64,000 bases of DNA from Candidatus Latescibacterota bacterium (lineage in GTDB: Bacteria; Latescibacterota; UBA2968): assembly GCA_965198115.1 (NCBI GenBank), contig OZ240241.1, positions 5,824,001 to 5,888,000 of the forward strand, given 5' to 3'. Shown here piece after piece: positions 1-64,000 of this stretch. The notes below the pieces were generated by a model, which made no database searches, had not been told where the DNA came from, and saw nothing but the letters and a program-made list of their open reading frames with translations. Each line of letters opens with the position of its first letter. Within the stretch, counting starts at the first letter, position 1. The position numbers were made by a program, and so were the translations under genes.

Positions 1-387
1 GCGATAGTGGGCGATCTTCCCTGCGGGGACTGAGTGATCCGACGGCAACACCATTAAAACGTCGACACCCAGATCTCTGCAAAAGTGCGCGAACTCGACC
101 GCCCTGGGGTCCGGCCATCGTCGGGTCGCGGCCACGGTGAGCGCGCGACCTTTCACTTGATCCATCAGACAACGCGTCAGTTCAGTCACTTCGTCGTCGG
201 ACAAGTGATCGAATTGACTGTCGCCGTATGTGAGGAGGCTCACTTCGCTGCCTCCGACGATGCCGACTTCGATGATGTTCCGTACGCCCTGCCAGTCGAT
301 ATCACCGTTCGACAGGAAGGTCGTGGGAATCGAGTTGACGGGGCCGTCGAGGCGGTCCTTGATTGTTTCGGGTCTTGTCTGCGCCAT
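1..387 (-). CDS. Dihydrodipicolinate synthase (DapA)-family aldolase/dehydratase, 5' part (runs off window)
   Basis: Manual translation from ATG at 387: MAQTRPETIKDRLDGPVNSIPTTFLSNGDIDWQGVRNIIEVG...LLTYGDSQFDHLSDDEV...DLGVDVLMVLP, open to position 1; typical class I aldolase N-terminus. Absent from the ORF track because it lacks a stop. Confidence 0.8.
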   Translation of the reverse strand, partial: MAQTRPETIKDRLDGPVNSIPTTFLSNGDIDWQGVRNIIEVGIVGGSEVSLLTYGDSQFDHLSDDEVTELTRCLMDQVKGRALTVAATRRWPDPRAVEFAHFCRDLGVDVLMVLPSDHSVPAGKIAHYR

Positions 388-486
388 CCGCTTTCGCTCC
401 TCTCGATCGGTGGCCAATATGCTCCAGAATGACCGCAAGTTCCACACCTCATTCTCGGGGAACGGAGTCTCCCCTCCGGGTCGACT

Positions 487-2415
487 TTGACCCGCCGTGC
501 CGTTCTGATCGGCCTGACGCTATCTGCGATCATCAGCGTCTGGCCGGCGTATTCGAGTATGATCGTTCGTTCCTCGCGGGCCGACTATGCTCACCTGTCG
601 GTCGCCTTCCTTGTCCCGTTTGTCATCCTCCTTCTGATGGACCTCGTCGCCAAGCGACGCGGGTCGGGTCTGTCATCGTCGGAGCTGATCACGATCTGTT
701 GTATCGGGGCGCTGGCCGCGAACACACAAGGCGAGTGGCTCTCCGGTTGTTTCCTCGGCACGATTTCCTCCCCGACGTATTTCGCGACACCCGAGAATCG
801 GTGGGACGAACTCCTGCTCGCGAGGCTCCCACCCTGGACCATCGTGAGCGACCCTGAAGCGACGACAGGGTTTTATGAGGGACTGCCGGACGGTCGGACC
901 ATCCCGTGGCGTGTTTGGGCCGTGCCGCTGCTGTGGTGGGGAAGTTTTTTCGGCGCTCTTCTGGTCGCCAATCTGTGTGTGCTGGTGATCCTCCGAAAGC
1001 AGTGGATGGAGAACGAGCGGCTTGCGTTTCCGATCGCGACGGCACTCCTACAAATGACAGGGGGAAGTCGTGCGACGTCTACATTTCAAACCTTGATCGC
1101 ATCGCGGCTATTCCGGGTCGAGTTCTTCACTGTGCTGGGTATCTTCGCGTGGAATACGACCACGTGGTTCGTGACTGCGATCCCACCTCTGCCCGTGATG
1201 ACGCGGCACCAGCTCTTCGTCGCCCGTGGGTTCCCCTCTGCGCTGATCGTGGTCCATCCGATGACGATGGCTTTCGCCTACTTCACCAAATCGGACGTGC
1301 TTCTCAGTTTGTGGGTGTTCCAGATCTTCTCATTCATTCAGGCGGGTCTCTTCAATCGTGTGGGTTTCAGCATTGGTGCGTCCGACCCGTGGGGATCTTT
1401 CGACGCGTCGACCGGGTGGCAGAGCTTTGGGGGAATGATCGTTTTCGTGGCGTGGGGGATGTGGATCGGACGGAGCCATTTGTCAGCCGTGATTCGGCAA
1501 GCCTGGACGGGGGAGCGGACGGTCGATGATTCCGGCGAGCTTCTGTCCTATCGAACGGCCGTCTGGCTTCTGGCAGGATCCGCCCTCTTTTTAGTGTTCT
1601 GGCTCAGGGGAACGGGGATGGACTGGGCGCCGCTGATGGCTTTCTGGTTCGGGACAGCCATCCTTTACATTGGTTTGGCGAGAATCATCGTGGAGAGCGG
1701 GCTGGTCATTCTGCGAGGGCCGATCACCGCCCAGGCATTCACGTGGCATCTCGTCGGTGTGGGCGGTGTCGGCCCGGCGAGTGCGGCCGTTCTGGGTCTG
1801 ACCTACACGTTCTTCTGCGATGGCAAGACGCTGGGAATGACCGCGCTCGCCCACGTGGCAAGGCTGAGTCAGGAGATGGAGATGCGTGGAAGGCGGCTGC
1901 TCGTGCCCGTGGTTCTTCTTGGCGCGGTCGTTGGGACAGTGGCCGTGGTCGGGTTCACACTTTACGAGGGTTATCACGCCTACGGCAGCTTCAACTTCGG
2001 GGTGGTTACCTTCACCGGATCGAACAACGGGCCCGTTGGCGTGTGGCAGATCAGCGCGAATCGGATTCAGCAGGGGACGTCCGGTACGGACTGGAACAGG
2101 CTGACGTTTCTGGGCATCGGCGGACTCTTTACGGCGCTCGTGCTCTACTTGCGGTATCTCATTCCGACGTTTCCCATTTCGCCCATCGGGTTCGCAATCT
2201 CCCCGTCGGGAGTGTTGCAAAGCAGCCTGCTGTCGATTCTTCTGGTGTGGGGCATCAAGACGATTCTGCTCAGAATTGGTGGGCTGGAACGCTACCGGCA
2301 GACGGCGCCCCTTTTTCTAGGGATGCTGATCGGACACGCGATGGGTCTTGCCCTGGGTGTGGTCGTCGACACGATCTGGTTCAACGGGAGTGGACATAGT
2401 ATAAACCGATGGTAG
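487..2415 (+). CDS. DUF6785/DUF6784-like polytopic membrane protein (OPT-like transporter), copy 1
   Basis: 642 aa, many TM helices, motifs LRKQWMENERLAFPIA, FTKSDVL, ARIIVESG, PISPIGF; TTG start. Confidence 0.8.
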   Translation: MTRRAVLIGLTLSAIISVWPAYSSMIVRSSRADYAHLSVAFLVPFVILLLMDLVAKRRGSGLSSSELITICCIGALAANTQGEWLSGCFLGTISSPTYFATPENRWDELLLARLPPWTIVSDPEATTGFYEGLPDGRTIPWRVWAVPLLWWGSFFGALLVANLCVLVILRKQWMENERLAFPIATALLQMTGGSRATSTFQTLIASRLFRVEFFTVLGIFAWNTTTWFVTAIPPLPVMTRHQLFVARGFPSALIVVHPMTMAFAYFTKSDVLLSLWVFQIFSFIQAGLFNRVGFSIGASDPWGSFDASTGWQSFGGMIVFVAWGMWIGRSHLSAVIRQAWTGERTVDDSGELLSYRTAVWLLAGSALFLVFWLRGTGMDWAPLMAFWFGTAILYIGLARIIVESGLVILRGPITAQAFTWHLVGVGGVGPASAAVLGLTYTFFCDGKTLGMTALAHVARLSQEMEMRGRRLLVPVVLLGAVVGTVAVVGFTLYEGYHAYGSFNFGVVTFTGSNNGPVGVWQISANRIQQGTSGTDWNRLTFLGIGGLFTALVLYLRYLIPTFPISPIGFAISPSGVLQSSLLSILLVWGIKTILLRIGGLERYRQTAPLFLGMLIGHAMGLALGVVVDTIWFNGSGHSINRW

Positions 2416-2518
2416 AGGATGCTTCCTCGCTGAGGAGGATTGACGGGTTTCGAGGATGTAGCAAGCTGAGGGGGCGACGGGGCGAGCGGGCGAGGCGATG
2501 GCTTCGCGTGAGCGTTTT

Positions 2519-2651
2519 GGTGGGACCGGCCTCCCGGCCGGGAAGAACCATCGGGCGGGTGATCGTGAGGTTTTTTGGGTAGGACCGGCCCTTCGACGGA
2601 GTTTATCCCGAGCGAAGTCGAGGGGCTCAGGATGTACCTCCCGGCCGGGAA
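2519..2651. repeat. REP-like palindromes (GGGACCGGCCTCCCGGCCGG); second copy interrupted by a CCTTCGAC...GCTCAGGA element
   Basis: Intact copy at 2521-2544; second copy at ~2579-2651 split between GGACCGGC and CCTCCCGGCCGG by a ~45-bp insert. Confidence 0.65.
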
Positions 2652-2717
2652 CGCGTCTGGCGTAGAGTAGTCGCAGGCTTCAGTCTGCGTACCCAGTGGG
2701 CGATATAGGACGAAACT

Positions 2718-4640
2718 TTGACGAAGCGTGCACTCATTGTTGGGCTGGTAATGGCTGTCTGGGTCAGTGTCTGGCCGGCCTATTCGAGTATGATCGTGCG
2801 ATCCTCGCGGGCGGATTTCGCGCATCTGTCTGTCGCATTTCTGATTCCTTTCATCTGTCTCCTTGCTTTCAATCTGGTTCTGGGACGCCGTGGCAATGCT
2901 CTGCAGTCCTCGGAACTGCTCGCCATCTGTTGTATGGGGATGCTGGCTTCGAATATGCAGGGCGAGTGGCTGTCGGGCTACTTCCTGGGGACGATCTCCG
3001 CACCGACTTATTTTGCCACGCCGGAAAACCGTTGGGAGGAACTGCTTCTCGCGAACGTCCCACCGTGGTCGATTGTCGCGCATCTCAGGAGCACGACGGG
3101 GTTTTATGAAGGTCTCCTATCCGGGGACGTATTTCCGTGGTACTACTGGCTGCCCCCGCTTCTGTCGTGGGGCGGCCTCCTGGCAGCGATTCTGACGGCG
3201 AATCTCTGTACGATGGTCATCCTGCGGAAGCAGTGGATGGAACACGAGCGGCTGACGTTTCCGATCGCGATCGGGCTGCTAGAGTTGACGGGCACCTCGA
3301 GCGCCTCCAGGACGCTCGCCAGTCTGGTGCGGTCGAGGCTCTTCCAGATGGGGTTCCTGGTCGTGTTCGTTCTCTTCTGCTGGAACATCACGTCCTGGTT
3401 TTACCCCCTGCTTCCCCAGTTCCCGATTATGACCCGTCTCGATGTCTACGTCTGGCAGAGCCTGCCCCCGCTGTGGATCGTGCTTCATCCGATGTCGATG
3501 ACGTTCGCGTACTTCACCAAGTCGGATGTCCTGCTGAGCATCTGGGTGTTTCAGCTGTTGGCGTTTACCCAGGCGGCGATTTTCGATCGGATCGGCTTCA
3601 GCATCGGAGAGTCGGATCGCTGGTCTTCGCTGAAGCCCGCGATCGGCTGGCAAAGCTTCGGCGGGATGATTCTTTTCGTCGGGTGGGGGCTGTGGATGGC
3701 TCGGTCCCATCTGAAAGAAGTCTTCAAAAAGGCGTTGGGGAAGCCGTCGTCGGTCGACGATTCCGGCGAACTGCTTTCGTACCGAACTGCGGTCTGGCTG
3801 CTGCTGGGGTCGGTGGCGTTCGCGGTGTGCTTTCTCCGTGCGACGGGGATGGGTTGGGGACCCGTGCTGGCGTTCTGGTTCGCGTCGGCCATCCTCTATC
3901 TGGGGTTGGCGAGGATCATCGTGGAGAGCGGGCTCGTTTTCCTGAGGGGTCCCATTACGGCTCAGATCTTCGCGTGGAACCTGTTCGGCATCACGGGGAT
4001 GACCCCTGCGAGCGCGGCCTCGCTGACGCTGACCTACACGTTCTTCTGCGATGCGAAGACGTTCGGGATGACGACGTTCGCACACATCCCCCGACTGTCG
4101 GTGGCGATGACGCCGGAAAGACGTCGCCACGTCGCGCCGTCCGTTCTTCTGGCAGCACTCCTCGGGGCGGGCTCGGTGATTTCGTTCATTCTCTACAAGG
4201 GATTCTACACGATCGGCGCCTACAACTTCGGCGTCGTCAGTTTCAACGGATCGATCAACAGCGCGATCGGGCTCTGGGAGACGAGCGCGAGCCGGATCAT
4301 CGAAGGGACGGGTGGCACGGACTGGAAACGGCTCCAGTTTCTGGGAATCGGTGGCGCGGTGACCGGATGCCTTCTCTACCTCAGGTATCGCTTCCCCGGT
4401 TTTCCGATTCATCCGATCGGTTTCACGATCTCCTCTTCGGAAATTCTTCGTAGTAATCTGTTCTCGATCTTCACTGTCTGGCTCGTGAAGACCATCCTGT
4501 TGGGACTGGGCGGGTTGGAACGGTATCACCGCACGGTGCCGCTGTTCCTTGGAATGCTGATCGGACACCTCGCTGGGCTCGCGCTGGGCGTCGTGGTCGA
4601 CTTTTTCTGGTTCCACGGGGAGGGGCTATCCTTTGAATAG
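2718..4640 (+). CDS. DUF6785/DUF6784-like membrane protein, copy 2 (tandem paralog of copy 1)
   Basis: 640 aa, colinear with copy 1 (WPAYSSMIVRSSRAD, PTYFATPENRW, TYTFFCD); last codons probably +1 frameshifted. Confidence 0.8.
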   Translation: MTKRALIVGLVMAVWVSVWPAYSSMIVRSSRADFAHLSVAFLIPFICLLAFNLVLGRRGNALQSSELLAICCMGMLASNMQGEWLSGYFLGTISAPTYFATPENRWEELLLANVPPWSIVAHLRSTTGFYEGLLSGDVFPWYYWLPPLLSWGGLLAAILTANLCTMVILRKQWMEHERLTFPIAIGLLELTGTSSASRTLASLVRSRLFQMGFLVVFVLFCWNITSWFYPLLPQFPIMTRLDVYVWQSLPPLWIVLHPMSMTFAYFTKSDVLLSIWVFQLLAFTQAAIFDRIGFSIGESDRWSSLKPAIGWQSFGGMILFVGWGLWMARSHLKEVFKKALGKPSSVDDSGELLSYRTAVWLLLGSVAFAVCFLRATGMGWGPVLAFWFASAILYLGLARIIVESGLVFLRGPITAQIFAWNLFGITGMTPASAASLTLTYTFFCDAKTFGMTTFAHIPRLSVAMTPERRRHVAPSVLLAALLGAGSVISFILYKGFYTIGAYNFGVVSFNGSINSAIGLWETSASRIIEGTGGTDWKRLQFLGIGGAVTGCLLYLRYRFPGFPIHPIGFTISSSEILRSNLFSIFTVWLVKTILLGLGGLERYHRTVPLFLGMLIGHLAGLALGVVVDFFWFHGEGLSFE

Positions 4641-4693
4641 ATGGTAGGAGGTGACGGAGGAGCTTCGGAGCAGGAGAGGGCTTGGGAGTAAGA

Positions 4694-5963
4694 CTTAGTA
4701 CTCCTGTTCTCAAATACGGTGACGTATTCTAAGCAGACTTTGCCAAGGGCGTATCGTAGAACCTGAGTTTGTCGATCATCTCCGCGAGATCTGTTCGTGT
4801 GAACTTCCATTTGAAGGGTGTGGCGATACGTCCGTAGCGTTCCTGAAAACCGAGGATTCTTGCCTCAAGCTCTTCGAGCGATGCAAATTCGATAGGTGTC
4901 AGAGCCTTGCGTTTGAGGATCGAGAAGTAGATCTCGATCTGATTGAGCCAGCTTGCGTGGATCGGAAGGTGAACGGGGTGGATGTTTGGCCACTTCCCCT
5001 GGATACGGTCGATGCATGTTTGCCCTCGGTGCGAGGAGCCATTATCCACGATGAGGTAGACTTTCTTTGCCGAGCAATAGGGTTTCCGGCTCATGATCAG
5101 GCTCAGGAGCCGGTTGAAGGGCTCGATACCCGAAGAAGACTCACAGAGACCGAAGATTCGACCATTGTGCACGTCGAGAGCAGCCAGATAGGCCAGGGCT
5201 CCTTTCCGCTCGTATTCGTGTTCAACGCGTGCCGCTCTGTTCGAGGCTGGCGGTAGGGTAACGTGCTTGCGAGCTCGTGCTTGAATACTGGTCTTTTCGT
5301 CGGCAGAAAGTACATATTCCCTCGGCCCTAAAGGCTTTCCTTGCCATTGGCGGTGATACAGATCAAGGACTCTACCTGCTTTGGTTTGGAAGTCCGGGTC
5401 CCGTGGGAAAATCCAGGAGCGATGATACCAAGGACGAATCGCGTCCTCGTTCAACCAGCGCCAGACAGTGGCGCCGCTGATCTTGGCAACGAAGCCCCTT
5501 TGCACTGCCTCGGCGGCAATCTCGGAACAGCTGAACCGCGAGAGCGGTATCCCGCTCTCGCTCGGTAGTTCACACGCCAGCGCCTTGATCTGAACGACCA
5601 CCTGAGGGGGGGAAAACCGGGCGGGCGCCCGGGACGAGATCTATCTTCGAGTCCCGAAAGACGCTCTTCGAAAAAGCGCTTACGCCATTTGCTTACGATC
5701 GGACGCGGGACATCCAACCGTTGGGCGATACTCTTGTTGGATAATCCCTCGGCGGCGAGAAGCACGATTTTCGATCGGATCACTTGATAATACGGTAACG
5801 TATATTGTCCAGCCATTCGCTCGAGGTCGACCCGTTCCTTCTCAGACAGTAGCACCACATAAGGCGAACGTCTTGGCATTGTTCTCCTCCTTTTGAAGGA
5901 GAACATAAGCTACAAATAATGTTCATAACATACGTAATAATGTTTATGAAACCATGCACTTAG
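4694..5963 (-). mobile_element. IS630-family insertion sequence
   Basis: HTH ORF plus DDE ORF; flanking direct repeat CTTAG (4694-4698, 5959-5963); imperfect terminal inverted repeats, 17/30 matches by hand alignment. Confidence 0.85.
4729..5879 (-). CDS. IS630 transposase in two frames (HTH orfA from ATG 5879; DDE orfB 4729-5601)
   Basis: orfA MPRRSPYVVLL...SKWRKRF...RPGRP; orfB SADEKT, IVDNGSSH, HASWLNQIEIYFS. Frames join at T4C7 near 5606-5616. Confidence 0.9.
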
Positions 5964-6025
5964 CTGAGCGGGAGACGGGGCGAACGGGAGAGCAAGTGTG
6001 GCGATGGCTGACGCGTGATGGTTTG

Positions 6026-6116
6026 GTGGGACTGGCCTCCCGGCCAGGAACCTGTGACGGATTCTTCTGCACAAATGGCATTTCCGATCTGTTCGCAGCC
6101 GGGTGGCTGCTCCCAC
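6026..6116. repeat. REP doublet (REPIN-like)
   Basis: GTGGGACTGGCCTCCCGGCCAGGAA ... TTCGCAGCCGGGTGGCTGCTCCCAC in inverted orientation. Confidence 0.6.
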
Positions 6117-6276
6117 CGCCTTGCTATACGCCAATTGAAAAAGTGGCCTCGGGGCCACAATTGTAAGTCCTGATAAATAACGTGTTATAAAATTGTGTGG
6201 TGGCGTTGCCACGCCTGCTCGCCATCGCGCCGATCTTCTTCTTCTCGCCTGCTCGCCCCACGCTTGCTCGCGAACC

Positions 6277-7272
6277 TTACTGGTTTCCCACTGCCTTGAT
6301 CAAGGCCTTGATGTAACCCGCTGTAAACGCCCTCTGCCGATGTCCCCACGGGCTGTCCTGTTCTGACTTTGGTACGTGATCGGGGCAGAAGATACCGTCG
6401 TAGCCAGACTCGCTGTAAACCCTCATCGCCTTCCACATATCGATGTCGCCGTCGTCGATGTAGGCTTCCTCGAACTTGAGAAACCCACCACGGATGTTGC
6501 GGAAGTGGACCATAAAGATCCGCTTACGTTCCGCGAAGTAGCAGATGACGTCGAAGACTTCATCGGCCGGATGCTCCAGCATCTCCGAAACCGTCCCCTG
6601 ACAGAAGTTGAGGCCGTGGTAGGGGCTGCTGGCGATGTCGATAAACCTCTTGAGGCCATCGACCCTGCCGAGGACACGGTTGACGCCCATCACACCGGTG
6701 TCGTGCGGGACGGGGACGTCGTGCTGGTGGCAGGCCATCCGGACTTTGGACGCCTCGGCGACAGGGATTACGCGCTCGAGGAAGTAGGTGATGCGCTCCC
6801 ACATCATATCCGCGGTGACGCGGCCGGCTGAGGTCATCGGCGCATCCTTGATCAGCTCGTAGTCAAAAGCCCGTACGCTGACGCCACCCCGCGCGGTCGT
6901 GCGTCCGGTCGTGAGCACGTCAAGCAAGGTCAGGTTGTATTTCAGGCAAGGGATGCCGACCTCACCCGCGATGCGCACGCTCTCGCAGATGTTGTCGATC
7001 TCACGATCCCGCTCGGGCGTACCGAGCATAATGTTGGGACTGTCGCCGGGCGTTTGGGGGTTCCACTTGCGAAGTGGGAGAGGCACGACTTCGAGCTTTA
7101 CGTCGTGGGATGAGACGAAGTCGTTGAAGCGACTGAGTGATTCGCGGGTCCAGCGAGACTCGCCTTCAGGGATGACGTCACTTGTTTTACGCCGACGATG
7201 ATGAACCCCGACCTGTTTCGCGAACTTCAGGTTGTCGGAGGTGATGTCACTCATCTGGAAGGCGACGTTCAT
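6277..7272 (-). CDS. Mannonate dehydratase (UxuA)-family protein
   Basis: MWERITYFLERVIPVAE, MACHQHD, GLNFCQGT, VHFRNI, PDHVP motifs; start taken at MNVAFQ because the longer ORF start lies inside a REP. Confidence 0.85.
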   Translation of the reverse strand: MNVAFQMSDITSDNLKFAKQVGVHHRRRKTSDVIPEGESRWTRESLSRFNDFVSSHDVKLEVVPLPLRKWNPQTPGDSPNIMLGTPERDREIDNICESVRIAGEVGIPCLKYNLTLLDVLTTGRTTARGGVSVRAFDYELIKDAPMTSAGRVTADMMWERITYFLERVIPVAEASKVRMACHQHDVPVPHDTGVMGVNRVLGRVDGLKRFIDIASSPYHGLNFCQGTVSEMLEHPADEVFDVICYFAERKRIFMVHFRNIRGGFLKFEEAYIDDGDIDMWKAMRVYSESGYDGIFCPDHVPKSEQDSPWGHRQRAFTAGYIKALIKAVGNQ

Positions 7273-7287
7273 AAAAACCTTGAACCA

Positions 7288-7312
7288 CCCTTCGACTACG
7301 CTCAGGACAAGC
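7288..7312. repeat. REP-like element CCCTTCGACTACGCTCAGGACAAG
   Basis: Near-identical copy at 15638; related copies at ~2590, 17554 and 48855. Confidence 0.7.
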
Positions 7313-7416
7313 TTCGACACGAAGACACAAAGAAAATCTGGGAGGGAAAACCATCCTGATCCCTCCGCATCGGGAACGAGAAGGAGGCTTGTCGCCCCTT
7401 CGTGTTCGCCAAAACC

Positions 7417-8883
7417 CTATCCTTCGCCAGGGCCTGACTCGCCAAGAGTTTCGGACCAGGACATCTCGGGGAGACGGGGCCACACGAATTGTTCGGGGGT
7501 GTCGACTTTCCCCGCCCACTCGACAATGACTTCCATTTCCTTGCGGCGTTCCTGGACGCGACGTGCGACGTGCCCGGGGTCCCAGCCATCGAGGACGCGG
7601 GCGCGCAGGTTGCCCAGGACCTGACGGCACGATGGGTCAGATGCCCTGTCGGATGTCTCGAGCGGATCCTCCGCCAGGTTGAACAGTTGAGGCGGCTGCT
7701 CGTGGTGATAGATCATCTTCCACTCGTCCTGACGGATCATCCGCTGCGTGATGCCTTCATAGAGGCAATATTCGGAGAATGTGACATTTTCCCAGTCGCC
7801 CGATCCCGTTTTCAGCAGGTCGAGTGCGCTCCGGCCCGGTGAGTGGGGAAGCGAAGGGGCGCCCATCGCGTCGAGCATCGTTGCGCCGAGGTCGAGAGCA
7901 GACATCACGTGGTCGCATGTCTGACCTTCGGGCAGCACGCCCGGCCACGATAGAATGGTCGGAACGCGTACGGACTCTTCGTAGAAGGTGCGCTTCATCC
8001 AGAGATCGTGGTCGCCGGCGTGGTCTCCGTGGTCTGAGCTGTAGACGATCAGGGTGTCGTCGGCGAGGCCGTTCGCTTCGAGTGCGGCAAGGATCTTACC
8101 GATCATCTGATCCATTTCGTCGGCGAGGGCCCAGTAGGCGGCTCGGCCTCTGAGGATCCACTCATCGGGCAGGGTCTGATCCAGCTTGCCGTGCTCTCGC
8201 CACCAACGCAGGAACGGGTGGAGGTCGTCGTCGAACGGTTCCCTAACACGCGGCATCGTGATGCTCTCGCGGTAGCGTTCGTATATGGGCCGTCGCGCGA
8301 GATACGGATGGTGGGGGAGCATAAAGCCGACGGATAGACTGAAGGGCTTCGTCATCAGTCCGGCACGCTTCTGTACGCCGAGACGATCGAAGAAGTTAAC
8401 GGTCGCGGCCGTGACGTCCTCGTCGTGGACCTGGTAGGCGCCCTGACCGGGACCCGCGGCTTCGACGCTGGCACGAAGGTTTCCTGGCGCGAGTCCGGAT
8501 CCACCCCAGTTGGATCCGTGGTCGCCCACAGGACGATCGACGTAGCCGTGGAGCTGATCGGGACCGTTCGAGTGCATACGTCCGATGAGGACGGGATCGT
8601 AGCCGGCTGCACCCATCGCGTTGGCGATGGTCGGGATGCCGGCGTCGAGGATCTGGTTGTTCGTCCAGACTTCGATGTCGGAGGGGAATCGCCCGGCCAG
8701 CATTGCCATTCTCGATGGGACGCACACCGGTGACGGGCAATAGACGTTCGTGCAGTTGATCCCGTTGGCGGCCAGTCGGTCGAGATTAGGCGTCTGAACG
8801 AGGGGATCGCCCGCGCATCCCATCACGAACGGGCTGTGCTGATCGGAATGGATGTAGAGCAGGTTGGGTCGGGTGTCGGGCAT
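7417..8883 (-). CDS. Sulfatase (choline-sulfatase-like, Cys-type)
   Basis: HSDQH, CVPSR (CxPxR), GRMH, YSSDHG, YEESVRVP motifs. Confidence 0.92.
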   Translation of the reverse strand: MPDTRPNLLYIHSDQHSPFVMGCAGDPLVQTPNLDRLAANGINCTNVYCPSPVCVPSRMAMLAGRFPSDIEVWTNNQILDAGIPTIANAMGAAGYDPVLIGRMHSNGPDQLHGYVDRPVGDHGSNWGGSGLAPGNLRASVEAAGPGQGAYQVHDEDVTAATVNFFDRLGVQKRAGLMTKPFSLSVGFMLPHHPYLARRPIYERYRESITMPRVREPFDDDLHPFLRWWREHGKLDQTLPDEWILRGRAAYWALADEMDQMIGKILAALEANGLADDTLIVYSSDHGDHAGDHDLWMKRTFYEESVRVPTILSWPGVLPEGQTCDHVMSALDLGATMLDAMGAPSLPHSPGRSALDLLKTGSGDWENVTFSEYCLYEGITQRMIRQDEWKMIYHHEQPPQLFNLAEDPLETSDRASDPSCRQVLGNLRARVLDGWDPGHVARRVQERRKEMEVIVEWAGKVDTPEQFVWPRLPEMSWSETLGESGPGEG

Positions 8884-9002
8884 TGGGTTCTCGTTGGATA
8901 AAAAAAGAAAAGGACACAGGTATGATACCTATGGCCTGGAGCGATTCACAAACGGAGGCTTTCGGGCTCTGCCCGGCCACTACAGTCACGGCAAGGACGC
9001 TC

Positions 9003-9105
9003 TCCCCCGTGCTCTGCACGGGGGACCTGTGGGAAGGCGATCGAACGAAAACCTTTACCGGTGCAAGCGGCTAGAAACTTTTGTCCCCGTGCAGAGCACG
9101 GGGAC
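9003..9105. repeat. REP doublet CCCCGTGCTCTGCACGGGG / CCCCGTGCAGAGCACGGGG
   Basis: Two palindromes in inverted arrangement; same family at 20871-20895 and 43254-43374. Confidence 0.7.
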
Positions 9106-9153
9106 GAGCGAGGCGCTGTTGGATGTGGAGCGAGCGGAGCCCGCGGGAGATGA

Positions 9154-11958
9154 CTACAGGTCCAGCTGGTAGGAGAGCTTGAGGAGGACAGAACGGCTAC
9201 GCCGCGTCAGGTTGAAGCCGCCGCCGTTGATGGGGTCGTCCGTCGTGTCGTATCCGCTGTCGAAGACGAGGAAGATGTCGCTGCCCGGTCGGTATTCGTA
9301 GTTGAGGAGGAAATTGGCCGAGATGGTTTCGTCGTCGTTGTTCCACTGGGAGAACACTTTAACGAAGAAGTTGGTGGTGATGGAGTAAAGAAGTCGCGTG
9401 CCGAGGGTGTGGATGCTGAGATTCGCCTGGGGAAGCCGGATCCAGTTGCCCCTGTAGTTGACTTCGAACGACGCTCGACCGGTTGGCCTGAACGCACTTT
9501 GCGATCGGATCGAGTAGCGCCGACCCGTGTAGTAGGTTCCCGCTTCGAAGCTGAATCCAGGTCTGATCCATCTCTTTCCACTCGGTCGTGGACCGGTTCT
9601 GATCGTCGTGAATTTGTAGGTGCCGGGCGGAATGACGACATCGCTACGACGGTCGGATGGTGCGAACTCTTCCGTGACGACATCGTAAAACCGCGTCGCC
9701 TGGGACGACCACGCGTCGCCCGAGTTGAACAGTGTGTACCAGGATGCTTCGCCGGTCCAGTACTTCACGTCGTTCGCTCGGTCTGTCCATAGCTCCAACT
9801 CGGGGCCGATCGACATATAGCGGATGTTGCCGAACCCGGGTTTCGGGCGCCAGCGCAGGTAGACGTTGTAACGGCGGAATCCAGTCAGGTCGCCACGGCG
9901 GTTCACGAATCCAACGGCGGGCTCGAAGTTCTCCTCGACGTCGAGGTATTTCAATCGGGACCAGAATGTTCTGCCGCGATAATTCAGGAAAATGAACCGA
10001 GCATCACCCGTTCCCTCGATGTCCGAGTCCCAGGTTCGGGCCGCAAAGCCCTGGAAGTTCAATTTGCTCGTGGGTGAGTAGCTGAAGTCGAGACCGGCTG
10101 CCCGGTTGTAGGTGCTCCACCCGTCGATCTGTTTGTTGACCATAACGAAGCCGACGTTCGATCTCGCGAAGAGGTCGCGTCTGACGCGGAGAACGGAATA
10201 GTTCGTGCGCCGGACGTGGATGCTGTCACCGTCGTCTTCGAACGAGATGGGATCGGTCAGGACGTTGAGGGCGCCGATGCTCGTTCGACCTTCTTTTCCG
10301 GCCAGTTTCGTGCCGACCAGGATCGGGACCTGGCGTCTCTCCTCCAGACCGATCCGCCTCGAGTAGAAAAGAAGCGTGGGGGGCTCGGTCCCACTTCCTC
10401 TGAATCTGGCAGCCTCGCCAAACTCGAACAGGTTGGCTCCCTCGAGGAAGAATTCCCGTTTTTCTGGAAAGAAGAGACTGAATTGCGTGAGGTTGGTCCG
10501 TTCCTGATCACCCTCGACCTGGGCAAAGTCCGTTTTGTATGAAACATCGAGACCGATGTTGGAGGTGATGCCGTAGCGGAGGTCGAGTCCCGTGTCGAAG
10601 GAAGAGTTTTCTGCAGGATCGGTGACGCGGAAATCTTTTGATGTTCCAGGCAGAATGTAGGGCCTGATCTGGATGGGCCGCCTGGTCTTGACCTGTCGTA
10701 GACCCTTGAGCTCGCCGATGTCCATCATCAGGTAACGCTCGGTCGGTGAAGAGCTCTGTACGCCGACGACAAGCTGGGTGGCTTCGTTCTTCCTTGCGTT
10801 GAAACGGGAGAGATTGATGCCCCAGACCATATCGTCGCCTGGTTTGAATCGGAGCTGGCTGAAGGGGATCTGAACTTCGGCGGTCCAGCGATCCGCTTTT
10901 CGCTCCGTGCGACAGGTCCAGTTACAGTCCCAGTCTCGGTTGTAGGTGCGCCCTTCGTTGGAGAGCATATAGTCGGCCTGGGCCCCGAGGGGATTCACGA
11001 AGAAGAAAAACCCGTTCTGACGATCGTTGAACGTGTCGAGCAGGATCTGGACGTTGTCGTCGCTCGTCAGCTCCGAATCCCGGCGCATATTGTTCGCCAC
11101 CGACCCGTTCCCTTCAGGAATGGGGCAGTCGAAACCGAAGTAGATGTTCTCGTCGTCGTAGATGATCCGGGCTACGGTGTTCTCGGCGCTCGGAGCCCAG
11201 TAGTTCGGGTCGCGTTGGACGAATCCTTCGATCGGTCTGGCGGACGCCCACACGGGGTCGTCGAGCACGCCGTCGAGGTTCGGACCGTCTTCCACGCGTG
11301 CGGCGTGGACGGTCCGTCGGGCCTTTCGCCTGTTTCCGTTTCCGAGAGCGACGTGGATCAGGCGATCAGCAGGCTTGTAGGACGCTCGCTCGGATGAGGT
11401 GGTGCGTGCGACGATGACGTCATCGAGTTCTTTGATGACCTCGAGGTCCTCGCCGAACCCGTTTTCGCCCGATGTGGAGAGGCGACTCCAGAGCGGGACC
11501 GACCCGTTCATCCCTTCGACATAGACGAGGTCGCCGCTGACTTCACGAACTCTGCCCTCGATGTTGGAGACGGCTACTCGCTCTGGCGCGGCTTCCGAAT
11601 CACCGTTGGTCGATTCCGAGGCCAGACTGACGATCCACAGGCCCTCATGGGCGGACCGGATAAGGGCGACTTGCGACATCCCGGGTTCCAGATCGACGAT
11701 CTCACCGCGTGCGAATCGGTTTGAGCCATCGATGATCTCCACGATGCCTATTGGGGTGGCGCCACCATCGGCGGTGTATTCGGACAGGGGTCCTCCGACA
11801 ATGCGCAGACGATCTCCCTGTCGCACAGGTTTACCGTCCCGCAGGTCTATGAAGACTTTGCCGTCGTAGATTCGTACCACGTGCCCGCGAATCTCCTGGC
11901 CCGCGACCGGTGTAGACAGTGCAAAAATCAGGGTGATGATTGTGAGGGTTCTGTGCAT
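9154..11958 (-). CDS. Secreted/outer-membrane DUF5916-type protein with carbohydrate-binding family 9-like domain
   Basis: Signal peptide; LDGVLDDPVW, WTAEVQIPFSQLRF, TDFAQVEGD, FFPEKREFFLEG, YSRRIG; beta-barrel-like C-terminus LLKLSYQLDL. Confidence 0.8.
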   Translation of the reverse strand: MHRTLTIITLIFALSTPVAGQEIRGHVVRIYDGKVFIDLRDGKPVRQGDRLRIVGGPLSEYTADGGATPIGIVEIIDGSNRFARGEIVDLEPGMSQVALIRSAHEGLWIVSLASESTNGDSEAAPERVAVSNIEGRVREVSGDLVYVEGMNGSVPLWSRLSTSGENGFGEDLEVIKELDDVIVARTTSSERASYKPADRLIHVALGNGNRRKARRTVHAARVEDGPNLDGVLDDPVWASARPIEGFVQRDPNYWAPSAENTVARIIYDDENIYFGFDCPIPEGNGSVANNMRRDSELTSDDNVQILLDTFNDRQNGFFFFVNPLGAQADYMLSNEGRTYNRDWDCNWTCRTERKADRWTAEVQIPFSQLRFKPGDDMVWGINLSRFNARKNEATQLVVGVQSSSPTERYLMMDIGELKGLRQVKTRRPIQIRPYILPGTSKDFRVTDPAENSSFDTGLDLRYGITSNIGLDVSYKTDFAQVEGDQERTNLTQFSLFFPEKREFFLEGANLFEFGEAARFRGSGTEPPTLLFYSRRIGLEERRQVPILVGTKLAGKEGRTSIGALNVLTDPISFEDDGDSIHVRRTNYSVLRVRRDLFARSNVGFVMVNKQIDGWSTYNRAAGLDFSYSPTSKLNFQGFAARTWDSDIEGTGDARFIFLNYRGRTFWSRLKYLDVEENFEPAVGFVNRRGDLTGFRRYNVYLRWRPKPGFGNIRYMSIGPELELWTDRANDVKYWTGEASWYTLFNSGDAWSSQATRFYDVVTEEFAPSDRRSDVVIPPGTYKFTTIRTGPRPSGKRWIRPGFSFEAGTYYTGRRYSIRSQSAFRPTGRASFEVNYRGNWIRLPQANLSIHTLGTRLLYSITTNFFVKVFSQWNNDDETISANFLLNYEYRPGSDIFLVFDSGYDTTDDPINGGGFNLTRRSRSVLLKLSYQLDL

Positions 11959-11978
11959 TGCCGGATCTATGCCTTTTA

Positions 11979-12018
11979 CAGAAAAGAAAGGGGGCCCTCG
12001 ATCTCGGGACCGAGGGCC
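11979..12018 (-). terminator. Intrinsic terminator-like hairpin just upstream of the DUF5916 gene
   Basis: Minus strand GGCCCTCGGTC-CCGA-GATCGAGGGCC followed by CCCTTTCTTTTC. Confidence 0.55.
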
Positions 12019-12254
12019 TTAGTAATATCGACCTGATAAATCGTTGTATTTACAGTTATTTGCGACTGGAAGGATGGAGAATGTCCATCGGGATCGGATC
12101 TGTCGTGAGATCTGGGCAATGTCGAGACACTGTGGGCGGTATCTGAGACGCCGTGGCTGGCGATCGAGCATAAATCCTGCGACCTGTGTGCGTGCCCGGC
12201 TGAGGACGACGAACCGTCAAATTATACGGTGAATCGAAGGGGACGCCACCCCAT

Positions 12255-13595
12255 TCAGGAGGCACCGAATTCCTTCGTCGCCTGACCGAGGGCAAGGTCG
12301 AGCGTGGAGACGGCTGTCTCGATCTCCTCACGATCGATGATGAGCGGAGGGTAGAACCGGACATCGTCTCCGTTGATCCAGTCGGCGCAACCCGAGGTTG
12401 CGGACATGTGGAGGCCGTGCTCCATCGTGATCTGAGGGATTCGCGCGGAGACTTTCTGGTCGGCCGAAAACGGTTCCTTGGTCTCGCGGTCCTTGACGAG
12501 CTCGATTCCCATCATCAGGCCCTTGTGGCGGATGTCGCCGACGATGGGATGCTCGTAAAGTCGTTTTGCCGCCGTCTCGAGGTAGGCGCCCATCTCGACG
12601 ACGTGGTCGAGGATTCCTTCTTCTTCGATGATGTCGAGCACGGTCGATGCGACGCGTGTGGCCACTGGGTTGTTTACGTAGGTGAAGACGTGCGGGAAGG
12701 ATCCGGCTCCGTCGAGCGCGTCCCGAATGTCGTCGGATACGAGCACACCGCCCAGCGGCATATACCCGGCTGTGGCCCCTTTGCCGAAAACGAGGAGATC
12801 GGGGACGATGTCCCAGTGTTCGATGGCGAAGTAGCGGCCCGTTCGACCGAAGCCTGTGATGATTTCATCGGCGATGAAGAGAACGTCGTAGCGGTCGCAG
12901 ATCTCACGTACCCTTGCATAGTAGTCTTCGTGCGGTGAGCTGACGGTGATGCCCCCGTTGACGACGGGCTCTCCGATGAAGGCTGCGACGGTTTCGGGTC
13001 CGGCTTGCAGGATGGCTTCTTCGAGTTGGTCGGCACAGGCCAGATTGCACGATCCCTCGCATCCCGCAAACTTGCATCGGTAGGGATAGCTGGGATCGAT
13101 TTTTGGAAAATCGGGAATCCACGGAGCGAAGGGAGAGCGCATCGCGGGCAAACCCGAAGCCGACAGCGCACCGAGCGTGGCTCCGTGGTAGCTTCGCCAC
13201 CGGGAGATGACTTTGTGCTTACGCTCACGGCCGTGCTGGAGGTGGTAGAGGCGGGCGAGCTTGAAAGCGGTCTCGTTGCCCTCCGAGCCACCCGAGACGA
13301 AGTAGACGTGATTCAGGTTGCCCGGGGCCAGGCCCGCCAGGCGTGAAGCGAGGTCGAGGGCGGGTCGATTCGTGAAGAAGGCGGAGAAGCAGTAGGCCAT
13401 CGTTTCGGCCTGGTCGGCCATCACCTCGGCGATGCGTTTCTGACCGTGGCCGAGCGTAACGTTGCCCGCGCCGGAAACGCCATCGATGTAGCGGTTGCCT
13501 TCGTCGTCGATCAGGTAGATGCCTTCGCCCCGGACGATGACGGGATACGTGCCTTGGGGGTCACGGTGGATCAACGCGTCTCTGGATGTGGTCAT
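12255..13595 (-). CDS. Class III PLP-dependent aminotransferase
   Basis: SGGSEGNE, SYHGAT, FIADEIITGFGRTG, FGKGATAGY; start MTTSRD at 13595. Confidence 0.92.
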   Translation of the reverse strand: MTTSRDALIHRDPQGTYPVIVRGEGIYLIDDEGNRYIDGVSGAGNVTLGHGQKRIAEVMADQAETMAYCFSAFFTNRPALDLASRLAGLAPGNLNHVYFVSGGSEGNETAFKLARLYHLQHGRERKHKVISRWRSYHGATLGALSASGLPAMRSPFAPWIPDFPKIDPSYPYRCKFAGCEGSCNLACADQLEEAILQAGPETVAAFIGEPVVNGGITVSSPHEDYYARVREICDRYDVLFIADEIITGFGRTGRYFAIEHWDIVPDLLVFGKGATAGYMPLGGVLVSDDIRDALDGAGSFPHVFTYVNNPVATRVASTVLDIIEEEGILDHVVEMGAYLETAAKRLYEHPIVGDIRHKGLMMGIELVKDRETKEPFSADQKVSARIPQITMEHGLHMSATSGCADWINGDDVRFYPPLIIDREEIETAVSTLDLALGQATKEFGAS

Positions 13596-15532
13596 TGCGA
13601 CTCCAACAGATCGATGGTCAGGTCGTTGCAGGGTGCGTGCAAGTGTAGGGCTTGATCGCTGACTGCGGCGGTTACGATCCCCTCGGGAGTTTCGATTTCT
13701 CAGCCGCTGTCGGTGTCGTGCCACTGTACGGTCGGTCGACCCGTGGAGGAAACTGCGAACAGGGACAGGAGGCGACATCGTGAAGCCTTCACCGTCGTTT
13801 CGACATAGGGTTCGTGGCGTTGCTTGAACACGTCGCCGAGCCGGTGGCGATTGTAGGGTTCACGGTATTCGTGCCTATGGTCGGTCAGGACGAGGTCGGT
13901 CTCGTCGAGCGAAACGACACGTGCGGAAAGGGATGCCCGCTCGGTTTCGACGGTGAATGATCCGGTCTCATCCGGGGTCGAGGGTACGGACGGATGCCAA
14001 CGGAGGGAGATCGTTTCTTCGGTCTCAAGGTCAGCTTCATCCAGGACGGCGATCGTCGTGGGGAGAAGGTGTGCGACCGTTCGTCGTACGGCCGTCACGT
14101 CGTCGTGTTTTCCCGTGAGATCGATCTGCCAGATACCGCCCTCACCGTCTTTGAAGTCCGCGCTGAGAATCGTGGCTTCGACGGCCGATTCGTGTCTCAT
14201 TTCGCGTCCACCGAAGACGAGGATGTTGTGCCCGAAAGCGGCGGCGTTGTAATACTCGTATTTCTTGGCACCGTAATCACCCGGGTAACCGGGCGGCGAC
14301 CCGAGATCGACGATGAGACGCTCACCATATCCGTCGATGCAGACCTGGCCGACGTCGTGATTGCCGTGGACGATGACGCCGCTGCCGCCCTTGCCGTAGA
14401 CGATCGACGGGGGCGCAACGGGATCCCAGTTGGTGCGGCTGCTGAAGCCGGCGTCGTGCTTGCGAAAGGCGCGCCCCGTTGGGATGAGTCCATCGAGTGG
14501 GACCGGTTCCAGACTCGGGTCGTACCAGAGGAGTTCCCACACGAGCGACCGCCGGGCCTCGTCTATCCCGGCGTAATCCAGGTAGAACTGCTGGAGACAG
14601 CCATCCCGCGTCGCGTCCGCCACAGCGGGAAGATAGGAGAGGGCGGGTGGCGCGTCGACATCGCCGTCGCCGAATGCGGCGTAGCGACCGGGCGGCAGGG
14701 TGAAGTAGAAGATCCAGCTGCAGGTCTGCGGGAAAGGAGGCTCCGCGAGCCGGTTGACCCCACCGCCGCTGGCGTAGCGCTGCGCGGTGAAGAAGGCGAC
14801 GGGCTGGACCGTCGAACTGGCGTAGCCGACGGATTCGCTGAATTCGCCTTCCGGCCCGAACTGATCGAGGTATTCGATCATTCGAGGAAGAGCAACGTCG
14901 ATCAGCTCCCTGGCGCGTGGATGATCGTCGCCGAGCGCCATCCCTGCGATACCGTGTCCCCCGACGACGACGGTCAGCCAGTTGGTGCGCACGTCGAGCC
15001 AGTAGGCGTTTTCAGCGACGTCCGCCAGATAGAGCTGTAGATCGCATCGGTCGAGCCCCTCGATGATGGCGTCGCGGTCGGCCTGATCCAAAAGGGGATA
15101 CATCCAGTCGTAGGCCAGCCCGATCGCCTGGGAGAGCTGGCCTCCACGGAGGTCGACGCGGGTCTTGGGGTGAGCTTTGTCGCGCCAGTCCGGGTAGCGG
15201 TTGGGATCGAAGACCGCCTCCATCTGGTGGAGGACGTCGTCGCGGTATTCCGCTTTTTCGCTGATGAGGTAGGTCAGGGCCGCGCGCTGGATGCGCTGGG
15301 CGACAGCGTTGATGAGGGTCCAATCCCTGTTTTCGTGATCGACGTCGAGCTGGGGCCTGCCGGGAAGGGTGGAGGTGGGTAGGAAGGGGTCTTTGGCGAT
15401 ATCCGCATCGGCGAGCGCCTGTAGTTTCCCCCAGAGCGTTCTGAGATGGCCGGATCGAACGCCCTGGCGCAACTCGTCGACGGATCTCAGGCCTTCGATC
15501 TTCTCAGCAGTGACGAAGATGTGTGGATGCAT
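13592..15532 (-). CDS. Heparinase II/III-family polysaccharide lyase (in-frame TGA at 13700-13702 near the C-terminus)
   Basis: GLAYDW, TNWLTV, ESVGY, HGNHDVG, GHNIL motifs; the frame continues 35 codons past the TGA to a stop overlapping the next ATG. Confidence 0.8.
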
Positions 15533-15637
15533 TTGTAGGCTAACCTTGACAAGGTTGGTCAGTCGCGGCATTAAGGGGGCTGTGAACGGGGAGGTCAAGC
15601 CTGAACTGGACGGCCTCGACAATGGGCGAGTTCTCGA

Positions 15638-15696
15638 CCCTTCGACTCCGCTCAGGACAAGCTCGCGCTCCCGACTACGCCAAGGCTACGTCGGGA
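15638..15696. repeat. Composite REP-like cluster
   Basis: CCCTTCGACTCCGCTCAGGACAAG followed by hairpin CCCGACTACGCCAAGGCTACGTCGGG; relatives at 17554-17616 and 40262-40318. Confidence 0.6.
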
Positions 15697-15757
15697 ATGC
15701 GAACTGACTCCGCTCGAGTTGGCCACTTTCATACCTTGTATGTAAAATGGGTGGACT

Positions 15758-17452
15758 ATGAGTGAAGAAATTATCCTGTCGGATATGGGGCAGTGCCAAC
15801 CGACCACGGCGCTGTCTCCCGCCCGGCGTCTCAACCACTGGCAGCTGATCCCGTATGAAACGGAGACGTTCGCGGGGCAGCTGATATCTGCGGGCTTTAT
15901 GACCGAACCGCCGGAGGTGAGACTGCCATCCTCGCACCAGGGATGTTTCGCCATTTACGTCGGTTTGTGGATGGCAGGAGAAAGCGCCGGCGGGTGGGGA
16001 AGGGCGACGATGGGGTCCGACGCGGTCGGGAGTCTGAAGATCAAGCTGGAGAGCGACGCCTGCTTTGTCGCGTTCCGTCGAGAAGCACCGGCGAGGGACA
16101 ATCTGGAGGATGTGTTCTGGAAGATTGCCGATCTGGACGGCGACGACTTTGTGTTCGCGCAGCAGGCGTCCGGGATCAAAGGTCAGTCCTCGGTCGCCTA
16201 CATCCGGCTCGTGCAGCTGTCGGCAGATGAAGAGGCTGCGTGGCGCGAGGATGTCGCGAAACCCGAACACAAGCGGCTCGTGGCGACGAACGATGCGTTC
16301 GGCGTGTTCTTCCGGAACTGTATTACTACGCGGGAAGGTATCTGGGAACAGGTCGAACCGTATCGGAATACCGATTTCAAGATGCTGTGGTGGGAAATCG
16401 TGAGCGGGATGTTCGGGGCGTGGCGGAAGGAAGGAAAGACCTATGGGGAGGGTGTGGAGGATTACCCCAGGCCGGGCGATCTGTTTGCGGCTGAGAGCTA
16501 TAGGACAATGCGTGAGGAGGGGATCAATCCGCTGAAGACGGCGATGGATTACGCGCACGACATCGGCCTGGAGTTTCACGTCAGCCAGCGGTCCGAGATG
16601 TTCCAGACCGGACCCCCGTTCGAGGAAGTATTCAGTACCCAATTCTACCTGGACCATCCCGAATGGCGGCTGCGCGACATCGATGGTACGGAAGTGACGG
16701 GAATGAGCTACGCGCACCAAGGCGTTCGTCAATACCTGGTCTCGCTCCTGGAGCAAGCGACATCTCTCGGCGCAGACGGTGCGTGTATCATCTACCCCCG
16801 GTCGGCGCCGTTCGTGCTCTACGAAGACCCATTCGTCGATGCGTTCGTGGAACGTCACGGCGAGGATCCCCGGGAGATCGATGAGGAAGACGAGCGCGTG
16901 ATCGATCTGCGCGCCGAGTTTATGACGGCCTATATGTGTGAGTTGCGAGAGGCGATGGACCGCGTGGGTCAGAAACTGGGACGCCGTCTGGCGATGTCGG
17001 CGATTGTTTTCGCGACGGAAGCGGAGAACCGGCTAGCTGGACTGGACCTCGCGAGATGGATTCGAGAGGGTCTGCTCGACCACCTGAGTCCGTATCCATA
17101 CAGCCGCGCAAAGAAGGTGATGGATATCGAGACCGGCTATTTTCGAAGCATCACGGCAGAAACAGGGTGCCGGCTCTACCCCAACGTGATGCCGCGCCAT
17201 ATGCCGGCTTCGGAATACCGGGAATTGGCAAAACACTACTACGATGAAGGTGCGGACGGTCTGCTGTTCTGGGACACCTACCAGCGACACGACGGCAGTT
17301 CGCAGTGGGAGACGATTCGACGTCTCGGGCGCAAGGAAGAGATCGAAGCGGCAATCGCACAGGCGGATCCGCAGAACGAGCCCAGAATCGTTCCGCTTAC
17401 CAAACTGGCCGGTCACCATATGCACCGATACTCCCCTTATCGCGGTGCGTAG
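15758..17452 (+). CDS. Glycoside hydrolase-like protein (GHL10/DUF187-like TIM barrel)
   Basis: 564 aa; AHDIGLEFHVSQR, FYLDHPEW, SYAHQGVR, GLDLARWIREGLLD, GADGLLFWD. Confidence 0.6.
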   Translation: MSEEIILSDMGQCQPTTALSPARRLNHWQLIPYETETFAGQLISAGFMTEPPEVRLPSSHQGCFAIYVGLWMAGESAGGWGRATMGSDAVGSLKIKLESDACFVAFRREAPARDNLEDVFWKIADLDGDDFVFAQQASGIKGQSSVAYIRLVQLSADEEAAWREDVAKPEHKRLVATNDAFGVFFRNCITTREGIWEQVEPYRNTDFKMLWWEIVSGMFGAWRKEGKTYGEGVEDYPRPGDLFAAESYRTMREEGINPLKTAMDYAHDIGLEFHVSQRSEMFQTGPPFEEVFSTQFYLDHPEWRLRDIDGTEVTGMSYAHQGVRQYLVSLLEQATSLGADGACIIYPRSAPFVLYEDPFVDAFVERHGEDPREIDEEDERVIDLRAEFMTAYMCELREAMDRVGQKLGRRLAMSAIVFATEAENRLAGLDLARWIREGLLDHLSPYPYSRAKKVMDIETGYFRSITAETGCRLYPNVMPRHMPASEYRELAKHYYDEGADGLLFWDTYQRHDGSSQWETIRRLGRKEEIEAAIAQADPQNEPRIVPLTKLAGHHMHRYSPYRGA

Positions 17453-17665
17453 GCGTGCCAAAGGGGGAATAGGGTAGCCCGCGCGAGGCTTCTTTCCGAT
17501 ATTCGACCTTCATCATCGCTGCAGGGCTCGGCATAGCGTGCCGCAGCCCTTGATCCTTCGACTTCGCTCCCACCTGCGCAAAGCTACGGTAGGACGGGCG
17601 CCGCTCGGGGTGACCGCCGCTTCACGGTGGGTCGAGTAGCGATCTATTGTGTCCCCCAGCCGGAG

Positions 17666-19678
17666 ATGTCGTTGTCCGCAGATCCTCTCAGAATGCCTTC
17701 TTCCGAGGATGAAGCCGAGTCGGAAGGGTCATCGATCATCACACGAAGGGCGTTGATCGTCGGTCTGGCGATGGCCCTTTGGATGCCGTTCTGGCCCACC
17801 TACACGAGTCTCGTCCTCCATTCCACGCGCGCCGATCACTCGCACCTGTCGATGGCGATGCTCATTCCCTTCGTCGCCCTTCTGATCCTGAACGTCTTTC
17901 TCGAACGATACGGTGTCGGGTTCTCACCCACGGAGCTTCTCACGGTTTGCTGCATCGGAATGGTAGCCGGTGTGATGCAGGGCGAATGGCTGACCATCTG
18001 GTTTCTGCAGCTTCTGACGATGCCAGCTTATTTCGCGTCCCCCGAGAATCGCTTCGAAGAAGTCCTGCTACCCCATATGCCGAGTTGGACGACGGTCACC
18101 GACAAGGATGTCGTGAGGGGATTCTACGAGGGCGTTCTGCCGGGAAGCCCGTTCCCTTGGGCAGAGTGGGGTTCGGTCCTGTTCTGCTGGGGTCTGTTCC
18201 TCCTCACCGTGCTGACGATCAACCTGTGTCTGAGCGTTCTGCTGCGGAAGCAGTGGCAGGAACACGAGCGCCTGGCCTATCCGGTGGCCACAGCGCTGCT
18301 CGAACTGACGGGCGTATCCGGCACGCGGGGGACGTTGTCGACTCTGGCGCGCAACCGGCGCTTTCAGCTGGGATTCGCGTTCACGTTTATCGTGATCGCG
18401 TACAACGTCTCGACGTGGTTTACGGTTAATCTGCCGATGATCCCGTTCCTGGCAGGGCGATACGGACGACACGTGATTCCCACAATGCCCGGTTTTCCGA
18501 GCATCGTTACGACATTCGTTCTGCTCACGTTTTGTCTGGGCTACTTCACGAAGACGGAGGTGCTGTTCAGCCTGTGGTTCTTCCATCTGGTCCAGATCGT
18601 GCAGAAGGGCATCATGAACCGTCTGGGCGTAGACTTGGGATCGTCGGACCCGTGGAGCTCCGGTCATCCGGCCATCGGATGGGAGACGTTCGGCGGGATG
18701 ATCGTGTTCGTGCTATGGGGGTTCTGGACGGCTCGATCGCACTTTCGGGACGTTTATCGAAAGGCTTTTCACAAGGACGAGACCGTAGACGATTCGGAAG
18801 AGTTGATGTCTTACCGAACAGCCCTCTTTCTGCTGATCGGTTGTACCGCGTTTCTGATGCTGTGGCTCAACCAGGCGGGTATGAACTGGGGGCCGATCTT
18901 CGCGTGGTGCTTTGCGACGCTGATTCTTTTCGTCGGTCTCGCACGGATCGTGGTCGAGAGCGGGTTGGTCTATCTCCGGGTGCCGATCACGGCGCAGGCC
19001 TTCACCTGGCACACGTTCGGGATCGCCGGCCTCGGTCCGGCGAGCGCGGCGATCCTGACGCTGACCAACACGATCGTGGCGGACGGCAAGACGTTCGCGA
19101 TCACGCAGATGGCTCACGTTCCGCGGTTGAGTATGGCGATGGCACGTCGAAGCCGGAAAGCGCTCGCGCCAGCTGTCCTGACAGCCTGCGCCCTGGGCGG
19201 GACGATCGTGATCGCGTTCCTCCTCTACCAAGGCTACTACGTGATGGGGAGCTACAACTTTGGGACGGGCAGCTTCAACGGAACGGGTGGCGCCGTTGCG
19301 TGGAGTCGCCTTGCAGTCGGCCGCATTCAGGACGGCACGACGGCAACAGATTGGGACCGAATGGCGTGGCTTGGCGTGGGCGGAGCCTTTACGGCAGGGC
19401 TTTTCTATCTGAGATATCGGTTTACGAGCTTTCCGCTCCATCCGATCGGCTTCACGATCTGCGGGATGGTGGAGATGGCCGACAACGCCTGGAGCCTCTT
19501 CCTCATCTGGAGTGTGAAGACCCTGATTCTGAAGATCGGCGGGCTGGAAAGTTATCGACGCAACGCTCCGATTTTCCTGGGGATGATTATGGGCTACGTG
19601 GCGGGTGTGGCTTTAGGGGTGATCGCGGACGCCTTCTGGTTTCCGGGGGAAGGACATGAAATCCATTGTGACCCCTGA
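17666..19678 (+). CDS. DUF6785/DUF6784-like membrane protein, copy 3
   Basis: Same family motifs; ends HEIHCDP like copy 5; start chosen at MSLSADP by alignment with copy 5. Confidence 0.8.
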   Translation: MSLSADPLRMPSSEDEAESEGSSIITRRALIVGLAMALWMPFWPTYTSLVLHSTRADHSHLSMAMLIPFVALLILNVFLERYGVGFSPTELLTVCCIGMVAGVMQGEWLTIWFLQLLTMPAYFASPENRFEEVLLPHMPSWTTVTDKDVVRGFYEGVLPGSPFPWAEWGSVLFCWGLFLLTVLTINLCLSVLLRKQWQEHERLAYPVATALLELTGVSGTRGTLSTLARNRRFQLGFAFTFIVIAYNVSTWFTVNLPMIPFLAGRYGRHVIPTMPGFPSIVTTFVLLTFCLGYFTKTEVLFSLWFFHLVQIVQKGIMNRLGVDLGSSDPWSSGHPAIGWETFGGMIVFVLWGFWTARSHFRDVYRKAFHKDETVDDSEELMSYRTALFLLIGCTAFLMLWLNQAGMNWGPIFAWCFATLILFVGLARIVVESGLVYLRVPITAQAFTWHTFGIAGLGPASAAILTLTNTIVADGKTFAITQMAHVPRLSMAMARRSRKALAPAVLTACALGGTIVIAFLLYQGYYVMGSYNFGTGSFNGTGGAVAWSRLAVGRIQDGTTATDWDRMAWLGVGGAFTAGLFYLRYRFTSFPLHPIGFTICGMVEMADNAWSLFLIWSVKTLILKIGGLESYRRNAPIFLGMIMGYVAGVALGVIADAFWFPGEGHEIHCDP

Positions 19679-19714
19679 TTATGAAATTAGGGAATTGGCA
19701 CATTAGAAACTACG

Positions 19715-19824
19715 TGTCATCCCGGTGGGCTTCTGAGCCGGGATCTGATTTCCCGCGCCTACACGGTTCGACAGTGGTGCGCGGAGTCAAATGGACCCCG
19801 GCTCAACACACTACCGGGGTGACA
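19715..19824. repeat. REP doublet TGTCATCCCGG...CCGGGATC...GGACCCCGG...CCGGGGTGACA
   Basis: Same family at 41536-41638, 48728-48907 and 50161-50252. Confidence 0.75.
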
Positions 19825-19973
19825 TTATTTTTGCCGTAGCGTGTTGTTCAAACTCTCGTCCAACACCATCACCAACCGATCATCCTGAGTGACGTTCTCG
19901 GTCACGGCATTGCGTGAGCATTCACCGAACGCAGTCACACGTTGTATCGAAGGGCGAGTGGTGGGCTGTTGCG

Positions 19974-20775
19974 TCAACGGTGGGTAGGACCGCCCTGGGC
20001 TGGCTGGAGCATCTCACCATCCACCACATCCGGGCGCTCGTGGACGCCAGGACGGAGCAAAATCCGCTTCTGCTGTTCGGTCAGGTCTGTGTACTCCTCT
20101 TCGTTATAGCCCCCTGGTTGAGCCACAAGATGACCGGGGCCGAATTTGTAAAGCAGAACCTTTCGCTCGTGGTCGGCCATCCAGGGCAGGGTGCCGTGGG
20201 TCAATGCTTCCGTGAAGAAGATGGCGTCGCCCGCTTTGACTTCTGGCTGGACGACGTAATGCGGCACGCGCTCGAACTTTCGAACATCTTCCGGCAGACC
20301 CGTGCGGAAATTGGTTTTGTGGCTTCCACGCACGCACGCAAACCCGCCGTCGCGTCAGACAACACGTAGGTCATCACCGATAACCCGCACTGCATCACCC
20401 CGTCCTGGTAGCGGTAGTAGTGATGGAACAGGTTGGGGAGCCCACCGTGGAGTGCGCCTCGCTTTGCCCCTGTGGTCATGAAAATGCCGTAGTCGTGGTC
20501 GAGGCGGAATCGAGGCCCCAGAAACTCGATGAGGTAGGGGAGGACCTTCGGATGATCGATCAAGTTCTGGCACGCCACATCCCAATGGGATATGCGAGGG
20601 CTCGGCGAACACCGGGATGGTTTCCCTGAATGCTGTCAGCCTCTGAATCACCATAATCTCTCGTAAATTCGCGATCGACGACCTCGAGCAGCGTATCGAT
20701 CTCGTCCTGGCTCAGGACGTCACGGATGACGAGGTAACCGTCCAGGTCGAACATGAATTTTTCTTCGGGTGTCAT
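19974..20775 (-). pseudogene. Phytanoyl-CoA dioxygenase-family gene broken by several frameshifts
   Basis: Pieces in different frames: MTPEEKFMFDLDGYLV..., LIDHPKVLPYL...LHGG..., GSHKTNF...EALTHGTLPW...RKVLLYKF. Confidence 0.8.
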
Positions 20776-20906
20776 CGGTTGCTCCTGCGCGTCCCTGTGC
20801 ATAGGTCCCTGTGCATAGCACAGAGACGAGCTCAACGCACTGTCTTAGTGGGGAAATGTAGCGCCACCCTCGCCCTCGTGCTCTGCACGAGGGCGCAGTT
20901 CCTCTA

Positions 20907-21701
20907 TCATTCAGGAGGCGCGATCGTATAGCCCTCATATGGACTGGTGTGGCCCGAATATTCGCGCTCCCCGCGAATGAGAGTCTTTTCGGGATCGTCC
21001 TTGATCACGTTCTTGACGTCGTGCGGACGATAGGCGAGCGTCAGCGCACGTCTCGAGCTGTCGGTTTCGTTGACGTCCGATCCGTGATAGCAACGGTCGA
21101 TGAACAGGAGCACGCCGCCTCTTGGCATTGGCACGGGGAGTGACCGTCGGTAGAGCTCGATTTTGCGAAACTCGCCCTTGGGTCTTCGTTCCTCTGGATC
21201 TTCCCTGCCCTGATAGCGGAAGGGTCGCTGATGGCTGCCCGGTACGATTCGGATGCACCCGTTTTCCAGGTCGGATGCTTCCAGAAAGATCGAGGCTGTG
21301 ACCAGCAGGTAGCTATAGGGTGACTCGCCGCTGTGCCACGGAACGGGGTAGGAGTTCCCGGGACGAATCATCATATGGTTGTGCTTGTTGGTTACGAGTT
21401 CGATGTTGGGTCCGAGGATGCTATCCAACGCATCCAGGATGATGGGATGCCGTGCCGTTTCGAGGTAGACAGGGTCTCGATCGAGGATCTTCGAAATCCT
21501 TCTGATATTGCCGGGGGTAATCGGTTCGTCCGTGTTTTCCCGAACGATTGGAGGAACCCCCATCTCGATCTGCTTATCCGTTGCCTCGTTCAGCCGGTCG
21601 ATGAGATCGTCCGGCAGGAGTTCGGGTATCCTGTAGAATCCGTTGTGTGTGAAGTACCAGAGATCTTCGTCCGTCAGCGACGTTGTCCTCTCTGCTGGCA
21701 T
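20907..21701 (-). CDS. Phytanoyl-CoA dioxygenase-family Fe/2OG enzyme (HxG motif)
   Basis: FTHNGF, WHSG, NGCIRIVPGSH, CYHGS, RRAL. Confidence 0.85.
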   Translation of the reverse strand: MPAERTTSLTDEDLWYFTHNGFYRIPELLPDDLIDRLNEATDKQIEMGVPPIVRENTDEPITPGNIRRISKILDRDPVYLETARHPIILDALDSILGPNIELVTNKHNHMMIRPGNSYPVPWHSGESPYSYLLVTASIFLEASDLENGCIRIVPGSHQRPFRYQGREDPEERRPKGEFRKIELYRRSLPVPMPRGGVLLFIDRCYHGSDVNETDSSRRALTLAYRPHDVKNVIKDDPEKTLIRGEREYSGHTSPYEGYTIAPPE

Positions 21702-21767
21702 TGATTTTTGTCCTTTCGCGACCTTTCCTTGGCGTCCACCTGCGTTTCAAAACCAACCGGAGAAAAC

Positions 21768-22964
21768 ATGAACCGAAGTGGCCCCTTAGCAGGCGTCAAG
21801 GTTCTCGATTTCACACACGTGCTCTCGGGGTCGTACGGCACGATGCTGCTCGGAGACCTGGGTGCGGATATCATCAAGGTCGAGCGCAAGGGGGTTGGTG
21901 ATGCCCTGCGAAGCACACCTCCGCTGAAAGACGGCCAGAGCGCCTACTTCTTCTGTACCAATCGCAACAAACGATGCCTGTCTCTCGACCTGAAGAAAAA
22001 GGGAGCCCTCGAACTGGTCAATCGCCTTGTGAAGGGCTGCGACGTGTTCGCAGAGAATTTCAGACCCGGCGTGATGGATCGGTTGGGATTGGGATACGAA
22101 GACATTCAGAAGGTCCGACCCGACATCATCTACGCCAGTCTGTCGGCTTTCGGTGAAAAGGGCCCTTATCGGGACAGACCGGGGTTCGAACTGATCATCC
22201 AGTCTCTGGTGGGGCTCGTGGGTGTGACATCCGAACCCGGCGGACGACCTGCGAAGGTTCAACCGCAGGTTGCAGATATCTGTGGGGGAATGTATCTGGC
22301 GGTCGCCATCCTGGGCGCCCTTTATCACCGCAGTCAAACCGGGAAGGGCCAGCGAGTCACGACTTCGCTGACAGAGGGTCTGTTCGCGTTGATGACGAAC
22401 TTCGTTTACCTGCATTTGATGGGCTCCCAGATTCCGGATCATCTCGGCACCCGCAACCCGATGTTGTTTCCATCTCAATCCTTCCGAACTCGCGATGGCT
22501 ACGTTTCGACGGTGGTCGTGCCGGCACATTGGGAGCGGTTCTGTCGTGCGTTGAGTAAGGTCGAGTGGATCGACCATGCAGACTACGGCGACGTGGTCTT
22601 TCGAGTTCAGCACTACGACGAAATGGAAGCGATGGTCGAGGAGGTGACGACAACCAGAGACACGTCTGACTGGGTGACCCAGTTCGAGCGGCACCAGGTG
22701 GCAGCTACCCCGATCAACGAGGTGGAGGATTTCTTCAATGACCCGCAGTTCAGCGCGTTGGAGTTGCTCACCACGGTGAATCACTCGAAAGCGGGTGACG
22801 TGCAGATCCAGACACCACCCTGGCAAATGTCTGAGACACCGTGCGAGGTAGACTTGCCTCCGCCGTCGTTGGGTGAGCATAGCGTTCAGATTCTGCTCAA
22901 GAACGGATTTTCAGAAGATGAAATCGAGTTTCTGTTGAAAGAAAACGTGATCGAGGGGGACTGA
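21768..22964 (+). CDS. Family III CoA transferase (CaiB/BaiF)
   Basis: PLAGVKVLDF, LGDLGADIIKVE, NRNKR, ENFRPGVMDRLGLGY, PPSLGEH. Confidence 0.93.
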   Translation: MNRSGPLAGVKVLDFTHVLSGSYGTMLLGDLGADIIKVERKGVGDALRSTPPLKDGQSAYFFCTNRNKRCLSLDLKKKGALELVNRLVKGCDVFAENFRPGVMDRLGLGYEDIQKVRPDIIYASLSAFGEKGPYRDRPGFELIIQSLVGLVGVTSEPGGRPAKVQPQVADICGGMYLAVAILGALYHRSQTGKGQRVTTSLTEGLFALMTNFVYLHLMGSQIPDHLGTRNPMLFPSQSFRTRDGYVSTVVVPAHWERFCRALSKVEWIDHADYGDVVFRVQHYDEMEAMVEEVTTTRDTSDWVTQFERHQVAATPINEVEDFFNDPQFSALELLTTVNHSKAGDVQIQTPPWQMSETPCEVDLPPPSLGEHSVQILLKNGFSEDEIEFLLKENVIEGD

Positions 22965-22968
22965 GCCT

Positions 22969-24904
22969 TTACCAGGCGCGATTGACTTCGTGACCGTGTC
23001 CGTGGAACCAGATCGTGTCGACGACGACGTGGAAGGCAACCCCCATCGCGAAACCCACGAGCAACCTAAAAGCAGAGGCGTTGTTTTCCTGTAAAGCTGG
23101 AGGCCTCCGACACGCATCAAGATGACTTTGAGCAGCCAGACCAAAAAGACAGAGATGACGATTCGTCTCGACACGAGGGATGCTGGGAAAGTGAATCCGA
23201 TCGGGTGGATGGGGAATCTTGGAAAGAGATAGCGGACGTAGAGCAGCCCGCTCACGAAAACTGCGCCGATCCCGAGAAACGTGATCCTCGCCCAATCCGT
23301 ACCAAGCAGTTGACCCTGAATCCGGTTAGCTGTGAACGTCCAGATGCCGACCGGACCATCGTTGTGTCCGTTGAAGCTCCGCACACCGAAGTTGTAGCTG
23401 CCGGTGACGTGATAGCCGTAGTAGAGGATGAATCCGAACACGGTGATTGCGCCGGCGAGGGCTGCGAGCATCACGGCGGGAGCGAGCGTTTTTCGGGTTC
23501 GGACGTTGATGGCCTGTCCGAGACGTGGGATGTGAGCGAGCATCGTCATACCGAACGTCTTGGCGTCGCAGTGAAAGGCGAACGTGAGGCCGAGCGCAGC
23601 GGCGCTGGCTGGGCCGAGACCGGCGATGCCGTGGACGTACCAGGTGAAAGCCTGGGCGGTGATGGGCCCTCTCAGGAAGACGAGACCGCTTTCGACGACG
23701 ATGCGGGCGAGCCCTAGATAGACGACGAGCGTACCGAACCAGAAGGTCAGCATCAGAATCCAGTCGAAGCCTGCCTGCCTCAACCAGAGCAACGTGTAGG
23801 CGCAACTTCCCAAAAGCATCCAGGTGGCCGTGCGATAGCTGAAGAGCTCCTCCGAATCGTCCAGATCGCCACGTCCGGTGATGCCTTGACGATCACCTTT
23901 TGCAGGTGGTCCCGGGCCGACCAGACCCCCCAACCGACGAACACGATCATTCCGCCGAAGTTCTGCCATCCGATGGAGGCTGCGGATGAGCACCACATAT
24001 CTGCGCCACCGATGGAAAATCCGAGTCGATTGAAGATCCCCGCTTGAACCATCGTGACTAGGTTGAAGAACCAGAGGCTGAAGAGGACGTCCGACTTGGT
24101 GAAATAGCCGAAGATGATGGTCAGGATGCTCTCTGTAAGAATGAATCCTGGGAAGCCTCGGGTGATGACGATCGTTCTCTCGAAACCCTCTTCCCTCAAG
24201 AGGGGCAGATCGGGGATGGTCGGAACGAACCAGGAAGCCACGTGCCAACAGACGATGCCGAAAACGAGCGAGAATCCTGTCCAGAAGAGCGAAGACCGCA
24301 TCGCGATGAGGAGAGTGCCTCGGGTTCCCGATGTGCCGGTCAGTTCGAGGAGGGTTCGAGCGATGGGGAAGGGCAGGCGCTCGTATTCCATCCACTGTTT
24401 GCGGAAGATCAGGCTGATCGAAAGATTGACGAGCAGTATGGCACCCAGGAACGTTCCCCACCAGAACATGGGCGTGACCCACGACGCCCACGGAATCGAC
24501 TGACCCGGGCCGAGACCTTCGTAGAACCCGGCCGTGGCGTGGGCGTCCACGATCGTCCACTCCGGCAGGCGGCTGACGATCAGCTCCGCCCAGCGATTTT
24601 CCGCCGAGGCGAAGTAGGTGGGTGCGGTGATGACGCCGAGGAAATAGCCGGAGAGCCATTCGCCCTGCATACAGGCTGCGATCATCCCCATACAGCAGAT
24701 CGTCAGAAGCTCGGACGGCGACAGGCCGCGGTCTTGTGAAAAGAGGAGGTTCAGCCCGAGGAGGATGAAAAACGGGATCAGAAGGCCGATCGAGAGTTGA
24801 GAGAAGTCAGCCCGTGACGAGTCCACGACCAGGCTGGAGTAGGCTGGCCAGAGGTTGACCCAGGACGCCATCAGCAGTCCCAGCAGGAAGGACCGACGCG
24901 TCAT
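22969..24904 (-). pseudogene. DUF6785/DUF6784-like membrane protein, copy 4, two frameshifts
   Basis: Three overlapping ORFs carry consecutive parts; frame changes near 23884 and 23065, each repaired by adding one G to a G run. Confidence 0.8.
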
Positions 24905-24958
24905 TGACCTACGTTTCGAGGGGCTCGTTCGGCGAGAAGCGGCAAAGGACCCTCGCCG

Positions 24959-25333
24959 TCACTGTAAGCTCGGAAGCGGCCAGAGCTCCTCACACTGCTT
25001 CTGTGTAAACGACGGGGACGCGGCACTCAAGTACCGTAGTGTGCACCCACTCGTGTTTCGGAGGCCGTGTTCGGATTCGGATGGAATGAAGACGCAGTCT
25101 CCCTGCTCGACCTCTTGCTCATCGCCATCCGCTGACATTACTCCACTGCCTTCGAGGATGTAGTACATCTGTTCGGGCTTGTGAGAATGGGGATGCTGGA
25201 ACCCTTCAGCCTCCATCTCCACGAGCGTGACGGTCAGATGGTCGGAACGAGATGTCCTGGCCGACACGAGCAGGAAGGATTCGATGCCGTCTCGTCGATA
25301 CCGTGGTGCTGTACCGGTTCGAAGAACAATCAT
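24959..25333 (-). CDS. Cupin domain protein
   Basis: HSHKPEQMYYILEGSG ... GDCVFIPSESEHGLRN. Confidence 0.88.
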   Translation of the reverse strand: MIVLRTGTAPRYRRDGIESFLLVSARTSRSDHLTVTLVEMEAEGFQHPHSHKPEQMYYILEGSGVMSADGDEQEVEQGDCVFIPSESEHGLRNTSGCTLRYLSAASPSFTQKQCEELWPLPSLQ

Positions 25334-25384
25334 TTGGGCTTGGCCCTTCGTGTGCGGAGGCCCAGGCTCCCCGGACGACCGACG

Positions 25385-26938
25385 TTAACGATAGTTGATG
25401 ACGAGCTCGATGGACTCGAGGCGCGGGGATCTCGTGTTCGGTTCGACGCATTTGGGCAGGGCAACCGTTATCTCGTTCGGGCCCTGCACCGCCGGAACGT
25501 CGCGGTGCACGACGGTCGTACAGCCAGGGAATTCTACCCAATGACTGTCGATCAGAGGATCCCCGTTGAGGGTCGTCGCGACTTCCTTCATCAGCCGATC
25601 GAATCCCGTAAACGCGAAGCGCAACCAGATACAGCTCAGAGCGTTGTCGTGCCTGGCCGACTCGATATCGTCTCCGACCCAGACCGTGAAGGATGCGCTA
25701 TCACCCGGATTCGTCAGATCCAGGGGCAGGGGCATCGCGCCCCCTTCTTCGCACGTCCGTCTGAGGATATCGCTCGTGACCCAGTAGCGTTTGTTCTCGC
25801 GCGCAAGAAGCGACGGGTTCCCAATTCGTTCGAGCACGCCGATCTCCGCGGGTTCGTAGGGCAGGTTTCCTCCTGCTGTGCGGTGACAATCGTAGTTGAA
25901 GAGATAGATGAAGCTTGCGCCCTGGTGCCAATAGCTCAGGGCGCCGGCGTAGAGCATATCGGGACCTGGAACGAGCGGGGTCCGCGATCCGTAGCCTCTG
26001 AACCGATGCTCGAGTCCACCTCCGATTCGGCATTCCGTTCCCCTGGCCAGATCGGCAAATCGTCTCACCTCGGCTCCCATATCCAGGTGTTGCGAATCCA
26101 TCGGAACGATCAAGTCGACCAGGTTTTCCTCGATCCAGGTCGGGGCATCGAGTCCAAGTGACAGACACCACTCCACCGTGGGCGGTACACGGGCCATCAG
26201 CGTAAGAGGACGGCCCTTCCTTTCGGAGATTGCACGCGTTCCCGACCGAACGGCACGGACGAAGTCCGTCATCAAGGGCAGACCCGCTTGCTGCTCTCCG
26301 TCTTTGAAATACCAGGGTCCTCGCTGAAAGTTCATCTCAAACCCATCGACATCGTGCTTCTCGCAGGTTTCCAGGATGAGACCTAGCTTACGTTCGCGCA
26401 CTTCCGGTCGGGCGAAATCGAAACACCAGGTGTAACCCTCCTTTGGAGGTCCGTAGGGATGGTCCCGAGGGTACGATGCGCCGATGAGCAGCTCCGGATG
26501 CTCCTTCTTGTACGTGCTGCGCAACGTGCCGAATCGAGGTGTGTCGTCCTCGTGATTGTCGTTCATCCTCAACGCCGGCCAAAATCCGAGACCCCGGTCG
26601 TGAGCCCGCTCGGCCAACAGATCGAGGATGTCGATTTCGGCATCGAGGAAGGTTCGTGTGTTGTCGGCCATCCGACGAATCCATTGAAGCGATTCGTCCT
26701 CCGGCCATTCATCCACGTTCTCGCCATAGACTTCAGCGAACTCGGATCGGTGGGAGAGCGTCTCGTCGCCCCGGCCGATGGAGTTGGTGAAGACATCCAC
26801 ACCCGTGTCCACGATTTCTTCGATGTCCCGACAGGCCTGCTCGGGTGTGATCGGTGCAGGGAAAGCGGACAGCGTGGTGCTGTCGCCATCGGAGTTATAA
26901 ATGAGGCGAGGGAAACTTTCCGTTATGCGGTCAGCCAC
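25385..26938 (-). CDS. Glycoside hydrolase-like protein (GHL10-like)
   Basis: LIYNSDG, LRMNDNH, FDFARPEVR, DVDGFEMNFQR, IYLFNY. Confidence 0.6.
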   Translation of the reverse strand: MADRITESFPRLIYNSDGDSTTLSAFPAPITPEQACRDIEEIVDTGVDVFTNSIGRGDETLSHRSEFAEVYGENVDEWPEDESLQWIRRMADNTRTFLDAEIDILDLLAERAHDRGLGFWPALRMNDNHEDDTPRFGTLRSTYKKEHPELLIGASYPRDHPYGPPKEGYTWCFDFARPEVRERKLGLILETCEKHDVDGFEMNFQRGPWYFKDGEQQAGLPLMTDFVRAVRSGTRAISERKGRPLTLMARVPPTVEWCLSLGLDAPTWIEENLVDLIVPMDSQHLDMGAEVRRFADLARGTECRIGGGLEHRFRGYGSRTPLVPGPDMLYAGALSYWHQGASFIYLFNYDCHRTAGGNLPYEPAEIGVLERIGNPSLLARENKRYWVTSDILRRTCEEGGAMPLPLDLTNPGDSASFTVWVGDDIESARHDNALSCIWLRFAFTGFDRLMKEVATTLNGDPLIDSHWVEFPGCTTVVHRDVPAVQGPNEITVALPKCVEPNTRSPRLESIELVINYR

Positions 26939-26980
26939 GGTGTTTCTCTTTGGACCTGGTCCTAGAGGCGGCGGTGAGAC

Positions 26981-27205
26981 TCAGTCGAACGACAACGGCA
27001 GGCCGATGAGCACCCACAGTGCCCACACGACTGCGAGAACCGAAGCTCGGACGATGGATGCGCGGAAGGTGGGAACCCAACGGTCGGATCGAGCGCGCCC
27101 GACCCGGACGGTGATGGACGCCAGGTCGATTTGCGTGACGATGTTCCAGCCCAGCACGGCGTAACGGTCGGGCGTCAGACCGTACTCGAACGTTCGGCTG
27201 AAACT
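26981..27205 (-). pseudogene. 3' remnant of a DUF4153-like membrane protein gene
   Basis: Manual translation SRTFEYGLTPDRYAVLGWNIV...VVWALWVLIGLPLSFD* with no start codon; YGxTPxRxAxLGxN recalled as the DUF4153 C-terminal motif. Confidence 0.5.
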
Positions 27206-27235
27206 TCTGGCAGCCTATTTCAGGGATCGAGTTGA

Positions 27236-29269
27236 TCAGTTCACGCGAACAAATATATCGCAGGCGCTTCGGATCGCTGCGGCCGGTCCGATGAAGTAGA
27301 CCTGATCTTCCTCGTCGATCGTCGTTCCGCCGCGAGGGACCACAAAGTTGTTGTCCCGAATGATGGCTGCGATCAGGCATTCTTTCGGGATTTCGAGTTC
27401 GCGGATGGGTCGACCGCTCACGTGCGCCCCTCCCGGCACGATGACATCGAGCACACTGGCGGCGCCGATCCCGAACTCGAAGAGCTGTGTCAGGCCGGGT
27501 CGGTCGAGGAGACTCTCGATCATTGCCGCGGTCGTCCAGGGCGCACTGATGGCCACGACGTCGTTCTGCTCGAGGAGTTGCGCATACTCGGGGTCCTGGA
27601 CGATGGCGATCACCTGTTCCAACCCGAGTTGTCTTGCCTGGAGCGCAACGATCACGTTGCGCCCATCGTCGTCGGATGCGGCTATGACGACGTCGATGTT
27701 TTCGACGCCGACTTGCTCGAGCAACTCTTTCTTCGTGCCGTCACCCTGGAAAATGGGTGTGTTAAAACGTTGCTCTATCTCGTCGCACAGGTCGGTGTCT
27801 TCCTCGATGAAAGTGATCTGGTGCTCCGCCGAACGGAACATCACCCGCACTTCGTCTTTCGCCAGCAGACGGTTCGCGATGCTCTGTCCCTGTGTTTTTC
27901 CGCCTACGATCAGCACGCGCATTTGCGTCCTCCTCAGTCTTGCGATCAGTAACCTCGTTCTTCCTGCAATGGCCGCTTTGATTTCGAACACTTCGGCACG
28001 GTTCTCCGCTCTCATCAGGTAAATGGCCGTTCCCAGGAGTGTCAGAGCGCCCCCGAGCACGAAACTCCTCGTCTCGAGAGCGGGGACGAAAACCCAGGTC
28101 GTGATGACCCCCACGATGGGCACGACGGGAAAATACCACGTCTCGAAGGGTCGCCTCAGATTGGGCATTTTCTTGTGTAACGGGATGACGGCGTAGTTGA
28201 TGATCCCCAGACCCATCAGGTAACCGAAGTCGCTGAGAGATGCGACGAACTTCACGATCCCGGACGAGCTGAAGACGATCACGATGGCCGCACACACGGC
28301 AAGGGCAATGTCGGGGGTCTGGTATTTGGGGTGCAATCGGGCGAAAAATTGGGGAAAATGGCGGTCCCGACCGAGGGCGAACAGAATGCGGGCGCTGGCT
28401 CCGAGTGTGACGCTGAAAGCGGACAGGCTGGCCATAATCGTCGCGACGATGGCGGCCCAGCGTCCCCAGGCGCCGAAGAGCGCATCCGCGAAGTAGATGA
28501 ACGGCACGTCGCTGTGGGCGAGCTCCTGGTAGCTGATCGTGCTCATCATCACCCCGACAACCAGGACGTAAATCGTCGTGCTGACGCCCAACGTGATCAT
28601 GATGGAACGTGGCACGTTCTTGTGCGGTTCGATGATCTCTTCGGACGCATTCGAGATGAGCTCGAACCCGACGTAGGAAATGTAAATGAGAGCCATCGCG
28701 GGGATGAATGGACGCCATCCCATCGGTGCCAGGGGCTCGAGATTCGCGGGCTCGATGTCGGTCAGACCGAGGATCGCCGCGCCGATGAGCACCGCCAGCT
28801 CCACGAGGTTCATGACGGTGATGACGATGAGGGCTTCCCTCATTCCGAGGTAGTTGACCCCGGTGAACACCACTGTGGTGATCAGGGCGATGAGGGCGAT
28901 GTTCGCGTCGGCGACGAAATACGACCGGATCGTCAGGGCGAAAATAAGCGCGTACATCGCGCAGGCGAGCGTGTTGCCGATCCAGAAGAACCAGCCGGAG
29001 AAGAACGCGATCGGACGATTCATCGTTCGGCTGGTAAAGGAGTAGCCGCCGCCGGCAAGCGGAATCGCAGCACCGAGCTCGCTGTAGTTGAGCGCGGTGA
29101 ACACCGTTATGACGCCCATTACCAGATAAACGACAATGCCGAGCGGGCCGACCATATGGGCCAGCTCGCCCGGCAGGGCGAAGATTCCCGGGCCCATCGT
29201 GGCGCCGATACCGATCATCACCGCCATAAACAGGCCGATATTTCGCTTGAAGCTGACTTCCTCTGGCAA
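27236..29269 (-). CDS. APC-family amino acid permease fused to TrkA/RCK-N and RCK-C domains
   Basis: GIGATMGPGIF, SELGAAIPLAGGGY, SYVGFE; then MRVLIVGG, QGDGT, AASDDDGRN, IIRDNNFVVPRG. Confidence 0.85.
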   Translation of the reverse strand: MPEEVSFKRNIGLFMAVMIGIGATMGPGIFALPGELAHMVGPLGIVVYLVMGVITVFTALNYSELGAAIPLAGGGYSFTSRTMNRPIAFFSGWFFWIGNTLACAMYALIFALTIRSYFVADANIALIALITTVVFTGVNYLGMREALIVITVMNLVELAVLIGAAILGLTDIEPANLEPLAPMGWRPFIPAMALIYISYVGFELISNASEEIIEPHKNVPRSIMITLGVSTTIYVLVVGVMMSTISYQELAHSDVPFIYFADALFGAWGRWAAIVATIMASLSAFSVTLGASARILFALGRDRHFPQFFARLHPKYQTPDIALAVCAAIVIVFSSSGIVKFVASLSDFGYLMGLGIINYAVIPLHKKMPNLRRPFETWYFPVVPIVGVITTWVFVPALETRSFVLGGALTLLGTAIYLMRAENRAEVFEIKAAIAGRTRLLIARLRRTQMRVLIVGGKTQGQSIANRLLAKDEVRVMFRSAEHQITFIEEDTDLCDEIEQRFNTPIFQGDGTKKELLEQVGVENIDVVIAASDDDGRNVIVALQARQLGLEQVIAIVQDPEYAQLLEQNDVVAISAPWTTAAMIESLLDRPGLTQLFEFGIGAASVLDVIVPGGAHVSGRPIRELEIPKECLIAAIIRDNNFVVPRGGTTIDEEDQVYFIGPAAAIRSACDIFVRVN

Positions 29270-29398
29270 GTCGGGGTCTCTGGATTGGTTGGATAAGGTG
29301 GTGGCGTAGTCGGGAAGAAGATAACTGTTGCGGTGGGTCCTCGCTTGGATAACACGGTGGGCAGGACCCTGCCCGAGGAGGGGCGAATCGTGCGACGC

Positions 29399-30655
29399 CT
29401 AGCGCAGCAGATCTTCTTCGAAAGGATAATGAGACAGTATTTCCATTCCGTCTTCGGTGATCAAGACCTGTTGCTCCAACTTGACGCCCTCGCGGCCCCC
29501 TACTTCGCCGATAAAGCTTTCAACGCAGATCGTCATACCCGGTAGGATCTCACCATCGTAGCCGGACTGTGGGAAATCATCTCGATGATAGAGTTGAGGG
29601 TACTCGCCGGTCATGCCCACGCCGTGGGAAGAGAGGTAGTAGCGGTGGGCAAAATACTTTTTCGGAATTTCCCACGCCGTGTCGGCGTACTCTCGAAAAC
29701 CCATCCCTGCTTTCAAGATGCCCACGTTGTGATGCACCTGTTCGTGAGCCACTTTGTAGAGTGTTCGTTGCGTCTTCGTAGGTTGATCAGGACCGGCGTG
29801 GAACGTCCGGGAGAAGTCCGAATAGTAGCCGTGGCAGCCCACCACGTCCGTGTCGAGGGCGATGAGTTCGTTCTCCCCGATCACTTTGTTCGCGGCTTCT
29901 CGAAACCAAGGGTTGGTACGATCTCCTGAGCTCATCAGCCGTGTCTCGCAGTAGTCACCATTCTGTGCGATCACCGATTGGTGAAGGACCGACCACAGCT
30001 CATTCTCTGTGATACCCGGGCGAATCGCCTCTCTCAGCTTGCCAACGGCCACCTCCGTGGCTCGCAGGGAAGCCCTTACGCATTTCATCTCTTCGTCCGA
30101 TTTGATGCTGCGTGCGATTTCGATGGGCTCCTGGGCGTCGACCAGTTTGGGACACAGATCCGCCATCGCAAGAGAAACACCCGCATTCATCCGTTCCATC
30201 CCCACGATGGTGTTTTGACCCACTAACTCATTGATCGTAGACCACATCTCCGAAGCCCAGGTCCGCTCGCGCGCGGCAATGTCGGTCCCTGCTGCTTTGA
30301 AGGTCGCCGACATTGCAGGGCGCACCTCATCGACGGTTTCATAACCCTCAGCCAAGTGTTCGCAACTCGTGAATTCGTAAAGGATGGTTCGATCCTGAGT
30401 GACGAGTAGATACCGGGCCGGTGCGTTGCGCGCACAGTAGACCTGCATATTCCTGGTGCCTGTGGTGTAACGGATGTTCACGGGACAGGACAGAACGAGT
30501 GCACCGATGTCTCGCTTCTTCATCTCATCCCGAACGCGCGCAAGACGGTAAAGTCTGACAGACTTGAGGTCGATGCCCTCACTCTCCGGTGCGCGGTCGA
30601 GCAATACGAGGTCGGAGAGATCGGTCCGGTCTGCGTGCCAATCGAGTGTGGGCAT
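29399..30655 (-). CDS. M24 metallopeptidase-fold protein, DddP-like
   Basis: YRLARVR, NIRYTTGTRNMQ, RTNPWF, LDTDVVG, DFSRT, HGVGMTGEYP, CVESFIG, GVKLEQQVL. Confidence 0.75.
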   Translation of the reverse strand: MPTLDWHADRTDLSDLVLLDRAPESEGIDLKSVRLYRLARVRDEMKKRDIGALVLSCPVNIRYTTGTRNMQVYCARNAPARYLLVTQDRTILYEFTSCEHLAEGYETVDEVRPAMSATFKAAGTDIAARERTWASEMWSTINELVGQNTIVGMERMNAGVSLAMADLCPKLVDAQEPIEIARSIKSDEEMKCVRASLRATEVAVGKLREAIRPGITENELWSVLHQSVIAQNGDYCETRLMSSGDRTNPWFREAANKVIGENELIALDTDVVGCHGYYSDFSRTFHAGPDQPTKTQRTLYKVAHEQVHHNVGILKAGMGFREYADTAWEIPKKYFAHRYYLSSHGVGMTGEYPQLYHRDDFPQSGYDGEILPGMTICVESFIGEVGGREGVKLEQQVLITEDGMEILSHYPFEEDLLR

Positions 30656-30728
30656 CGTGTCTTCCTGTCTATTTCACTCTGGGTAGGGAGGGTGGGAGCA
30701 ACTTCAATGACCTGAGGTTCCGGTTGAG

Positions 30729-31298
30729 TCAGCTCTTGGATGGCAAAGGATGATCAGGGAGCGGTAGGTAGTCGTTATTCGGGTTTTTTGGTGACCTGGC
30801 GTTACTCATTCGAATGAAGCTGAAGTTGAGTGTGGAATGATAAATCGTCTCGCGTAGCTCCCAGAGCTCGTCGAGAATACGGAGCTCAATATCGCCATTG
30901 AGGAGGTTGAGAATCGGTTTATCGATTCAGTCGACTGATGATGGTGTTTCGGTTTTCTCCGACACGTAGACGCCTTCACGTTTGACGAATTCGTAGAAAT
31001 TCCCGAGCTCGAATTCGTATCGGTAGAGAATGGTTGAAAAACATCTCTCGAGCCAATCGCCTTCAATCCCATAGAGGATTTTATCTCGATTTCCACCGAG
31101 GATGTTTTCGATGTCCTCGTCCGTCGTTCCCTGATCCGCCCACCCCGTCACCCGCGGGCAGTCTCTTGGAACGTGAAACTTGTAGCTGCGCGCCTCATCG
31201 ATCGCCCAGACGACGTTCTTGCCGATGTCAGACCGGGGCGCCGGATGTGGCACGAATCGCTCGATCTCGCTTTCCTCAGAGAAGTGGTAGACTTTCAT
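30729..31298 (-). pseudogene. DUF6886-like protein with in-frame TGA at 30927-30929
   Basis: YHFSEE..IERFVP, VWAIDE, PRDCPRV; after the TGA the frame continues IELRILDELWELR...STLNFSFIRMSNA, matching the recalled family C-terminus. Confidence 0.65.
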
Positions 31299-31542
31299 TG
31301 TCTTGCCGCGCTTATCGTGTGGGCTGGGAATGCGGACTTTCGATTTATTGACTGACAGCGCATCAAGGGCCCATCTCGATGACCGACACTTCGACTCGCG
31401 CTCAGTGTGACGGTGTTTCTGCCAACCATCTATCTGGTAATGCATCGGCTCCGTTTGGTGTTATTCCCTGTCACTCCGTGTGACCTGTGTGGTCTGTGGT
31501 TCCAACCTCAGTGATCTCAGTGTCCTCAGTGGCGCCTTTCGT

Positions 31543-32718
31543 TTATTCGGAATCCGGACGCAAGTCCATCGCGAGGTCCCGAAAATTCCTCACGCGATGG
31601 AAGGTCGCATAGTCGGCGTCGTGTCTATTCGGCGCGTCGACGCTGGAGCGTGAGATGATGCCCAGGTCATCGTCGTCGATGACGAGCTTGGGGTACATGA
31701 ACGACTGCGAGAGCTTGCCGGCTCGTGCCACGCATCCGGCCGGGAACCAGTTGAGTCCGTCGACGCCGTAGTAGAGCATCAAGAACCGTCGATCGTTTGA
31801 GCCGCGACCGGGCCTGCCCTCCTCGGTGTGCCAGCCGAGCGCATCCTGGCCATCGGCCGCCAGGTTCAGAACCGCCCAGAACATCCTTGAAATGTCGTCC
31901 CAGACGATGTCGAACTTCAGCTGACCGCCCGGCATCGGATGGTACTGCCTGAATGACAGATCTACCGTTTCACCGTCGTCAGTGATGTCGAACACCGCGC
32001 ACAGGCCAGTCGTCGTCTGTCTCTTCGGCTTTACCGCGGCGAGGATGCGCAGACGACCTTCGATGTCGATCACGTTCGGCTCAAGGTAGCGGCTGGGCAA
32101 ATCGGCGAAGGCGCTGTTGATGAGCTGATCGGGTATTCCGGGATAAGGAACGGTATTGGACATTCGCCAGGATGCGGGGTCCATCAGATCTCCCGAAAGG
32201 TCACCCACGACGACGCAGGGCCCGCGCTCGTTCTCACCTGGGCTCAAGTCGTCGGTCGCCCAGTAGAGGCGACCATCCCTCTTCACCATACTGGTGTGAC
32301 AGTTCCAGTAGTGACCTTCGAAAAGCGTGACCGGCTCGGACCAGCTGCTGCCACCGTCCTCGCTGCGCAGGAGAAGGAAATCATCGTTCCGGAACGTCCT
32401 TCCCCCTTTGTTCACGAAGAGGTAAAGTGCGCCATCGTACTGCCACGGAGCGACGGCATAGTAGGGTAATGCGGTGACGGGCTGCCAGGAGGTGCCATCA
32501 TCTCTGCTGCGAACGATGTGCACCCGACTACCGCTTACCCGCTGCTCGCCGAGCGCCTCTCTGTCGAAGCAGTCGGTCCGCGGGGTCACCGCCACGGTTG
32601 CGACCCATTCGTCTTTCGCGAGACGCACCAGCCCGGGACTGTCCACGAAAAACCGGCGGTCCGTGTTGTGAAAGACCACCGTGTAGTCCTGCGCGAGCGA
32701 TGCCGCCGAATTCGTCAT
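31543..32718 (-). CDS. BNR/Asp-box sialidase-like beta-propeller protein
   Basis: Asp boxes SRDDGTSW, SEDGGSSW, GVDGLNW. Confidence 0.7.
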   Translation of the reverse strand: MTNSAASLAQDYTVVFHNTDRRFFVDSPGLVRLAKDEWVATVAVTPRTDCFDREALGEQRVSGSRVHIVRSRDDGTSWQPVTALPYYAVAPWQYDGALYLFVNKGGRTFRNDDFLLLRSEDGGSSWSEPVTLFEGHYWNCHTSMVKRDGRLYWATDDLSPGENERGPCVVVGDLSGDLMDPASWRMSNTVPYPGIPDQLINSAFADLPSRYLEPNVIDIEGRLRILAAVKPKRQTTTGLCAVFDITDDGETVDLSFRQYHPMPGGQLKFDIVWDDISRMFWAVLNLAADGQDALGWHTEEGRPGRGSNDRRFLMLYYGVDGLNWFPAGCVARAGKLSQSFMYPKLVIDDDDLGIISRSSVDAPNRHDADYATFHRVRNFRDLAMDLRPDSE

Positions 32719-32888
32719 TGATCGTTCCCTTCCGTTCGACCGGATTCCAGCCACTGGGTTTCATTCACGGTCAGCACTGTCCCATCAAAAGGTAGGGCTT
32801 CCCTCGAACCCCATTCCGGTAGGGCCTCGGAGTTTCGATCTGCTTCCAAACCTCCGTGTCCTCTGTGTTCTCAGTGGTTTTAGGGTTT

Positions 32889-34460
32889 TCAGCACCGCAG
32901 CCGAAGTCCCTCTTGCGACATCCATCGCTTGAGAATACGCTGCGATCGTTTGAGCAGCCGGAGATAAGCGGTGTTCAACGTCTGCTGCTTCGCGCTCTTC
33001 GCTTTACCGACGGGAGCGATGTTGTAGCGCCCGCGCACCTGCGTCACCGCCTTGCCCTTCACGTCGACGGCAATGGTCATCACTGGGTGTCGCTCTCGGT
33101 TTCCGTCGACTGCCTGCAGCGACCAGATGGAGGAGCGACCTTTACGGCAGTTTTTGGCGTAGGTCGAGACGCAGTGTTTCATCGCACGACCTTCGCATAT
33201 GAGCTCGCGACTGCTGACCAGTTCCTGGACCATCCAGGTGATGGTTTCTCCGGTCTGGGGAACGTCCTCCTGGATGCGCAGAGGACGAAAACCGGATCGA
33301 TCCCAGGTGATCGGTGCTTTTCGTCCTCGACCGAGATCCTCCTCGGCCTCGATCTCTTGGCCCAGCTCGCCGTGCCATTCTTCCATCTGATCGAGGAGTT
33401 TCTCCACGCTGCGGCCCTTGACCGAGAAGTTGGACTGACGCGGCCCGAGTCGCTGAACCTGACCTCCCGGACGGACGATTTCGCGGGGTGCAAACTTCGT
33501 GTTGTGGATGAAGTCGATGATGGGGTCGACGAGCGACGGATCGACCATCGGATTGTTGACGAGGAACGTGAGTACGGTTTCCCAGAAGTCCTCGTGCTGA
33601 AAATTCATGCCGAGACGCGAGCTCATCACCGCACGGGCGAGGGATTCGCTGCCGCCCTGGCCGACAATCTGGCCCCACCGTAAGGCACGCTCGACCGGAA
33701 GCCCATCGGGCGCGTGGGCGAAGCAGTGGGCCATCATTTTTGTCAGTCTGACGGGAATGTCGGCCGTACGGATGTTCTGCCCATCCCCCATATGGCGGAA
33801 CCAGATCTGCTGCTCGCGTGCGAGTTCCTCGTCTTCGCGAAACCAGGCTGCGTCCATCAAGAACGGGACGTCATAGGTGGCCAGGAGATGTCGTGCCAGG
33901 TGGTTGAATTGGCGCCGAGTGTTGTGGCTGTTTGGACGCCAGTGGGCAATCGGCCGGACCCACGCCTTGTGGTGTCGGGCGAGCATCCCGATGCCTTCGA
34001 TATACGTATTCCCCGGTGTGGGTCCGAAGAAGGGTATGGCGGGATCGAGCCCGAACAGGGATCCGAATCGCTCGATGTGGATCAGCAGTTCGTGTAGGGC
34101 TCGACGTGTCTCGTCATCCGCCGTGCCCTCGAAGAGGAGGCGAATCTTCTCGAGATATTCAGCGCCAACATCATCGCGGCCGATGCTGCCTCGGTAGAGC
34201 CCGGTGATGGTGTTCTGAGGATGGCGCGTACCACGTCGCCTGCGAGAGAGCGCGGTCTGACCGCGAAGCTTGTCCGCCAGGCCTCGCTCTTTCTTGCGGA
34301 GAGCGGCGCTTTTGTGAAGGTCCTTGCTGAAGCCGTGCTCGACGCACCAGGTCCGGTACTCGTACTCTGAAGAAAGACCGAGCTCCTTGATGTGTCGCTG
34401 GAACTGGCGCGCTTTGAGCGCGTGGTCGTGTGAGCGAGTTCGTTTGGGTCCGCGGGGCAT
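32889..34460 (-). CDS. PcfJ-like domain protein
   Basis: ELICEGRAMKHCVSTY ... SSIWSL ... TIAV ... QVRGRYN C-terminal motif; YDVPFLMDAAWF. Confidence 0.75.
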   Translation of the reverse strand: MPRGPKRTRSHDHALKARQFQRHIKELGLSSEYEYRTWCVEHGFSKDLHKSAALRKKERGLADKLRGQTALSRRRRGTRHPQNTITGLYRGSIGRDDVGAEYLEKIRLLFEGTADDETRRALHELLIHIERFGSLFGLDPAIPFFGPTPGNTYIEGIGMLARHHKAWVRPIAHWRPNSHNTRRQFNHLARHLLATYDVPFLMDAAWFREDEELAREQQIWFRHMGDGQNIRTADIPVRLTKMMAHCFAHAPDGLPVERALRWGQIVGQGGSESLARAVMSSRLGMNFQHEDFWETVLTFLVNNPMVDPSLVDPIIDFIHNTKFAPREIVRPGGQVQRLGPRQSNFSVKGRSVEKLLDQMEEWHGELGQEIEAEEDLGRGRKAPITWDRSGFRPLRIQEDVPQTGETITWMVQELVSSRELICEGRAMKHCVSTYAKNCRKGRSSIWSLQAVDGNRERHPVMTIAVDVKGKAVTQVRGRYNIAPVGKAKSAKQQTLNTAYLRLLKRSQRILKRWMSQEGLRLRC

Positions 34461-34549
34461 CTTTCAATGTCTCCTCGCTTGGGTCAATATAGTCCTTCCT
34501 ATCGTAGAACAAGCCTGAATCGAGGAGAATGCTGGGTACCGTACACACG

Positions 34550-34712
34550 AAAAGCACCCTCGACTCGATCGCTACTGGCGGACCTCTGGCGGTGGACCAC
34601 GAGCTCGATTGACGAGTGGGTGCTTCATTTGCCGTGCCTCGTACAGGGCAACGGCGTCGTCCGAAATGTCAGTAAAGCCGTGCTATGTGAAGCCGAGGTA
34701 CATCGTCTCTCC
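34550..34712 (-). promoter_or_regulatory. Putative leader-peptide attenuator (uORF MYLGFT plus terminator hairpin) upstream of the PcfJ-like gene
   Basis: AGGAGA SD, ATG 34703 to TAG 34683; long hairpin AAGCACC...GGTGCTTTT at 34550-34625. Confidence 0.55.
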
Positions 34713-34789
34713 TATGTATGGGGTTCTGGCTGACAACACGCTGTAAATATAGAATAGGAATCCAGAATGACAACCGGATTGCAAAAGGT

Positions 34790-35263
34790 TCAGGGAGATC
34801 GCTCCGTCGTCCTCAGCTGCATCAATTCCCGATCACCACGGTCTTCGACGACCTCGAAACCGAGCCGTTCATAAAGACGCTTTGCGTGTGGATTGTCTCT
34901 CTCCACTTCGAGAGTCAGCGGTAGGCCTTCCTCTTGTGCTTCGTCTATGAGCTGCCGCATCACACGCGTGTCGATGCCCTTGCCTTGATGAGCCGGCAGG
35001 ATCTGGATGCCTGCAACGTGGATCGCATCTCCCGGCCGAATCAGACGAAGTCTTCCCGTGGGTCGACCTTCGTACTCGATGACGTGCGTGACGCTATCCC
35101 TGACTTTCCCCTCGACTTCGTTTCTGGCTGATTGTTCGGTCTGCAGAGCGAATGTATCGGCGTCCCAATCGTCCCTGGTACAGAGACGTTCCTCGTTCGC
35201 CAGGATGTTCACTGTGGTCAGGAATCCGATGTCTTCCTTGCTGGCCGGTCGGGTCTTCAGCAT
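34790..35263 (-). CDS. GNAT N-acetyltransferase
   Basis: IQILPAHQGKGI, NPHAKRLYERLGF. Confidence 0.88.
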   Translation of the reverse strand: MLKTRPASKEDIGFLTTVNILANEERLCTRDDWDADTFALQTEQSARNEVEGKVRDSVTHVIEYEGRPTGRLRLIRPGDAIHVAGIQILPAHQGKGIDTRVMRQLIDEAQEEGLPLTLEVERDNPHAKRLYERLGFEVVEDRGDRELMQLRTTERSP

Positions 35264-35730
35264 CAGCTTGCAGGTCGCATTCGCGTGGTCGTCCGCTCAT
35301 CGACGGTTTCGCCCGAGCCGCCGAATTCAGCGGGCAGGCCCACGAACTTCGGCAGCCCATCACAGAGGTCTAGCACAGCCTCGTCACAATGGATGTGGAA
35401 GCTTGCATCGTGGACATAGCCCGACCCGGCCAGAACCATCGCGTAGATGACGGTTCGCTGCGGACCCACCTTGTTCATCAGACTCGAACCACATTCTCTG
35501 CACCAATGTCGGTGTGTTGTGGATCCTTTATACCCGACGAGCAACTCCTCCCCTTTCGTGATGCGGATCGCGTCGTTGCTCCGGACCGCCCAGGCGTTGA
35601 TCGGAGCTGCGTGCCAGATCCGGCAGTCTTCGCAGTGACAGTATCCCGCGCCGCGGGGTAGCCCAGTCACTTCGACCGTGACCTGCCCACAGAGACAGCT
35701 GCCGTGATAGGTCGGTACGTCTTTAGGCAT
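35263..35730 (-). CDS. GFA/CENP-V family zinc protein
   Basis: GSCLCG, CHCEDCR, CRECGSSL. Confidence 0.9.
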   Translation of the reverse strand: MPKDVPTYHGSCLCGQVTVEVTGLPRGAGYCHCEDCRIWHAAPINAWAVRSNDAIRITKGEELLVGYKGSTTHRHWCRECGSSLMNKVGPQRTVIYAMVLAGSGYVHDASFHIHCDEAVLDLCDGLPKFVGLPAEFGGSGETVDERTTTRMRPAS

Positions 35731-35857
35731 TCGTATCCTTCCTTTCTGCGATCGGGCGATCGTCTTAGGCGAAAGTGAAAGCGAACGACCGCAAGTCGCT
35801 TTATCTTGTATTCCTCATTGACAACAAACTGGAGTGTGAAACTTGACCGGAGAGACC

Positions 35858-36847
35858 ATGGACACCCCACGTCACCCCTGCTCACAGGCTTTGCCGGAAG
35901 ATCTGGACATCGGTGAGGCTTGTGTGTTCAAAGACCCGGACTTCACCAACGGTGAGACGACTCTCAGCGACGCAGAGGTTGCGCACTTCAAAGAACAAGG
36001 TTTCGTCGTGAAACGCGGGTTGCTCGACGAGGGCGAGACGTTCCAGCGAGTTGTCGATTACGTTTGGGAGAACGTACCTCGAGGGATGTGCAAGCGCGAT
36101 GACCCCGAGACGTGGTTCGCCGCATTGGGTGAAGATTGGACAGAGGAAGACGAGAGAGCACTCGGGCCGATCAAGCACGGTGGCTGGAGGATGCGGTCTC
36201 GAGACGGCATCGGGACCGAACCGTTTCTACGCGACAAGATCGGGAACCATCCGCAGATGCTGGGAACGGTGTCCCGGTTCACGGGCACCCCCGTCAAGCG
36301 TCTAAGTCGGGTGCGAGGGGTCTACAGCAAGTTTCCACACCTTCCCGGCACGGTTGGTAAACTGGCTCCACACGCGGACCATATTGCGTCGCAGCTTTCC
36401 GCGATGGTTCTCGTGAATGAGGTTCCTCCACGATGCGGCGGCTTCACGATCTGGCCCGGCTCCCACCGTCTCCTGCACTCGCACTGGGATACGGTGTTCG
36501 GAAGTGGCATTGGCCCTGATCGTCAGGATAGTTTTCGAGAAGCTCGGGACTCAGCGCTGAGGGAAATCACTCCCCTGGAGTTTCCGGGCAGTTCAGGCGA
36601 CGTGGTCTTCTGGCATCCTCGACTGATTCACTCGACGGGGATCAATCATTCGGTCGAACTGGGTCGTCCTATCCTGCGTCTGGTCGTGCCCTGCGATTAC
36701 CAGCGCGATGGCGGAACCTGGTTCGACGATATGGAGTTCGGCCCGGGATCGGACCGGCAGTGGTGGATCGACACACGCAATTTCCGCGAAGACGTGCCGG
36801 CCACGGCTGACAACCTCTGGGACGGGTGGGCGTTTGAAACTGGTTAG
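35858..36847 (+). CDS. Phytanoyl-CoA dioxygenase-family protein (HxD)
   Basis: FKEQGF, PHAD, GGFTIWPGSH, GDVVFWHPRLIH. Confidence 0.82.
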   Translation: MDTPRHPCSQALPEDLDIGEACVFKDPDFTNGETTLSDAEVAHFKEQGFVVKRGLLDEGETFQRVVDYVWENVPRGMCKRDDPETWFAALGEDWTEEDERALGPIKHGGWRMRSRDGIGTEPFLRDKIGNHPQMLGTVSRFTGTPVKRLSRVRGVYSKFPHLPGTVGKLAPHADHIASQLSAMVLVNEVPPRCGGFTIWPGSHRLLHSHWDTVFGSGIGPDRQDSFREARDSALREITPLEFPGSSGDVVFWHPRLIHSTGINHSVELGRPILRLVVPCDYQRDGGTWFDDMEFGPGSDRQWWIDTRNFREDVPATADNLWDGWAFETG

Positions 36848-36859
36848 ACGTCGGAGTTC

Positions 36860-37817
36860 TCAGCTCGAAACGGGCCCCTCCCGACGAAAGATCTCCTGCG
36901 CCAGGTCGAACACCCGACGGTTCGGGTAATCTCCATCCGCAACATTCAGTACACCGTCGACCTGCTCAACCGAATTCAATCCCACGATCAGACTCGTCAC
37001 GATTGGGTGGCATAGGCTGAACTTGATGGCGAAGGTCGTCCAGGATAGGATCTCGATTCCCAGATCGGCCTCCAGGATGGCTAGTCGATCGTACGCTGCA
37101 TCCCACTGCTCTTCGTGGTAACGATCGTCCGAGGGAAGATCGGCCCTTGAAGACCGGCGATCGGTAAGCAGCCCTCCCATAAACGGACGGATGCAGAAGA
37201 AGCCTTGTCCGTTCGTTTCCATCTGCGGGAAGTATTCGGCCATCTCCATTTCGATCGGGTTGTAGTAGGCGACCATTCCGTCGAACGTGCTCGATTTCAG
37301 TGCCTCCCCGGCGAAACCAGCCGTGTAGGGGAAGGTTGTCAGGTAGCCGGCCTTGCCCTCTGCTTTGAGCTGGGCGAAGCATTCGAGCATTGCCTCGTTC
37401 GTTCTGGCGATGTCCGGAATACGACGATCGTCCTCGTTCGGCCGGGCGCGCTGGAGGTGTTGCAGTACGTCGATGCGCTCCGTGTGAAGATCACATAGAG
37501 CTTCTTCCACACGGAGCCGAAATTTCGCTGCGTCAAACTTCCCGCCGTCGTCGAAGTCGGGAACAGGTACCTTGATAATGTGGTGCAGATCGTGGCGCTT
37601 GGGATGGTCTTTCAGCACGCGGCTCATCGCCCAGCGCGTGTTGTACTCATAAGCTGGAGTGGATGAAGTTGACGCCGCGGTCGATGGCGTGCTCCAGCGC
37701 ACGCTGCCCCTCCTGAGAGACAATGTCTTCGCCCGGAGATTTAGCCGAGAATCGCATCGGGCCGAAGCAGATTTCCGAGACTTCGAGATCAGTGTTGCCG
37801 AATCTTCGGTAATGCAT
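36860..37817 (-). pseudogene. Aldo/keto reductase with one frameshift
   Basis: MHYRRFGNTDLEVSEICFG...GVNFIHSS from ATG 37817; an extra T near 37651 shifts into YEY...IDVLQH. Confidence 0.8.
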
Positions 37818-37829
37818 GGGTTCCTTTCG

Positions 37830-38107
37830 TTCGCGAGACAGTTCAACTCAAGGGGCAGCACAACGTCCCGGCCGTATCAGGCGCAGGCGTCCAACCGAGT
37901 TCCCATCGAATTCGACCGAGTGGGTGACGCTGTTCGCGACGTGACCGGCCACTTCCTGGATCGCGGATTCTCTGGCATTCTCCTCGAAGGTTTGAGCGTC
38001 CCAACCCTCCTGAACAGACAGCCGGCTCTCGTTGGCCAGCACATTGACCCGAGCCAGGAAGTCAACGTCGTCTTGGTGGAAGGCCGAATGTTCAGTCGAT
38101 CGGTCAT
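37830..38107 (-). pseudogene. Truncated, frameshifted GNAT paralog of 34790-35263
   Basis: VNVLANE.RL...SVTH..EFDG...GRLRLIRPG, then loss of the acetyl-CoA-binding half. Confidence 0.7.
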
Positions 38108-38206
38108 CAGGTGCGATCAGGGAGTGTGCTGACGGCTCTCGGGAATTAACTTCCTAAAGTCCTTTTCAGATCGTGAGTCTAAAGCGGAACTACAGCGGAG
38201 CCGACC

Positions 38207-38553
38207 ATGAACACAATCGAAAATATCACCCCTATCCTCTACGTTGCAGATATGGAGCGCAGCCTTCGATTCTACGTCGATCTGTTAGGCTTCCAGACGC
38301 CGAGTGGGGAGATGACAAGTTCACCGGCATTTCGCGAGACGGTTCCAGCATCCTGCTGTGCAGAGAGGGCCAAGGCCATGCCGGGACCTGGATCTACGTC
38401 GGTGTGGCGGATGCCCGGGAAGTGTGTGAGGACCTATCGGCAAAGGGCGTGAAGATCGTTCAGGAGCCGACGAATAAAGCCTGGGTGCTTGAGGCCTGGG
38501 TCGAGGATCCAGACGGTCACGTCCTGCGATTCGGCTCCGAGCCGGAGGAGTGA
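38207..38553 (+). pseudogene. VOC/glyoxalase-family gene with one frameshift
   Basis: ITPILYVADMERSLRFYVDLLGF in one frame; WVEDPDGHVLRFG in another; shift near 38297. Confidence 0.8.
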
Positions 38554-38559
38554 AGCGAA

Positions 38560-40188
38560 TCAATCCACACGGCGGTTGACGACACCGCCCGTTCCTCCGT
38601 CGATCACGAGATCACCAATCGTCTCGGCACGATGCACGCTTGTAGCGGTCCACTCGAAACGGCAGGAAGATCCTGCCTCGAGGTGTCCGGCTTCTATACG
38701 TCTTTCCGTGACGTGGACATCATCTTCAGGATCGAGCTCGATGTACACGGAACGCACCCTGTCGAGCGCTTTCCCCCGGTTGGTGACGTGTGTCGGCAAG
38801 TTGCCCTGATTGGCGATGCCAAGGCTGATGCGACAGGTCGTGTCATCGATGCGGTTGACCTCCAGCGAGTCGATGACGACATGCGGATGTCTTCCCGCCA
38901 GCTCGAGCGTGAAACGGTGACATCCTTCGAGCATCTCTTCCAACGCTGATACGAGCGGGTTGTCCCACGCCGTGTAGTGCCATCCACCGATTTCGACCTC
39001 TCCCAACTGCGGATGATCGAACTCGTGCCAGGACTCGAACAGGGGTTCTGGCTGACCTCGTTCATCCCACCACGCCAGAAGACGGCGGTTCCATCGATCT
39101 GCGTCGCCGTCTTCCCATCTCAGCCACTCCTCGGTTGTGAGACCGGCGTTATTCGTGACCGTGCCCAGCTCCAGCTCGAGTCCGAGGACCCCCAGATGAT
39201 GATAGATGGTGTCGAGAGAGTGCCCGCCCTTGCCCGGATTGTCCTTTGTGACGAGCGGTAGGATATGGGTGCCCGTATGCTTCACGCCGATCTGGGCTAG
39301 TTCCTCGATCAAACGGTCGTCCTCCGGGTCGAGATCGTCTCTCGATCCGCTGGCAGGAGGGCGAATGACGGAGGCGTGGCCGCAGTGATAGCCCAGAATG
39401 GCAAAGATACGGGAATGTGAGAAGAGGAAGTCGGCGAAGTGACGTAGCTCGAGCTCACTGAAGGGATAGTCTCCGGCACCGATCTGTTCGGGACGCCAGT
39501 TGTAGGGCCAGTTCCGATTCCAATCGAATGTACGGCCACCGGCGAGCTCACGCGTCGAGGGGATGAACGATTGCAGACCCCCTTGGAGGATGTGGTCGCC
39601 GCCATCCCAATCGAATACGTAGCCTTCGGGAAAGACGCGGTAGTAAGGGCCGGGCGAGTCCGGCTGGCGTTTGACGAGCAATCTGGGTTCTTCTGGATCG
39701 ACAATGAGCCCGCCGATCGGATGCTCTTGACGAATGGTCAGGATGAGTCCGTCGTCATTGATGTCTTCGGGATAGACCACGTTCGCTTCGCGGTTGTCGA
39801 AATCCGTGCGGCTGCGGACACGCGTGGAGGTCGCAATACAGAATTCAGATGCGTCAGGGCAGAGGCGGGGGACGATGTAGAACGCCACACGACTCAGCAA
39901 ACCATTGGATTCGTGATCCTGAAGCAGTCGGAGGGCGGTATAGAGCGGCGCGTGAGCGGAGGCCGGTTCGTGCGCATGGATGCCCCCGTGAATCACGAAC
40001 GCCGGCCGATTCTCGGCTTTGCCGCTCGTGAAATCCGTGAGGGTCAGGAGTTGGATCGCACGACCTTCACGAGACGATCCGATCGATCCTAAGTGGCAGA
40101 GATCGGGATAGGCATCTGCCAACGAGGCGCAGAACGCATCGATCTCGGCGTAGGTGTAGAAGTGATCGTATTGGATCTCAGGTTTCAC
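38560..40188 (-). CDS. M14 zinc carboxypeptidase-family protein
   Basis: IGSSREGR, GIHAHE, DWNRNWP, YPFSELE, GYH; GTG start inferred. Confidence 0.85.
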   Translation of the reverse strand: MKPEIQYDHFYTYAEIDAFCASLADAYPDLCHLGSIGSSREGRAIQLLTLTDFTSGKAENRPAFVIHGGIHAHEPASAHAPLYTALRLLQDHESNGLLSRVAFYIVPRLCPDASEFCIATSTRVRSRTDFDNREANVVYPEDINDDGLILTIRQEHPIGGLIVDPEEPRLLVKRQPDSPGPYYRVFPEGYVFDWDGGDHILQGGLQSFIPSTRELAGGRTFDWNRNWPYNWRPEQIGAGDYPFSELELRHFADFLFSHSRIFAILGYHCGHASVIRPPASGSRDDLDPEDDRLIEELAQIGVKHTGTHILPLVTKDNPGKGGHSLDTIYHHLGVLGLELELGTVTNNAGLTTEEWLRWEDGDADRWNRRLLAWWDERGQPEPLFESWHEFDHPQLGEVEIGGWHYTAWDNPLVSALEEMLEGCHRFTLELAGRHPHVVIDSLEVNRIDDTTCRISLGIANQGNLPTHVTNRGKALDRVRSVYIELDPEDDVHVTERRIEAGHLEAGSSCRFEWTATSVHRAETIGDLVIDGGTGGVVNRRVD

Positions 40189-40393
40189 GCAACACCACAA
40201 AAGCTTGGGGAACCACAGAACACACGGACTACACAGAAGGAAAACCAAGACAAACCACGAACCACCTGCGCCAACAACTCCGCTAAGGCTACGGGTGCGT
40301 CAGGAGACTACGGCGAGGAATCACGAAACACACGGAATCGACGACACTGTCACGGGACAAAGCGACACGCCTGCTCGCCGCCTGTCTCTGGCT

Positions 40394-41497
40394 TTACAGG
40401 GTCTGTGCCCGCAACCGCTCTTCGTCGATCTCCAGGCCGAGTCCAGGTCCGTCTGGAACGACGATATGTCCGTCTTCGTACTGGATGCGCTCTTTCACAA
40501 TCTGTTCTTCGTAGACGACCGGACCGGCGGGATAACAGGGGAAGTCGATGTTCGGCAGCGATGCGGCGAGGTGGGCTCGGCCGGCTGTGCCGATCGACAT
40601 TTCGACGGTGCTGCCCATCAAGGCCTTCAGGCCGAAGATTTCGACGAGGCCGAATACTTTCTGAGTGGCCGTGATGCCGATGTAGCCAGGACCGATGTTG
40701 AAGACGTCGACAGCGTGATGACGCGCGAATCGCTCGGCGAGGTCGTATTCGGACAGATGCTCGCTGATGGGGATGTCGACCGCTTCGCGAACGGCGACGA
40801 AGTTTTCGATCGGGCTCGTGGCTCGGCCTTTGACGGGTGACTCGACGATGTTCGGGTTGAAGACGGCGAATCGGTTGATGATTTCGATGGCTTCGTCGAC
40901 TTCGAATCGCCCACTCGCGTCGAGGGCGTTGATCTCGACTTTGTCTCCCCACCGCTTCCGAAGCTCGCTGAGGAACTTCTCGTCGAGGGCGAGGTCCGCC
41001 CCGAAGTAGTAGCGGATCGTGGGGTGGCCCAGCTCCTGGATCCACTCGATGCGGGCGAGGTTCGCGTCGACATCAGCAGGCACGCTGCACGGCTTGATTG
41101 GATAGGCGAAGGGGATTCGGGCGCGGAACTTCCCGCCCAACAGTTGGTAGACAGGCACGTCCAATGCTTTTCCAATCGCATCGTGCAGTGCGATGTCCAC
41201 GCCGCACGTCACCTGATGCTCCCACTTCTGCTGGTAGAGCTCGACCTGGATTGCCGTCAGATCGAACGCGTTCTTCCCGACCAGGACGGCAGAGAGACGG
41301 GCGTCTAGGTCTTTCAGCGCGGAGGGCGTCGGTTTGAAAGTGATATCCGACATCTCGCCCAGCCCCGTGATTCCCTCATCGGTGTGAAGGAACAGAATCA
41401 CGTGCTCCGAAATGGACTTCTCCGGATCCGATGGCCCGGCTTTGCCCATCTCACGCGTCGCGAACACCGGTATTAGTTCAAGCTCTGTGATTTTCAT
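40394..41497 (-). CDS. Enolase-superfamily dehydratase, galactarate dehydratase II-like
   Basis: HTDEGITGLGEMSD, R-x-Y dyad (IRYYFG), VESP, ISEH, GSTVEMSIGTA, PAGP; closely parallels the recalled Oceanobacillus GalrD-II sequence. Confidence 0.75.
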   Translation of the reverse strand: MKITELELIPVFATREMGKAGPSDPEKSISEHVILFLHTDEGITGLGEMSDITFKPTPSALKDLDARLSAVLVGKNAFDLTAIQVELYQQKWEHQVTCGVDIALHDAIGKALDVPVYQLLGGKFRARIPFAYPIKPCSVPADVDANLARIEWIQELGHPTIRYYFGADLALDEKFLSELRKRWGDKVEINALDASGRFEVDEAIEIINRFAVFNPNIVESPVKGRATSPIENFVAVREAVDIPISEHLSEYDLAERFARHHAVDVFNIGPGYIGITATQKVFGLVEIFGLKALMGSTVEMSIGTAGRAHLAASLPNIDFPCYPAGPVVYEEQIVKERIQYEDGHIVVPDGPGLGLEIDEERLRAQTL

Positions 41498-41535
41498 CGA
41501 ATAGCCCAATCTTTAGAAATTCTATGGAAGAACAA

Positions 41536-41638
41536 TGTCATCCCGGCAGGCTTCTGAGCCGGGATCCATTTTCGAGCGCGCTCGATTGACGAGGACGCTC
41601 ATACGATGGACCCCGGCCTAAGAGCGTACGGGGTGACA
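41536..41638. repeat. REP doublet (TGTCATCCCGG family)
   Basis: TGTCATCCCGGCAGGCTTCTGAGCCGGGATCCA...TGGACCCCGG...GGGGTGACA. Confidence 0.75.
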
Positions 41639-41676
41639 GATCTCTCCTTCATCCCTGCGGGCCCTGCGTTTCGCTT

Positions 41677-43174
41677 CTATCCCCGCAATTTCTCGAAATC
41701 GATATCAAGATTCCGCGACTTGTAGACGACGATGACCCCCCGTCGCGGCGATTCGTTCATCCACGGATAGGCACCGTGCGACTGGGCAGCGCCCATAAAG
41801 ATGAGCACGTCACCCGCGTTCATTTCCACGTGCTTGACCATCCCCATCTCTTCTTCGCACAGGCTCAGCGCATCGGGCATCGGATAGTTTGCCTTGTGGC
41901 TGCCGGGGACGCAGACATACCCACCGTCGCCGGCGTTCGTATCCACGAGCTGCCACGCGACGTTGACTTGCTCCGAGTAGACTCTTCCGTTCTGTAAGAC
42001 ATAGGTGTTTCGAGGCGAGGTCGGCTCGGGCGTACTGTGGACGTAGAGCCCGGAAGTCCCCTTCTCATAGTGAATGGCTCTGGCGCGGCTCAGGCAGTAA
42101 CCGCTTCCCATCATCCAGTTCAGGCGCTGGATGACGGCCGGGTGCGCGGCCATTCTGCGGAACGGTTCGCAGTACGGGTCTGGCAGATGGAAGAGTCCGT
42201 AGAGCGCGGGGTAGCGTGATCCAGCAAGCCTTTTGGAACCACGTGTGCCGTCATTACCGTATTCCAGTCGATCGGCGTAGACATCCATGGCCTCGTGGGC
42301 TGCCTCGATCCACGCTTCGTCCATCACATTCCTGATGAGGACGTAGCCGCACAGATCCCAGAAGTAGAATTCCTTCTCGTCGATGCCTGATTCGGGATCG
42401 GGTGCGTGAATCGATGGATGATACCGTGCCTCGGTTTTTTCAACGTGACAGGTCTGCCCGTCGGATTTGATGACAGATGAGAGCGACTCTTTCGCCGACA
42501 GAACGGCGCCTTGCTCCGGCGACATCCCTTCCCAACCGGAAGTCTCCCCTATGATGGCGTCGTTCGACCCTCTCACGAGACCGCTGATGTAACCGAATTC
42601 AAGAAGCCTCTGCTTTCCGTCTCCGTTCCACGGTCGAAGCCCGTGGAGGACGTTCTGAGCGCACAGGATCAGGTCGCCCGCCTTGAGCACCGGCTGCTCG
42701 GCCAGACCCATATCGTCCGTGCCATCGAGGAGGTCCGCGGGCGTTTCCAGGTCGCTCCGATGGGTACCGGGCACGAGGACCAACCCGCCGTCGCCCGGGT
42801 TCACGTCGGCCAGTGCCTAGATCGCGAGCACACCGTGGCAGTAACGAATATGATTTCGTTGCTGGTAGGCGCGAGACCAGTTGCGTGGTTCGTTGCCGCC
42901 GGTGAGAGAGGTAGATGACGCGGTAGTCTCGTCGAGGAGACGCGGGGGCTGGCCCTGACGAGCATCGCCCCAACAGAGCTCTTCGAGGTATCCGACGACA
43001 AGAGGATGATCGCGAAGCTGACGAAGGGGATCGGCCAGAGCGTCCGCATCAATCTCCCCGCTAGGGACTTCGTCCAGAGCCTGGTTGCACGTAGCCAGTT
43101 CTGCCTTCAGTCAGCACGTTCCGCAGAATCAGATATCCCGCCACGTCGAAGCGGTAATCCTCTTCGTGACTCAT
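41677..43174 (-). pseudogene. Two-domain phytanoyl-CoA dioxygenase-family gene with frameshifts and an in-frame TAG
   Basis: MSHEEDYRFDVAGYLILRNVL start; frameshifts near 43107 and 42970; TAG at 42817-42819 in VLAI*ALAD; second domain intact (VPGSHK, HGAYPW). Confidence 0.8.
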
Positions 43175-43253
43175 CGGCTCTGTGTCCACAGTCTCTCTCC
43201 CTGGACTCACCGGGCTCTGCCCGGGGACCTTGTTACGATATCCGCGCTCGCTT

Positions 43254-43374
43254 GTCCCCGTGCTCTGCACTGGGACGCAGAGTTTTGTTCCAATGCTGAA
43301 AGTGGTTGGTCTGTGCCTCTAGCACGAGACGAGACTCGACACCCCTTGGCCCCCGTGCGGAGCACGGAGGCGAG
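43254..43374. repeat. REP doublet (GTGCTCTGCAC family)
   Basis: TCCCCGTGCTCTGCACTGGGAC ... CCCCGTGCGGAGCACGGAGG. Confidence 0.6.
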
Positions 43375-43430
43375 CGAAGCGCAAGCTCGTTGTATTCCGG
43401 GCAGAGCCCGGAACGAATTCCCCTGCGATC

Positions 43431-44903
43431 CTACACGAACCGGAACGTGTACAGCTTCGTCGCGCGCATCATCACACGCAGGCGAATCGGCCCCTTGACA
43501 TCGATACGGTTGCCCTTGCCGTTCCACGACACGCGTTTCTGAATCGCGTTGGCCGTAACGGTCTGACACTCCTTGAAAGTATAGCCCTCCAAAGCACGTC
43601 CCTCCGCATCCAGGAGCTCGACCAGGAGCCAGCCTCCGGAACCGCAGTCGACGTTGAGTTCAAGCTCGTTGCCGTCGAACGTGAGTGGGGGCGTGGTGAA
43701 CTCTCCGCCAGCCATACTCGTATCCGCGGAGACGAACCCGTCACGGCGGAGGACGGCTCGGAAGAGACCCGAGTTCGAACCGTCGCGCTCATCCTCATTG
43801 TGTTTATCTCCACGCCCACCGTAGTAGATCCACGTCTCCGTTTCGGTGTGGATGGGCCAGACGCCGGCCATCACCATTCCGCCGTCCGGGGCGCCATCGA
43901 AACCTCGACGGATGAAGGGTTCACGGTTTCCCTGTCGTGTCCAGGTGATGCCGTCCCGACTCGTGAGGAGCTTCACGTCCATCGTGGCCGGCCCGTCGTC
44001 GGCTTCCCAGTGGTGATAAGCGGCTGGCAGCATAAAGTAGGCGTCGTCGCCTTCCGGATGTTTATAGGCGGCGTTCGTGTAGAAGTCCATCTGGGGTCGC
44101 TCGACGCGATTGAACGGCAACGGCGATCCGAGCTCGACGGCATCACCTTCCAGGACGATGAGGGTGGGCTGCGACCAGGTCTTGAAATCGGGTGACGTGA
44201 TTCGCCCGACTGAGCGGTAGCGCTTCCCGTGTTCCATCTCGGCGGCCTCGTCCCGTCGCTGGGTTTCGTGCACACGTGTGTAGCCGACGTAGCAGTCGTA
44301 TTTGTCGTCCCAGAAGAAGACGTTCTGCGTGTCGCACATCTGATTGGGCGGGTTGGGCTGATTGTCATCGTAGGTCCAGTGGACCCCGTCGGGTGAATGC
44401 ATCGCCCAGAGCCCGGGCTGGGTACCCGCTTCGATCTCCGCATCCGCCGGCTGGTATTTCGTCCAAAGGCGGTAACGTTCTTCGGCGGGTGCTCGGTCGT
44501 CGATGTAGACGGTCCCGCCCTGCATGCTCTGACGCTCATCCAGCGGAGCGACGATGTTGTTGGCCGTGGAACCCTGGAAGGTGTTGAGGTTGAGTTCAGG
44601 TTTGTGCCACGCCAGACCGTCCTCCGATTCCGCGTAGCACAGCCTCACCGCGCCTTCCTGCGGATAACCGGATATGTAGAGCCCTCCGTACCAGAGCCGA
44701 AACTGCTTCTCGCCCTCGCGGATGATCGTGTTGTAACCGCTGATGCCCTGACGCTCCCACGGTTTGTCCGGGCGCATCACCGGTTCCGGGGATTGCGCGG
44801 GTGGATTCATGCACAGCCCAATGCCAGTCGATCGATCGAAGTACCGATGGTCGATGAAGAAATGCTTTTGCGATCCCGCGTCGATGACGTTCTGCTCAGC
44901 CAT
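43431..44903 (-). CDS. Five-bladed beta-propeller glycosidase-like protein (GH32/43/130-like)
   Basis: YAESEDGLAWHKPEL, SPDGVHW, SRDGITW, LRRDGFVS; paralog at 58726. Confidence 0.6.
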   Translation of the reverse strand: MAEQNVIDAGSQKHFFIDHRYFDRSTGIGLCMNPPAQSPEPVMRPDKPWERQGISGYNTIIREGEKQFRLWYGGLYISGYPQEGAVRLCYAESEDGLAWHKPELNLNTFQGSTANNIVAPLDERQSMQGGTVYIDDRAPAEERYRLWTKYQPADAEIEAGTQPGLWAMHSPDGVHWTYDDNQPNPPNQMCDTQNVFFWDDKYDCYVGYTRVHETQRRDEAAEMEHGKRYRSVGRITSPDFKTWSQPTLIVLEGDAVELGSPLPFNRVERPQMDFYTNAAYKHPEGDDAYFMLPAAYHHWEADDGPATMDVKLLTSRDGITWTRQGNREPFIRRGFDGAPDGGMVMAGVWPIHTETETWIYYGGRGDKHNEDERDGSNSGLFRAVLRRDGFVSADTSMAGGEFTTPPLTFDGNELELNVDCGSGGWLLVELLDAEGRALEGYTFKECQTVTANAIQKRVSWNGKGNRIDVKGPIRLRVMMRATKLYTFRFV

Positions 44904-45012
44904 TACTCACCTCACGTTTGGGGCTCATTGAGAGCATTCGAACCACAGATCACACAGAGCACACCGAATGGACACCCCTCTGTCTATTCTGTGTGTTCTG
45001 TGGCTTCTATTC

Positions 45013-45957
45013 TCACGCCGCGATCGCTGCCAGCATCGCTTTTATGTAACCCACCGAGTAGGCGAGGGCGTGGGTGTTCTTACCTGGCGCGTCCCCTTCG
45101 AGAGAGGGGTAGTGATCGGGGTGGAGACAGCCGTCGAACCCGAGACGATGAAGCTCCTGTACGATCTTGAACATGTTCATGTCGCCGTCATCGAGCAGCA
45201 CTTCTTCGAAGGCACGCGCTGACGCGAAGCTTCCACGGAGGTTGCGGAAGTGGACCTCGAAGATGCGGCCTTTTCGACAGTAGTTGTTGATCTCATCGAG
45301 AACGAGAGTAAGGCCGCCCGCCTCGCCGCGTGTTCCGCAGCAATAGAGATAGCCGACACAGGGATTGGGAAATGCGTCGATAAGGCGGTGGAAACCGAGA
45401 CCGTCGAACAGGACGTCCTGTGTCGGAGGGTCGGACGGGTGCATCATGAGCCGAACGCCGGATTCGGTTGCGACGGGAACCAGTCTTCGGTAGGCGTCAC
45501 AGACTCGCTGCCATCGTTGCTCTCTGACCTCGCGGGAGGGCGTCTCACCGTTCGGGTCACGAGCCAACGTCTCGCCTCGGGTCCTGTGACCGCCTCGATG
45601 GTCGGTCTGGTAGCGGTCGATCATCCAGTCGTCTGCGGAATAGGCACAGTGAACCCGGCCGAGGGGATAGCCCGCTTCGCCCAGCACCCGGACGGATTCG
45701 CACGCGACGTCGAGTTCGGCCTCCGAGCCGTCCTCGTTATTCATGAAGGATTCCGATAAACCGGGCAGGCTGATGCGGTTCACGCTCATGCCCCAGGATT
45801 CGACCTTTTTCCGAACTGCGATGGCTTCATCCAGGTCGAACACGCCCCTGTCGTCGGTTGGCAAGGGCACCGCATCGGCGCATTCGACACCGATCTGAGA
45901 CAGAAAACGGAGATTGGAATCGGACAAATCCTGGCACCAGGTGGCGACTCGGATCAT
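45013..45957 (-). CDS. Mannonate dehydratase-like protein
   Basis: MHPSDPP, CCGTRGE, VHFRNL, GDMNM, PDHYP, YSVGYIKAM. Confidence 0.82.
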   Translation of the reverse strand: MIRVATWCQDLSDSNLRFLSQIGVECADAVPLPTDDRGVFDLDEAIAVRKKVESWGMSVNRISLPGLSESFMNNEDGSEAELDVACESVRVLGEAGYPLGRVHCAYSADDWMIDRYQTDHRGGHRTRGETLARDPNGETPSREVREQRWQRVCDAYRRLVPVATESGVRLMMHPSDPPTQDVLFDGLGFHRLIDAFPNPCVGYLYCCGTRGEAGGLTLVLDEINNYCRKGRIFEVHFRNLRGSFASARAFEEVLLDDGDMNMFKIVQELHRLGFDGCLHPDHYPSLEGDAPGKNTHALAYSVGYIKAMLAAIAA

Positions 45958-46106
45958 GAAGGGCTCCTATGGATTGGGGAACGGTATCGGCCCCGAGGAG
46001 TCAGGGGTCCACAACGGTTTTTTCTTCTCACGGTTCGTCCATTTCGCTATCTAGGCGGACGTAAGGGAATTTCTGTGTCCACCTCTCGCCACAGGAAGGA
46101 AACACG

Positions 46107-46532
46107 ATGACCCAAGAACAGCGAGGAAGAAAGGACCTGGTCGAGTATCCGATTCAGGACAATCTACGGCTGGATGTCTACTGGCGGGATGATAAGGCTG
46201 GATTCGGTCCCGCGGCATCGGTCTATGCCTACGATAAGGAGGTCCTGCGACTGGATTGCTTTGGGGAGGCCAAGAAGCAGGGCGGCAAGGGCCACTGCCA
46301 CATGAACCTAGAGCAAACGGGAGGAAGGCAGTGGATGTATCCACCGGGCTCCGTCACGGAGCATATCGATCACGCCATACACGACTTGAGACAGAATCTG
46401 AATTTCTGTTTGGTGACGAATCCGGACGAAAAGATCCAGGAGATCAAGGTCAGCTCGAAGACAATCGAACCGATCGCCGAGAAAGCCGAGAAGGACCTTC
46501 GTGCGTTTGCGGGCCAGCTCGAGCTCCCGTAG
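46107..46532 (+). CDS. Hypothetical protein
   Basis: 141 aa with AGGAAGGA SD; LRLDCF...GHCH motif. Confidence 0.7.
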   Translation: MTQEQRGRKDLVEYPIQDNLRLDVYWRDDKAGFGPAASVYAYDKEVLRLDCFGEAKKQGGKGHCHMNLEQTGGRQWMYPPGSVTEHIDHAIHDLRQNLNFCLVTNPDEKIQEIKVSSKTIEPIAEKAEKDLRAFAGQLELP

Positions 46533-46535
46533 TGG

Positions 46536-47390
46536 TCAGGACGGGCGTCTTTGCCCCAGGAGATCGAGTAGCTGATCACTGGCGACCTGGAGCGCGTCAT
46601 CGGGGATCGGGACGCGGTTCGCACAGCCGAACCGCCGCCACGCCCAGTTGACGGCGTACTGCGATTGTATCAGGTAGCGCGTTCGGTCGGAGGTGTTGGG
46701 TGCGCCTCGATGCCAGCACTGGGGGTCCTGAAAGTAGATGTCACCCGCTTTGCAGAAGACGGACACGGGCCCCTTGCCTTCAAACTCGGGATGATCCTGG
46801 TTGTTCGGTTCGCGTCCGGAGAAATGACTGCCAGGCACGTATTGCGTCGGGCCGTGTTCGTCGGTTTCGATGTCGCTGAGCGCCATCTGGACGGTGAACC
46901 ACAGCACCGGCGGACGAATTCGAGGATCGTGACGGGGGACGTCGTCGGGAACAGGAAAGTGGACTGCGCCGTCGCAGTGCCATTTCTCGATCGCGACGCC
47001 AGCGGAGTTGCGCAGTACGTTCTGCCCGCAGAACTTGCAATCCGGCCCGACGATCGCCTCGGCCAGGCTGAGGATGGGTTCGCGCAGCAGCATGTCACGA
47101 AAAATCGAGTCGAGTTCGATCGTGTTTCGAAGGATGAAAGGCAATATCTCCCCTGTTTCTGAATGCGCCTTCGTCTGGACGTAACGGATGTCGCTCAGAT
47201 CAGGGTTCTCTCTGGCTGCGAGGACGGGATCGTCGAGTAGGGCGTCCGTTCTCTCTTTCAAGGCGGATATCTCGTCGGGCTCGAGTACGCCGGGGACGTG
47301 GACGAACCCGTCACGGTGCAGGGCGTCGACGATCTCTTGAGTTTCGGCTTCGCTGTATGGTTGACCTTCGAGAATAGGGCTGGATGCCAT
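46536..47390 (-). CDS. Phytanoyl-CoA dioxygenase-family protein (HxD)
   Basis: LHRDGF, WHCD, GPTQYVPGSH, CWHRG, R. Confidence 0.88.
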   Translation of the reverse strand: MASSPILEGQPYSEAETQEIVDALHRDGFVHVPGVLEPDEISALKERTDALLDDPVLAARENPDLSDIRYVQTKAHSETGEILPFILRNTIELDSIFRDMLLREPILSLAEAIVGPDCKFCGQNVLRNSAGVAIEKWHCDGAVHFPVPDDVPRHDPRIRPPVLWFTVQMALSDIETDEHGPTQYVPGSHFSGREPNNQDHPEFEGKGPVSVFCKAGDIYFQDPQCWHRGAPNTSDRTRYLIQSQYAVNWAWRRFGCANRVPIPDDALQVASDQLLDLLGQRRPS

Positions 47391-47497
47391 GATCCCTCCT
47401 GGCAGTTGCGGGTTCGGAAGTGTTAGCAATCGAATCGGAGACGGAGTAAGTTGGGGCATTCTCAGCCCCGACACCACATCGAATCGAAAAGTCAGTC

Positions 47498-48676
47498 TTG
47501 AAAATCGAATCCATCGACTTCCAGATCCTCGAGGGCGAGCCGGTAGAGCCAGAGTGGCGACCCTACCGTACGATGATCGAATATCCCGATTCGCACCGGT
47601 TCGGCCACAAGCCGTTCGAGGGCGAAGGGATCAAGCTGGGGGCGAGACCAACCTATACGTGCGTGCTACGCATCCGGACCGACGAGAATCTCGAGACGTG
47701 TGAGATCTTTGGCTCGCGCTTCAGCCGTGAACAGATCGAGTGGGAAGCGCAGACGTTCAAGCTGCAGTGGGGGCCGGAGTTGGTCGGCGCCAACGCGTTG
47801 GACCGGGAGTACATGTGTCACAAGATGTGGATGGCCCGTCGCTATTTCCACATGCCCTCGCAGCTTCCCCTTACCTTAATCGATCAGCTCCTGTGGGACC
47901 TGGCCGGTCTCAAGGCACAGCTGCCAGTGCACAAGCTGCTCGGAGGGTTCAGGGATCGCGTGCCTGCCTACCTCACGGAAGCCAGCCGAAACCACGAACA
48001 GACGCTCGAGACGGCGCAGAAGGCGAAGGAGCTGGGCTACAAAGGGTTCAAAGATCATTCGATGCTGGGGGTCGAAGCGAACCTGGCACTCGCCAAAGAG
48101 CTGAGAGATCTGGTGGGTGACGAGATGGTGCTGCTGCACGATCCCGTGCAGCAGTACTCGGTGGAAGATGCGATCAAGGTGGGGCGTCGCCTGTGGGATC
48201 TCGACTACCTCTGGATCGAGGAACCGCTCCAGGAAGAGGACATTATCGGATTGAAGCGACTTTCCGACGCAATTGAACTTCCCGTTTTGGCGTTGGAATC
48301 GAACCTCGGACATCCATACGTGGCCGTTCCCTATCTGCAAAATGATGCGATCGATATGGTGCGGAACGTCGCGATGGGCATTACGGGTCAGATGAAGCTG
48401 GCCAATTTGGCGGAAATGTTCGGGAAGCCTGCCCACGGCGGGAACGTGCACGTGGTTGCAGCCGTTCGAAACGATGATTGGTACGAACACCACGCGAGGA
48501 ATGCGTTCAAACGCGGTGACAACAGCCCGGGAAGGCCCCTGTCGTTGGCCGTAGGAGGTCTGATTCGAGATACGTTCGAAGTCCGCGACGGCTATATGTA
48601 CGTTCCGCAGACCCCAGGTCTCGGCCGAGAGATCGATTGGGAACAGATTGAAGCGAGAACGATTAATACAATTTAG
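47498..48676 (+). CDS. Mandelate racemase/muconate lactonizing enzyme family, tandem copy A
   Basis: WDLAG, LLGGFR, FKDH, HDP, WIEEP, PGLG; TTG start. Confidence 0.88.
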   Translation: MKIESIDFQILEGEPVEPEWRPYRTMIEYPDSHRFGHKPFEGEGIKLGARPTYTCVLRIRTDENLETCEIFGSRFSREQIEWEAQTFKLQWGPELVGANALDREYMCHKMWMARRYFHMPSQLPLTLIDQLLWDLAGLKAQLPVHKLLGGFRDRVPAYLTEASRNHEQTLETAQKAKELGYKGFKDHSMLGVEANLALAKELRDLVGDEMVLLHDPVQQYSVEDAIKVGRRLWDLDYLWIEEPLQEEDIIGLKRLSDAIELPVLALESNLGHPYVAVPYLQNDAIDMVRNVAMGITGQMKLANLAEMFGKPAHGGNVHVVAAVRNDDWYEHHARNAFKRGDNSPGRPLSLAVGGLIRDTFEVRDGYMYVPQTPGLGREIDWEQIEARTINTI

Positions 48677-48727
48677 AATTAGGGAATCAGTGAATTAGGG
48701 AATCAGTGAATTAGGAAATTGAGGGAA
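48677..48727 (+). repeat. Short tandem repeat (AATTAGGGAATCAGTG x2 plus degenerate units)
   Basis: Similar GGGAATTA/GGAATCA octamer runs follow stop codons at ~19684, 50120, 51461 and 54928. Confidence 0.7.
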
Positions 48728-48907
48728 TGTCATCCCGGTACGCTTCTTAGAGAGCCTGTCAGAGCCTGCTTCGAGCGAAGCGAGAAGAACGTATGTGAGG
48801 GGGGCCCATTTTGACTTTCGCAATGATGGGAGAATGGATCCCCTTCTACAAGCTCCCTTCGGCAGGCTCAGGACAGCCAGGCGGCTCCCAACAACGCCGG
48901 GATGACA
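48728..48907. repeat. REP doublet carrying two internal insertions
   Basis: Aligns with the shorter 50161-50252 copy apart from inserts at ~48749-48798 and ~48842-48882. Confidence 0.7.
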
Positions 48908-48941
48908 ACGCTCTTTCAATGGCGCTACTCATAGGTCACCC

Positions 48942-50120
48942 ATGAAAATCGAATCCATCGACTTCCAGATCCTAGAGGGCGAGCCGGTAGAGCCCGAGTG
49001 GCGGCCCTACCGAACGATGATCGAATATCCCGATTCGCACCGGTTTGGACACAAACCGTTCGAGGGCGAAGGGATCAAGCTGGAGGCGAGACCAACATAT
49101 ACTTGCGTGCTGCGCATCCGAACAGACGAGAATATCGAGACGTGTGGAATCTTCGGCTCACGCTTCAGCCGTGAACAGATAGAGTGGGAAGCGCAGACAT
49201 TCAAGCTGCAGTGGGAGCCGGAGTTGGTCGGCGCCAATGCGTTGGACCGTGAGTACATGTGGCACAAGATGTGGATGGCCCGCCGCTACTTTCACATGCC
49301 GGTGATCCTCCCTCTCTCCACAATTGATCAGCTGCTCTGGGACCTGGCCGGTCTCAAGGCTCAGCTGCCAGTGCACAAACTGCTTGGTGGGTTCCGAGAT
49401 CGTGTGCCGGCCTACCTGACAGAGGCCAGCCGCAATCACGAGCAGACACTCGAGACGGCGCAGAAAGCGAAAGAGCTGGGTTACAAAGGGTTCAAAGATC
49501 ACTCGATGCTGGGGGTCGAAGCGAATTTAGCGCTTGCCAAGGATCTGAGAGATCTGGTGGGTGACGAGATGGTGCTGATGCACGATCCTGTGCAGCAGTA
49601 TTCGGTGGAAGATGCCATCAAGGTGGGTCGTCGTCTGTGGGATCTGGATTACCTCTGGATCGAGGAGCCACTGCAGGAGGTCGACATCATCGGGCTCAAG
49701 CGGCTCTCCGACGCGATTGAACTTCCCGTCTTGGCGCTGGAATCGAACCTCGGGCATCCTTACGTGGCCGTGCCCTATCTGCAGGACGACGCAATCGACA
49801 TGGTGCGGAACGTGGCGATGGGCATCACGGGTCAGTTCAAGCTGGCCAATCTGGCGGAAATGTTCGGGAAACCGGCTCACGGCGGGAACGTGCACGTGGT
49901 TGCCGCCGTCCGGAACGACGATTGGTACGAACATCACGCGAGGAACGCCTTCAAGCGCGGCGACAACGAACCGCGCCGCCCGCTTTCGTTGGCCGAGGGA
50001 GGCTTGATCCGGGAGACGTTCGAAGTACGCGACGGGTATATGTACGTTCCGCAGACACCGGGTCTCGGCCGAGAGATCGATTGGGAACAGATCGAAGCGA
50101 GAACGATCAACACAATCTGA
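48942..50120 (+). CDS. Mandelate racemase-family protein, tandem copy B
   Basis: 392 aa, nearly identical to copy A. Confidence 0.9.
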   Translation: MKIESIDFQILEGEPVEPEWRPYRTMIEYPDSHRFGHKPFEGEGIKLEARPTYTCVLRIRTDENIETCGIFGSRFSREQIEWEAQTFKLQWEPELVGANALDREYMWHKMWMARRYFHMPVILPLSTIDQLLWDLAGLKAQLPVHKLLGGFRDRVPAYLTEASRNHEQTLETAQKAKELGYKGFKDHSMLGVEANLALAKDLRDLVGDEMVLMHDPVQQYSVEDAIKVGRRLWDLDYLWIEEPLQEVDIIGLKRLSDAIELPVLALESNLGHPYVAVPYLQDDAIDMVRNVAMGITGQFKLANLAEMFGKPAHGGNVHVVAAVRNDDWYEHHARNAFKRGDNEPRRPLSLAEGGLIRETFEVRDGYMYVPQTPGLGREIDWEQIEARTINTI

Positions 50121-50160
50121 AATCAGGGAATCAGGAAATGAGGGAATTGAAGGCGAGAGA

Positions 50161-50252
50161 TGTCACCCCGGCATGTTTCTTGGCCGGGGCCCATTTTGAC
50201 TTTCGCAAAGATCGGAGAATAGATCCCGGCTCAAAACAATGCCGGGATGACA
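50161..50252. repeat. REP doublet (TGTCAYCCCGG family)
   Basis: TGTCACCCCGGC...GCCGGGGCCCA...AGATCCCGGC...GCCGGGATGACA. Confidence 0.75.
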
Positions 50253-50289
50253 CCGCTCTTTCATAGGCGCTGTAAATCGTAGGTAACCC

Positions 50290-51462
50290 ATGAAAATTGA
50301 ATCCATCGAGTTCCAGATCCTCGAAGGCGATCCGGTCGAACCCGAATGGCGTCCACTGCGAACGATGCGGGAGTATCCTGGGTCCCATAAAGTCCGGTTC
50401 GGTCATCGGCTCTACAGCGAAGAGGGTATCCGACTGGACCCACGACTGGCCTACACGTGTCTCATGCGGATCAGGACAGACGCGAATATCGAGACGATCG
50501 GCTCCTTCGACACCGGATGGGGAAAAGAGGATCTCGAGTGGGGTGCGCGGACGTTCAAAGTTCAGTGGGAGCCGGAGCTGGTCGGCTCCGATGCGCTTAA
50601 CCGTGAGTATATGTGGCACAAGATGTGGATGGCGCGTCGGTACTTTCACATGCATGCATCAACCGCGCCGCTGGTCTTGATCGATACGCTGCTCTGGGAC
50701 CTGGCGGGGCTGCACGCGAAGCTACCCGTCCACAAACTGCTCGGGGGGTTCAGGGATCGGGTGCCCGCGTACCTGACAGAGACGGGCATTCCCTACGAGG
50801 ACACGTTGAAGTCAGCCCAACGTGCGGTCGACGAAGGCTACCACGGCTTCAAGGATCACTCGATGCTGGGTGTCGAGACGAATCTCGCGCTGGCGAAGGA
50901 TATCCGCGACCTGGTCGGGGGTGACCTGGTGTTGATGCACGATCCCGTGCAGCAGTACTCGGTCGACGATGCGATCAAGGTGTCCCGCAGGCTCGAAGAA
51001 CTGGACTACATCTGGATCGAAGAGCCGCTGCAGGAGTTCGACATCAACGGGTTGAAACGATTGTCGGATGCGGTGGATCTGCCAGTGATGGCGCTCGAAT
51101 CGATTCAGGGGAACCCGTATCTCGCGACGCCCTACCTGGCGGCGAGTGCGATCGATATTGTGCGGCAAACCGGATTGGGCATCACGGGGCAGATGAAGCT
51201 GGCCAACCTGGCCGAGATGTTCGGAATGAATGCCCACGGCGGGCACCCACACGTCGTGGCTGCGATCCGCAATGACGACTGGTGGGAAGTGAGCGCGTGG
51301 CCGGCAACAGGGTCGGACCGTTCAATGGGAGGGTCGTTCCCGGGGTTGATCGGAGGAATGATGGAGATCCGGGACGGGTATATGTATGTTTCACAGGATC
51401 CTGGGCTGGGACGGTCGATCGATTGGGATCAGATCGAAGCCAGGACCATTATGAAAATATGA
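50290..51462 (+). CDS. Mandelate racemase-family protein, tandem copy C
   Basis: 390 aa, same motifs, more diverged than A and B. Confidence 0.9.
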   Translation: MKIESIEFQILEGDPVEPEWRPLRTMREYPGSHKVRFGHRLYSEEGIRLDPRLAYTCLMRIRTDANIETIGSFDTGWGKEDLEWGARTFKVQWEPELVGSDALNREYMWHKMWMARRYFHMHASTAPLVLIDTLLWDLAGLHAKLPVHKLLGGFRDRVPAYLTETGIPYEDTLKSAQRAVDEGYHGFKDHSMLGVETNLALAKDIRDLVGGDLVLMHDPVQQYSVDDAIKVSRRLEELDYIWIEEPLQEFDINGLKRLSDAVDLPVMALESIQGNPYLATPYLAASAIDIVRQTGLGITGQMKLANLAEMFGMNAHGGHPHVVAAIRNDDWWEVSAWPATGSDRSMGGSFPGLIGGMMEIRDGYMYVSQDPGLGRSIDWDQIEARTIMKI

Positions 51463-51625
51463 AATTAGGGGCTTAGGAAATCGGCGGATCGATCGTCGTT
51501 GAATGCGTTCTTGTCTGTACGGTTAGATCACGATTGGGTGGTCAGCCGGCTTCACCCGGCTTCGCTACCCTAGCGTGGGGCTTCAGCCCCACCCACCAAG
51601 GGGCCCACGGCCACCGAGGCGAACA

Positions 51626-52828
51626 ATGGTGACAAGAGAAAACATCATTCGTAACCCACTGCTCGAAGACATCGACGATCCGATCCTCGCTCGTGCGCTT
51701 ATCGGGTCGACCGAAGAGCTAGCGACCGCGACGCGTCCCGCCTTTCTCGAGAATCCGCACTCACCTGTCACGTGGGGGCCGGAGGATTGGGAGACGCTGG
51801 AAGCCTCACGTGAAGACCTTTTCGACTGGTCATCTGTCGAGGCGCAGTTCGACTTCGACACGTTCCTGCGAGACGGATACGCGGTCCTCCGCGGCGTGAT
51901 GACGCCGGCTACGGTGAATGCGTGGACCGAAGCCGTTCAGTTCGGGCAACGGATCAACGATGCGCTGTTGAGAGCCGACTGGAATGAGATCGATTGGCTC
52001 GCCCTCGGTCGGAATCCTCCAGCGAAGTTTCTTTCGCAAGAGGACATAGAGCGTGCCACCGCGGGCAGCCAGAAGGCACCACAGTCGACTGACGAAGCGG
52101 GTGTCTTGACGCTTCGGATCAATAGTGTGTTCTCAGAGTACTTCCCATCCGGGCACGTCCCGTATCTGATGAACGTGCTGACGCACCCTCAGATGCTGGC
52201 GCTGGAACGTGCGTGCCTCGAGACAGAGGAGATCTATTTCGATCATAACCAGCTTCTGACGCGCCCACCAGGGTATCTCGGCGGAACCTGGCACAGCCAC
52301 CGCATCGGCGCCGGCTACGACGATGGTGTCGTCAGCCTGGAGGCCTATAGATCTCAGCCGAACGCGATTCTGACACTGTGCTATCCTCAAGGGTTCGAGA
52401 GTGAGAACGACGGTGGGCTGAAGATCGTGCGAGGTAGCCATCTATTCCGCGAACCGGACACGTGTCGCGCGCCGAGTGATGAAGAGTTGGCGGCGGGATG
52501 GATGAAAGAGCATCTACACCCCGTAACATCCGAACCATTGGAAATCGAGCACCTTTCGCTGGAACCTGGATCGGTTGTCTGCTGTCTGTCTCACGCGGCG
52601 CACGCAGTATCCCCAAAGGGGACGGATAAATCGACGCGCTGGTGCTCTTTGTACTGCTACAAGAAAGCGGATGTGAGTACTGGGCTCGTCCAACCTCCGA
52701 GCGCGATTCCTCCCGTGTGGGCGATGAAGGCCCAGCGAGGAGAGTTGCCCGGGGTACTCACCAAGTTGCTTCGCCACAGCTTCGATCGCGAGTTGACGGG
52801 CGGTCGAAAACTATTCGACGATGCCTGA
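51626..52828 (+). CDS. Phytanoyl-CoA dioxygenase-like protein (HxH motif)
   Basis: FLRDGYAVLRG, WHSH, GGLKIVRGSH, HAAHAV, RWCSL. Confidence 0.75.
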   Translation: MVTRENIIRNPLLEDIDDPILARALIGSTEELATATRPAFLENPHSPVTWGPEDWETLEASREDLFDWSSVEAQFDFDTFLRDGYAVLRGVMTPATVNAWTEAVQFGQRINDALLRADWNEIDWLALGRNPPAKFLSQEDIERATAGSQKAPQSTDEAGVLTLRINSVFSEYFPSGHVPYLMNVLTHPQMLALERACLETEEIYFDHNQLLTRPPGYLGGTWHSHRIGAGYDDGVVSLEAYRSQPNAILTLCYPQGFESENDGGLKIVRGSHLFREPDTCRAPSDEELAAGWMKEHLHPVTSEPLEIEHLSLEPGSVVCCLSHAAHAVSPKGTDKSTRWCSLYCYKKADVSTGLVQPPSAIPPVWAMKAQRGELPGVLTKLLRHSFDRELTGGRKLFDDA

Positions 52829-52897
52829 GACCCACACCTTTCCAATCCGCAAGCGTCGAGCATCTGCTCCGACTGCCACGGTCTGAACGGCCCATCT

Positions 52898-54907
52898 TTG
52901 TCTATCGCTCCTGAACGATCTCCCTCCACGGCTGACGACGCCTCCCGAGCCGAAGGCACATCCTTCATCACGAAGCGAGCGTTGATCGTTGGCGTCATCC
53001 TCGCCACTCTCATGCCGGTGTGGCCGACGTATACCAGTTTCATCCTCCACTCTACGCGAGCCGATCACTCGCATCTCTCGCTGGCGATGCTCATCCCGTT
53101 CGTGATTCTCTTGATCATCAACACGTTTCTCGAACGTTGGGGGATGGGATTCACCCCGACCGAGCTGTTGACGATCTGCTGCATCGGAATGGTGGCCGCC
53201 GTGATGCAGGGCGAGTTCTTCCTCGTCTGGTTCATGGGTATGCTGACGATGCCGTCTTACTTCGCGTCGCCGGAGAACCGATTCGAAGAACTGCTCCTTC
53301 CACATATGCCGGAATGGACGACGATCATCAACCGCTCGGTCGTTCAGGGGTTCTATGAAGGTATTGTCCCGGGAAGTCCCTTCCCCTGGCCCGAATGGGG
53401 ATCCGTGCTCTTCTGGTGGGGGGCGTTCATCGGGGCGGTGATGACGGTGAATCTGTGTCTCAGCGTCCTGCTCAGAAAGCAGTGGATGGAACACGAACGG
53501 TTGTCGTTTCCGGTCGCGTCCTTTCTGTTGGAGTTGACGGGCGTATCGGGGACGAGCGGGACGCTGATGACGCTCGTAAGGAACAAACTATTCAAAGCGG
53601 GCTTCCTGATTACCTTCGCCATCATCGCCTACAACGTCTCGACCTGGTTCACGATCGCGATGCCGATGATGCCCTTCCTGGCAGGCCGATACGGAAGGCA
53701 CGTGCTGCCCGTCGCTCCGGGTTTTCCCAGCCTGGTGACCACGTTCGTTCTTCTCACATTCTGCCTCGGCTATTTTACGAAGCTGGAAGTCTTGTTCAGC
53801 CTCTGGTTCTTCCATCTGGTTCAGATCGTGCAGGCGGGCATTTTCAACCGTATCGGTGTGGATATGGGAACGGTCGACCCCTGGAGCTCGAGTCATCCGG
53901 CGATCGGTTGGGAGACGTTCGGGGGGATGACCGTCTTTGTGTTGTGGGGATTCTGGATCGCCCGGCCCCACTTCCACGCTGTTCTCCGCAAGGCGTTTAT
54001 GAACGATGAGAAGGTTGACGACTCCGAGGAGCTCATGTCCTACCGGACAACGGTCATCCTGCTCATCGGTTGTGCGCTTTTCATCGTCTTTTGGTTGTCG
54101 CGCGCGGGTATGGACGTGTTGCCGATTCTGGGCTGGTGTTTCGCGATGCTGATTCTTCACGTCGGGATGTCACGGATCGTGGTCGAGAGTGGATTGGTCT
54201 ACCTGCGCGTCCCGATTACCGCGCAGGCGTTTACGTGGCACGCTTTCGGCATCGGGAATCTGGGCCCGGCAAGTGCGACGGTTCTGACGCTGACCAATAC
54301 CCTCGTGAGCGACGGAAAGACCGTTGGGATGACACAGATGGCGCACGTGCCGCGGCTGGGGATGGCGATGGCACGCAAGAGCCGAAAAGCCCTGGCGCCG
54401 GCTGTGCTGATTGGGACGATGCTGGGTGCGTCGGCCGCGATCGGGTTCTTGCTCTACCAGGGGTATTACGGGCCGGGGGCCTCCAATTTCGGAACGGGAA
54501 CCTTCAAGGGTGGGGGTGGCGCCGTGCTGTTCAGCAACATCGCGGTGGGACGCATCCAGGACGGGACGACTGCGACGGACTGGGATCGGATCGCCTGGAT
54601 GTTCGTTGGGGGTGGGTTTACGGCTGGACTCTACTATCTGCGGTATCGATTCACGGGGTTTCCACTCCATCCCATCGGATTCACGATCTGTGGGATGGTG
54701 GAGATGCAGGACAATGCGTTCAGCCTGTTTCTGATGTGGTTCGTGAAACTCATCATCATCAAGGTAGGCGGGTTGGAGCGATACCGGGAGTACACGCCCT
54801 TCTTCATCGGGATGATCATGGGCTACCTCGCGGGAATTACACTAGGCGTTACCGCAGACTTCTTCTTTTTCCCGGGAGAAGGCCACGAGATTCATTGTGA
54901 TCCCTGA
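52898..54907 (+). CDS. DUF6785/DUF6784-like membrane protein, copy 5
   Basis: 669 aa, closest to copy 3; ends GEGHEIHCDP. Confidence 0.8.
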   Translation: MSIAPERSPSTADDASRAEGTSFITKRALIVGVILATLMPVWPTYTSFILHSTRADHSHLSLAMLIPFVILLIINTFLERWGMGFTPTELLTICCIGMVAAVMQGEFFLVWFMGMLTMPSYFASPENRFEELLLPHMPEWTTIINRSVVQGFYEGIVPGSPFPWPEWGSVLFWWGAFIGAVMTVNLCLSVLLRKQWMEHERLSFPVASFLLELTGVSGTSGTLMTLVRNKLFKAGFLITFAIIAYNVSTWFTIAMPMMPFLAGRYGRHVLPVAPGFPSLVTTFVLLTFCLGYFTKLEVLFSLWFFHLVQIVQAGIFNRIGVDMGTVDPWSSSHPAIGWETFGGMTVFVLWGFWIARPHFHAVLRKAFMNDEKVDDSEELMSYRTTVILLIGCALFIVFWLSRAGMDVLPILGWCFAMLILHVGMSRIVVESGLVYLRVPITAQAFTWHAFGIGNLGPASATVLTLTNTLVSDGKTVGMTQMAHVPRLGMAMARKSRKALAPAVLIGTMLGASAAIGFLLYQGYYGPGASNFGTGTFKGGGGAVLFSNIAVGRIQDGTTATDWDRIAWMFVGGGFTAGLYYLRYRFTGFPLHPIGFTICGMVEMQDNAFSLFLMWFVKLIIIKVGGLERYREYTPFFIGMIMGYLAGITLGVTADFFFFPGEGHEIHCDP

Positions 54908-54975
54908 GGTCGGGAGACCAGTAAGAAGGAATCAGGAAATTAGGGAGTTCCCCACATCAGTAGTCCGGTAGCACA

Positions 54976-55162
54976 CCGTTCATCCTGAGTAGACGGCTAC
55001 GAGATACAGGTTCCGGATTCCCACAAAGCGGGCAGAGATCCGTCATATCGAAGGACGAACGGTGGACATTGCCACAGACCGCACTCCCTTCGATATGCGA
55101 ATCAAATTCTGTCATCTGAGGACGGAAACGGATCTCGGATGTCGCTACTCAGGATGAGCGGT
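54976..55162. repeat. Long-loop REP-like doublet (TCATCCTGAG...TCGAAGG / CCTTCGA...CTCAGGATGA)
   Basis: Inverted pair; single relatives at 19880-19957 and 58551-58644. Confidence 0.6.
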
Positions 55163-55217
55163 GCGTCGGTTGTTCGGTCCTTGAGAATGGGAAGCATGGC
55201 ACGGATTCATGGATGCC

Positions 55218-55964
55218 TCACGATCCCAGCCTACTCGTAAAGCTCATCCCCAACACCTCCCTCGCCCTCGCGACATTACAATGCTGATCGGCGTCGGGTG
55301 ATCCGACGACGTGCAGAATATCGAAATCGATTCCCTCCTTCTCGATCGCCAACCGACAGGCCTCTGCGATGTCGTGGCGACAGACCCAACCCATTTCCCA
55401 CGTGCCCGGTTCGAAGGGCGGTCCGTCCTTACCTGAACCAAGCCGGCTGTCGATGATGCTGCACGGTCTCAGAACGACCTGCGACAGGCCGAAGGCGTCG
55501 TGGAATTGCCGACACATTTCCTCCTGTAGCCGTTTGGTGACGGCGTAGAGACTACCGTCGGGACGGCGAACGTCCGCGTTGAAGAACACGCCGTCGGGAT
55601 GCTCGACCTGGCACGATCCGATGTGGACCACGCGGGCGATATCGTTCTGCTGCGCCGATTCCAGGACGTTCCATAGGCCCTTCAGGTTGACCAGGAAAGG
55701 TGCCTCGCTGTCGACGCCGTAGTCATTCGCGTGGACGGCGGCGTGCACGACCGCGTCCATCCCACGGACGACCTCATCGACGTCCCCGTAGTCGGCTACG
55801 TCACCCTCGACGATGCGTCCGGCTGTCCACTCGCCCTCTCGCTTGTTGCCCGATATCCACGCGTCTTGTCCGCGATCGAAAGCCGTGACCTCGTGACCGG
55901 CGGACAGATTCGTTAAAATCGCGCGACCGAGCCAACCCGCTGCACCGAATACGACGATCTTCAT
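55218..55964 (-). CDS. NAD-dependent epimerase/dehydrogenase (uronate dehydrogenase-like SDR)
   Basis: MKIVVFGAAGWLG, VVHAA, YAVTK (YxxxK). Confidence 0.8.
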   Translation of the reverse strand: MKIVVFGAAGWLGRAILTNLSAGHEVTAFDRGQDAWISGNKREGEWTAGRIVEGDVADYGDVDEVVRGMDAVVHAAVHANDYGVDSEAPFLVNLKGLWNVLESAQQNDIARVVHIGSCQVEHPDGVFFNADVRRPDGSLYAVTKRLQEEMCRQFHDAFGLSQVVLRPCSIIDSRLGSGKDGPPFEPGTWEMGWVCRHDIAEACRLAIEKEGIDFDILHVVGSPDADQHCNVARAREVLGMSFTSRLGS

Positions 55965-56002
55965 TGGGAAAATAGGAAATTGTAGAGACCGTAGGAATCC
56001 TG

Positions 56003-57390
56003 GGTCAAGTCCCATAGTCAGTTGAAACTCATCGGGCTCCGTGGTATTCATGCTCTCTGCCGAGCATCTTGATTGTCGCCGAGATTCAGGTTGTTTTTCA
56101 GTGCTTGCCTGAGCAGCGGGAGGTGTTTGTATCCGCTCACGCGTCGCAGGCGTGGTTCGATGTCGAGGAGTGCGGCCGCGACCCATCTGTGTCGCTGAGG
56201 AGAGTTGTTCCAGCGGTTGACCTTCCGTATCAGGTTGCCGGTCATGCTGTTGAGCGCCTCGATGCAATTGGTGGTTCGGAAGCTTCGCTTCAAGAACGGG
56301 AGCATCCCCAGCCGGTGGAGGGTCAGGGTTTCCTCCAGTCCTTCCTCGAGGCTTGCCACGGCAGACTGATTCATCAGCTTGAGTTCGGGTTTGAGTGATT
56401 CGAGTGCGGCCTTTGCCTCCTCGTAGGTGTCGCAGTCATAGGCTTTCTGAAGTTTCCGTCGAACTCTTGGACGTTCTGCCTCCGGGAGGTAGCTGACGAC
56501 GTTCTCGCGCTTGTGCCACTGACAGCGATGCACGCACACATCCCCTTTGAGGGCTTTGGTGACGGCACAGCGGAGTCCCTTTGAGCCGTCCAGCACAACG
56601 AGAAGGCCCTGGTCGTAGCACAGGCCTCTCCGGATGAGATCCTGGATCAGCTGACGGCAGATCCGTTCGTTCTCCGTCGCCGATTCGACGAAGCCCAGGG
56701 GGATCTTCTGGCCGTCCGTCGTGACGCCCAGAGCGATCACGATCTCTTCGTCGGCAAAGCTCTTTCCGTCGATGAACAGGGCGACCAAGTCGTAGTCGTC
56801 GAGCGGTCGTTCCTGGAACTGCTTCAGCTTCTTTGCGGTGGCTTTGATGAACCGTCGCGAGACGGAGGATGCCGAGATTCCGAACGCTTCGGGTACCGAC
56901 TCTGCACAGGCTCTGTAGTTGCGACAGGAGATTCCCTTGAGCACACGAAGCAGCAGCTTCTCATCCATCGCTCTGGGCCTCTGCATCCCCCGGTATGCGG
57001 CCAGAGAAACCTCCGTATCGGACTCGACGTCGCGCACACGGGGAACGGCCACCGGCAGCTTCTGGTCCATCAGATACACGGACCCTTTCTGGCTTCCCCA
57101 TCGACGATGCGACTGCTCTGAACCCTTACGCGCATACCGAACGCCTGCGAGCTGCTCCACCTCCTGCTGGAGCACGTCGGCAACGGCCTCCAGACCCAGC
57201 GGAATCAGCGCCCGGATCACCGATAAACGCGTCTCCAAATCCATAACGTCTGACCCAACCTTGACTTCGCCATCCCCTGCAAATAGCTTCTCCATCGTGG
57301 GCTCCTTTCTTACGGGTACACGCTCTCACACGTCTACCCACAACGTAAGTTTGGAGCCCTTTAAGTTTCAACTAGGATAGGGACCTCACC
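56003..57390 (-). mobile_element. IS256-family insertion sequence
   Basis: IRs GGTCAAGTCCC...AGTTGAAACT / GGTGAGGTCCC...AGTTGAAACT; 8-bp target duplication GAATCCTG at 55995-56002 and 57391-57398. Confidence 0.92.
56048..57295 (-). CDS. IS256 (Mutator) transposase
   Basis: FIDGK, LDGSKGL, RCQWHK, TTNCIEALN. Confidence 0.93.
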   Translation of the reverse strand: MEKLFAGDGEVKVGSDVMDLETRLSVIRALIPLGLEAVADVLQQEVEQLAGVRYARKGSEQSHRRWGSQKGSVYLMDQKLPVAVPRVRDVESDTEVSLAAYRGMQRPRAMDEKLLLRVLKGISCRNYRACAESVPEAFGISASSVSRRFIKATAKKLKQFQERPLDDYDLVALFIDGKSFADEEIVIALGVTTDGQKIPLGFVESATENERICRQLIQDLIRRGLCYDQGLLVVLDGSKGLRCAVTKALKGDVCVHRCQWHKRENVVSYLPEAERPRVRRKLQKAYDCDTYEEAKAALESLKPELKLMNQSAVASLEEGLEETLTLHRLGMLPFLKRSFRTTNCIEALNSMTGNLIRKVNRWNNSPQRHRWVAAALLDIEPRLRRVSGYKHLPLLRQALKNNLNLGDNQDARQRA

Positions 57391-57444
57391 GAATCCTGCG
57401 GCTTGAGATCAAAGTGAACAATTACTGAATTGATAATTCCTGAT

Positions 57445-58455
57445 TTACGCAATTAGATTCTCTGTCCTAACCCAGAAGGGCGACTGACCGACATCGTAGC
57501 TATCGAACCGGGTGAGGTGACCATCCGCCTGGTCGATGTGGTAGGCGTTCATCGTGTTTGCCCCCTCGCCGGCGCAGTAGAGGAACGATCCCGTCGGGTC
57601 GATGTTGAAGGATCTTGGGCTGGCAGGGACCGACACGTGACCGAACGGATCGAGTGAGCCGTCGTCGGCGACGTTGAATCCGACGATGCTGTCGTGTCCG
57701 CGGTTGGACGCGTAGGCCCAACGGCCGTTCTCGTGGACTTCGATGTGAGCGGTGTGACCACCTTCAGTCCAATCAGACGGTAGTGTGGACAGGTGCTGGA
57801 AGATTTCGAGCGTCCCGGTGCTCGGATCCACACGATGTACCGTGACGGTATTGCCCTGTTCGTTGACGATGTAGGCGACATCGCCTTTTGGTCGGAGGCA
57901 GATGTGTCGTGGCCCCGTGTTGTCGTCAGGGGGCAGGAGCTCTGCGGGAGTGTTGGCTGTCAGTTGGCCCGATCCTGCCTCGAACAGGAATTGGGCCGTC
58001 TTGTTGTTCGGGCAGACGTGCGGCACGAAGACGAATCGATCCTCGTAGGACAGAACCGCGTGAGCTTTCTCTCCGGTGTCGATATATTGCAGTTGCTCGC
58101 CGATCGAGCCGTCGGCGTCGAGACGATGCACGGTGACGCCGCCTGCACCGTAGTAACCGGTGATCAGGAACTTGCCGTCACCGGCCGTGATGAGGTGAGC
58201 GGGGATCACATAACCGGTTTGGACCTTGTTGATGAGCGTGAGCTCGCCACTATCTGCGTCCAACGCGTAGCTGGCCAGATCGGTTGAGCCGACGTGGGCG
58301 GAGTAGAGGACCTTTTCGTTCGGGTGCAACTCAAGCGCTCCCGTTGGTCCGTGGGCGTCGCTTGTCGTGCGAAGCTCGAGCGCGCCGGACGCGTCGATGT
58401 CGTAGAGCTTGATCTGTTCGTCACCGGTGAGAGATACGAAGACAACATTGGACAT
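57445..58455 (-). CDS. Lactonase, 7-bladed beta-propeller (6-phosphogluconolactonase family)
   Basis: KAHAV, GPRHI, VNEQ, YASNRGHDSI, PRSFNIDP. Confidence 0.88.
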   Translation of the reverse strand: MSNVVFVSLTGDEQIKLYDIDASGALELRTTSDAHGPTGALELHPNEKVLYSAHVGSTDLASYALDADSGELTLINKVQTGYVIPAHLITAGDGKFLITGYYGAGGVTVHRLDADGSIGEQLQYIDTGEKAHAVLSYEDRFVFVPHVCPNNKTAQFLFEAGSGQLTANTPAELLPPDDNTGPRHICLRPKGDVAYIVNEQGNTVTVHRVDPSTGTLEIFQHLSTLPSDWTEGGHTAHIEVHENGRWAYASNRGHDSIVGFNVADDGSLDPFGHVSVPASPRSFNIDPTGSFLYCAGEGANTMNAYHIDQADGHLTRFDSYDVGQSPFWVRTENLIA

Positions 58456-58725
58456 TGGAATCTCCTTTCGTGAGGGTTCCAATTTAGGGAAACCACGAAA
58501 CACACGAAAGACGTGAACCGGGACCCGCGAACCGGGAAGCGGTCGGAGCGCACCGTTCGCCCTTCGATACAACCTGCCGTGAATCACGGTGTGGGGCTAC
58601 GCGGAGTATGGCTTCCCCGACGAGGTCACCCAGGGTGAACGGTGGTGAAATCGTCTCTATTCATCTGCCTGCCCTGAGTAGGCGCGCAGGGCCGTGCCGA
58701 AGGGTGGTTTCAACCCGGGCTAAGA

Positions 58726-60129
58726 ATGCCTGAAGAAGTCAACTACGCGAGCTGGCCTCAGCACGTCGGGCGGTTCCTCGACATAGGCGATCGCAAGCAG
58801 CTGTTTCTGGACGATGAGTTTCTCGTCGAGCGATCCGAGGGGATCCGATACGTCGTCAACAAACCCACGAAACATCGGGCCAATCCGCTGATTATTCCAG
58901 ACAAGCCGTGGGAGAACGTCTTACAGCACTATGGATCGGTGCTGTGGGATGAGGCCGCATCGACATTCCGGATTTGGCACACGTGCCGGACTACCCGGCA
59001 CGGGAGCGATAATGCCGTGGCCGTCGGCTACGCCGTGTCGCCGGATGGCGTCACGTGGGAAAAGCCCGGGCTGGACATCCTGGACTATGAGGGTTCGACA
59101 GAGACCAACATGGTTCTGGATATGGGGCCCGGTGGTAGCGGAGGCGTATGTGTGCTCGATACGCCTTGGGACGAACCAACAAAGCGTTATAAGATGCTCT
59201 ACAAGACGATCGAAGAGGGCGGAGGCCTCCAAGTGGCCTTCTCGGTGGATGGTGTTCACTGGGAGAAACACACGAAGACAGTGCTCGAAGGGGTTTTCGA
59301 TACGTTCAACGTTGCTCTTTGGGATGGCGATCGCTACGTGGCCTACGTGCGGATCAATCAGAGACCGAGAAAGCGTTTCAGGGCGCTGGGTCGGATCGAA
59401 TCGGAGGATTTCATCCACTGGACGAAACCGACGATCGTCCTGGGTCCCGACGACAACGACCCTGAAGACTCGGATCTGTATACATCTGCGGCGTTCAAGT
59501 ACGACGAAGCCGAAAGAGCCTATTTCATGTTTCCGAGTCTGTTCGATTGGCGGACCGGGCAGCTGACCCCGCAGCTGGCGACGAGCCGAGACAACCTGAA
59601 CTGGCGTCGGGCGGGTAACCGAGAGGCCGTGATTCCGCTAGGGCCCCCGGATAGCTTCGAATCGCAGGAGATTATGGTCGGGGCACCCCCTGTCGTCAAA
59701 GACGACAAGGTCTACGTCTACTATCACGGCGAAAATCGACCCCACTGGAGCGGCACCGGGGCACCGTTCGAGATGGAGAGCGGTATCGCGCTGGCGACTT
59801 ACAGATTGGACGGATTCGTTTCGATCGAGGCGGGGGACAAGCCCTACGGCGGGAGCGTGACGACCATCCCCATCCAATTCTCGGGATCCCGCCTTGAAAT
59901 CAACGCCGATGCGACGTGGGGCGAAATTAGAGTCGAAATTCTGGATGATGCAAATAAGGTAATCGAGGGTTACGAAGTCGAGACTTGCAAGCCGGTGATG
60001 GGCGACTCCGTGCGTCACCGAGTTACGTGGGCGAATGCAAGCGTCGGCAGTCTGATCGGTAACACGGTGAAGTTGCGGTTTTACCTGACGGCTTCGAGAC
60101 TTTACGCGTTCCAGTTCGTTCAACGATGA
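58726..60129 (+). CDS. Beta-propeller glycosidase-like protein (paralog of 43431-44903)
   Basis: QLFLDD, SPDGVTWEKP, SVDGVHW, SRDNLNW, RLDGFVS. Confidence 0.6.
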   Translation: MPEEVNYASWPQHVGRFLDIGDRKQLFLDDEFLVERSEGIRYVVNKPTKHRANPLIIPDKPWENVLQHYGSVLWDEAASTFRIWHTCRTTRHGSDNAVAVGYAVSPDGVTWEKPGLDILDYEGSTETNMVLDMGPGGSGGVCVLDTPWDEPTKRYKMLYKTIEEGGGLQVAFSVDGVHWEKHTKTVLEGVFDTFNVALWDGDRYVAYVRINQRPRKRFRALGRIESEDFIHWTKPTIVLGPDDNDPEDSDLYTSAAFKYDEAERAYFMFPSLFDWRTGQLTPQLATSRDNLNWRRAGNREAVIPLGPPDSFESQEIMVGAPPVVKDDKVYVYYHGENRPHWSGTGAPFEMESGIALATYRLDGFVSIEAGDKPYGGSVTTIPIQFSGSRLEINADATWGEIRVEILDDANKVIEGYEVETCKPVMGDSVRHRVTWANASVGSLIGNTVKLRFYLTASRLYAFQFVQR

Positions 60130-60872
60130 TGCCATTAACGGAAGGATTGCGCATGGCAGACCTGACCGTTCCAGTTCGCTATTATAAAGACTATCCCGAG
60201 GGCTACGACTACGGGTATGAAGATTTGTCGCTTCCGCTCGACACGTGCGCCTTTCTGCTCGTGGATGTGGACGGGGGCTACTCGTTCAAGGACGACGCCG
60301 TTCATCCCACAACGGAAAGATTTATTGCACCCGCGCTGACGGGCGCTCGTCGTTGTGGAATGAAAGTTGCCTACGTGCATAACGATCTTCGTCTGGTGGC
60401 TGATCCCGGGAACATCGCGCTGGAGCTGTGGACGAAAACGAAAATGGCGAAAGGCAACGCCGTAGAGTCGTGGACCAAAGCGCGCGACTACGAACCGAAG
60501 TACGCGGAGTGCGTGGCGCCGAGAGACGGGGAGCCCAACTTCCCGAAGTGGATGTGGAGCGGCTTTCGTGACACGTTTCTGGACACGCGGCTTAGAGGAT
60601 GGGGCATCAAGACGCTTTTCGTCGTCGGATACAGCCGGCGCGCGTGCCTGCATTACACGTGCGCGGAGGCGATGGGGCACAATTACCGCGTTGTTCTTCT
60701 CCGGGATTGCTCAAATCCGCCCGGGGAGATCGAGATGCCCGATACGCTGGACGACAGTCTTCCGGAAGGGGGATGGGTGAACCGTATGATGCTCCGGCAG
60801 TTCGAGCATCTGATCGGGTATACCACGACGTCCGCCGAGTTCGTGGACGCGTGCGGAAAGGTGACGGCGTGA
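60126..60872 (+). CDS. Isochorismatase-family cysteine hydrolase
   Basis: LLVDVD, FPKWMWSGF, VVGYSRRACLHYT (D-K-C triad); overlaps both neighbouring genes. Confidence 0.8.
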   Translation: MMPLTEGLRMADLTVPVRYYKDYPEGYDYGYEDLSLPLDTCAFLLVDVDGGYSFKDDAVHPTTERFIAPALTGARRCGMKVAYVHNDLRLVADPGNIALELWTKTKMAKGNAVESWTKARDYEPKYAECVAPRDGEPNFPKWMWSGFRDTFLDTRLRGWGIKTLFVVGYSRRACLHYTCAEAMGHNYRVVLLRDCSNPPGEIEMPDTLDDSLPEGGWVNRMMLRQFEHLIGYTTTSAEFVDACGKVTA

Positions 60873-61990
60873 AAATTCGGGACATCGACACGATTCTGAT
60901 CGATTCCCCGGGACGGAAGTGGACGATCGTGCGGGTGCACACGGACGAGGATCTGGTCGGTCTGGGGGAGGCGACGTATTTGAAGAAGGAGCCGGTCGTG
61001 GTTTCAGCCGTCGAGCATATGAAGCAGGAGCTCATCGGCGAAGATCCCGGCCGAATCGAATACCTCCGGCACAAGATTTATCGGATGTCGACGCAGAGCG
61101 GCATTTGGCGGATGGCGGGACCCGTGTGGATGAGCGCCCTCAGCGGGATCGACCAGGCATTGTGGGATCTGAAGGGGAAGGTTGCCGGACTCCCGGTCGT
61201 CGAGCTCCTGGGAGGACGTTTCCGAGAGCAGGTGCGTGTCTACACGCACTTTTCCGGACGGACGCCAGAGGAATCAGCCAAAAGTGCCAAGCACTGGGCG
61301 GACCAGGGTTACCGCTACGTGAAGTCCGGGCTGCAGTCGAAGGAGGACTTCGGGTTCGATCCTTACCTGGAAGACGGCTGGCCGGAAGAGACGGCCGCCC
61401 ATTACGCTGCGGCGCGCGAAGCAGTCGGGCCCGACGTGGGGCTGCTCGTCGATTGCCACGGTCGGTTCACGGTCGGGGCTGCGGTGCGGCTGGCTCGGGC
61501 ACTCGAGCCTTGCGGGATGTTTTGTTTCGAGGACCCGGTCGCGCCGGATGACCTGAGTGCGTATCCGAAAGTGAAGCGAGAAACCTCGATTCCGATTATG
61601 GGGAGCGAGCGGTTGAACACGAAGACACAGTTTCGCCAGCTGCTGGAGATGGACGGGATCGACATCGCACAGCCGGATCTCGTCTATGCCGGCGGCATCA
61701 CGGAAGTCAAGAAGATCGCGGCGATTGCGGATACATTCCACGTGCCGATCTCGTTTCACAATACCAAGGGGCCGGTGGGCATCCTGGCCGCCGCCCATTT
61801 GCTGGCGTCGATTCCGAACGAGGCGCCGATGGAATTCGTGACGGGAATCGAATGGCGAGACGAGATTCTCGTGGATCCGCTCGAAATCATCGATGGCTGT
61901 CTGGTCGTGCCCGATCGCCCCGGTCTGGGCATTGTGTTGAACGAAGAGGGCGTCGAGAAACACCGATGGCAACCTGGTGATCCTTACTAG
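60869..61990 (+). CDS. Enolase-superfamily acid-sugar dehydratase (galactonate dehydratase-like)
   Basis: GTG start overlapping the upstream TGA; SGIDQALWDLKGK, VDCHGRF, FEDP, GSERL, QPDL..AGGITE, FHN. Confidence 0.85.
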   Translation: MKIRDIDTILIDSPGRKWTIVRVHTDEDLVGLGEATYLKKEPVVVSAVEHMKQELIGEDPGRIEYLRHKIYRMSTQSGIWRMAGPVWMSALSGIDQALWDLKGKVAGLPVVELLGGRFREQVRVYTHFSGRTPEESAKSAKHWADQGYRYVKSGLQSKEDFGFDPYLEDGWPEETAAHYAAAREAVGPDVGLLVDCHGRFTVGAAVRLARALEPCGMFCFEDPVAPDDLSAYPKVKRETSIPIMGSERLNTKTQFRQLLEMDGIDIAQPDLVYAGGITEVKKIAAIADTFHVPISFHNTKGPVGILAAAHLLASIPNEAPMEFVTGIEWRDEILVDPLEIIDGCLVVPDRPGLGIVLNEEGVEKHRWQPGDPY

Positions 61991-63543
61991 GAGCCTGTCG
62001 GGTTACACCCGGAAGCTCGTTGAGATTAAGTCCAGCTGAGTCTGTCAGCGACCGGTTACCTTCGTTTTTCCTTGAGCCGAGTTTCTCTTCGGGATCAGGT
62101 AGCCAATGAGAGTCGATAGAGTTTCAGAAGGTTGTGTGTGAGACAGATCAGGTTCCATTCTCTGATGACTTTGTGGATTCGGCGGAATGAGAATCGGGTG
62201 AAGTTCCGAACGGATTTGATCTGTCCAAACACGGGTTCGATGATCTGTTTTCTTTTCCAGTAGGTGCAGCGACCTTTCTGTGTGAGAAGCTTTCTCGCCA
62301 TTTTGTCTTTCGTCGTTGCGCCCTTGGGGATCCGTCCCCTGGGGCAGGTCGCGATGGGCGTTCCATGTTTCTGTTTTGTCGTCGCCACATAGAGGTCGAC
62401 GCCATCTGATTGAACCTGATCGACCTGACTTTGGTTGAAGTATCCGGTGTCGGCAGTGAGGTGCTTGGGTGTCGTGCCGCCCATATTCGCTCTGATCTGG
62501 TTGACCATAGGTGTCATCTGGTTCTTGTCATTAGCTTCTTGGGTGACGTCGGCAGCAACGACAATCTGGGCCTTGTCATCCACAGCAGCTTGGCAGTTGT
62601 AGGCTTGAAGGAATTGGCCCCCTGAGACCATGATCCGTGAGTCGGGATCGGTGAAGTTCAGTTGTTCCTTGGAGTCGGGCTCTTTCGATGGAGGCTTGGG
62701 CTTACGTCCACGACCGCCGCGGCGCTCCCGGGCCTTTACCTTCTCTTCATACGCTGCCTGCTTCTCAGGAAACTCAGCCTCCGCTTCGGCTTCGATCTCG
62801 GCTATTGCGTCGCGGATTACTTTGAGTCGAGTCTCCCGGTGCTGCAACTCCTCGGGCAACTCGTCGCCGCGGTTGTCCTTTCCGTAGAGTTCGTCTTCGG
62901 CCGCGTCAGTGGCTTCGGCCTCGGTCAAGAGTCTGCGCACTTCGGCCTCGATCTCGGCTTCTTTCTTCTTCATCCGGCCGTAGCTCATCGCTTTGTGTTT
63001 TGAGGCATTTGCTTTGACTTTCGTGCCATCCAACGCCACGTGTCCCAGCTTCACCAGACCTGCCTTCACGCAGAGACACAGCACTTGCCTGAACAGACCT
63101 GAGAGGGCATCCAGATGCCGTTGACGAAAGGTCGATATCGTGTCGTGATCAGGATGCTGATCCAGGCTGAGCACACGGAAAGCAACGGAGTCATAGGTCG
63201 CACGCTCAATCTTGCGGGAACTCCTGATGCCTTCGCAGTAACCATACAGCAGTAGGCTCACCATCATCCGGGGATCATACGGTGGCTGGCCACCTTGAGA
63301 CCCATCGTAGGTCTCGTAGATCGCGGACAAATCAAGTTGTCCGACGATATCCAGAATGAAGTAGGTCGGATGACCCTTGGGAAGCCAACTCCGGAGATCC
63401 GGAGGCAGCAACATCAACTGAGCCGGATTGTAGACACGAAACCGAGTAGAAGTGCTCAACGGAAACCTCCAATTCAGAGTCGGAACCTTGATCGCACTTC
63501 TACAATACGAAATCTTCCTCCGGCTGGGTACTCCGACAGGCTC
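61991..63543 (-). mobile_element. IS1182-family insertion sequence
   Basis: Terminal IR GAGCCTGTCGG / CCGACAGGCTC; CTAG duplicated at 61987-61990 and 63544-63547. Confidence 0.92.
62095..63459 (-). CDS. IS1182 transposase
   Basis: PPYDPRMM, SSRKIE, PDHDTI, LDGTKVKANAS, TDPDSR, ADTGY, IEPVFGQIK. Confidence 0.93.
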   Translation of the reverse strand: MSTSTRFRVYNPAQLMLLPPDLRSWLPKGHPTYFILDIVGQLDLSAIYETYDGSQGGQPPYDPRMMVSLLLYGYCEGIRSSRKIERATYDSVAFRVLSLDQHPDHDTISTFRQRHLDALSGLFRQVLCLCVKAGLVKLGHVALDGTKVKANASKHKAMSYGRMKKKEAEIEAEVRRLLTEAEATDAAEDELYGKDNRGDELPEELQHRETRLKVIRDAIAEIEAEAEAEFPEKQAAYEEKVKARERRGGRGRKPKPPSKEPDSKEQLNFTDPDSRIMVSGGQFLQAYNCQAAVDDKAQIVVAADVTQEANDKNQMTPMVNQIRANMGGTTPKHLTADTGYFNQSQVDQVQSDGVDLYVATTKQKHGTPIATCPRGRIPKGATTKDKMARKLLTQKGRCTYWKRKQIIEPVFGQIKSVRNFTRFSFRRIHKVIREWNLICLTHNLLKLYRLSLAT

Positions 63544-64000
63544 CTAGCCTGAATTATGCATAAAAAAGCCGTACGACGTTCAAGGGAAAAACCAAAGGCC
63601 CCTTGAACTACAATTTTCTACGAAAATTGTATCTCTTCATGCGCATGCGCGCGCGCGAGGATTTTTTTTGAAACGCTGGCATGTCCATTCCAGATATCCT
63701 GACTGGCTGTCCACCGGAGGGATGCTGGTACCGGTTGATCGTGTTTCCGGGCCGTACGGGAGCCATAGAGAGCCTTTCGGCTTCTGGGTGAGCAAGGGCA
63801 TTTCGATGCTTAAATGGCCTTAAAAAGGCTCTATGGAGCTCTGGGGACCGGATATGACAGCCATTGAATTCATTGGAGCATGCGCAATCATTGTCCGGCT
63901 GGTGCGGGATGGCGTGCCGAGAGATGAGGTCTATCGCCGGTATTCGCTCCTGATGGAACCGTACGCGGACATTCCACCGTACCCGGAAACGGATGCGGCT

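Follow-up and report, generated by a model that had tools for sequence, protein, structure and literature searches.

Expanded DUF6785/DUF6784 proteins with a predicted OPT/YSL fold among catabolic genes of a Latescibacterota genome

The window, i.e., the whole 64,000-nt stretch of the host genome (G000) that was analysed, contains five loci of one protein family. Copy 1 (487..2415, + strand, 642 aa) is intact, contains DUF6785 and DUF6784 and has a predicted OPT/YSL fold. Copy 2 (2718..4640, +, 640 aa), its tandem sister, has a tail out of frame near 4625, where a contig of run X1 matches the window exactly; the end NR(A)W had been ascribed to copies 1, 2 and 4, but copy 2 ends with GEGLSFE, and it is the ortholog in the same-genus genome G001 that ends with GHPLNRW. 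The reading frame of copy 3 (17672..19678, +) opens at 17627 (683 aa), and the likely start at 17672 gives 668 aa; this copy and copy 5 (52898..54907, +, 669 aa) represent the HEIHCDP clade. Copy 4 (22969..24904, −) is a recent pseudogene, broken over three frames by two true frameshifts, near 23885 and 23064. Long-read error was ruled out as their source, because they recur in contigs from three runs: X1 and X2, which may come from the source sample, and X3, a different sample of the same study. The related strain X4 has one extra letter at each break site, and the ortholog in G001 is open (647 aa). Accordingly, the five paralogs of ~640–670 aa reported by the first-pass annotation are real as loci, but only four are open. 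Pairwise identity among the open copies is 48–74%, and the pieces of copy 4 are 46–58% identical to them.

The motifs ERLxFP, ARIxVESG and WFxGxGH, considered common to all copies, are not strictly so: copy 3 carries ERLAYP in place of the first, and copy 5 has the variants SRIVVESG and FFPGEGH. Similarly, the proposed split between TFFCD (found in copies 1 and 2) and NTIVAD (copy 3) is not subfamily-wide, since copy 4 reads AFHCD and copy 5 NTLVSD at these sites. In a quick tree of five G001 orthologs together with all but one (30) of the 31 intact G000 copies, all window copies fall inside one clade of 24 rows, where copies 3 and 5 form a clade and copies 1 and 2 are sisters; the copy-4 ortholog, however, groups with L002, a copy from elsewhere in the genome, and therefore three lineages, not two, are represented in the window. 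Open, syntenic orthologs of 5/5 window copies are present in G001, with dN/dS of 0.06–0.09 (0.08 for copy 1, which is 83% identical to its ortholog, 0.09 for copy 2 and still 0.08 for the pieces of copy 4); the copies are under purifying selection. The genome rate predicts 0.37 loci per 64 kb, so the five seen in the window are a genuine local excess, although one inflated by the tandem pair (Poisson p 4e-5 for a single window and about 0.006 when 132 windows are allowed for).

Neighbouring genes encode a UxuA-like dehydratase (6277..7320, −), a sulfatase (7417..8883, −), a protein with a CBM9-like domain and DUF5916 (9154..11958, −), predicted to form a large outer-membrane beta-barrel and syntenic in G001, a class III aminotransferase (12255..13778, −) and a heparinase II/III-like lyase (13700..15622, −), with weak matches below the cut-off. 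An unassigned protein with weak sialidase similarity (E 0.003) is encoded directly upstream of copy 3 (15758..17452, +). Three tandem mandelate-racemase/enolase-superfamily dehydratase-like genes (47498..51462, +) are located upstream of copy 5, and the gene of a PhyH-family dioxygenase (51575..52828, +) directly precedes it, copy 5 being the final gene of this co-directional run. Peptidases M24 and M14 are also encoded in the window. Clear signal peptides were found neither for the sulfatase nor for the lyase, and most neighbouring hydrolases and lyases have no N-terminal hydrophobic stretch in a crude hydropathy test, which fits processing after import. The predicted CBM9-DUF5916 barrel is a candidate entry route; four such barrels occur in the genome, one ~6 kb and one ~14 kb from a copy, and a fixed pairing with the family was rejected. 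Neither an ABC ATPase nor a binding protein was found in a Pfam scan of 51 of the 176 window ORFs listed at ≥100 aa, in agreement with the initial observation.

All five copies belong to Pfam DUF6785 (PF20581) and DUF6784 (PF20580), which are two parts of one protein, with scores well above the cut-offs: 298–322 and 62–75 bits for the four open copies, while the pieces of copy 4 pass as well. The expansion, described as five-copy, is in fact genome-wide and comprises 49 loci, 31 of them intact; 15 of the 46 near-full loci are split. The break rate of the family, 0.21 per kb, exceeds those of MR_MLE (0.10) and GFO (0.08). DUF6784 was found in 130/140 genomes of the phylum, and each of 30/30 relatives contains at least 20 family matches; classical full-length OPTs, by contrast, occur in 9/140 genomes, one copy each. 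The two DUFs comprise 7,020 clusters at 50% identity. No published name or function was found in the literature searched, the Pfam entries give no described function, and the family is not covered by any NCBIfam model.

The AlphaFold model of copy 1 (pLDDT 96.2, pTM 0.95) matches barley Yellow Stripe 1 (HvYS1; PDB 7wsr/7wst) over the full length, spanning both halves. Among 350,542 chains Foldseek returned two matches at E ≤ 0.001, both to YS1 (7e-8 and 1e-7; TM 0.58–0.64), the remaining matches listed having TM ≤ 0.18; the VIA comparison gave Z 22.1, rmsd 3.9 and 533 of 600 residues aligned, with a next best Z of 4.6. Profile–profile comparison (hhalign) with nine classical bacterial OPTs showed homology over 428 columns (probability 95%, E 3.9e-8). 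In this comparison RKQWxxxERLxFP aligns with OPT PLRRxLIxxExLxYPEG, and through L076 also with LVYPSG of YS1, so the suggested likeness of ExLxFP to the OPT/YSL motif was borne out; the closing Gly of this motif, located after the third helix, is absent in the window family. The bridging protein L087, a DUF6785 member, passes the Pfam OPT cut-off (one of 22 scanned), and an archaeal Atlas cluster is labelled DUF6785 at 95% and OPT at 11%. An Atlas search without the two DUFs yielded leads only ('peptide transporter', OPT 31%; scores ≤ 0.80). Neither the four open window copies nor ten other G000 copies match Pfam OPT (PF03169, cut-off 25.8 bits), even with E relaxed to 1, and no match was found in the whole genome. 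Sequence searches of the PDB, for which one copy and two profiles served as queries, returned no meaningful match, and an internal repeat was not detected by sequence (hhalign of the N-half against the C-half, probability 0.5). By predicted fold and profile homology, the window proteins are best read as a divergent, expanded branch of OPT/YSL.

With YS1 the family shares, in addition to the predicted fold, the LxYP-type motif and, by topology, broken helices where YS1 binds its substrate. Identity is only 11–15%, however, signs of phytosiderophore biology are absent, and the family is found in bacteria, whose genomes each contain dozens of paralogs. A chained alignment with many gaps did not show the triad of proton-coupling aspartates of YS1, D446/D490/D494 (PMC9691689), in the window family. 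Classical prokaryotic OPTs resemble it in profile, length and single-component organisation, and rare members score for both families, but the window copies do not match PF03169.

With the import direction, coupling ion, cargo and pocket register that we infer, the proteins are probably inner-membrane importers that work without partner subunits, are driven by an ion and take up small charged organic solutes, which would serve the surrounding breakdown enzymes. By analogy with barley YS1, the core would comprise two inverted hairpin-plus-broken-helix units that bind the solute, and would slide elevator-like against a scaffold. The predicted pocket of copy 1 would be formed in the first half by the hairpin loop 28–38 (SRADxxH) and the helix break 79–89 (QGE), and in the second half by the hairpin loop 403–414 (ESGL) and the break 438–450 (D-G/A-K). 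Candidates for the coupling residues, in copy 1 numbering, are E403 (63% of 146 sequences), D445 (51%), H/N456 (84%) and K/R459 (90%). A charged R/D/H/E/D/K signature is common to the predicted pockets of the window copies, and within ortholog pairs the predicted pocket segments are 0.91–0.98 identical, against 0.76–0.91 elsewhere; across the 146-sequence family their variability is above average (entropy 2.5–3.0 against 2.44). The designation of the family as diversified is tempered by the window copies, in which the predicted pocket has changed less than other parts of the protein. As pockets are retained within each ortholog group and deep subfamilies diverge, a wide range of substrates would be covered by the 49 copies.

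The genes beside the copies are not a random set. Catabolic families account for 27 of 84 adjacent genes, about twice the 13.1 expected, and for 69 of 252 genes within three positions (39.4 expected, p 0.001), as counted with gene calls made in this analysis and an enzyme set chosen after the neighbours were seen. In the controls, 9/62 genes adjacent to MFS transporters were catabolic (Fisher p 0.019), 1/36 for TonB receptors and 1/18 for ABC importers. Of 295 neighbour proteins, 148 were scanned, then about 50 more, and the rest were labelled by BLAST clustering only. The excess is mainly due to PhyH, found 24 times against 11.3 expected (p 0.003); of the enzyme classes that the family was proposed to serve (sulfatase, lyase, glycosidase and dehydratase), enrichment is not seen for sulfatases (5 found, 3.8 expected) or for glycosidase-like propellers (1 found, 1.2 expected). 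The enzymes cluster with one another at the same rate (0.30), and therefore the copies may simply sit in accessory regions. Co-orientation with neighbours (66/98, against 77% for genes in general) is not above background.

Polysaccharide utilisation loci of Bacteroidota are defined by SusC/SusD. The window resembles them in that its transport genes are interspersed with genes of sugar-acid enzymes, a lyase and a sulfatase, and that the same block encodes a predicted outer-membrane barrel bearing a carbohydrate-binding-like domain; unlike them, G000 contains no SusD, most of the enzymes look cytoplasmic, other genera have a different gene order, and a barrel of this kind is close to just 1/42 sites. 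TonB receptors occur within 10 kb at 0/42 sites (1.8 expected), and a link to them was dropped; an ABC-import permease is present within 10 kb at 1/42 sites, and the three DctM genes of G000 are all far from the window. The first-pass annotation had proposed a utilisation-locus type without SusCD, ABC or TRAP parts. These parts are indeed absent from the window. Co-located carbohydrate-active enzymes are syntenic in G001 and reshuffled in other genera, and since neighbours change between genera, a lineage-wide importer repertoire fits better than a defined locus type.

The same fold and mechanism could instead carry mainly peptides or N-acyl amino-acid derivatives, as in fungal and plant OPTs. 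Genes next to the copies often encode peptidases and amide hydrolases (in the window M24 and M14; M81, PepX, S9, CN-hydrolase, deacylase and formamidase beside copies elsewhere), PepX being found 3 times against 0.57 expected, and peptide transport was suggested from genome context for prokaryotic OPTs in an earlier paper (PMC3061005). Sugar-acid-type enzymes, by contrast, make up 6/30 neighbours of the copy 3/5 clade against 15/222 of other copies (p 0.026, post hoc), and UxuA lies beside relatives of this clade in 6/7 loci of two other genera, these being kin and not independent. Therefore, the likeliest cargo of the copy 3/5 clade, as a tentative assignment, would be sugar acids or acidic fragments of sugars, and mainly peptide cargo appears unlikely for the family as a whole, although the two readings overlap and other subfamilies may follow the latter. 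Import of metal chelates, as in YS1, would supply iron to roughly 277 PhyH-type Fe(II) dioxygenases; the sole relative with a solved structure imports Fe-phytosiderophores, and among the neighbours PhyH shows the clearest enrichment. Yet YS1 is simply the only solved member of the superfamily, none of the 42 sites has a nearby TonB-dependent receptor, and a set of 49 copies whose pockets differ by subfamily would suit a range of organic substrates better than a single metal, which makes this cargo improbable.

The proteins could also be accessory membrane subunits or exporters of a giant M28/FtsX (MacB-like) envelope machine, not importers. The G000 copy L015 precedes a 1524-aa M28/FtsX gene by 54 bases, an arrangement that L040 shares; among 34 fetched loci, six others pair a family gene with the related giant-gene module, and P0250 is an FtsX-DUF6785 fusion of 2120 aa. 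This role may still apply to the FtsX-linked subfamily, but it is improbable for the window proteins: L015 is outside the 24-row clade, G000 contains only two giant genes, and ABC ATPases are present within three genes at 0 of 42 sites against 2.2 expected. Neutral duplication in an IS-rich, decaying genome, with neighbours representing mere background, would agree with the more than 800 transposase ORFs or fragments in G000, the share of split loci and the gene order reshuffled between genera. It is very improbable, being largely refuted by dN/dS of the syntenic orthologs and by retention across the phylum, and the family break rate equals those of sulfatases (0.20) and SDRs (0.19).

Import of small charged organic solutes thus remains the preferred reading. 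A speculative and doubtful extension is that DUF6785/DUF6784 would represent a third great OPT branch and the main organic-solute importer of Latescibacterota, having exchanged peptide and metal-chelate cargo for sugar acids and for fragments of sugars that are sulfated or unsaturated; in the window, it would complete a SusCD-free system with the CBM9-tipped outer-membrane barrel, cytoplasmic lyase, sulfatase and dehydratases. Prokaryotic OPT homologues were called biochemically uncharacterised in a 2011 paper (PMC3061005). The analysis offers a predicted fold and a likely job for a large unannotated family with dozens of copies per genome, spread across a widespread uncultured phylum. With 49 family loci in G000, compared to 15 ABC-import permease, 3 DctM and 44 MFS matches, metabolic reconstructions probably miss much uptake capacity. 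One scaffold with varied pockets and substrate-hinting neighbours would make OPT specificity and coupling directly testable.

Five paralogous membrane-protein loci, each matching both Pfam DUF6785 and DUF6784, were found in the window. Open frames are present in copy 1 (487–2415), copy 2 (2718–4640), copy 3 (17672–19678) and copy 5 (52898–54907), encoding proteins of 640–683 aa with mutual identity of 48–74%, while copy 4 (24904–22969, minus strand) is divided among three frames; all five paralogs of the first-pass annotation are thus present, but only four are open, and the motifs it described as shared were found in a looser form. The copy 4 breaks are real in the DNA, since contigs of three sequencing runs align to the window without gaps at both sites: X1 and X2, which may both come from the source sample, and X3, from a different sample within that study; the related strain X4 has one extra letter at each. 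In the same-genus genome G001, the entire block is present in unchanged order, with all five copies open. dN/dS is 0.06–0.09, including the pieces of copy 4, and its loss is therefore recent. The C-terminus of copy 2 reads GEGLSFE, versus GHPLNRW in its ortholog.

In a quick tree of 30 intact copies from the genome under study (G000) and five G001 orthologs, all window copies fell into a single 24-row clade, within which copies 3 and 5, with three further G000 copies, grouped with support of 100 and copies 1 and 2 with support of 98. The proposed division into two subfamilies, with copies 1, 2 and 4 together, was not recovered: the copy 4 ortholog grouped with another G000 copy, L002 (support 99), apart from copies 1 and 2.

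The predicted model of copy 1, built from 146 sequences (pLDDT 96.2), gave barley YS1 as the sole Foldseek match at E ≤ 0.001; in VIA the match reached Z 22.1 across residues 1–637, versus 4.6 for the next fold. The family aligned with nine classical OPTs drawn from the phylum at 95% probability, the motif RKQWxxxERLxFP falling onto PLRRxLIxxExLxYPEG, and one of these nine matched YS1 at E 1e-14. No match to PF03169 was detected for the window copies, although one relative matches both this family and DUF6785. Because of the YS1-like fold, the profile alignment, the dual-matching relative and the PF03169 misses, the copies are assigned on predicted structure and sequence likeness to the OPT/YSL superfamily by descent and, presumably, in their way of working, outside classical PF03169; the resemblance noted in the first-pass annotation is thereby borne out.

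YS1, a proton symporter, has a core built from two inverted hairpin/broken-helix units, for which elevator-like movement was proposed; the YS1 pocket is formed by the TM1-H1 loop, unwound TM2 and TM9 (K482), and the sites put forward for protons are D446, D490 and D494 (PMC9691689, in part). Similar elements in the copy 1 model are loop 28–38, helix break 81–82, loop 405–414 and break 442–450. By topology and chained alignment, approximate in register, the TFFCD/NTIVAD motif and the next Lys would lie near K482. Unlike in YS1, the Asp triad was not seen in the family in this alignment; candidate coupling residues are E403, D445 and H456. Predicted pocket segments showed an identity of 0.91–0.98 within ortholog pairs (0.76–0.91 for the remainder) and 0.62–0.87 between window paralogs (0.47–0.74), while across the deep family their variability is above average. 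The diversification claimed earlier for the five copies is tempered by the window paralogs, the predicted pocket of which is more conserved than the remainder. A pocket conserved at close range and variable at depth is what substrates particular to each subfamily would predict, and copies in the window's clade would then take related, charged cargo.

G000 (8.43 Mb, single contig) contains 49 family loci, 31 of them in one frame, and the window is its densest 64-kb block (five loci; runner-up three; 0.37 expected). Each of 30 relatives has at least 20 family matches, in a count for which scoring stopped at 34, and the family profile recovered 7,020 clusters at 50% identity. DUF6784 was found in 130/140 genomes surveyed across the phylum, in which the taxonomic family f10 (G038–G047; 0/10) is the only one without a match. 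G000 apparently belongs to Latescibacterota: a syntenic ortholog (77% identity) comes from a record of that name, and the names of most relatives point the same way. Split loci account for 15/46 near-full family loci, 19/81 sulfatases, 10/93 enolase-type and 9/120 GFO loci; breakage is genome-wide and not confined to the transporter family. Across 14 gene families of G000, 0–40% of loci are split. G000 carries over 800 ORFs or fragments assigned to transposases (ISL3, Mutator, DDE_3, ISAZ013 and others) and measures 8.4 Mb versus 5.6 Mb for G001, a picture resembling a recent expansion of IS elements accompanied by gene decay. Among its TonB-receptor matches, two pairs, 109293/1139538 and 7500149/8407169, have equal scores and frame lengths within each pair, suggesting recent duplications.

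Neighbors were counted at 42 copy sites of G000 from our own gene calls and BLAST clusters. Catabolic families make up 27/84 adjoining genes (13.1 expected), 69/252 within three genes (39.4 expected; p 0.001) and 111/420 within five (65.6 expected), compared with 9/62 and 34/186 for MFS controls (Fisher p 0.019 and 0.030), 1/36 for TonB receptors and 1/18 for ABC importers. A strong reading of this enrichment is weakened by the post hoc choice of the enzyme set, made with the neighbors already seen, by the clustering of catabolic enzymes with one another at 0.30, and by co-orientation of 66/98 versus a 77% background. PhyH (24 versus 11.3 expected), DHDPS-like, PepX and GHL10-like families stand out, and peptidases and amide hydrolases are likewise frequent, while sulfatases, glycosidase-like propellers, enolase-type genes and UxuA are not enriched beside G000 copies. 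The suggestion that the transporters may serve neighboring catabolic enzymes fits the overall enrichment, but not the counts for sulfatases or glycosidase-like propellers. In a post hoc comparison, sugar-acid-type neighbors are 6/30 for the clade of copies 3 and 5 versus 15/222 for other copies, and UxuA adjoins relatives of this clade in 6/7 loci of two other genera, without conserved gene order.

By BLAST clustering, G000 contains about 277 PhyH-type, 133 GFO, 104 enolase-superfamily and 95 sulfatase ORFs. The window also carries three tandem dehydratase-like genes (47498–51462, plus strand), the first two 85–93% identical in DNA, where G001 has two, and an APC amino-acid permease fused to TrkA-N/TrkA-C (27236–29269, minus strand), which, like genes 21708–22964 and 24959–26938, has no match in the syntenic G001 block. 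Several families of short palindromic intergenic repeats (2581–2641, 9081–9117, 19715–19843, 41522–41579, 48675–48926, 50116–50271) are REP-like.

SusD is absent from G000, where matches (not gene counts) comprise 3 DctM, 15 ABC-import permease, 20 TonB-receptor and 44 MFS. The gene at 9154–11958 (minus strand), amid the window's lyase, sulfatase and UxuA genes, encodes a CBM9-like domain and DUF5916 behind an N-terminus that resembles a signal peptide; residues 137–934 were modeled as a large beta-barrel (pLDDT 86.8), with Foldseek matches to CBM9 (target TM 0.74–0.77) and, at TM ~0.3, to large outer-membrane barrels of a generic kind (LptD, TonB receptors). A CBM9-tipped outer-membrane barrel is predicted; four homologs occur in G000, and it lies near only 1/42 copy sites. 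A giant M28/FtsX protein is linked to one subfamily that lies beyond the window's clade: at L015:5033–11589 (G000 3049132–3055691), a family copy is followed by a 1524-aa M28/FtsX gene, and the 2120-aa protein P0250 is an FtsX–DUF6785 fusion. At 2009499–2016340 of G000, a second giant gene precedes a different OPT-like gene, relatives of which score weakly for PF03169.

Full-text searches, covering main texts in a collection with few subscription papers, returned no paper for DUF6785, DUF6784, PF20581, PF20580 or DUF5916, and literature listings of the same scope that paired OPT terms with Latescibacter or with names of archaea returned no title on the family; the available parts of PMC12993501 and PMC7081726 contain nothing on it. 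Prokaryotic OPTs have been described as widespread and uncharacterized (PMC3061005, in part), OPT cargo includes folate and glutathione (PMC13642987, in part), and a division into two subfamilies, PT and YSL, is recognized among OPTs identified through PF03169 (bioRxiv 10.64898/2026.08.27.747422, in part); 'OPT' does not occur in the available part of a list of Latescibacteria transporters (PMC4454575). The family is a real, divergent and strongly expanded branch with a predicted OPT/YSL fold, and its members are probably solute importers.

Follow-up and report, generated by a model that had tools for sequence, protein, structure and literature searches.

Non-canonical PhyH-fold metal sites in a Candidatus Latescibacterota genome are probably rewired oxygenase centres and not halogenase pockets

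The window analysed here, i.e., the whole stretch of 64,000 nucleotides from Candidatus Latescibacterota bacterium (GCA_965198115.1 OZ240241.1:5824001-5888000), carries six PhyH-fold genes with four different metal-ligand motifs, and the odd motifs among them probably mark iron sites that were rewired in oxygen-inserting Fe/2OG enzymes and are not pockets for chloride. Every motif reads as originally predicted, and the claim of non-canonical metal sites holds as well, the canonical H-x-D/E carboxylate being present only in the HAD and HCD genes and absent from HSG, HGG, HST and HSH. The six genes are as follows, with acid positions counted from the distal His:

19974..20775, minus strand: HGG gene, a HygX-clade PhyH pseudogene in three frames, on which contigs agree base for base; H-G-G at 20441-20449, E-A-L-T-H at 20196-20210, 2OG-binding Arg at 20163-20165
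20907..21701, minus strand: HSG protein, an intact 264-aa PhyH of the N-K-H-N-H family; H123-S-G125 (21327-21335), D202-x3-H206, R217
35858..36847, plus strand: HAD gene, canonical PhyH; H-A-D at 36371-36379, distal His and Arg present, acid at -4 absent
41677 to about 43189, minus strand: HST gene, a broken two-domain PhyH with a frameshift near 43105 and a TAG at 42817-42819; C-terminal domain with H-S-T at 42031-42039, G-A-A-Q-S-H without acid at 41776-41793, Asn at 41962-41964 and Arg at 41743-41745
46536..47477, minus strand: HCD gene, canonical PhyH; H-C-D at 46971-46979, distal His and Arg present, acid at -4 absent
51626..52828, plus strand: HSH protein, an intact 400-aa PhyH-fold protein of the HxH family with a predicted 3-His iron site; H223-S-H225 at 52292-52300, H323-A-A-H326 at 52592-52603, R338

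Two His and the C-terminal 2OG-binding Arg are retained in all six genes. Five window ORFs passed the Pfam PhyH profile (PF05721; 78.3, 34.3, 63, 82.4 and 28.9 bits, with a cut-off of 22 bits), and the C-terminal piece of the HGG gene scored 19 bits, under that cut-off. As read from their sequences, the HAD and HCD genes encode ordinary 2-His-1-Asp enzymes. Gly or Ala at the acid position was found in HSG and HGG only, Thr and His occupying it in HST and HSH, respectively. HGG is, moreover, a pseudogene.

The HGG gene is interrupted by two frameshifts, at about 20596-20629 and 20336-20366, and its frames are 44-59% identical to an intact paralogue (L001). Long-read assembly errors are not supported as the origin of the HGG and HST frameshifts: the contigs of runs X1 and X2 are identical to the genome over both broken stretches, with neither a difference nor a gap, an agreement that is not independent, since X1 and X2 derive from one sample, possibly the source of the genome; X3 covers short pieces only. 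Both breaks had escaped the earlier reading of this DNA, as had the fact that a PhyH cluster is not unusual in this genome.

The HGG gene falls in a clade of genome paralogues resembling HygX, the hygromycin B orthoester-forming Fe/2OG oxygenase of PhyH fold (PDB 4XC9, 4XCA, 4XCB, 4ZPI), reviewed as an H-X-G...E-X3-H oxidative cyclase (PMC13374393). When a profile of 21 such paralogues was used, HygX was the top PDB match (E 4e-23), with LHGG and NEALMH aligned residue for residue; with a single paralogue as query, EvdO1 ranked above HygX. The E-A-L-T-H of the HGG gene aligns with N-E-A-L-M-H of HygX, both thus combining H-x-G with a Glu four residues before the distal His. This Glu would supply the carboxylate and so would fill or cap the third ligand site, which a halogenase keeps free of other carboxylates. 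The third motif position varies in the clade (G, A, S, N, H, Q, P or T), which also takes in the HST domain and leaves HSG outside, and the column of the HygX Lys, which we infer to be Lys137, reads Val in HGG, Thr135 in HSG and Asn in HST. The likeness is limited by the window copy being a pseudogene and by the lack of an aminoglycoside cluster here.

Relocation of the acid is common among the paralogues. The genome census covered 267 complete domains, 202 canonical and 65 non-canonical, after dropping 69 of 336 domains without one of the two His columns or without His there. An acid at -4 was found in 40 of the 65 non-canonical domains versus 5 of the 202 canonical ones, 11 further non-canonical domains have an Asp at -5 behind a one-residue insertion, and 31 of 35 HxG domains have a relocated acid. 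P0352 (EYO57_13550), a relative that has two domains and carries the inserted Asp, was scored ASPx2 in published AF2 models. The co-variation of the acid with HxD corresponds to about 8 changes on the tree, i.e., few origins, and an independent-pairs test, with only 5 supported pairs, gave no significance for the exchange of ligands (median p 0.5).

HSG likely has a site of the AspH/HygX type. In its family, H-x-G occurs in 110 of 118 rows, as does a second conserved acid, Glu126, which the AspH/HygX reading does not account for; H-x-G, Asp at -4 and the distal His are found together in 102/118, and all 7 H-x-D rows carry Ser or Gly at -4. The H-x-G...D-x3-H spacing of H123/G125/D202/H206 is identical to that of human AspH (His679, Gly681, Asp721, His725), a hydroxylase with a site of 2 His plus water in which the second-shell Asp721 hydrogen bonds to the Fe-bound water and to the Gly681 amide (PMC10915816). 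Asp202 may itself be an iron ligand but more probably plays the part of Asp721 in AspH and holds a water on the iron, and in either case hydroxyl rebound is predicted for HSG. AspH itself, which has a TPR domain and acts on a protein, belongs to a separate Fe/2OG family; since HSG matches only PF05721 at E <= 0.01, the AspH family PF05118 being absent, and nests among canonical PhyH sisters, the likeness appears convergent. HSG would have arisen separately, from H-R-D sisters, one of which lies at G000:C1:2927460-2928188, with gain of Asp202 at -4. Its model (pLDDT 91.8) has human PhyH 2A1X as best fold match (E 7e-15) and gave Z 20.1, rmsd 4.5 over 208 residues with HygX and Z 22.8, rmsd 3.0 over 219 residues with GriE, the fold being no closer to HygX than to canonical enzymes. 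Orthologues are present in 17 of 20 related genomes, stand in tandem with an H-R-D sister in two relatives and had no shared neighbour in the 10 loci examined. Another acid, Glu in HGG and Asp202 in HSG, is read in sequence at the site of both, the outcome originally named as refuting halogenation, and the proposed halogenases in a catabolic island come down largely to the ordinary, already recognised HygX/AspH pattern.

The HST gene is probably inactive in this genome. It is what is left of a two-domain gene, with two His, an invariant Asn and no acid in its C-terminal site; intact 505-aa relatives are 75-77% identical. In the rows examined, HST included, the two-domain family lacks the first His of its N-terminal domain, and the C-terminal domain of HST, of the HygX clade, has lost the acid, with none at -4 or -5. 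Among 110 scored relatives (10 of 120 rows without anchor were dropped), 48 have no acid at either place, the -4/-5 shift or the motif. Gly or Ala stands at the third motif position in 39 of these 48, and Asn is found in 48/48 at a column that is Thr (61) or Arg in the 62 acid-bearing relatives. Intact acid-less members such as P0240 and G000:C1:2414837-2416378 are the strongest candidates left for an open site. The Glu at the start of strand III was considered as a relocated HST ligand and rejected as not compensatory, an acid being present there in both groups (39/48 acid-less and 54/62 acid-bearing).

HSH is likely a 3-His Fe/2OG oxygenase, the conserved H-x-H...H triad agreeing with the 3-His catalysis that had been suggested, and the HxH family is the most novel part of the six-gene set. 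His223, His225 and His326 would form the triad and Arg338 would hold 2OG. In 120 close relatives H223 and H225 are each kept in 118, H326 in 112, R338 in 111 and H323 in 110. Among distant rows of the family, His225 is found in 80/82 of those with His223 and replaced in 1/81, while His at -3 (His323) is found in 61/67 and replaced in 6/67; the 2OG Arg is kept in 38 of 43 distant rows with both His. Family members were found in Latescibacterota, Poribacteria, Opitutales and Picozoa records. The HSH model (pLDDT 96.0) gave SptF and EctD as best Foldseek matches (E about 1e-9), the fold being assigned by Foldseek alone, and it has large inserts, with a TM-score of about 0.4 to the best PhyH structures. 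Its only Pfam match is PhyH and the listed fold matches are PhyH-type, with no thiol-dioxygenase cupin or JmjC domain; ESM Atlas matches of the family are to PhyH-named clusters only, and 0 solved sequence relatives were retrieved at E <= 5. Around 73 family loci, many of them from related genomes, only generic catabolic neighbours were seen: 23 of the loci have a homologue of window 43431-44903, and other PhyH genes, lactonase, aldo-keto reductase and sulfatase also occur. No PhyH with His as the only extra ligand occurs among the 30 Poribacteria and 7 Latescibacterota rows of a 2,970-row motif sample of PMC13489965, and JMJD8 was the only relevant case in the literature, mostly non-subscription papers, searched for an HxH triad in PhyH/2OG enzymes. 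JMJD8, an H-X-H-Xn-H JmjC protein, likewise has His for the acid of the 2OG-oxygenase triad, and one paper reported demethylase activity depending on the two His (PMC9820096); it differs from HSH in being an animal protein of the JmjC and not the PhyH subfamily.

On a rival reading, the HSG family and the acid-less two-domain subfamily of HST would be genuine, free-standing radical halogenases, with the -4 Asp of HSG binding substrate or shaping the pocket. We regard this as unlikely, and halogenation by HSG is kept at that level because its orthologue HCV22724.1 (P0514; 56% identical, with the same Asp) is listed in the atlas of Kipouros and Chang 2026 (PMC13489965), whose Fig. 1c source data hold 946 predicted radical halogenases and whose method was validated on AspX and BtnX; the listing implies an AF2 model of HCV22724.1 without Asp/Glu in direct range of the metal. 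The atlas also lists other Latescibacterota and Poribacteria PhyH proteins. Its authors reportedly filtered out the known class of 2-His/water hydroxylases (PMC13489965), a filter that HCV22724.1 survived. SyrB2, CytC3, WelO5, BesD, AspX and BtnX have Gly/Ala instead of the acid, as in HSG and HGG, and halogenation is further favoured by the near-invariance of HxG in the HSG family, by the tandem with an H-R-D sister and by the Gly/Ala and constant Asn of the acid-less relatives. However, the atlas call is a prediction from apo AF2 models and the sequence here suggests a compensating Asp, which appears exactly where HxD is lost, has the spacing of AspH and would set a negative charge beside the halide site, whereas SyrB2 and CytC3, sharing the PhyH fold, both have Ser at -4 (2/2). 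In addition, the atlas still holds AspH-domain rows, Thr, Lys, Phe and Pro are all accepted in the acid-less group where the halide would sit, the HST gene of the window is broken, and no biosynthetic context was seen, with no carrier protein or synthetase near HSG or HGG and no Pfam match to either among 43 window ORFs. The halogenation originally predicted is probably wrong for the most part, an acid being read in sequence at both HxG sites, although relatives of HSG have been published as predicted halogenases. HSG offers a clean test of halogenase mining, the atlas naming a halogenase where co-variation and the AspH precedent point to a hydroxylase, and screening for D-x3-H could help to remove false positives from collections of this kind.

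For HSH, the choice lies in the role of His323. Binding of the metal by four His (223, 225, 323 and 326), in a 2OG-independent dioxygenase or a non-iron enzyme like the thiol or ring-cleaving cupin dioxygenases, would account for the co-occurrence of His323 with HxH in close and distant relatives, for a residue that is outside the eight commonest at -3 in the canonical domains of the genome, and for the large inserts and low TM-score. We consider it quite improbable, since the 2OG-binding Arg is kept, His323 is replaced more often than His225 in distant rows and the fold is PhyH-type and not a small cupin; indeed, 3-His cupin dioxygenases (CDO, ADO) share the H-x-H...H triad in sequence, but HSH is not a cupin. 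In a 3-His site His323 would likely be a second-shell residue, as four His plus bidentate 2OG would leave O2 no site. That the non-canonical members are decaying or non-catalytic copies from the expansion, i.e., pseudo-enzymes or ligand-binding proteins without special chemistry, is very improbable. Two of the four in the window are broken, the N-terminal two-domain His is lost and the third motif position is free to vary in the HygX clade; against this, neither HSG nor HSH is broken and conservation of both His and the Arg extends over more than 100 relatives of each, HSG persists in related genomes, the HxH motif is kept in records ranging from bacteria to Picozoa, and HygX is an active enzyme (PMC13374393).

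A wider proposal, which we advance tentatively and hold as doubtful, is that PhyH-rich marine bacteria rewired the Fe/2OG triad at least three times, leading to a natural 3-His/2OG family (H-x-H...H-x-x-H; Latescibacterota, Poribacteria, Opitutales, Picozoa) and to a two-domain subfamily whose site carries two His and an invariant Asn but lacks a carboxylate, with some members being free-standing halogenases outside biosynthetic clusters. Literature and structure searches retrieved no characterised PhyH example of either a 3-His or a two-His/Asn acid-less site. The HxH family, large, well-folding and uncharacterised, would provide a natural Fe/2OG enzyme of the 3-His kind; neutral sites of three His affect both radical rebound and the redox properties of the iron, and they attract interest in biocatalysis.

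The six genes would be unrelated paralogues out of a genome-wide expansion of about 300 PhyH-fold proteins, which may serve in degrading unknown organic substrates. The genome holds 336-342 PhyH domains in 327-333 reading frames (about 293 genes once overlaps are merged), at a mean of 2.2 per 64 kb, with six or more in 13 of 131 bins and a maximum of 14. Finding 4/6 non-canonical has p = 0.034 for one window, which is unremarkable with 131 bins in the genome. The genomic island originally proposed is ruled out by this density, by a window GC of 58.4% against 59.1% in the genome (bin SD 0.8%) and by the genome-wide spread of the catabolic families, homologues being found in 36 (DUF6785), 44 (sulfatase), 28 (enolase-like) and 24 (UxuA) of about 131 bins. 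The neighbourhood itself was correctly described as catabolic and non-biosynthetic, as judged from the Pfam content of the window ORFs; no support for dehalogenation was seen among motifs and neighbours. An expansion of the same kind is described in Poribacteria, with PF05721 in >1.9% of genes, mostly of unknown function, in an account that, in the parts available to us, does not discuss metal-ligand motifs (PMC3909097). The motifs offer ligand-based handles on this long-unexplained PhyH expansion of Latescibacterota and Poribacteria.

The six metal-ligand motifs of the original prediction, after which the PhyH-fold Fe/2OG genes HAD, HCD, HSG, HGG, HST and HSH are named, were recovered by a motif read-out of the window at the same positions and strands, and the distal His and the 2-oxoglutarate (2OG)-binding Arg were present in all six genes. 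Five ORFs passed the Pfam PhyH cut-off, the sixth being a piece of a broken gene. Two of the six genes are not intact: HGG (nt 19974–20775) is split across three frames when compared with its intact paralogue L001, and HST (nt 41677 to about 43189) carries a frameshift near nt 43105 and a TAG at nt 42817–42819. Contigs from two sequencing runs of one sample (X1 and X2), possibly the source of the assembly itself, reproduced both stretches with zero differences, thus the breaks are probably real. The same contigs matched without differences a DUF6785/DUF6784 membrane-protein gene lying in two ORFs (nt 22911–24904, minus strand), which is therefore likely a third pseudogene of the window; four intact copies (at nt 487, 2718, 17627 and 52898) and ≈65 homologous frames in the genome were also detected.

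Among 267 domains retaining both His, the first motif was HxD in 196, HxE in 6, HxG in 35, HxA in 11, HxS in 7, HxH in 6 and other in 6. Position −4, counted back from the distal His, held an acid in 40 of the 65 non-canonical domains versus 5 of the 202 canonical (H-x-D/E) ones; in 11 further domains with an insertion, an Asp stood at −5. Of the 35 HxG domains, 31 had the acid. In the FastTree domain tree a single clade with 57 members (support 0.94) took in most relocated-acid domains. The HSG pair fell within a group of canonical sisters (0.998), and a separate clade (0.97) held four HxH domains. An independent-pairs test of the ligand swap was not significant, since the tree has only about eight changes, and so it is precedent, together with swaps seen inside families, that carries the argument. 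A paralogue of the HygX clade bearing both acids, H-A-D and E-x3-H (G000:C1:5805977-5806861 in whole-genome coordinates, minus strand), is a possible intermediate or reversal, and an H-G-G domain (G000:C1:1530114-1531025, minus strand) that has Glu at −4 and branches within canonical domains is possibly another independent origin of the relocated acid.

The best PDB match of a profile built on 21 HGG-type paralogues was HygX (E 4e-23), whose LHGG and NEALMH align with the motifs of the family; the C-terminal piece of HGG alone again retrieved HygX at the top, weakly (E 0.18). HygX is an oxidative cyclase with the acid relocated in an H-X-G...E-X3-H triad (review, PMC13374393). Because of this match and of the relocated acid, HGG is, judged on its sequence, a HygX-type pseudogene rather than a halogenase.

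The intact HSG protein has a predicted PhyH fold (pLDDT 91.8). Of 20 related genomes, 17 carry an orthologue, and no neighbour gene was shared across the 10 loci examined. The combination of H-x-G, an Asp at −4 and a distal His was conserved in 102 of 118 homologues, versus Ser or Gly at −4 in all seven H-x-D sisters, the remaining nine being truncated or garbled. This spacing, H-x-G...D-x3-H, is that of the hydroxylase AspH (His679-x-Gly681, Asp721-x3-His725), where Asp721 holds an iron-bound water and contacts Gly681 (PMC10915816), whereas Ser occupies −4 in the halogenases SyrB2 and CytC3. On the contrary, HCV22724.1 (P0514), 56% identical to HSG and with the same Asp, is listed among 946 predicted radical halogenases (PMC13489965). 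Its AF2 model must therefore have shown no directly ligating acid, which fits a chloride site as well as an AspH-type water site. The authors report removal of a known 2-His/water hydroxylase class, yet AspH-domain rows are still present in their list. We consider halogenation by HSG unlikely compared with an AspH/HygX reading, and the proposal of halogenases within a catabolic island was mostly unsupported, with the published prediction for HCV22724.1 in conflict. In two relatives (L113:1486-2967 and L118:772-2325) the canonical H-R-D sister lies immediately after an HSG-type gene, the two possibly forming a duplication pair that acts on related substrates.

HST represents the C-terminal of two domains in a family where the first His has been lost from the N-terminal one. 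The inserted Asp occurs in 62 of 110 scored relatives (569–593 aa), and in the published model of one homologue, P0352, it lies within metal reach (scored ASPx2; PMC13489965). The other 48, mostly of 485–517 aa, lack an acid both at −4 and at the inserted place, all with Asn in strand III, versus Thr in 61 of the 62 acid-bearing relatives and unlike HygX, which has Lys in this column. This acid-less subfamily is the best candidate for an open site; its third motif residue is Gly in 33, Ala in 6, Thr in 4, Lys in 2, Phe in 2 and Pro in 1, and the bulk of some residues where the halide is supposed to sit argues against a uniform halogenase role. HST, the window's own member, is broken. Two single-domain H-G-A paralogues with Asn replacing the relocated Asp (M-N-G-A-Q-T-H; G000:C1:5226372-5227334 and 1405671-1406630) are additional open-site candidates.

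HSH (400 aa, ATG at nt 51626) was modelled with a pLDDT of 96.0; its TM of about 0.4 to PhyH-type structures is low because of large inserts, and no PDB sequence matched the family profile. Among 120 close relatives His223 and His225 were conserved in 118 each, His323 in 110, His326 in 112 and Arg338 in 111; of 144 further, distant representatives, 82 had the first His, and 80 of these read HxH, while 67 had the distal His, with His at −3 in 61. As His225 is fixed, whereas in the HygX clade the third position varies freely, this residue is probably a metal ligand. The predicted site has three His ligands, with His323 placed in the second shell, since a fourth His ligand next to bound 2OG would leave O2 nowhere to bind and His323 is the less conserved. 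The only HxH precedent among 2OG enzymes in the literature searched was JMJD8 (PMC9820096), and HSH would represent an apparently uncharacterised 3-His family. Relatives occur in Latescibacterota (nearest named record, Latescibacteria, 79%), Poribacteria, Gemmatimonadota and Opitutales genomes, and in Picozoa records, which are single-cell assemblies with possible contamination; distant members so labelled fall in the clusters of P0360, P0382 and P0392, the last of 842 aa on a 25-kb contig. Directly upstream of HSH lie three tandem mandelate-racemase/enolase-like genes (nt 47498–51462, plus strand), the first two with near-identical protein sequences suggestive of recent duplication.

Beyond the observed motifs, conservation, ligand swaps, folds, gene breaks and copy number, the inferred picture is that all intact members oxidise organic substrates through a ferryl generated from Fe, 2OG and O2, in keeping with a catabolic way of life; the third site would be occupied by Asp in HAD and HCD, by Asp or an Asp-held water in HSG and by His in HSH.

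The catabolic island itself was not borne out, because GC and catabolic neighbours (DUF6785 membrane proteins, sulfatases, enolase-like, UxuA) are typical of the entire 8.43 Mb genome. This carries 336–342 PhyH domains (≈293 genes once overlapping frames are merged), and 13 of its 131 64-kb bins have at least six. A comparable expansion is described in Poribacteria (PMC3909097), where one PhyH protein demethylates methylated nucleosides (PMC12709175), the sort of catabolic role open to such paralogues. Insertion-sequence transposases of the window are:

nt 4729–5906, DDE_3 type, in two frames
nt 56048–57295, Mutator type
nt 62095–63459, DDE_Tnp_1 type

One minus-strand gene (nt 43431–44903) encodes a protein of 490 aa that Pfam does not match; its homologues lie near HSH-family genes at 23 of 73 loci, and the genome has ≈29 homologous frames. 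Two proteins of 520–560 aa (nt 15758–17452, plus strand; nt 25385–26938, minus strand), for which Pfam gave nothing at E 0.01, have 9–20 homologous frames each in the genome.
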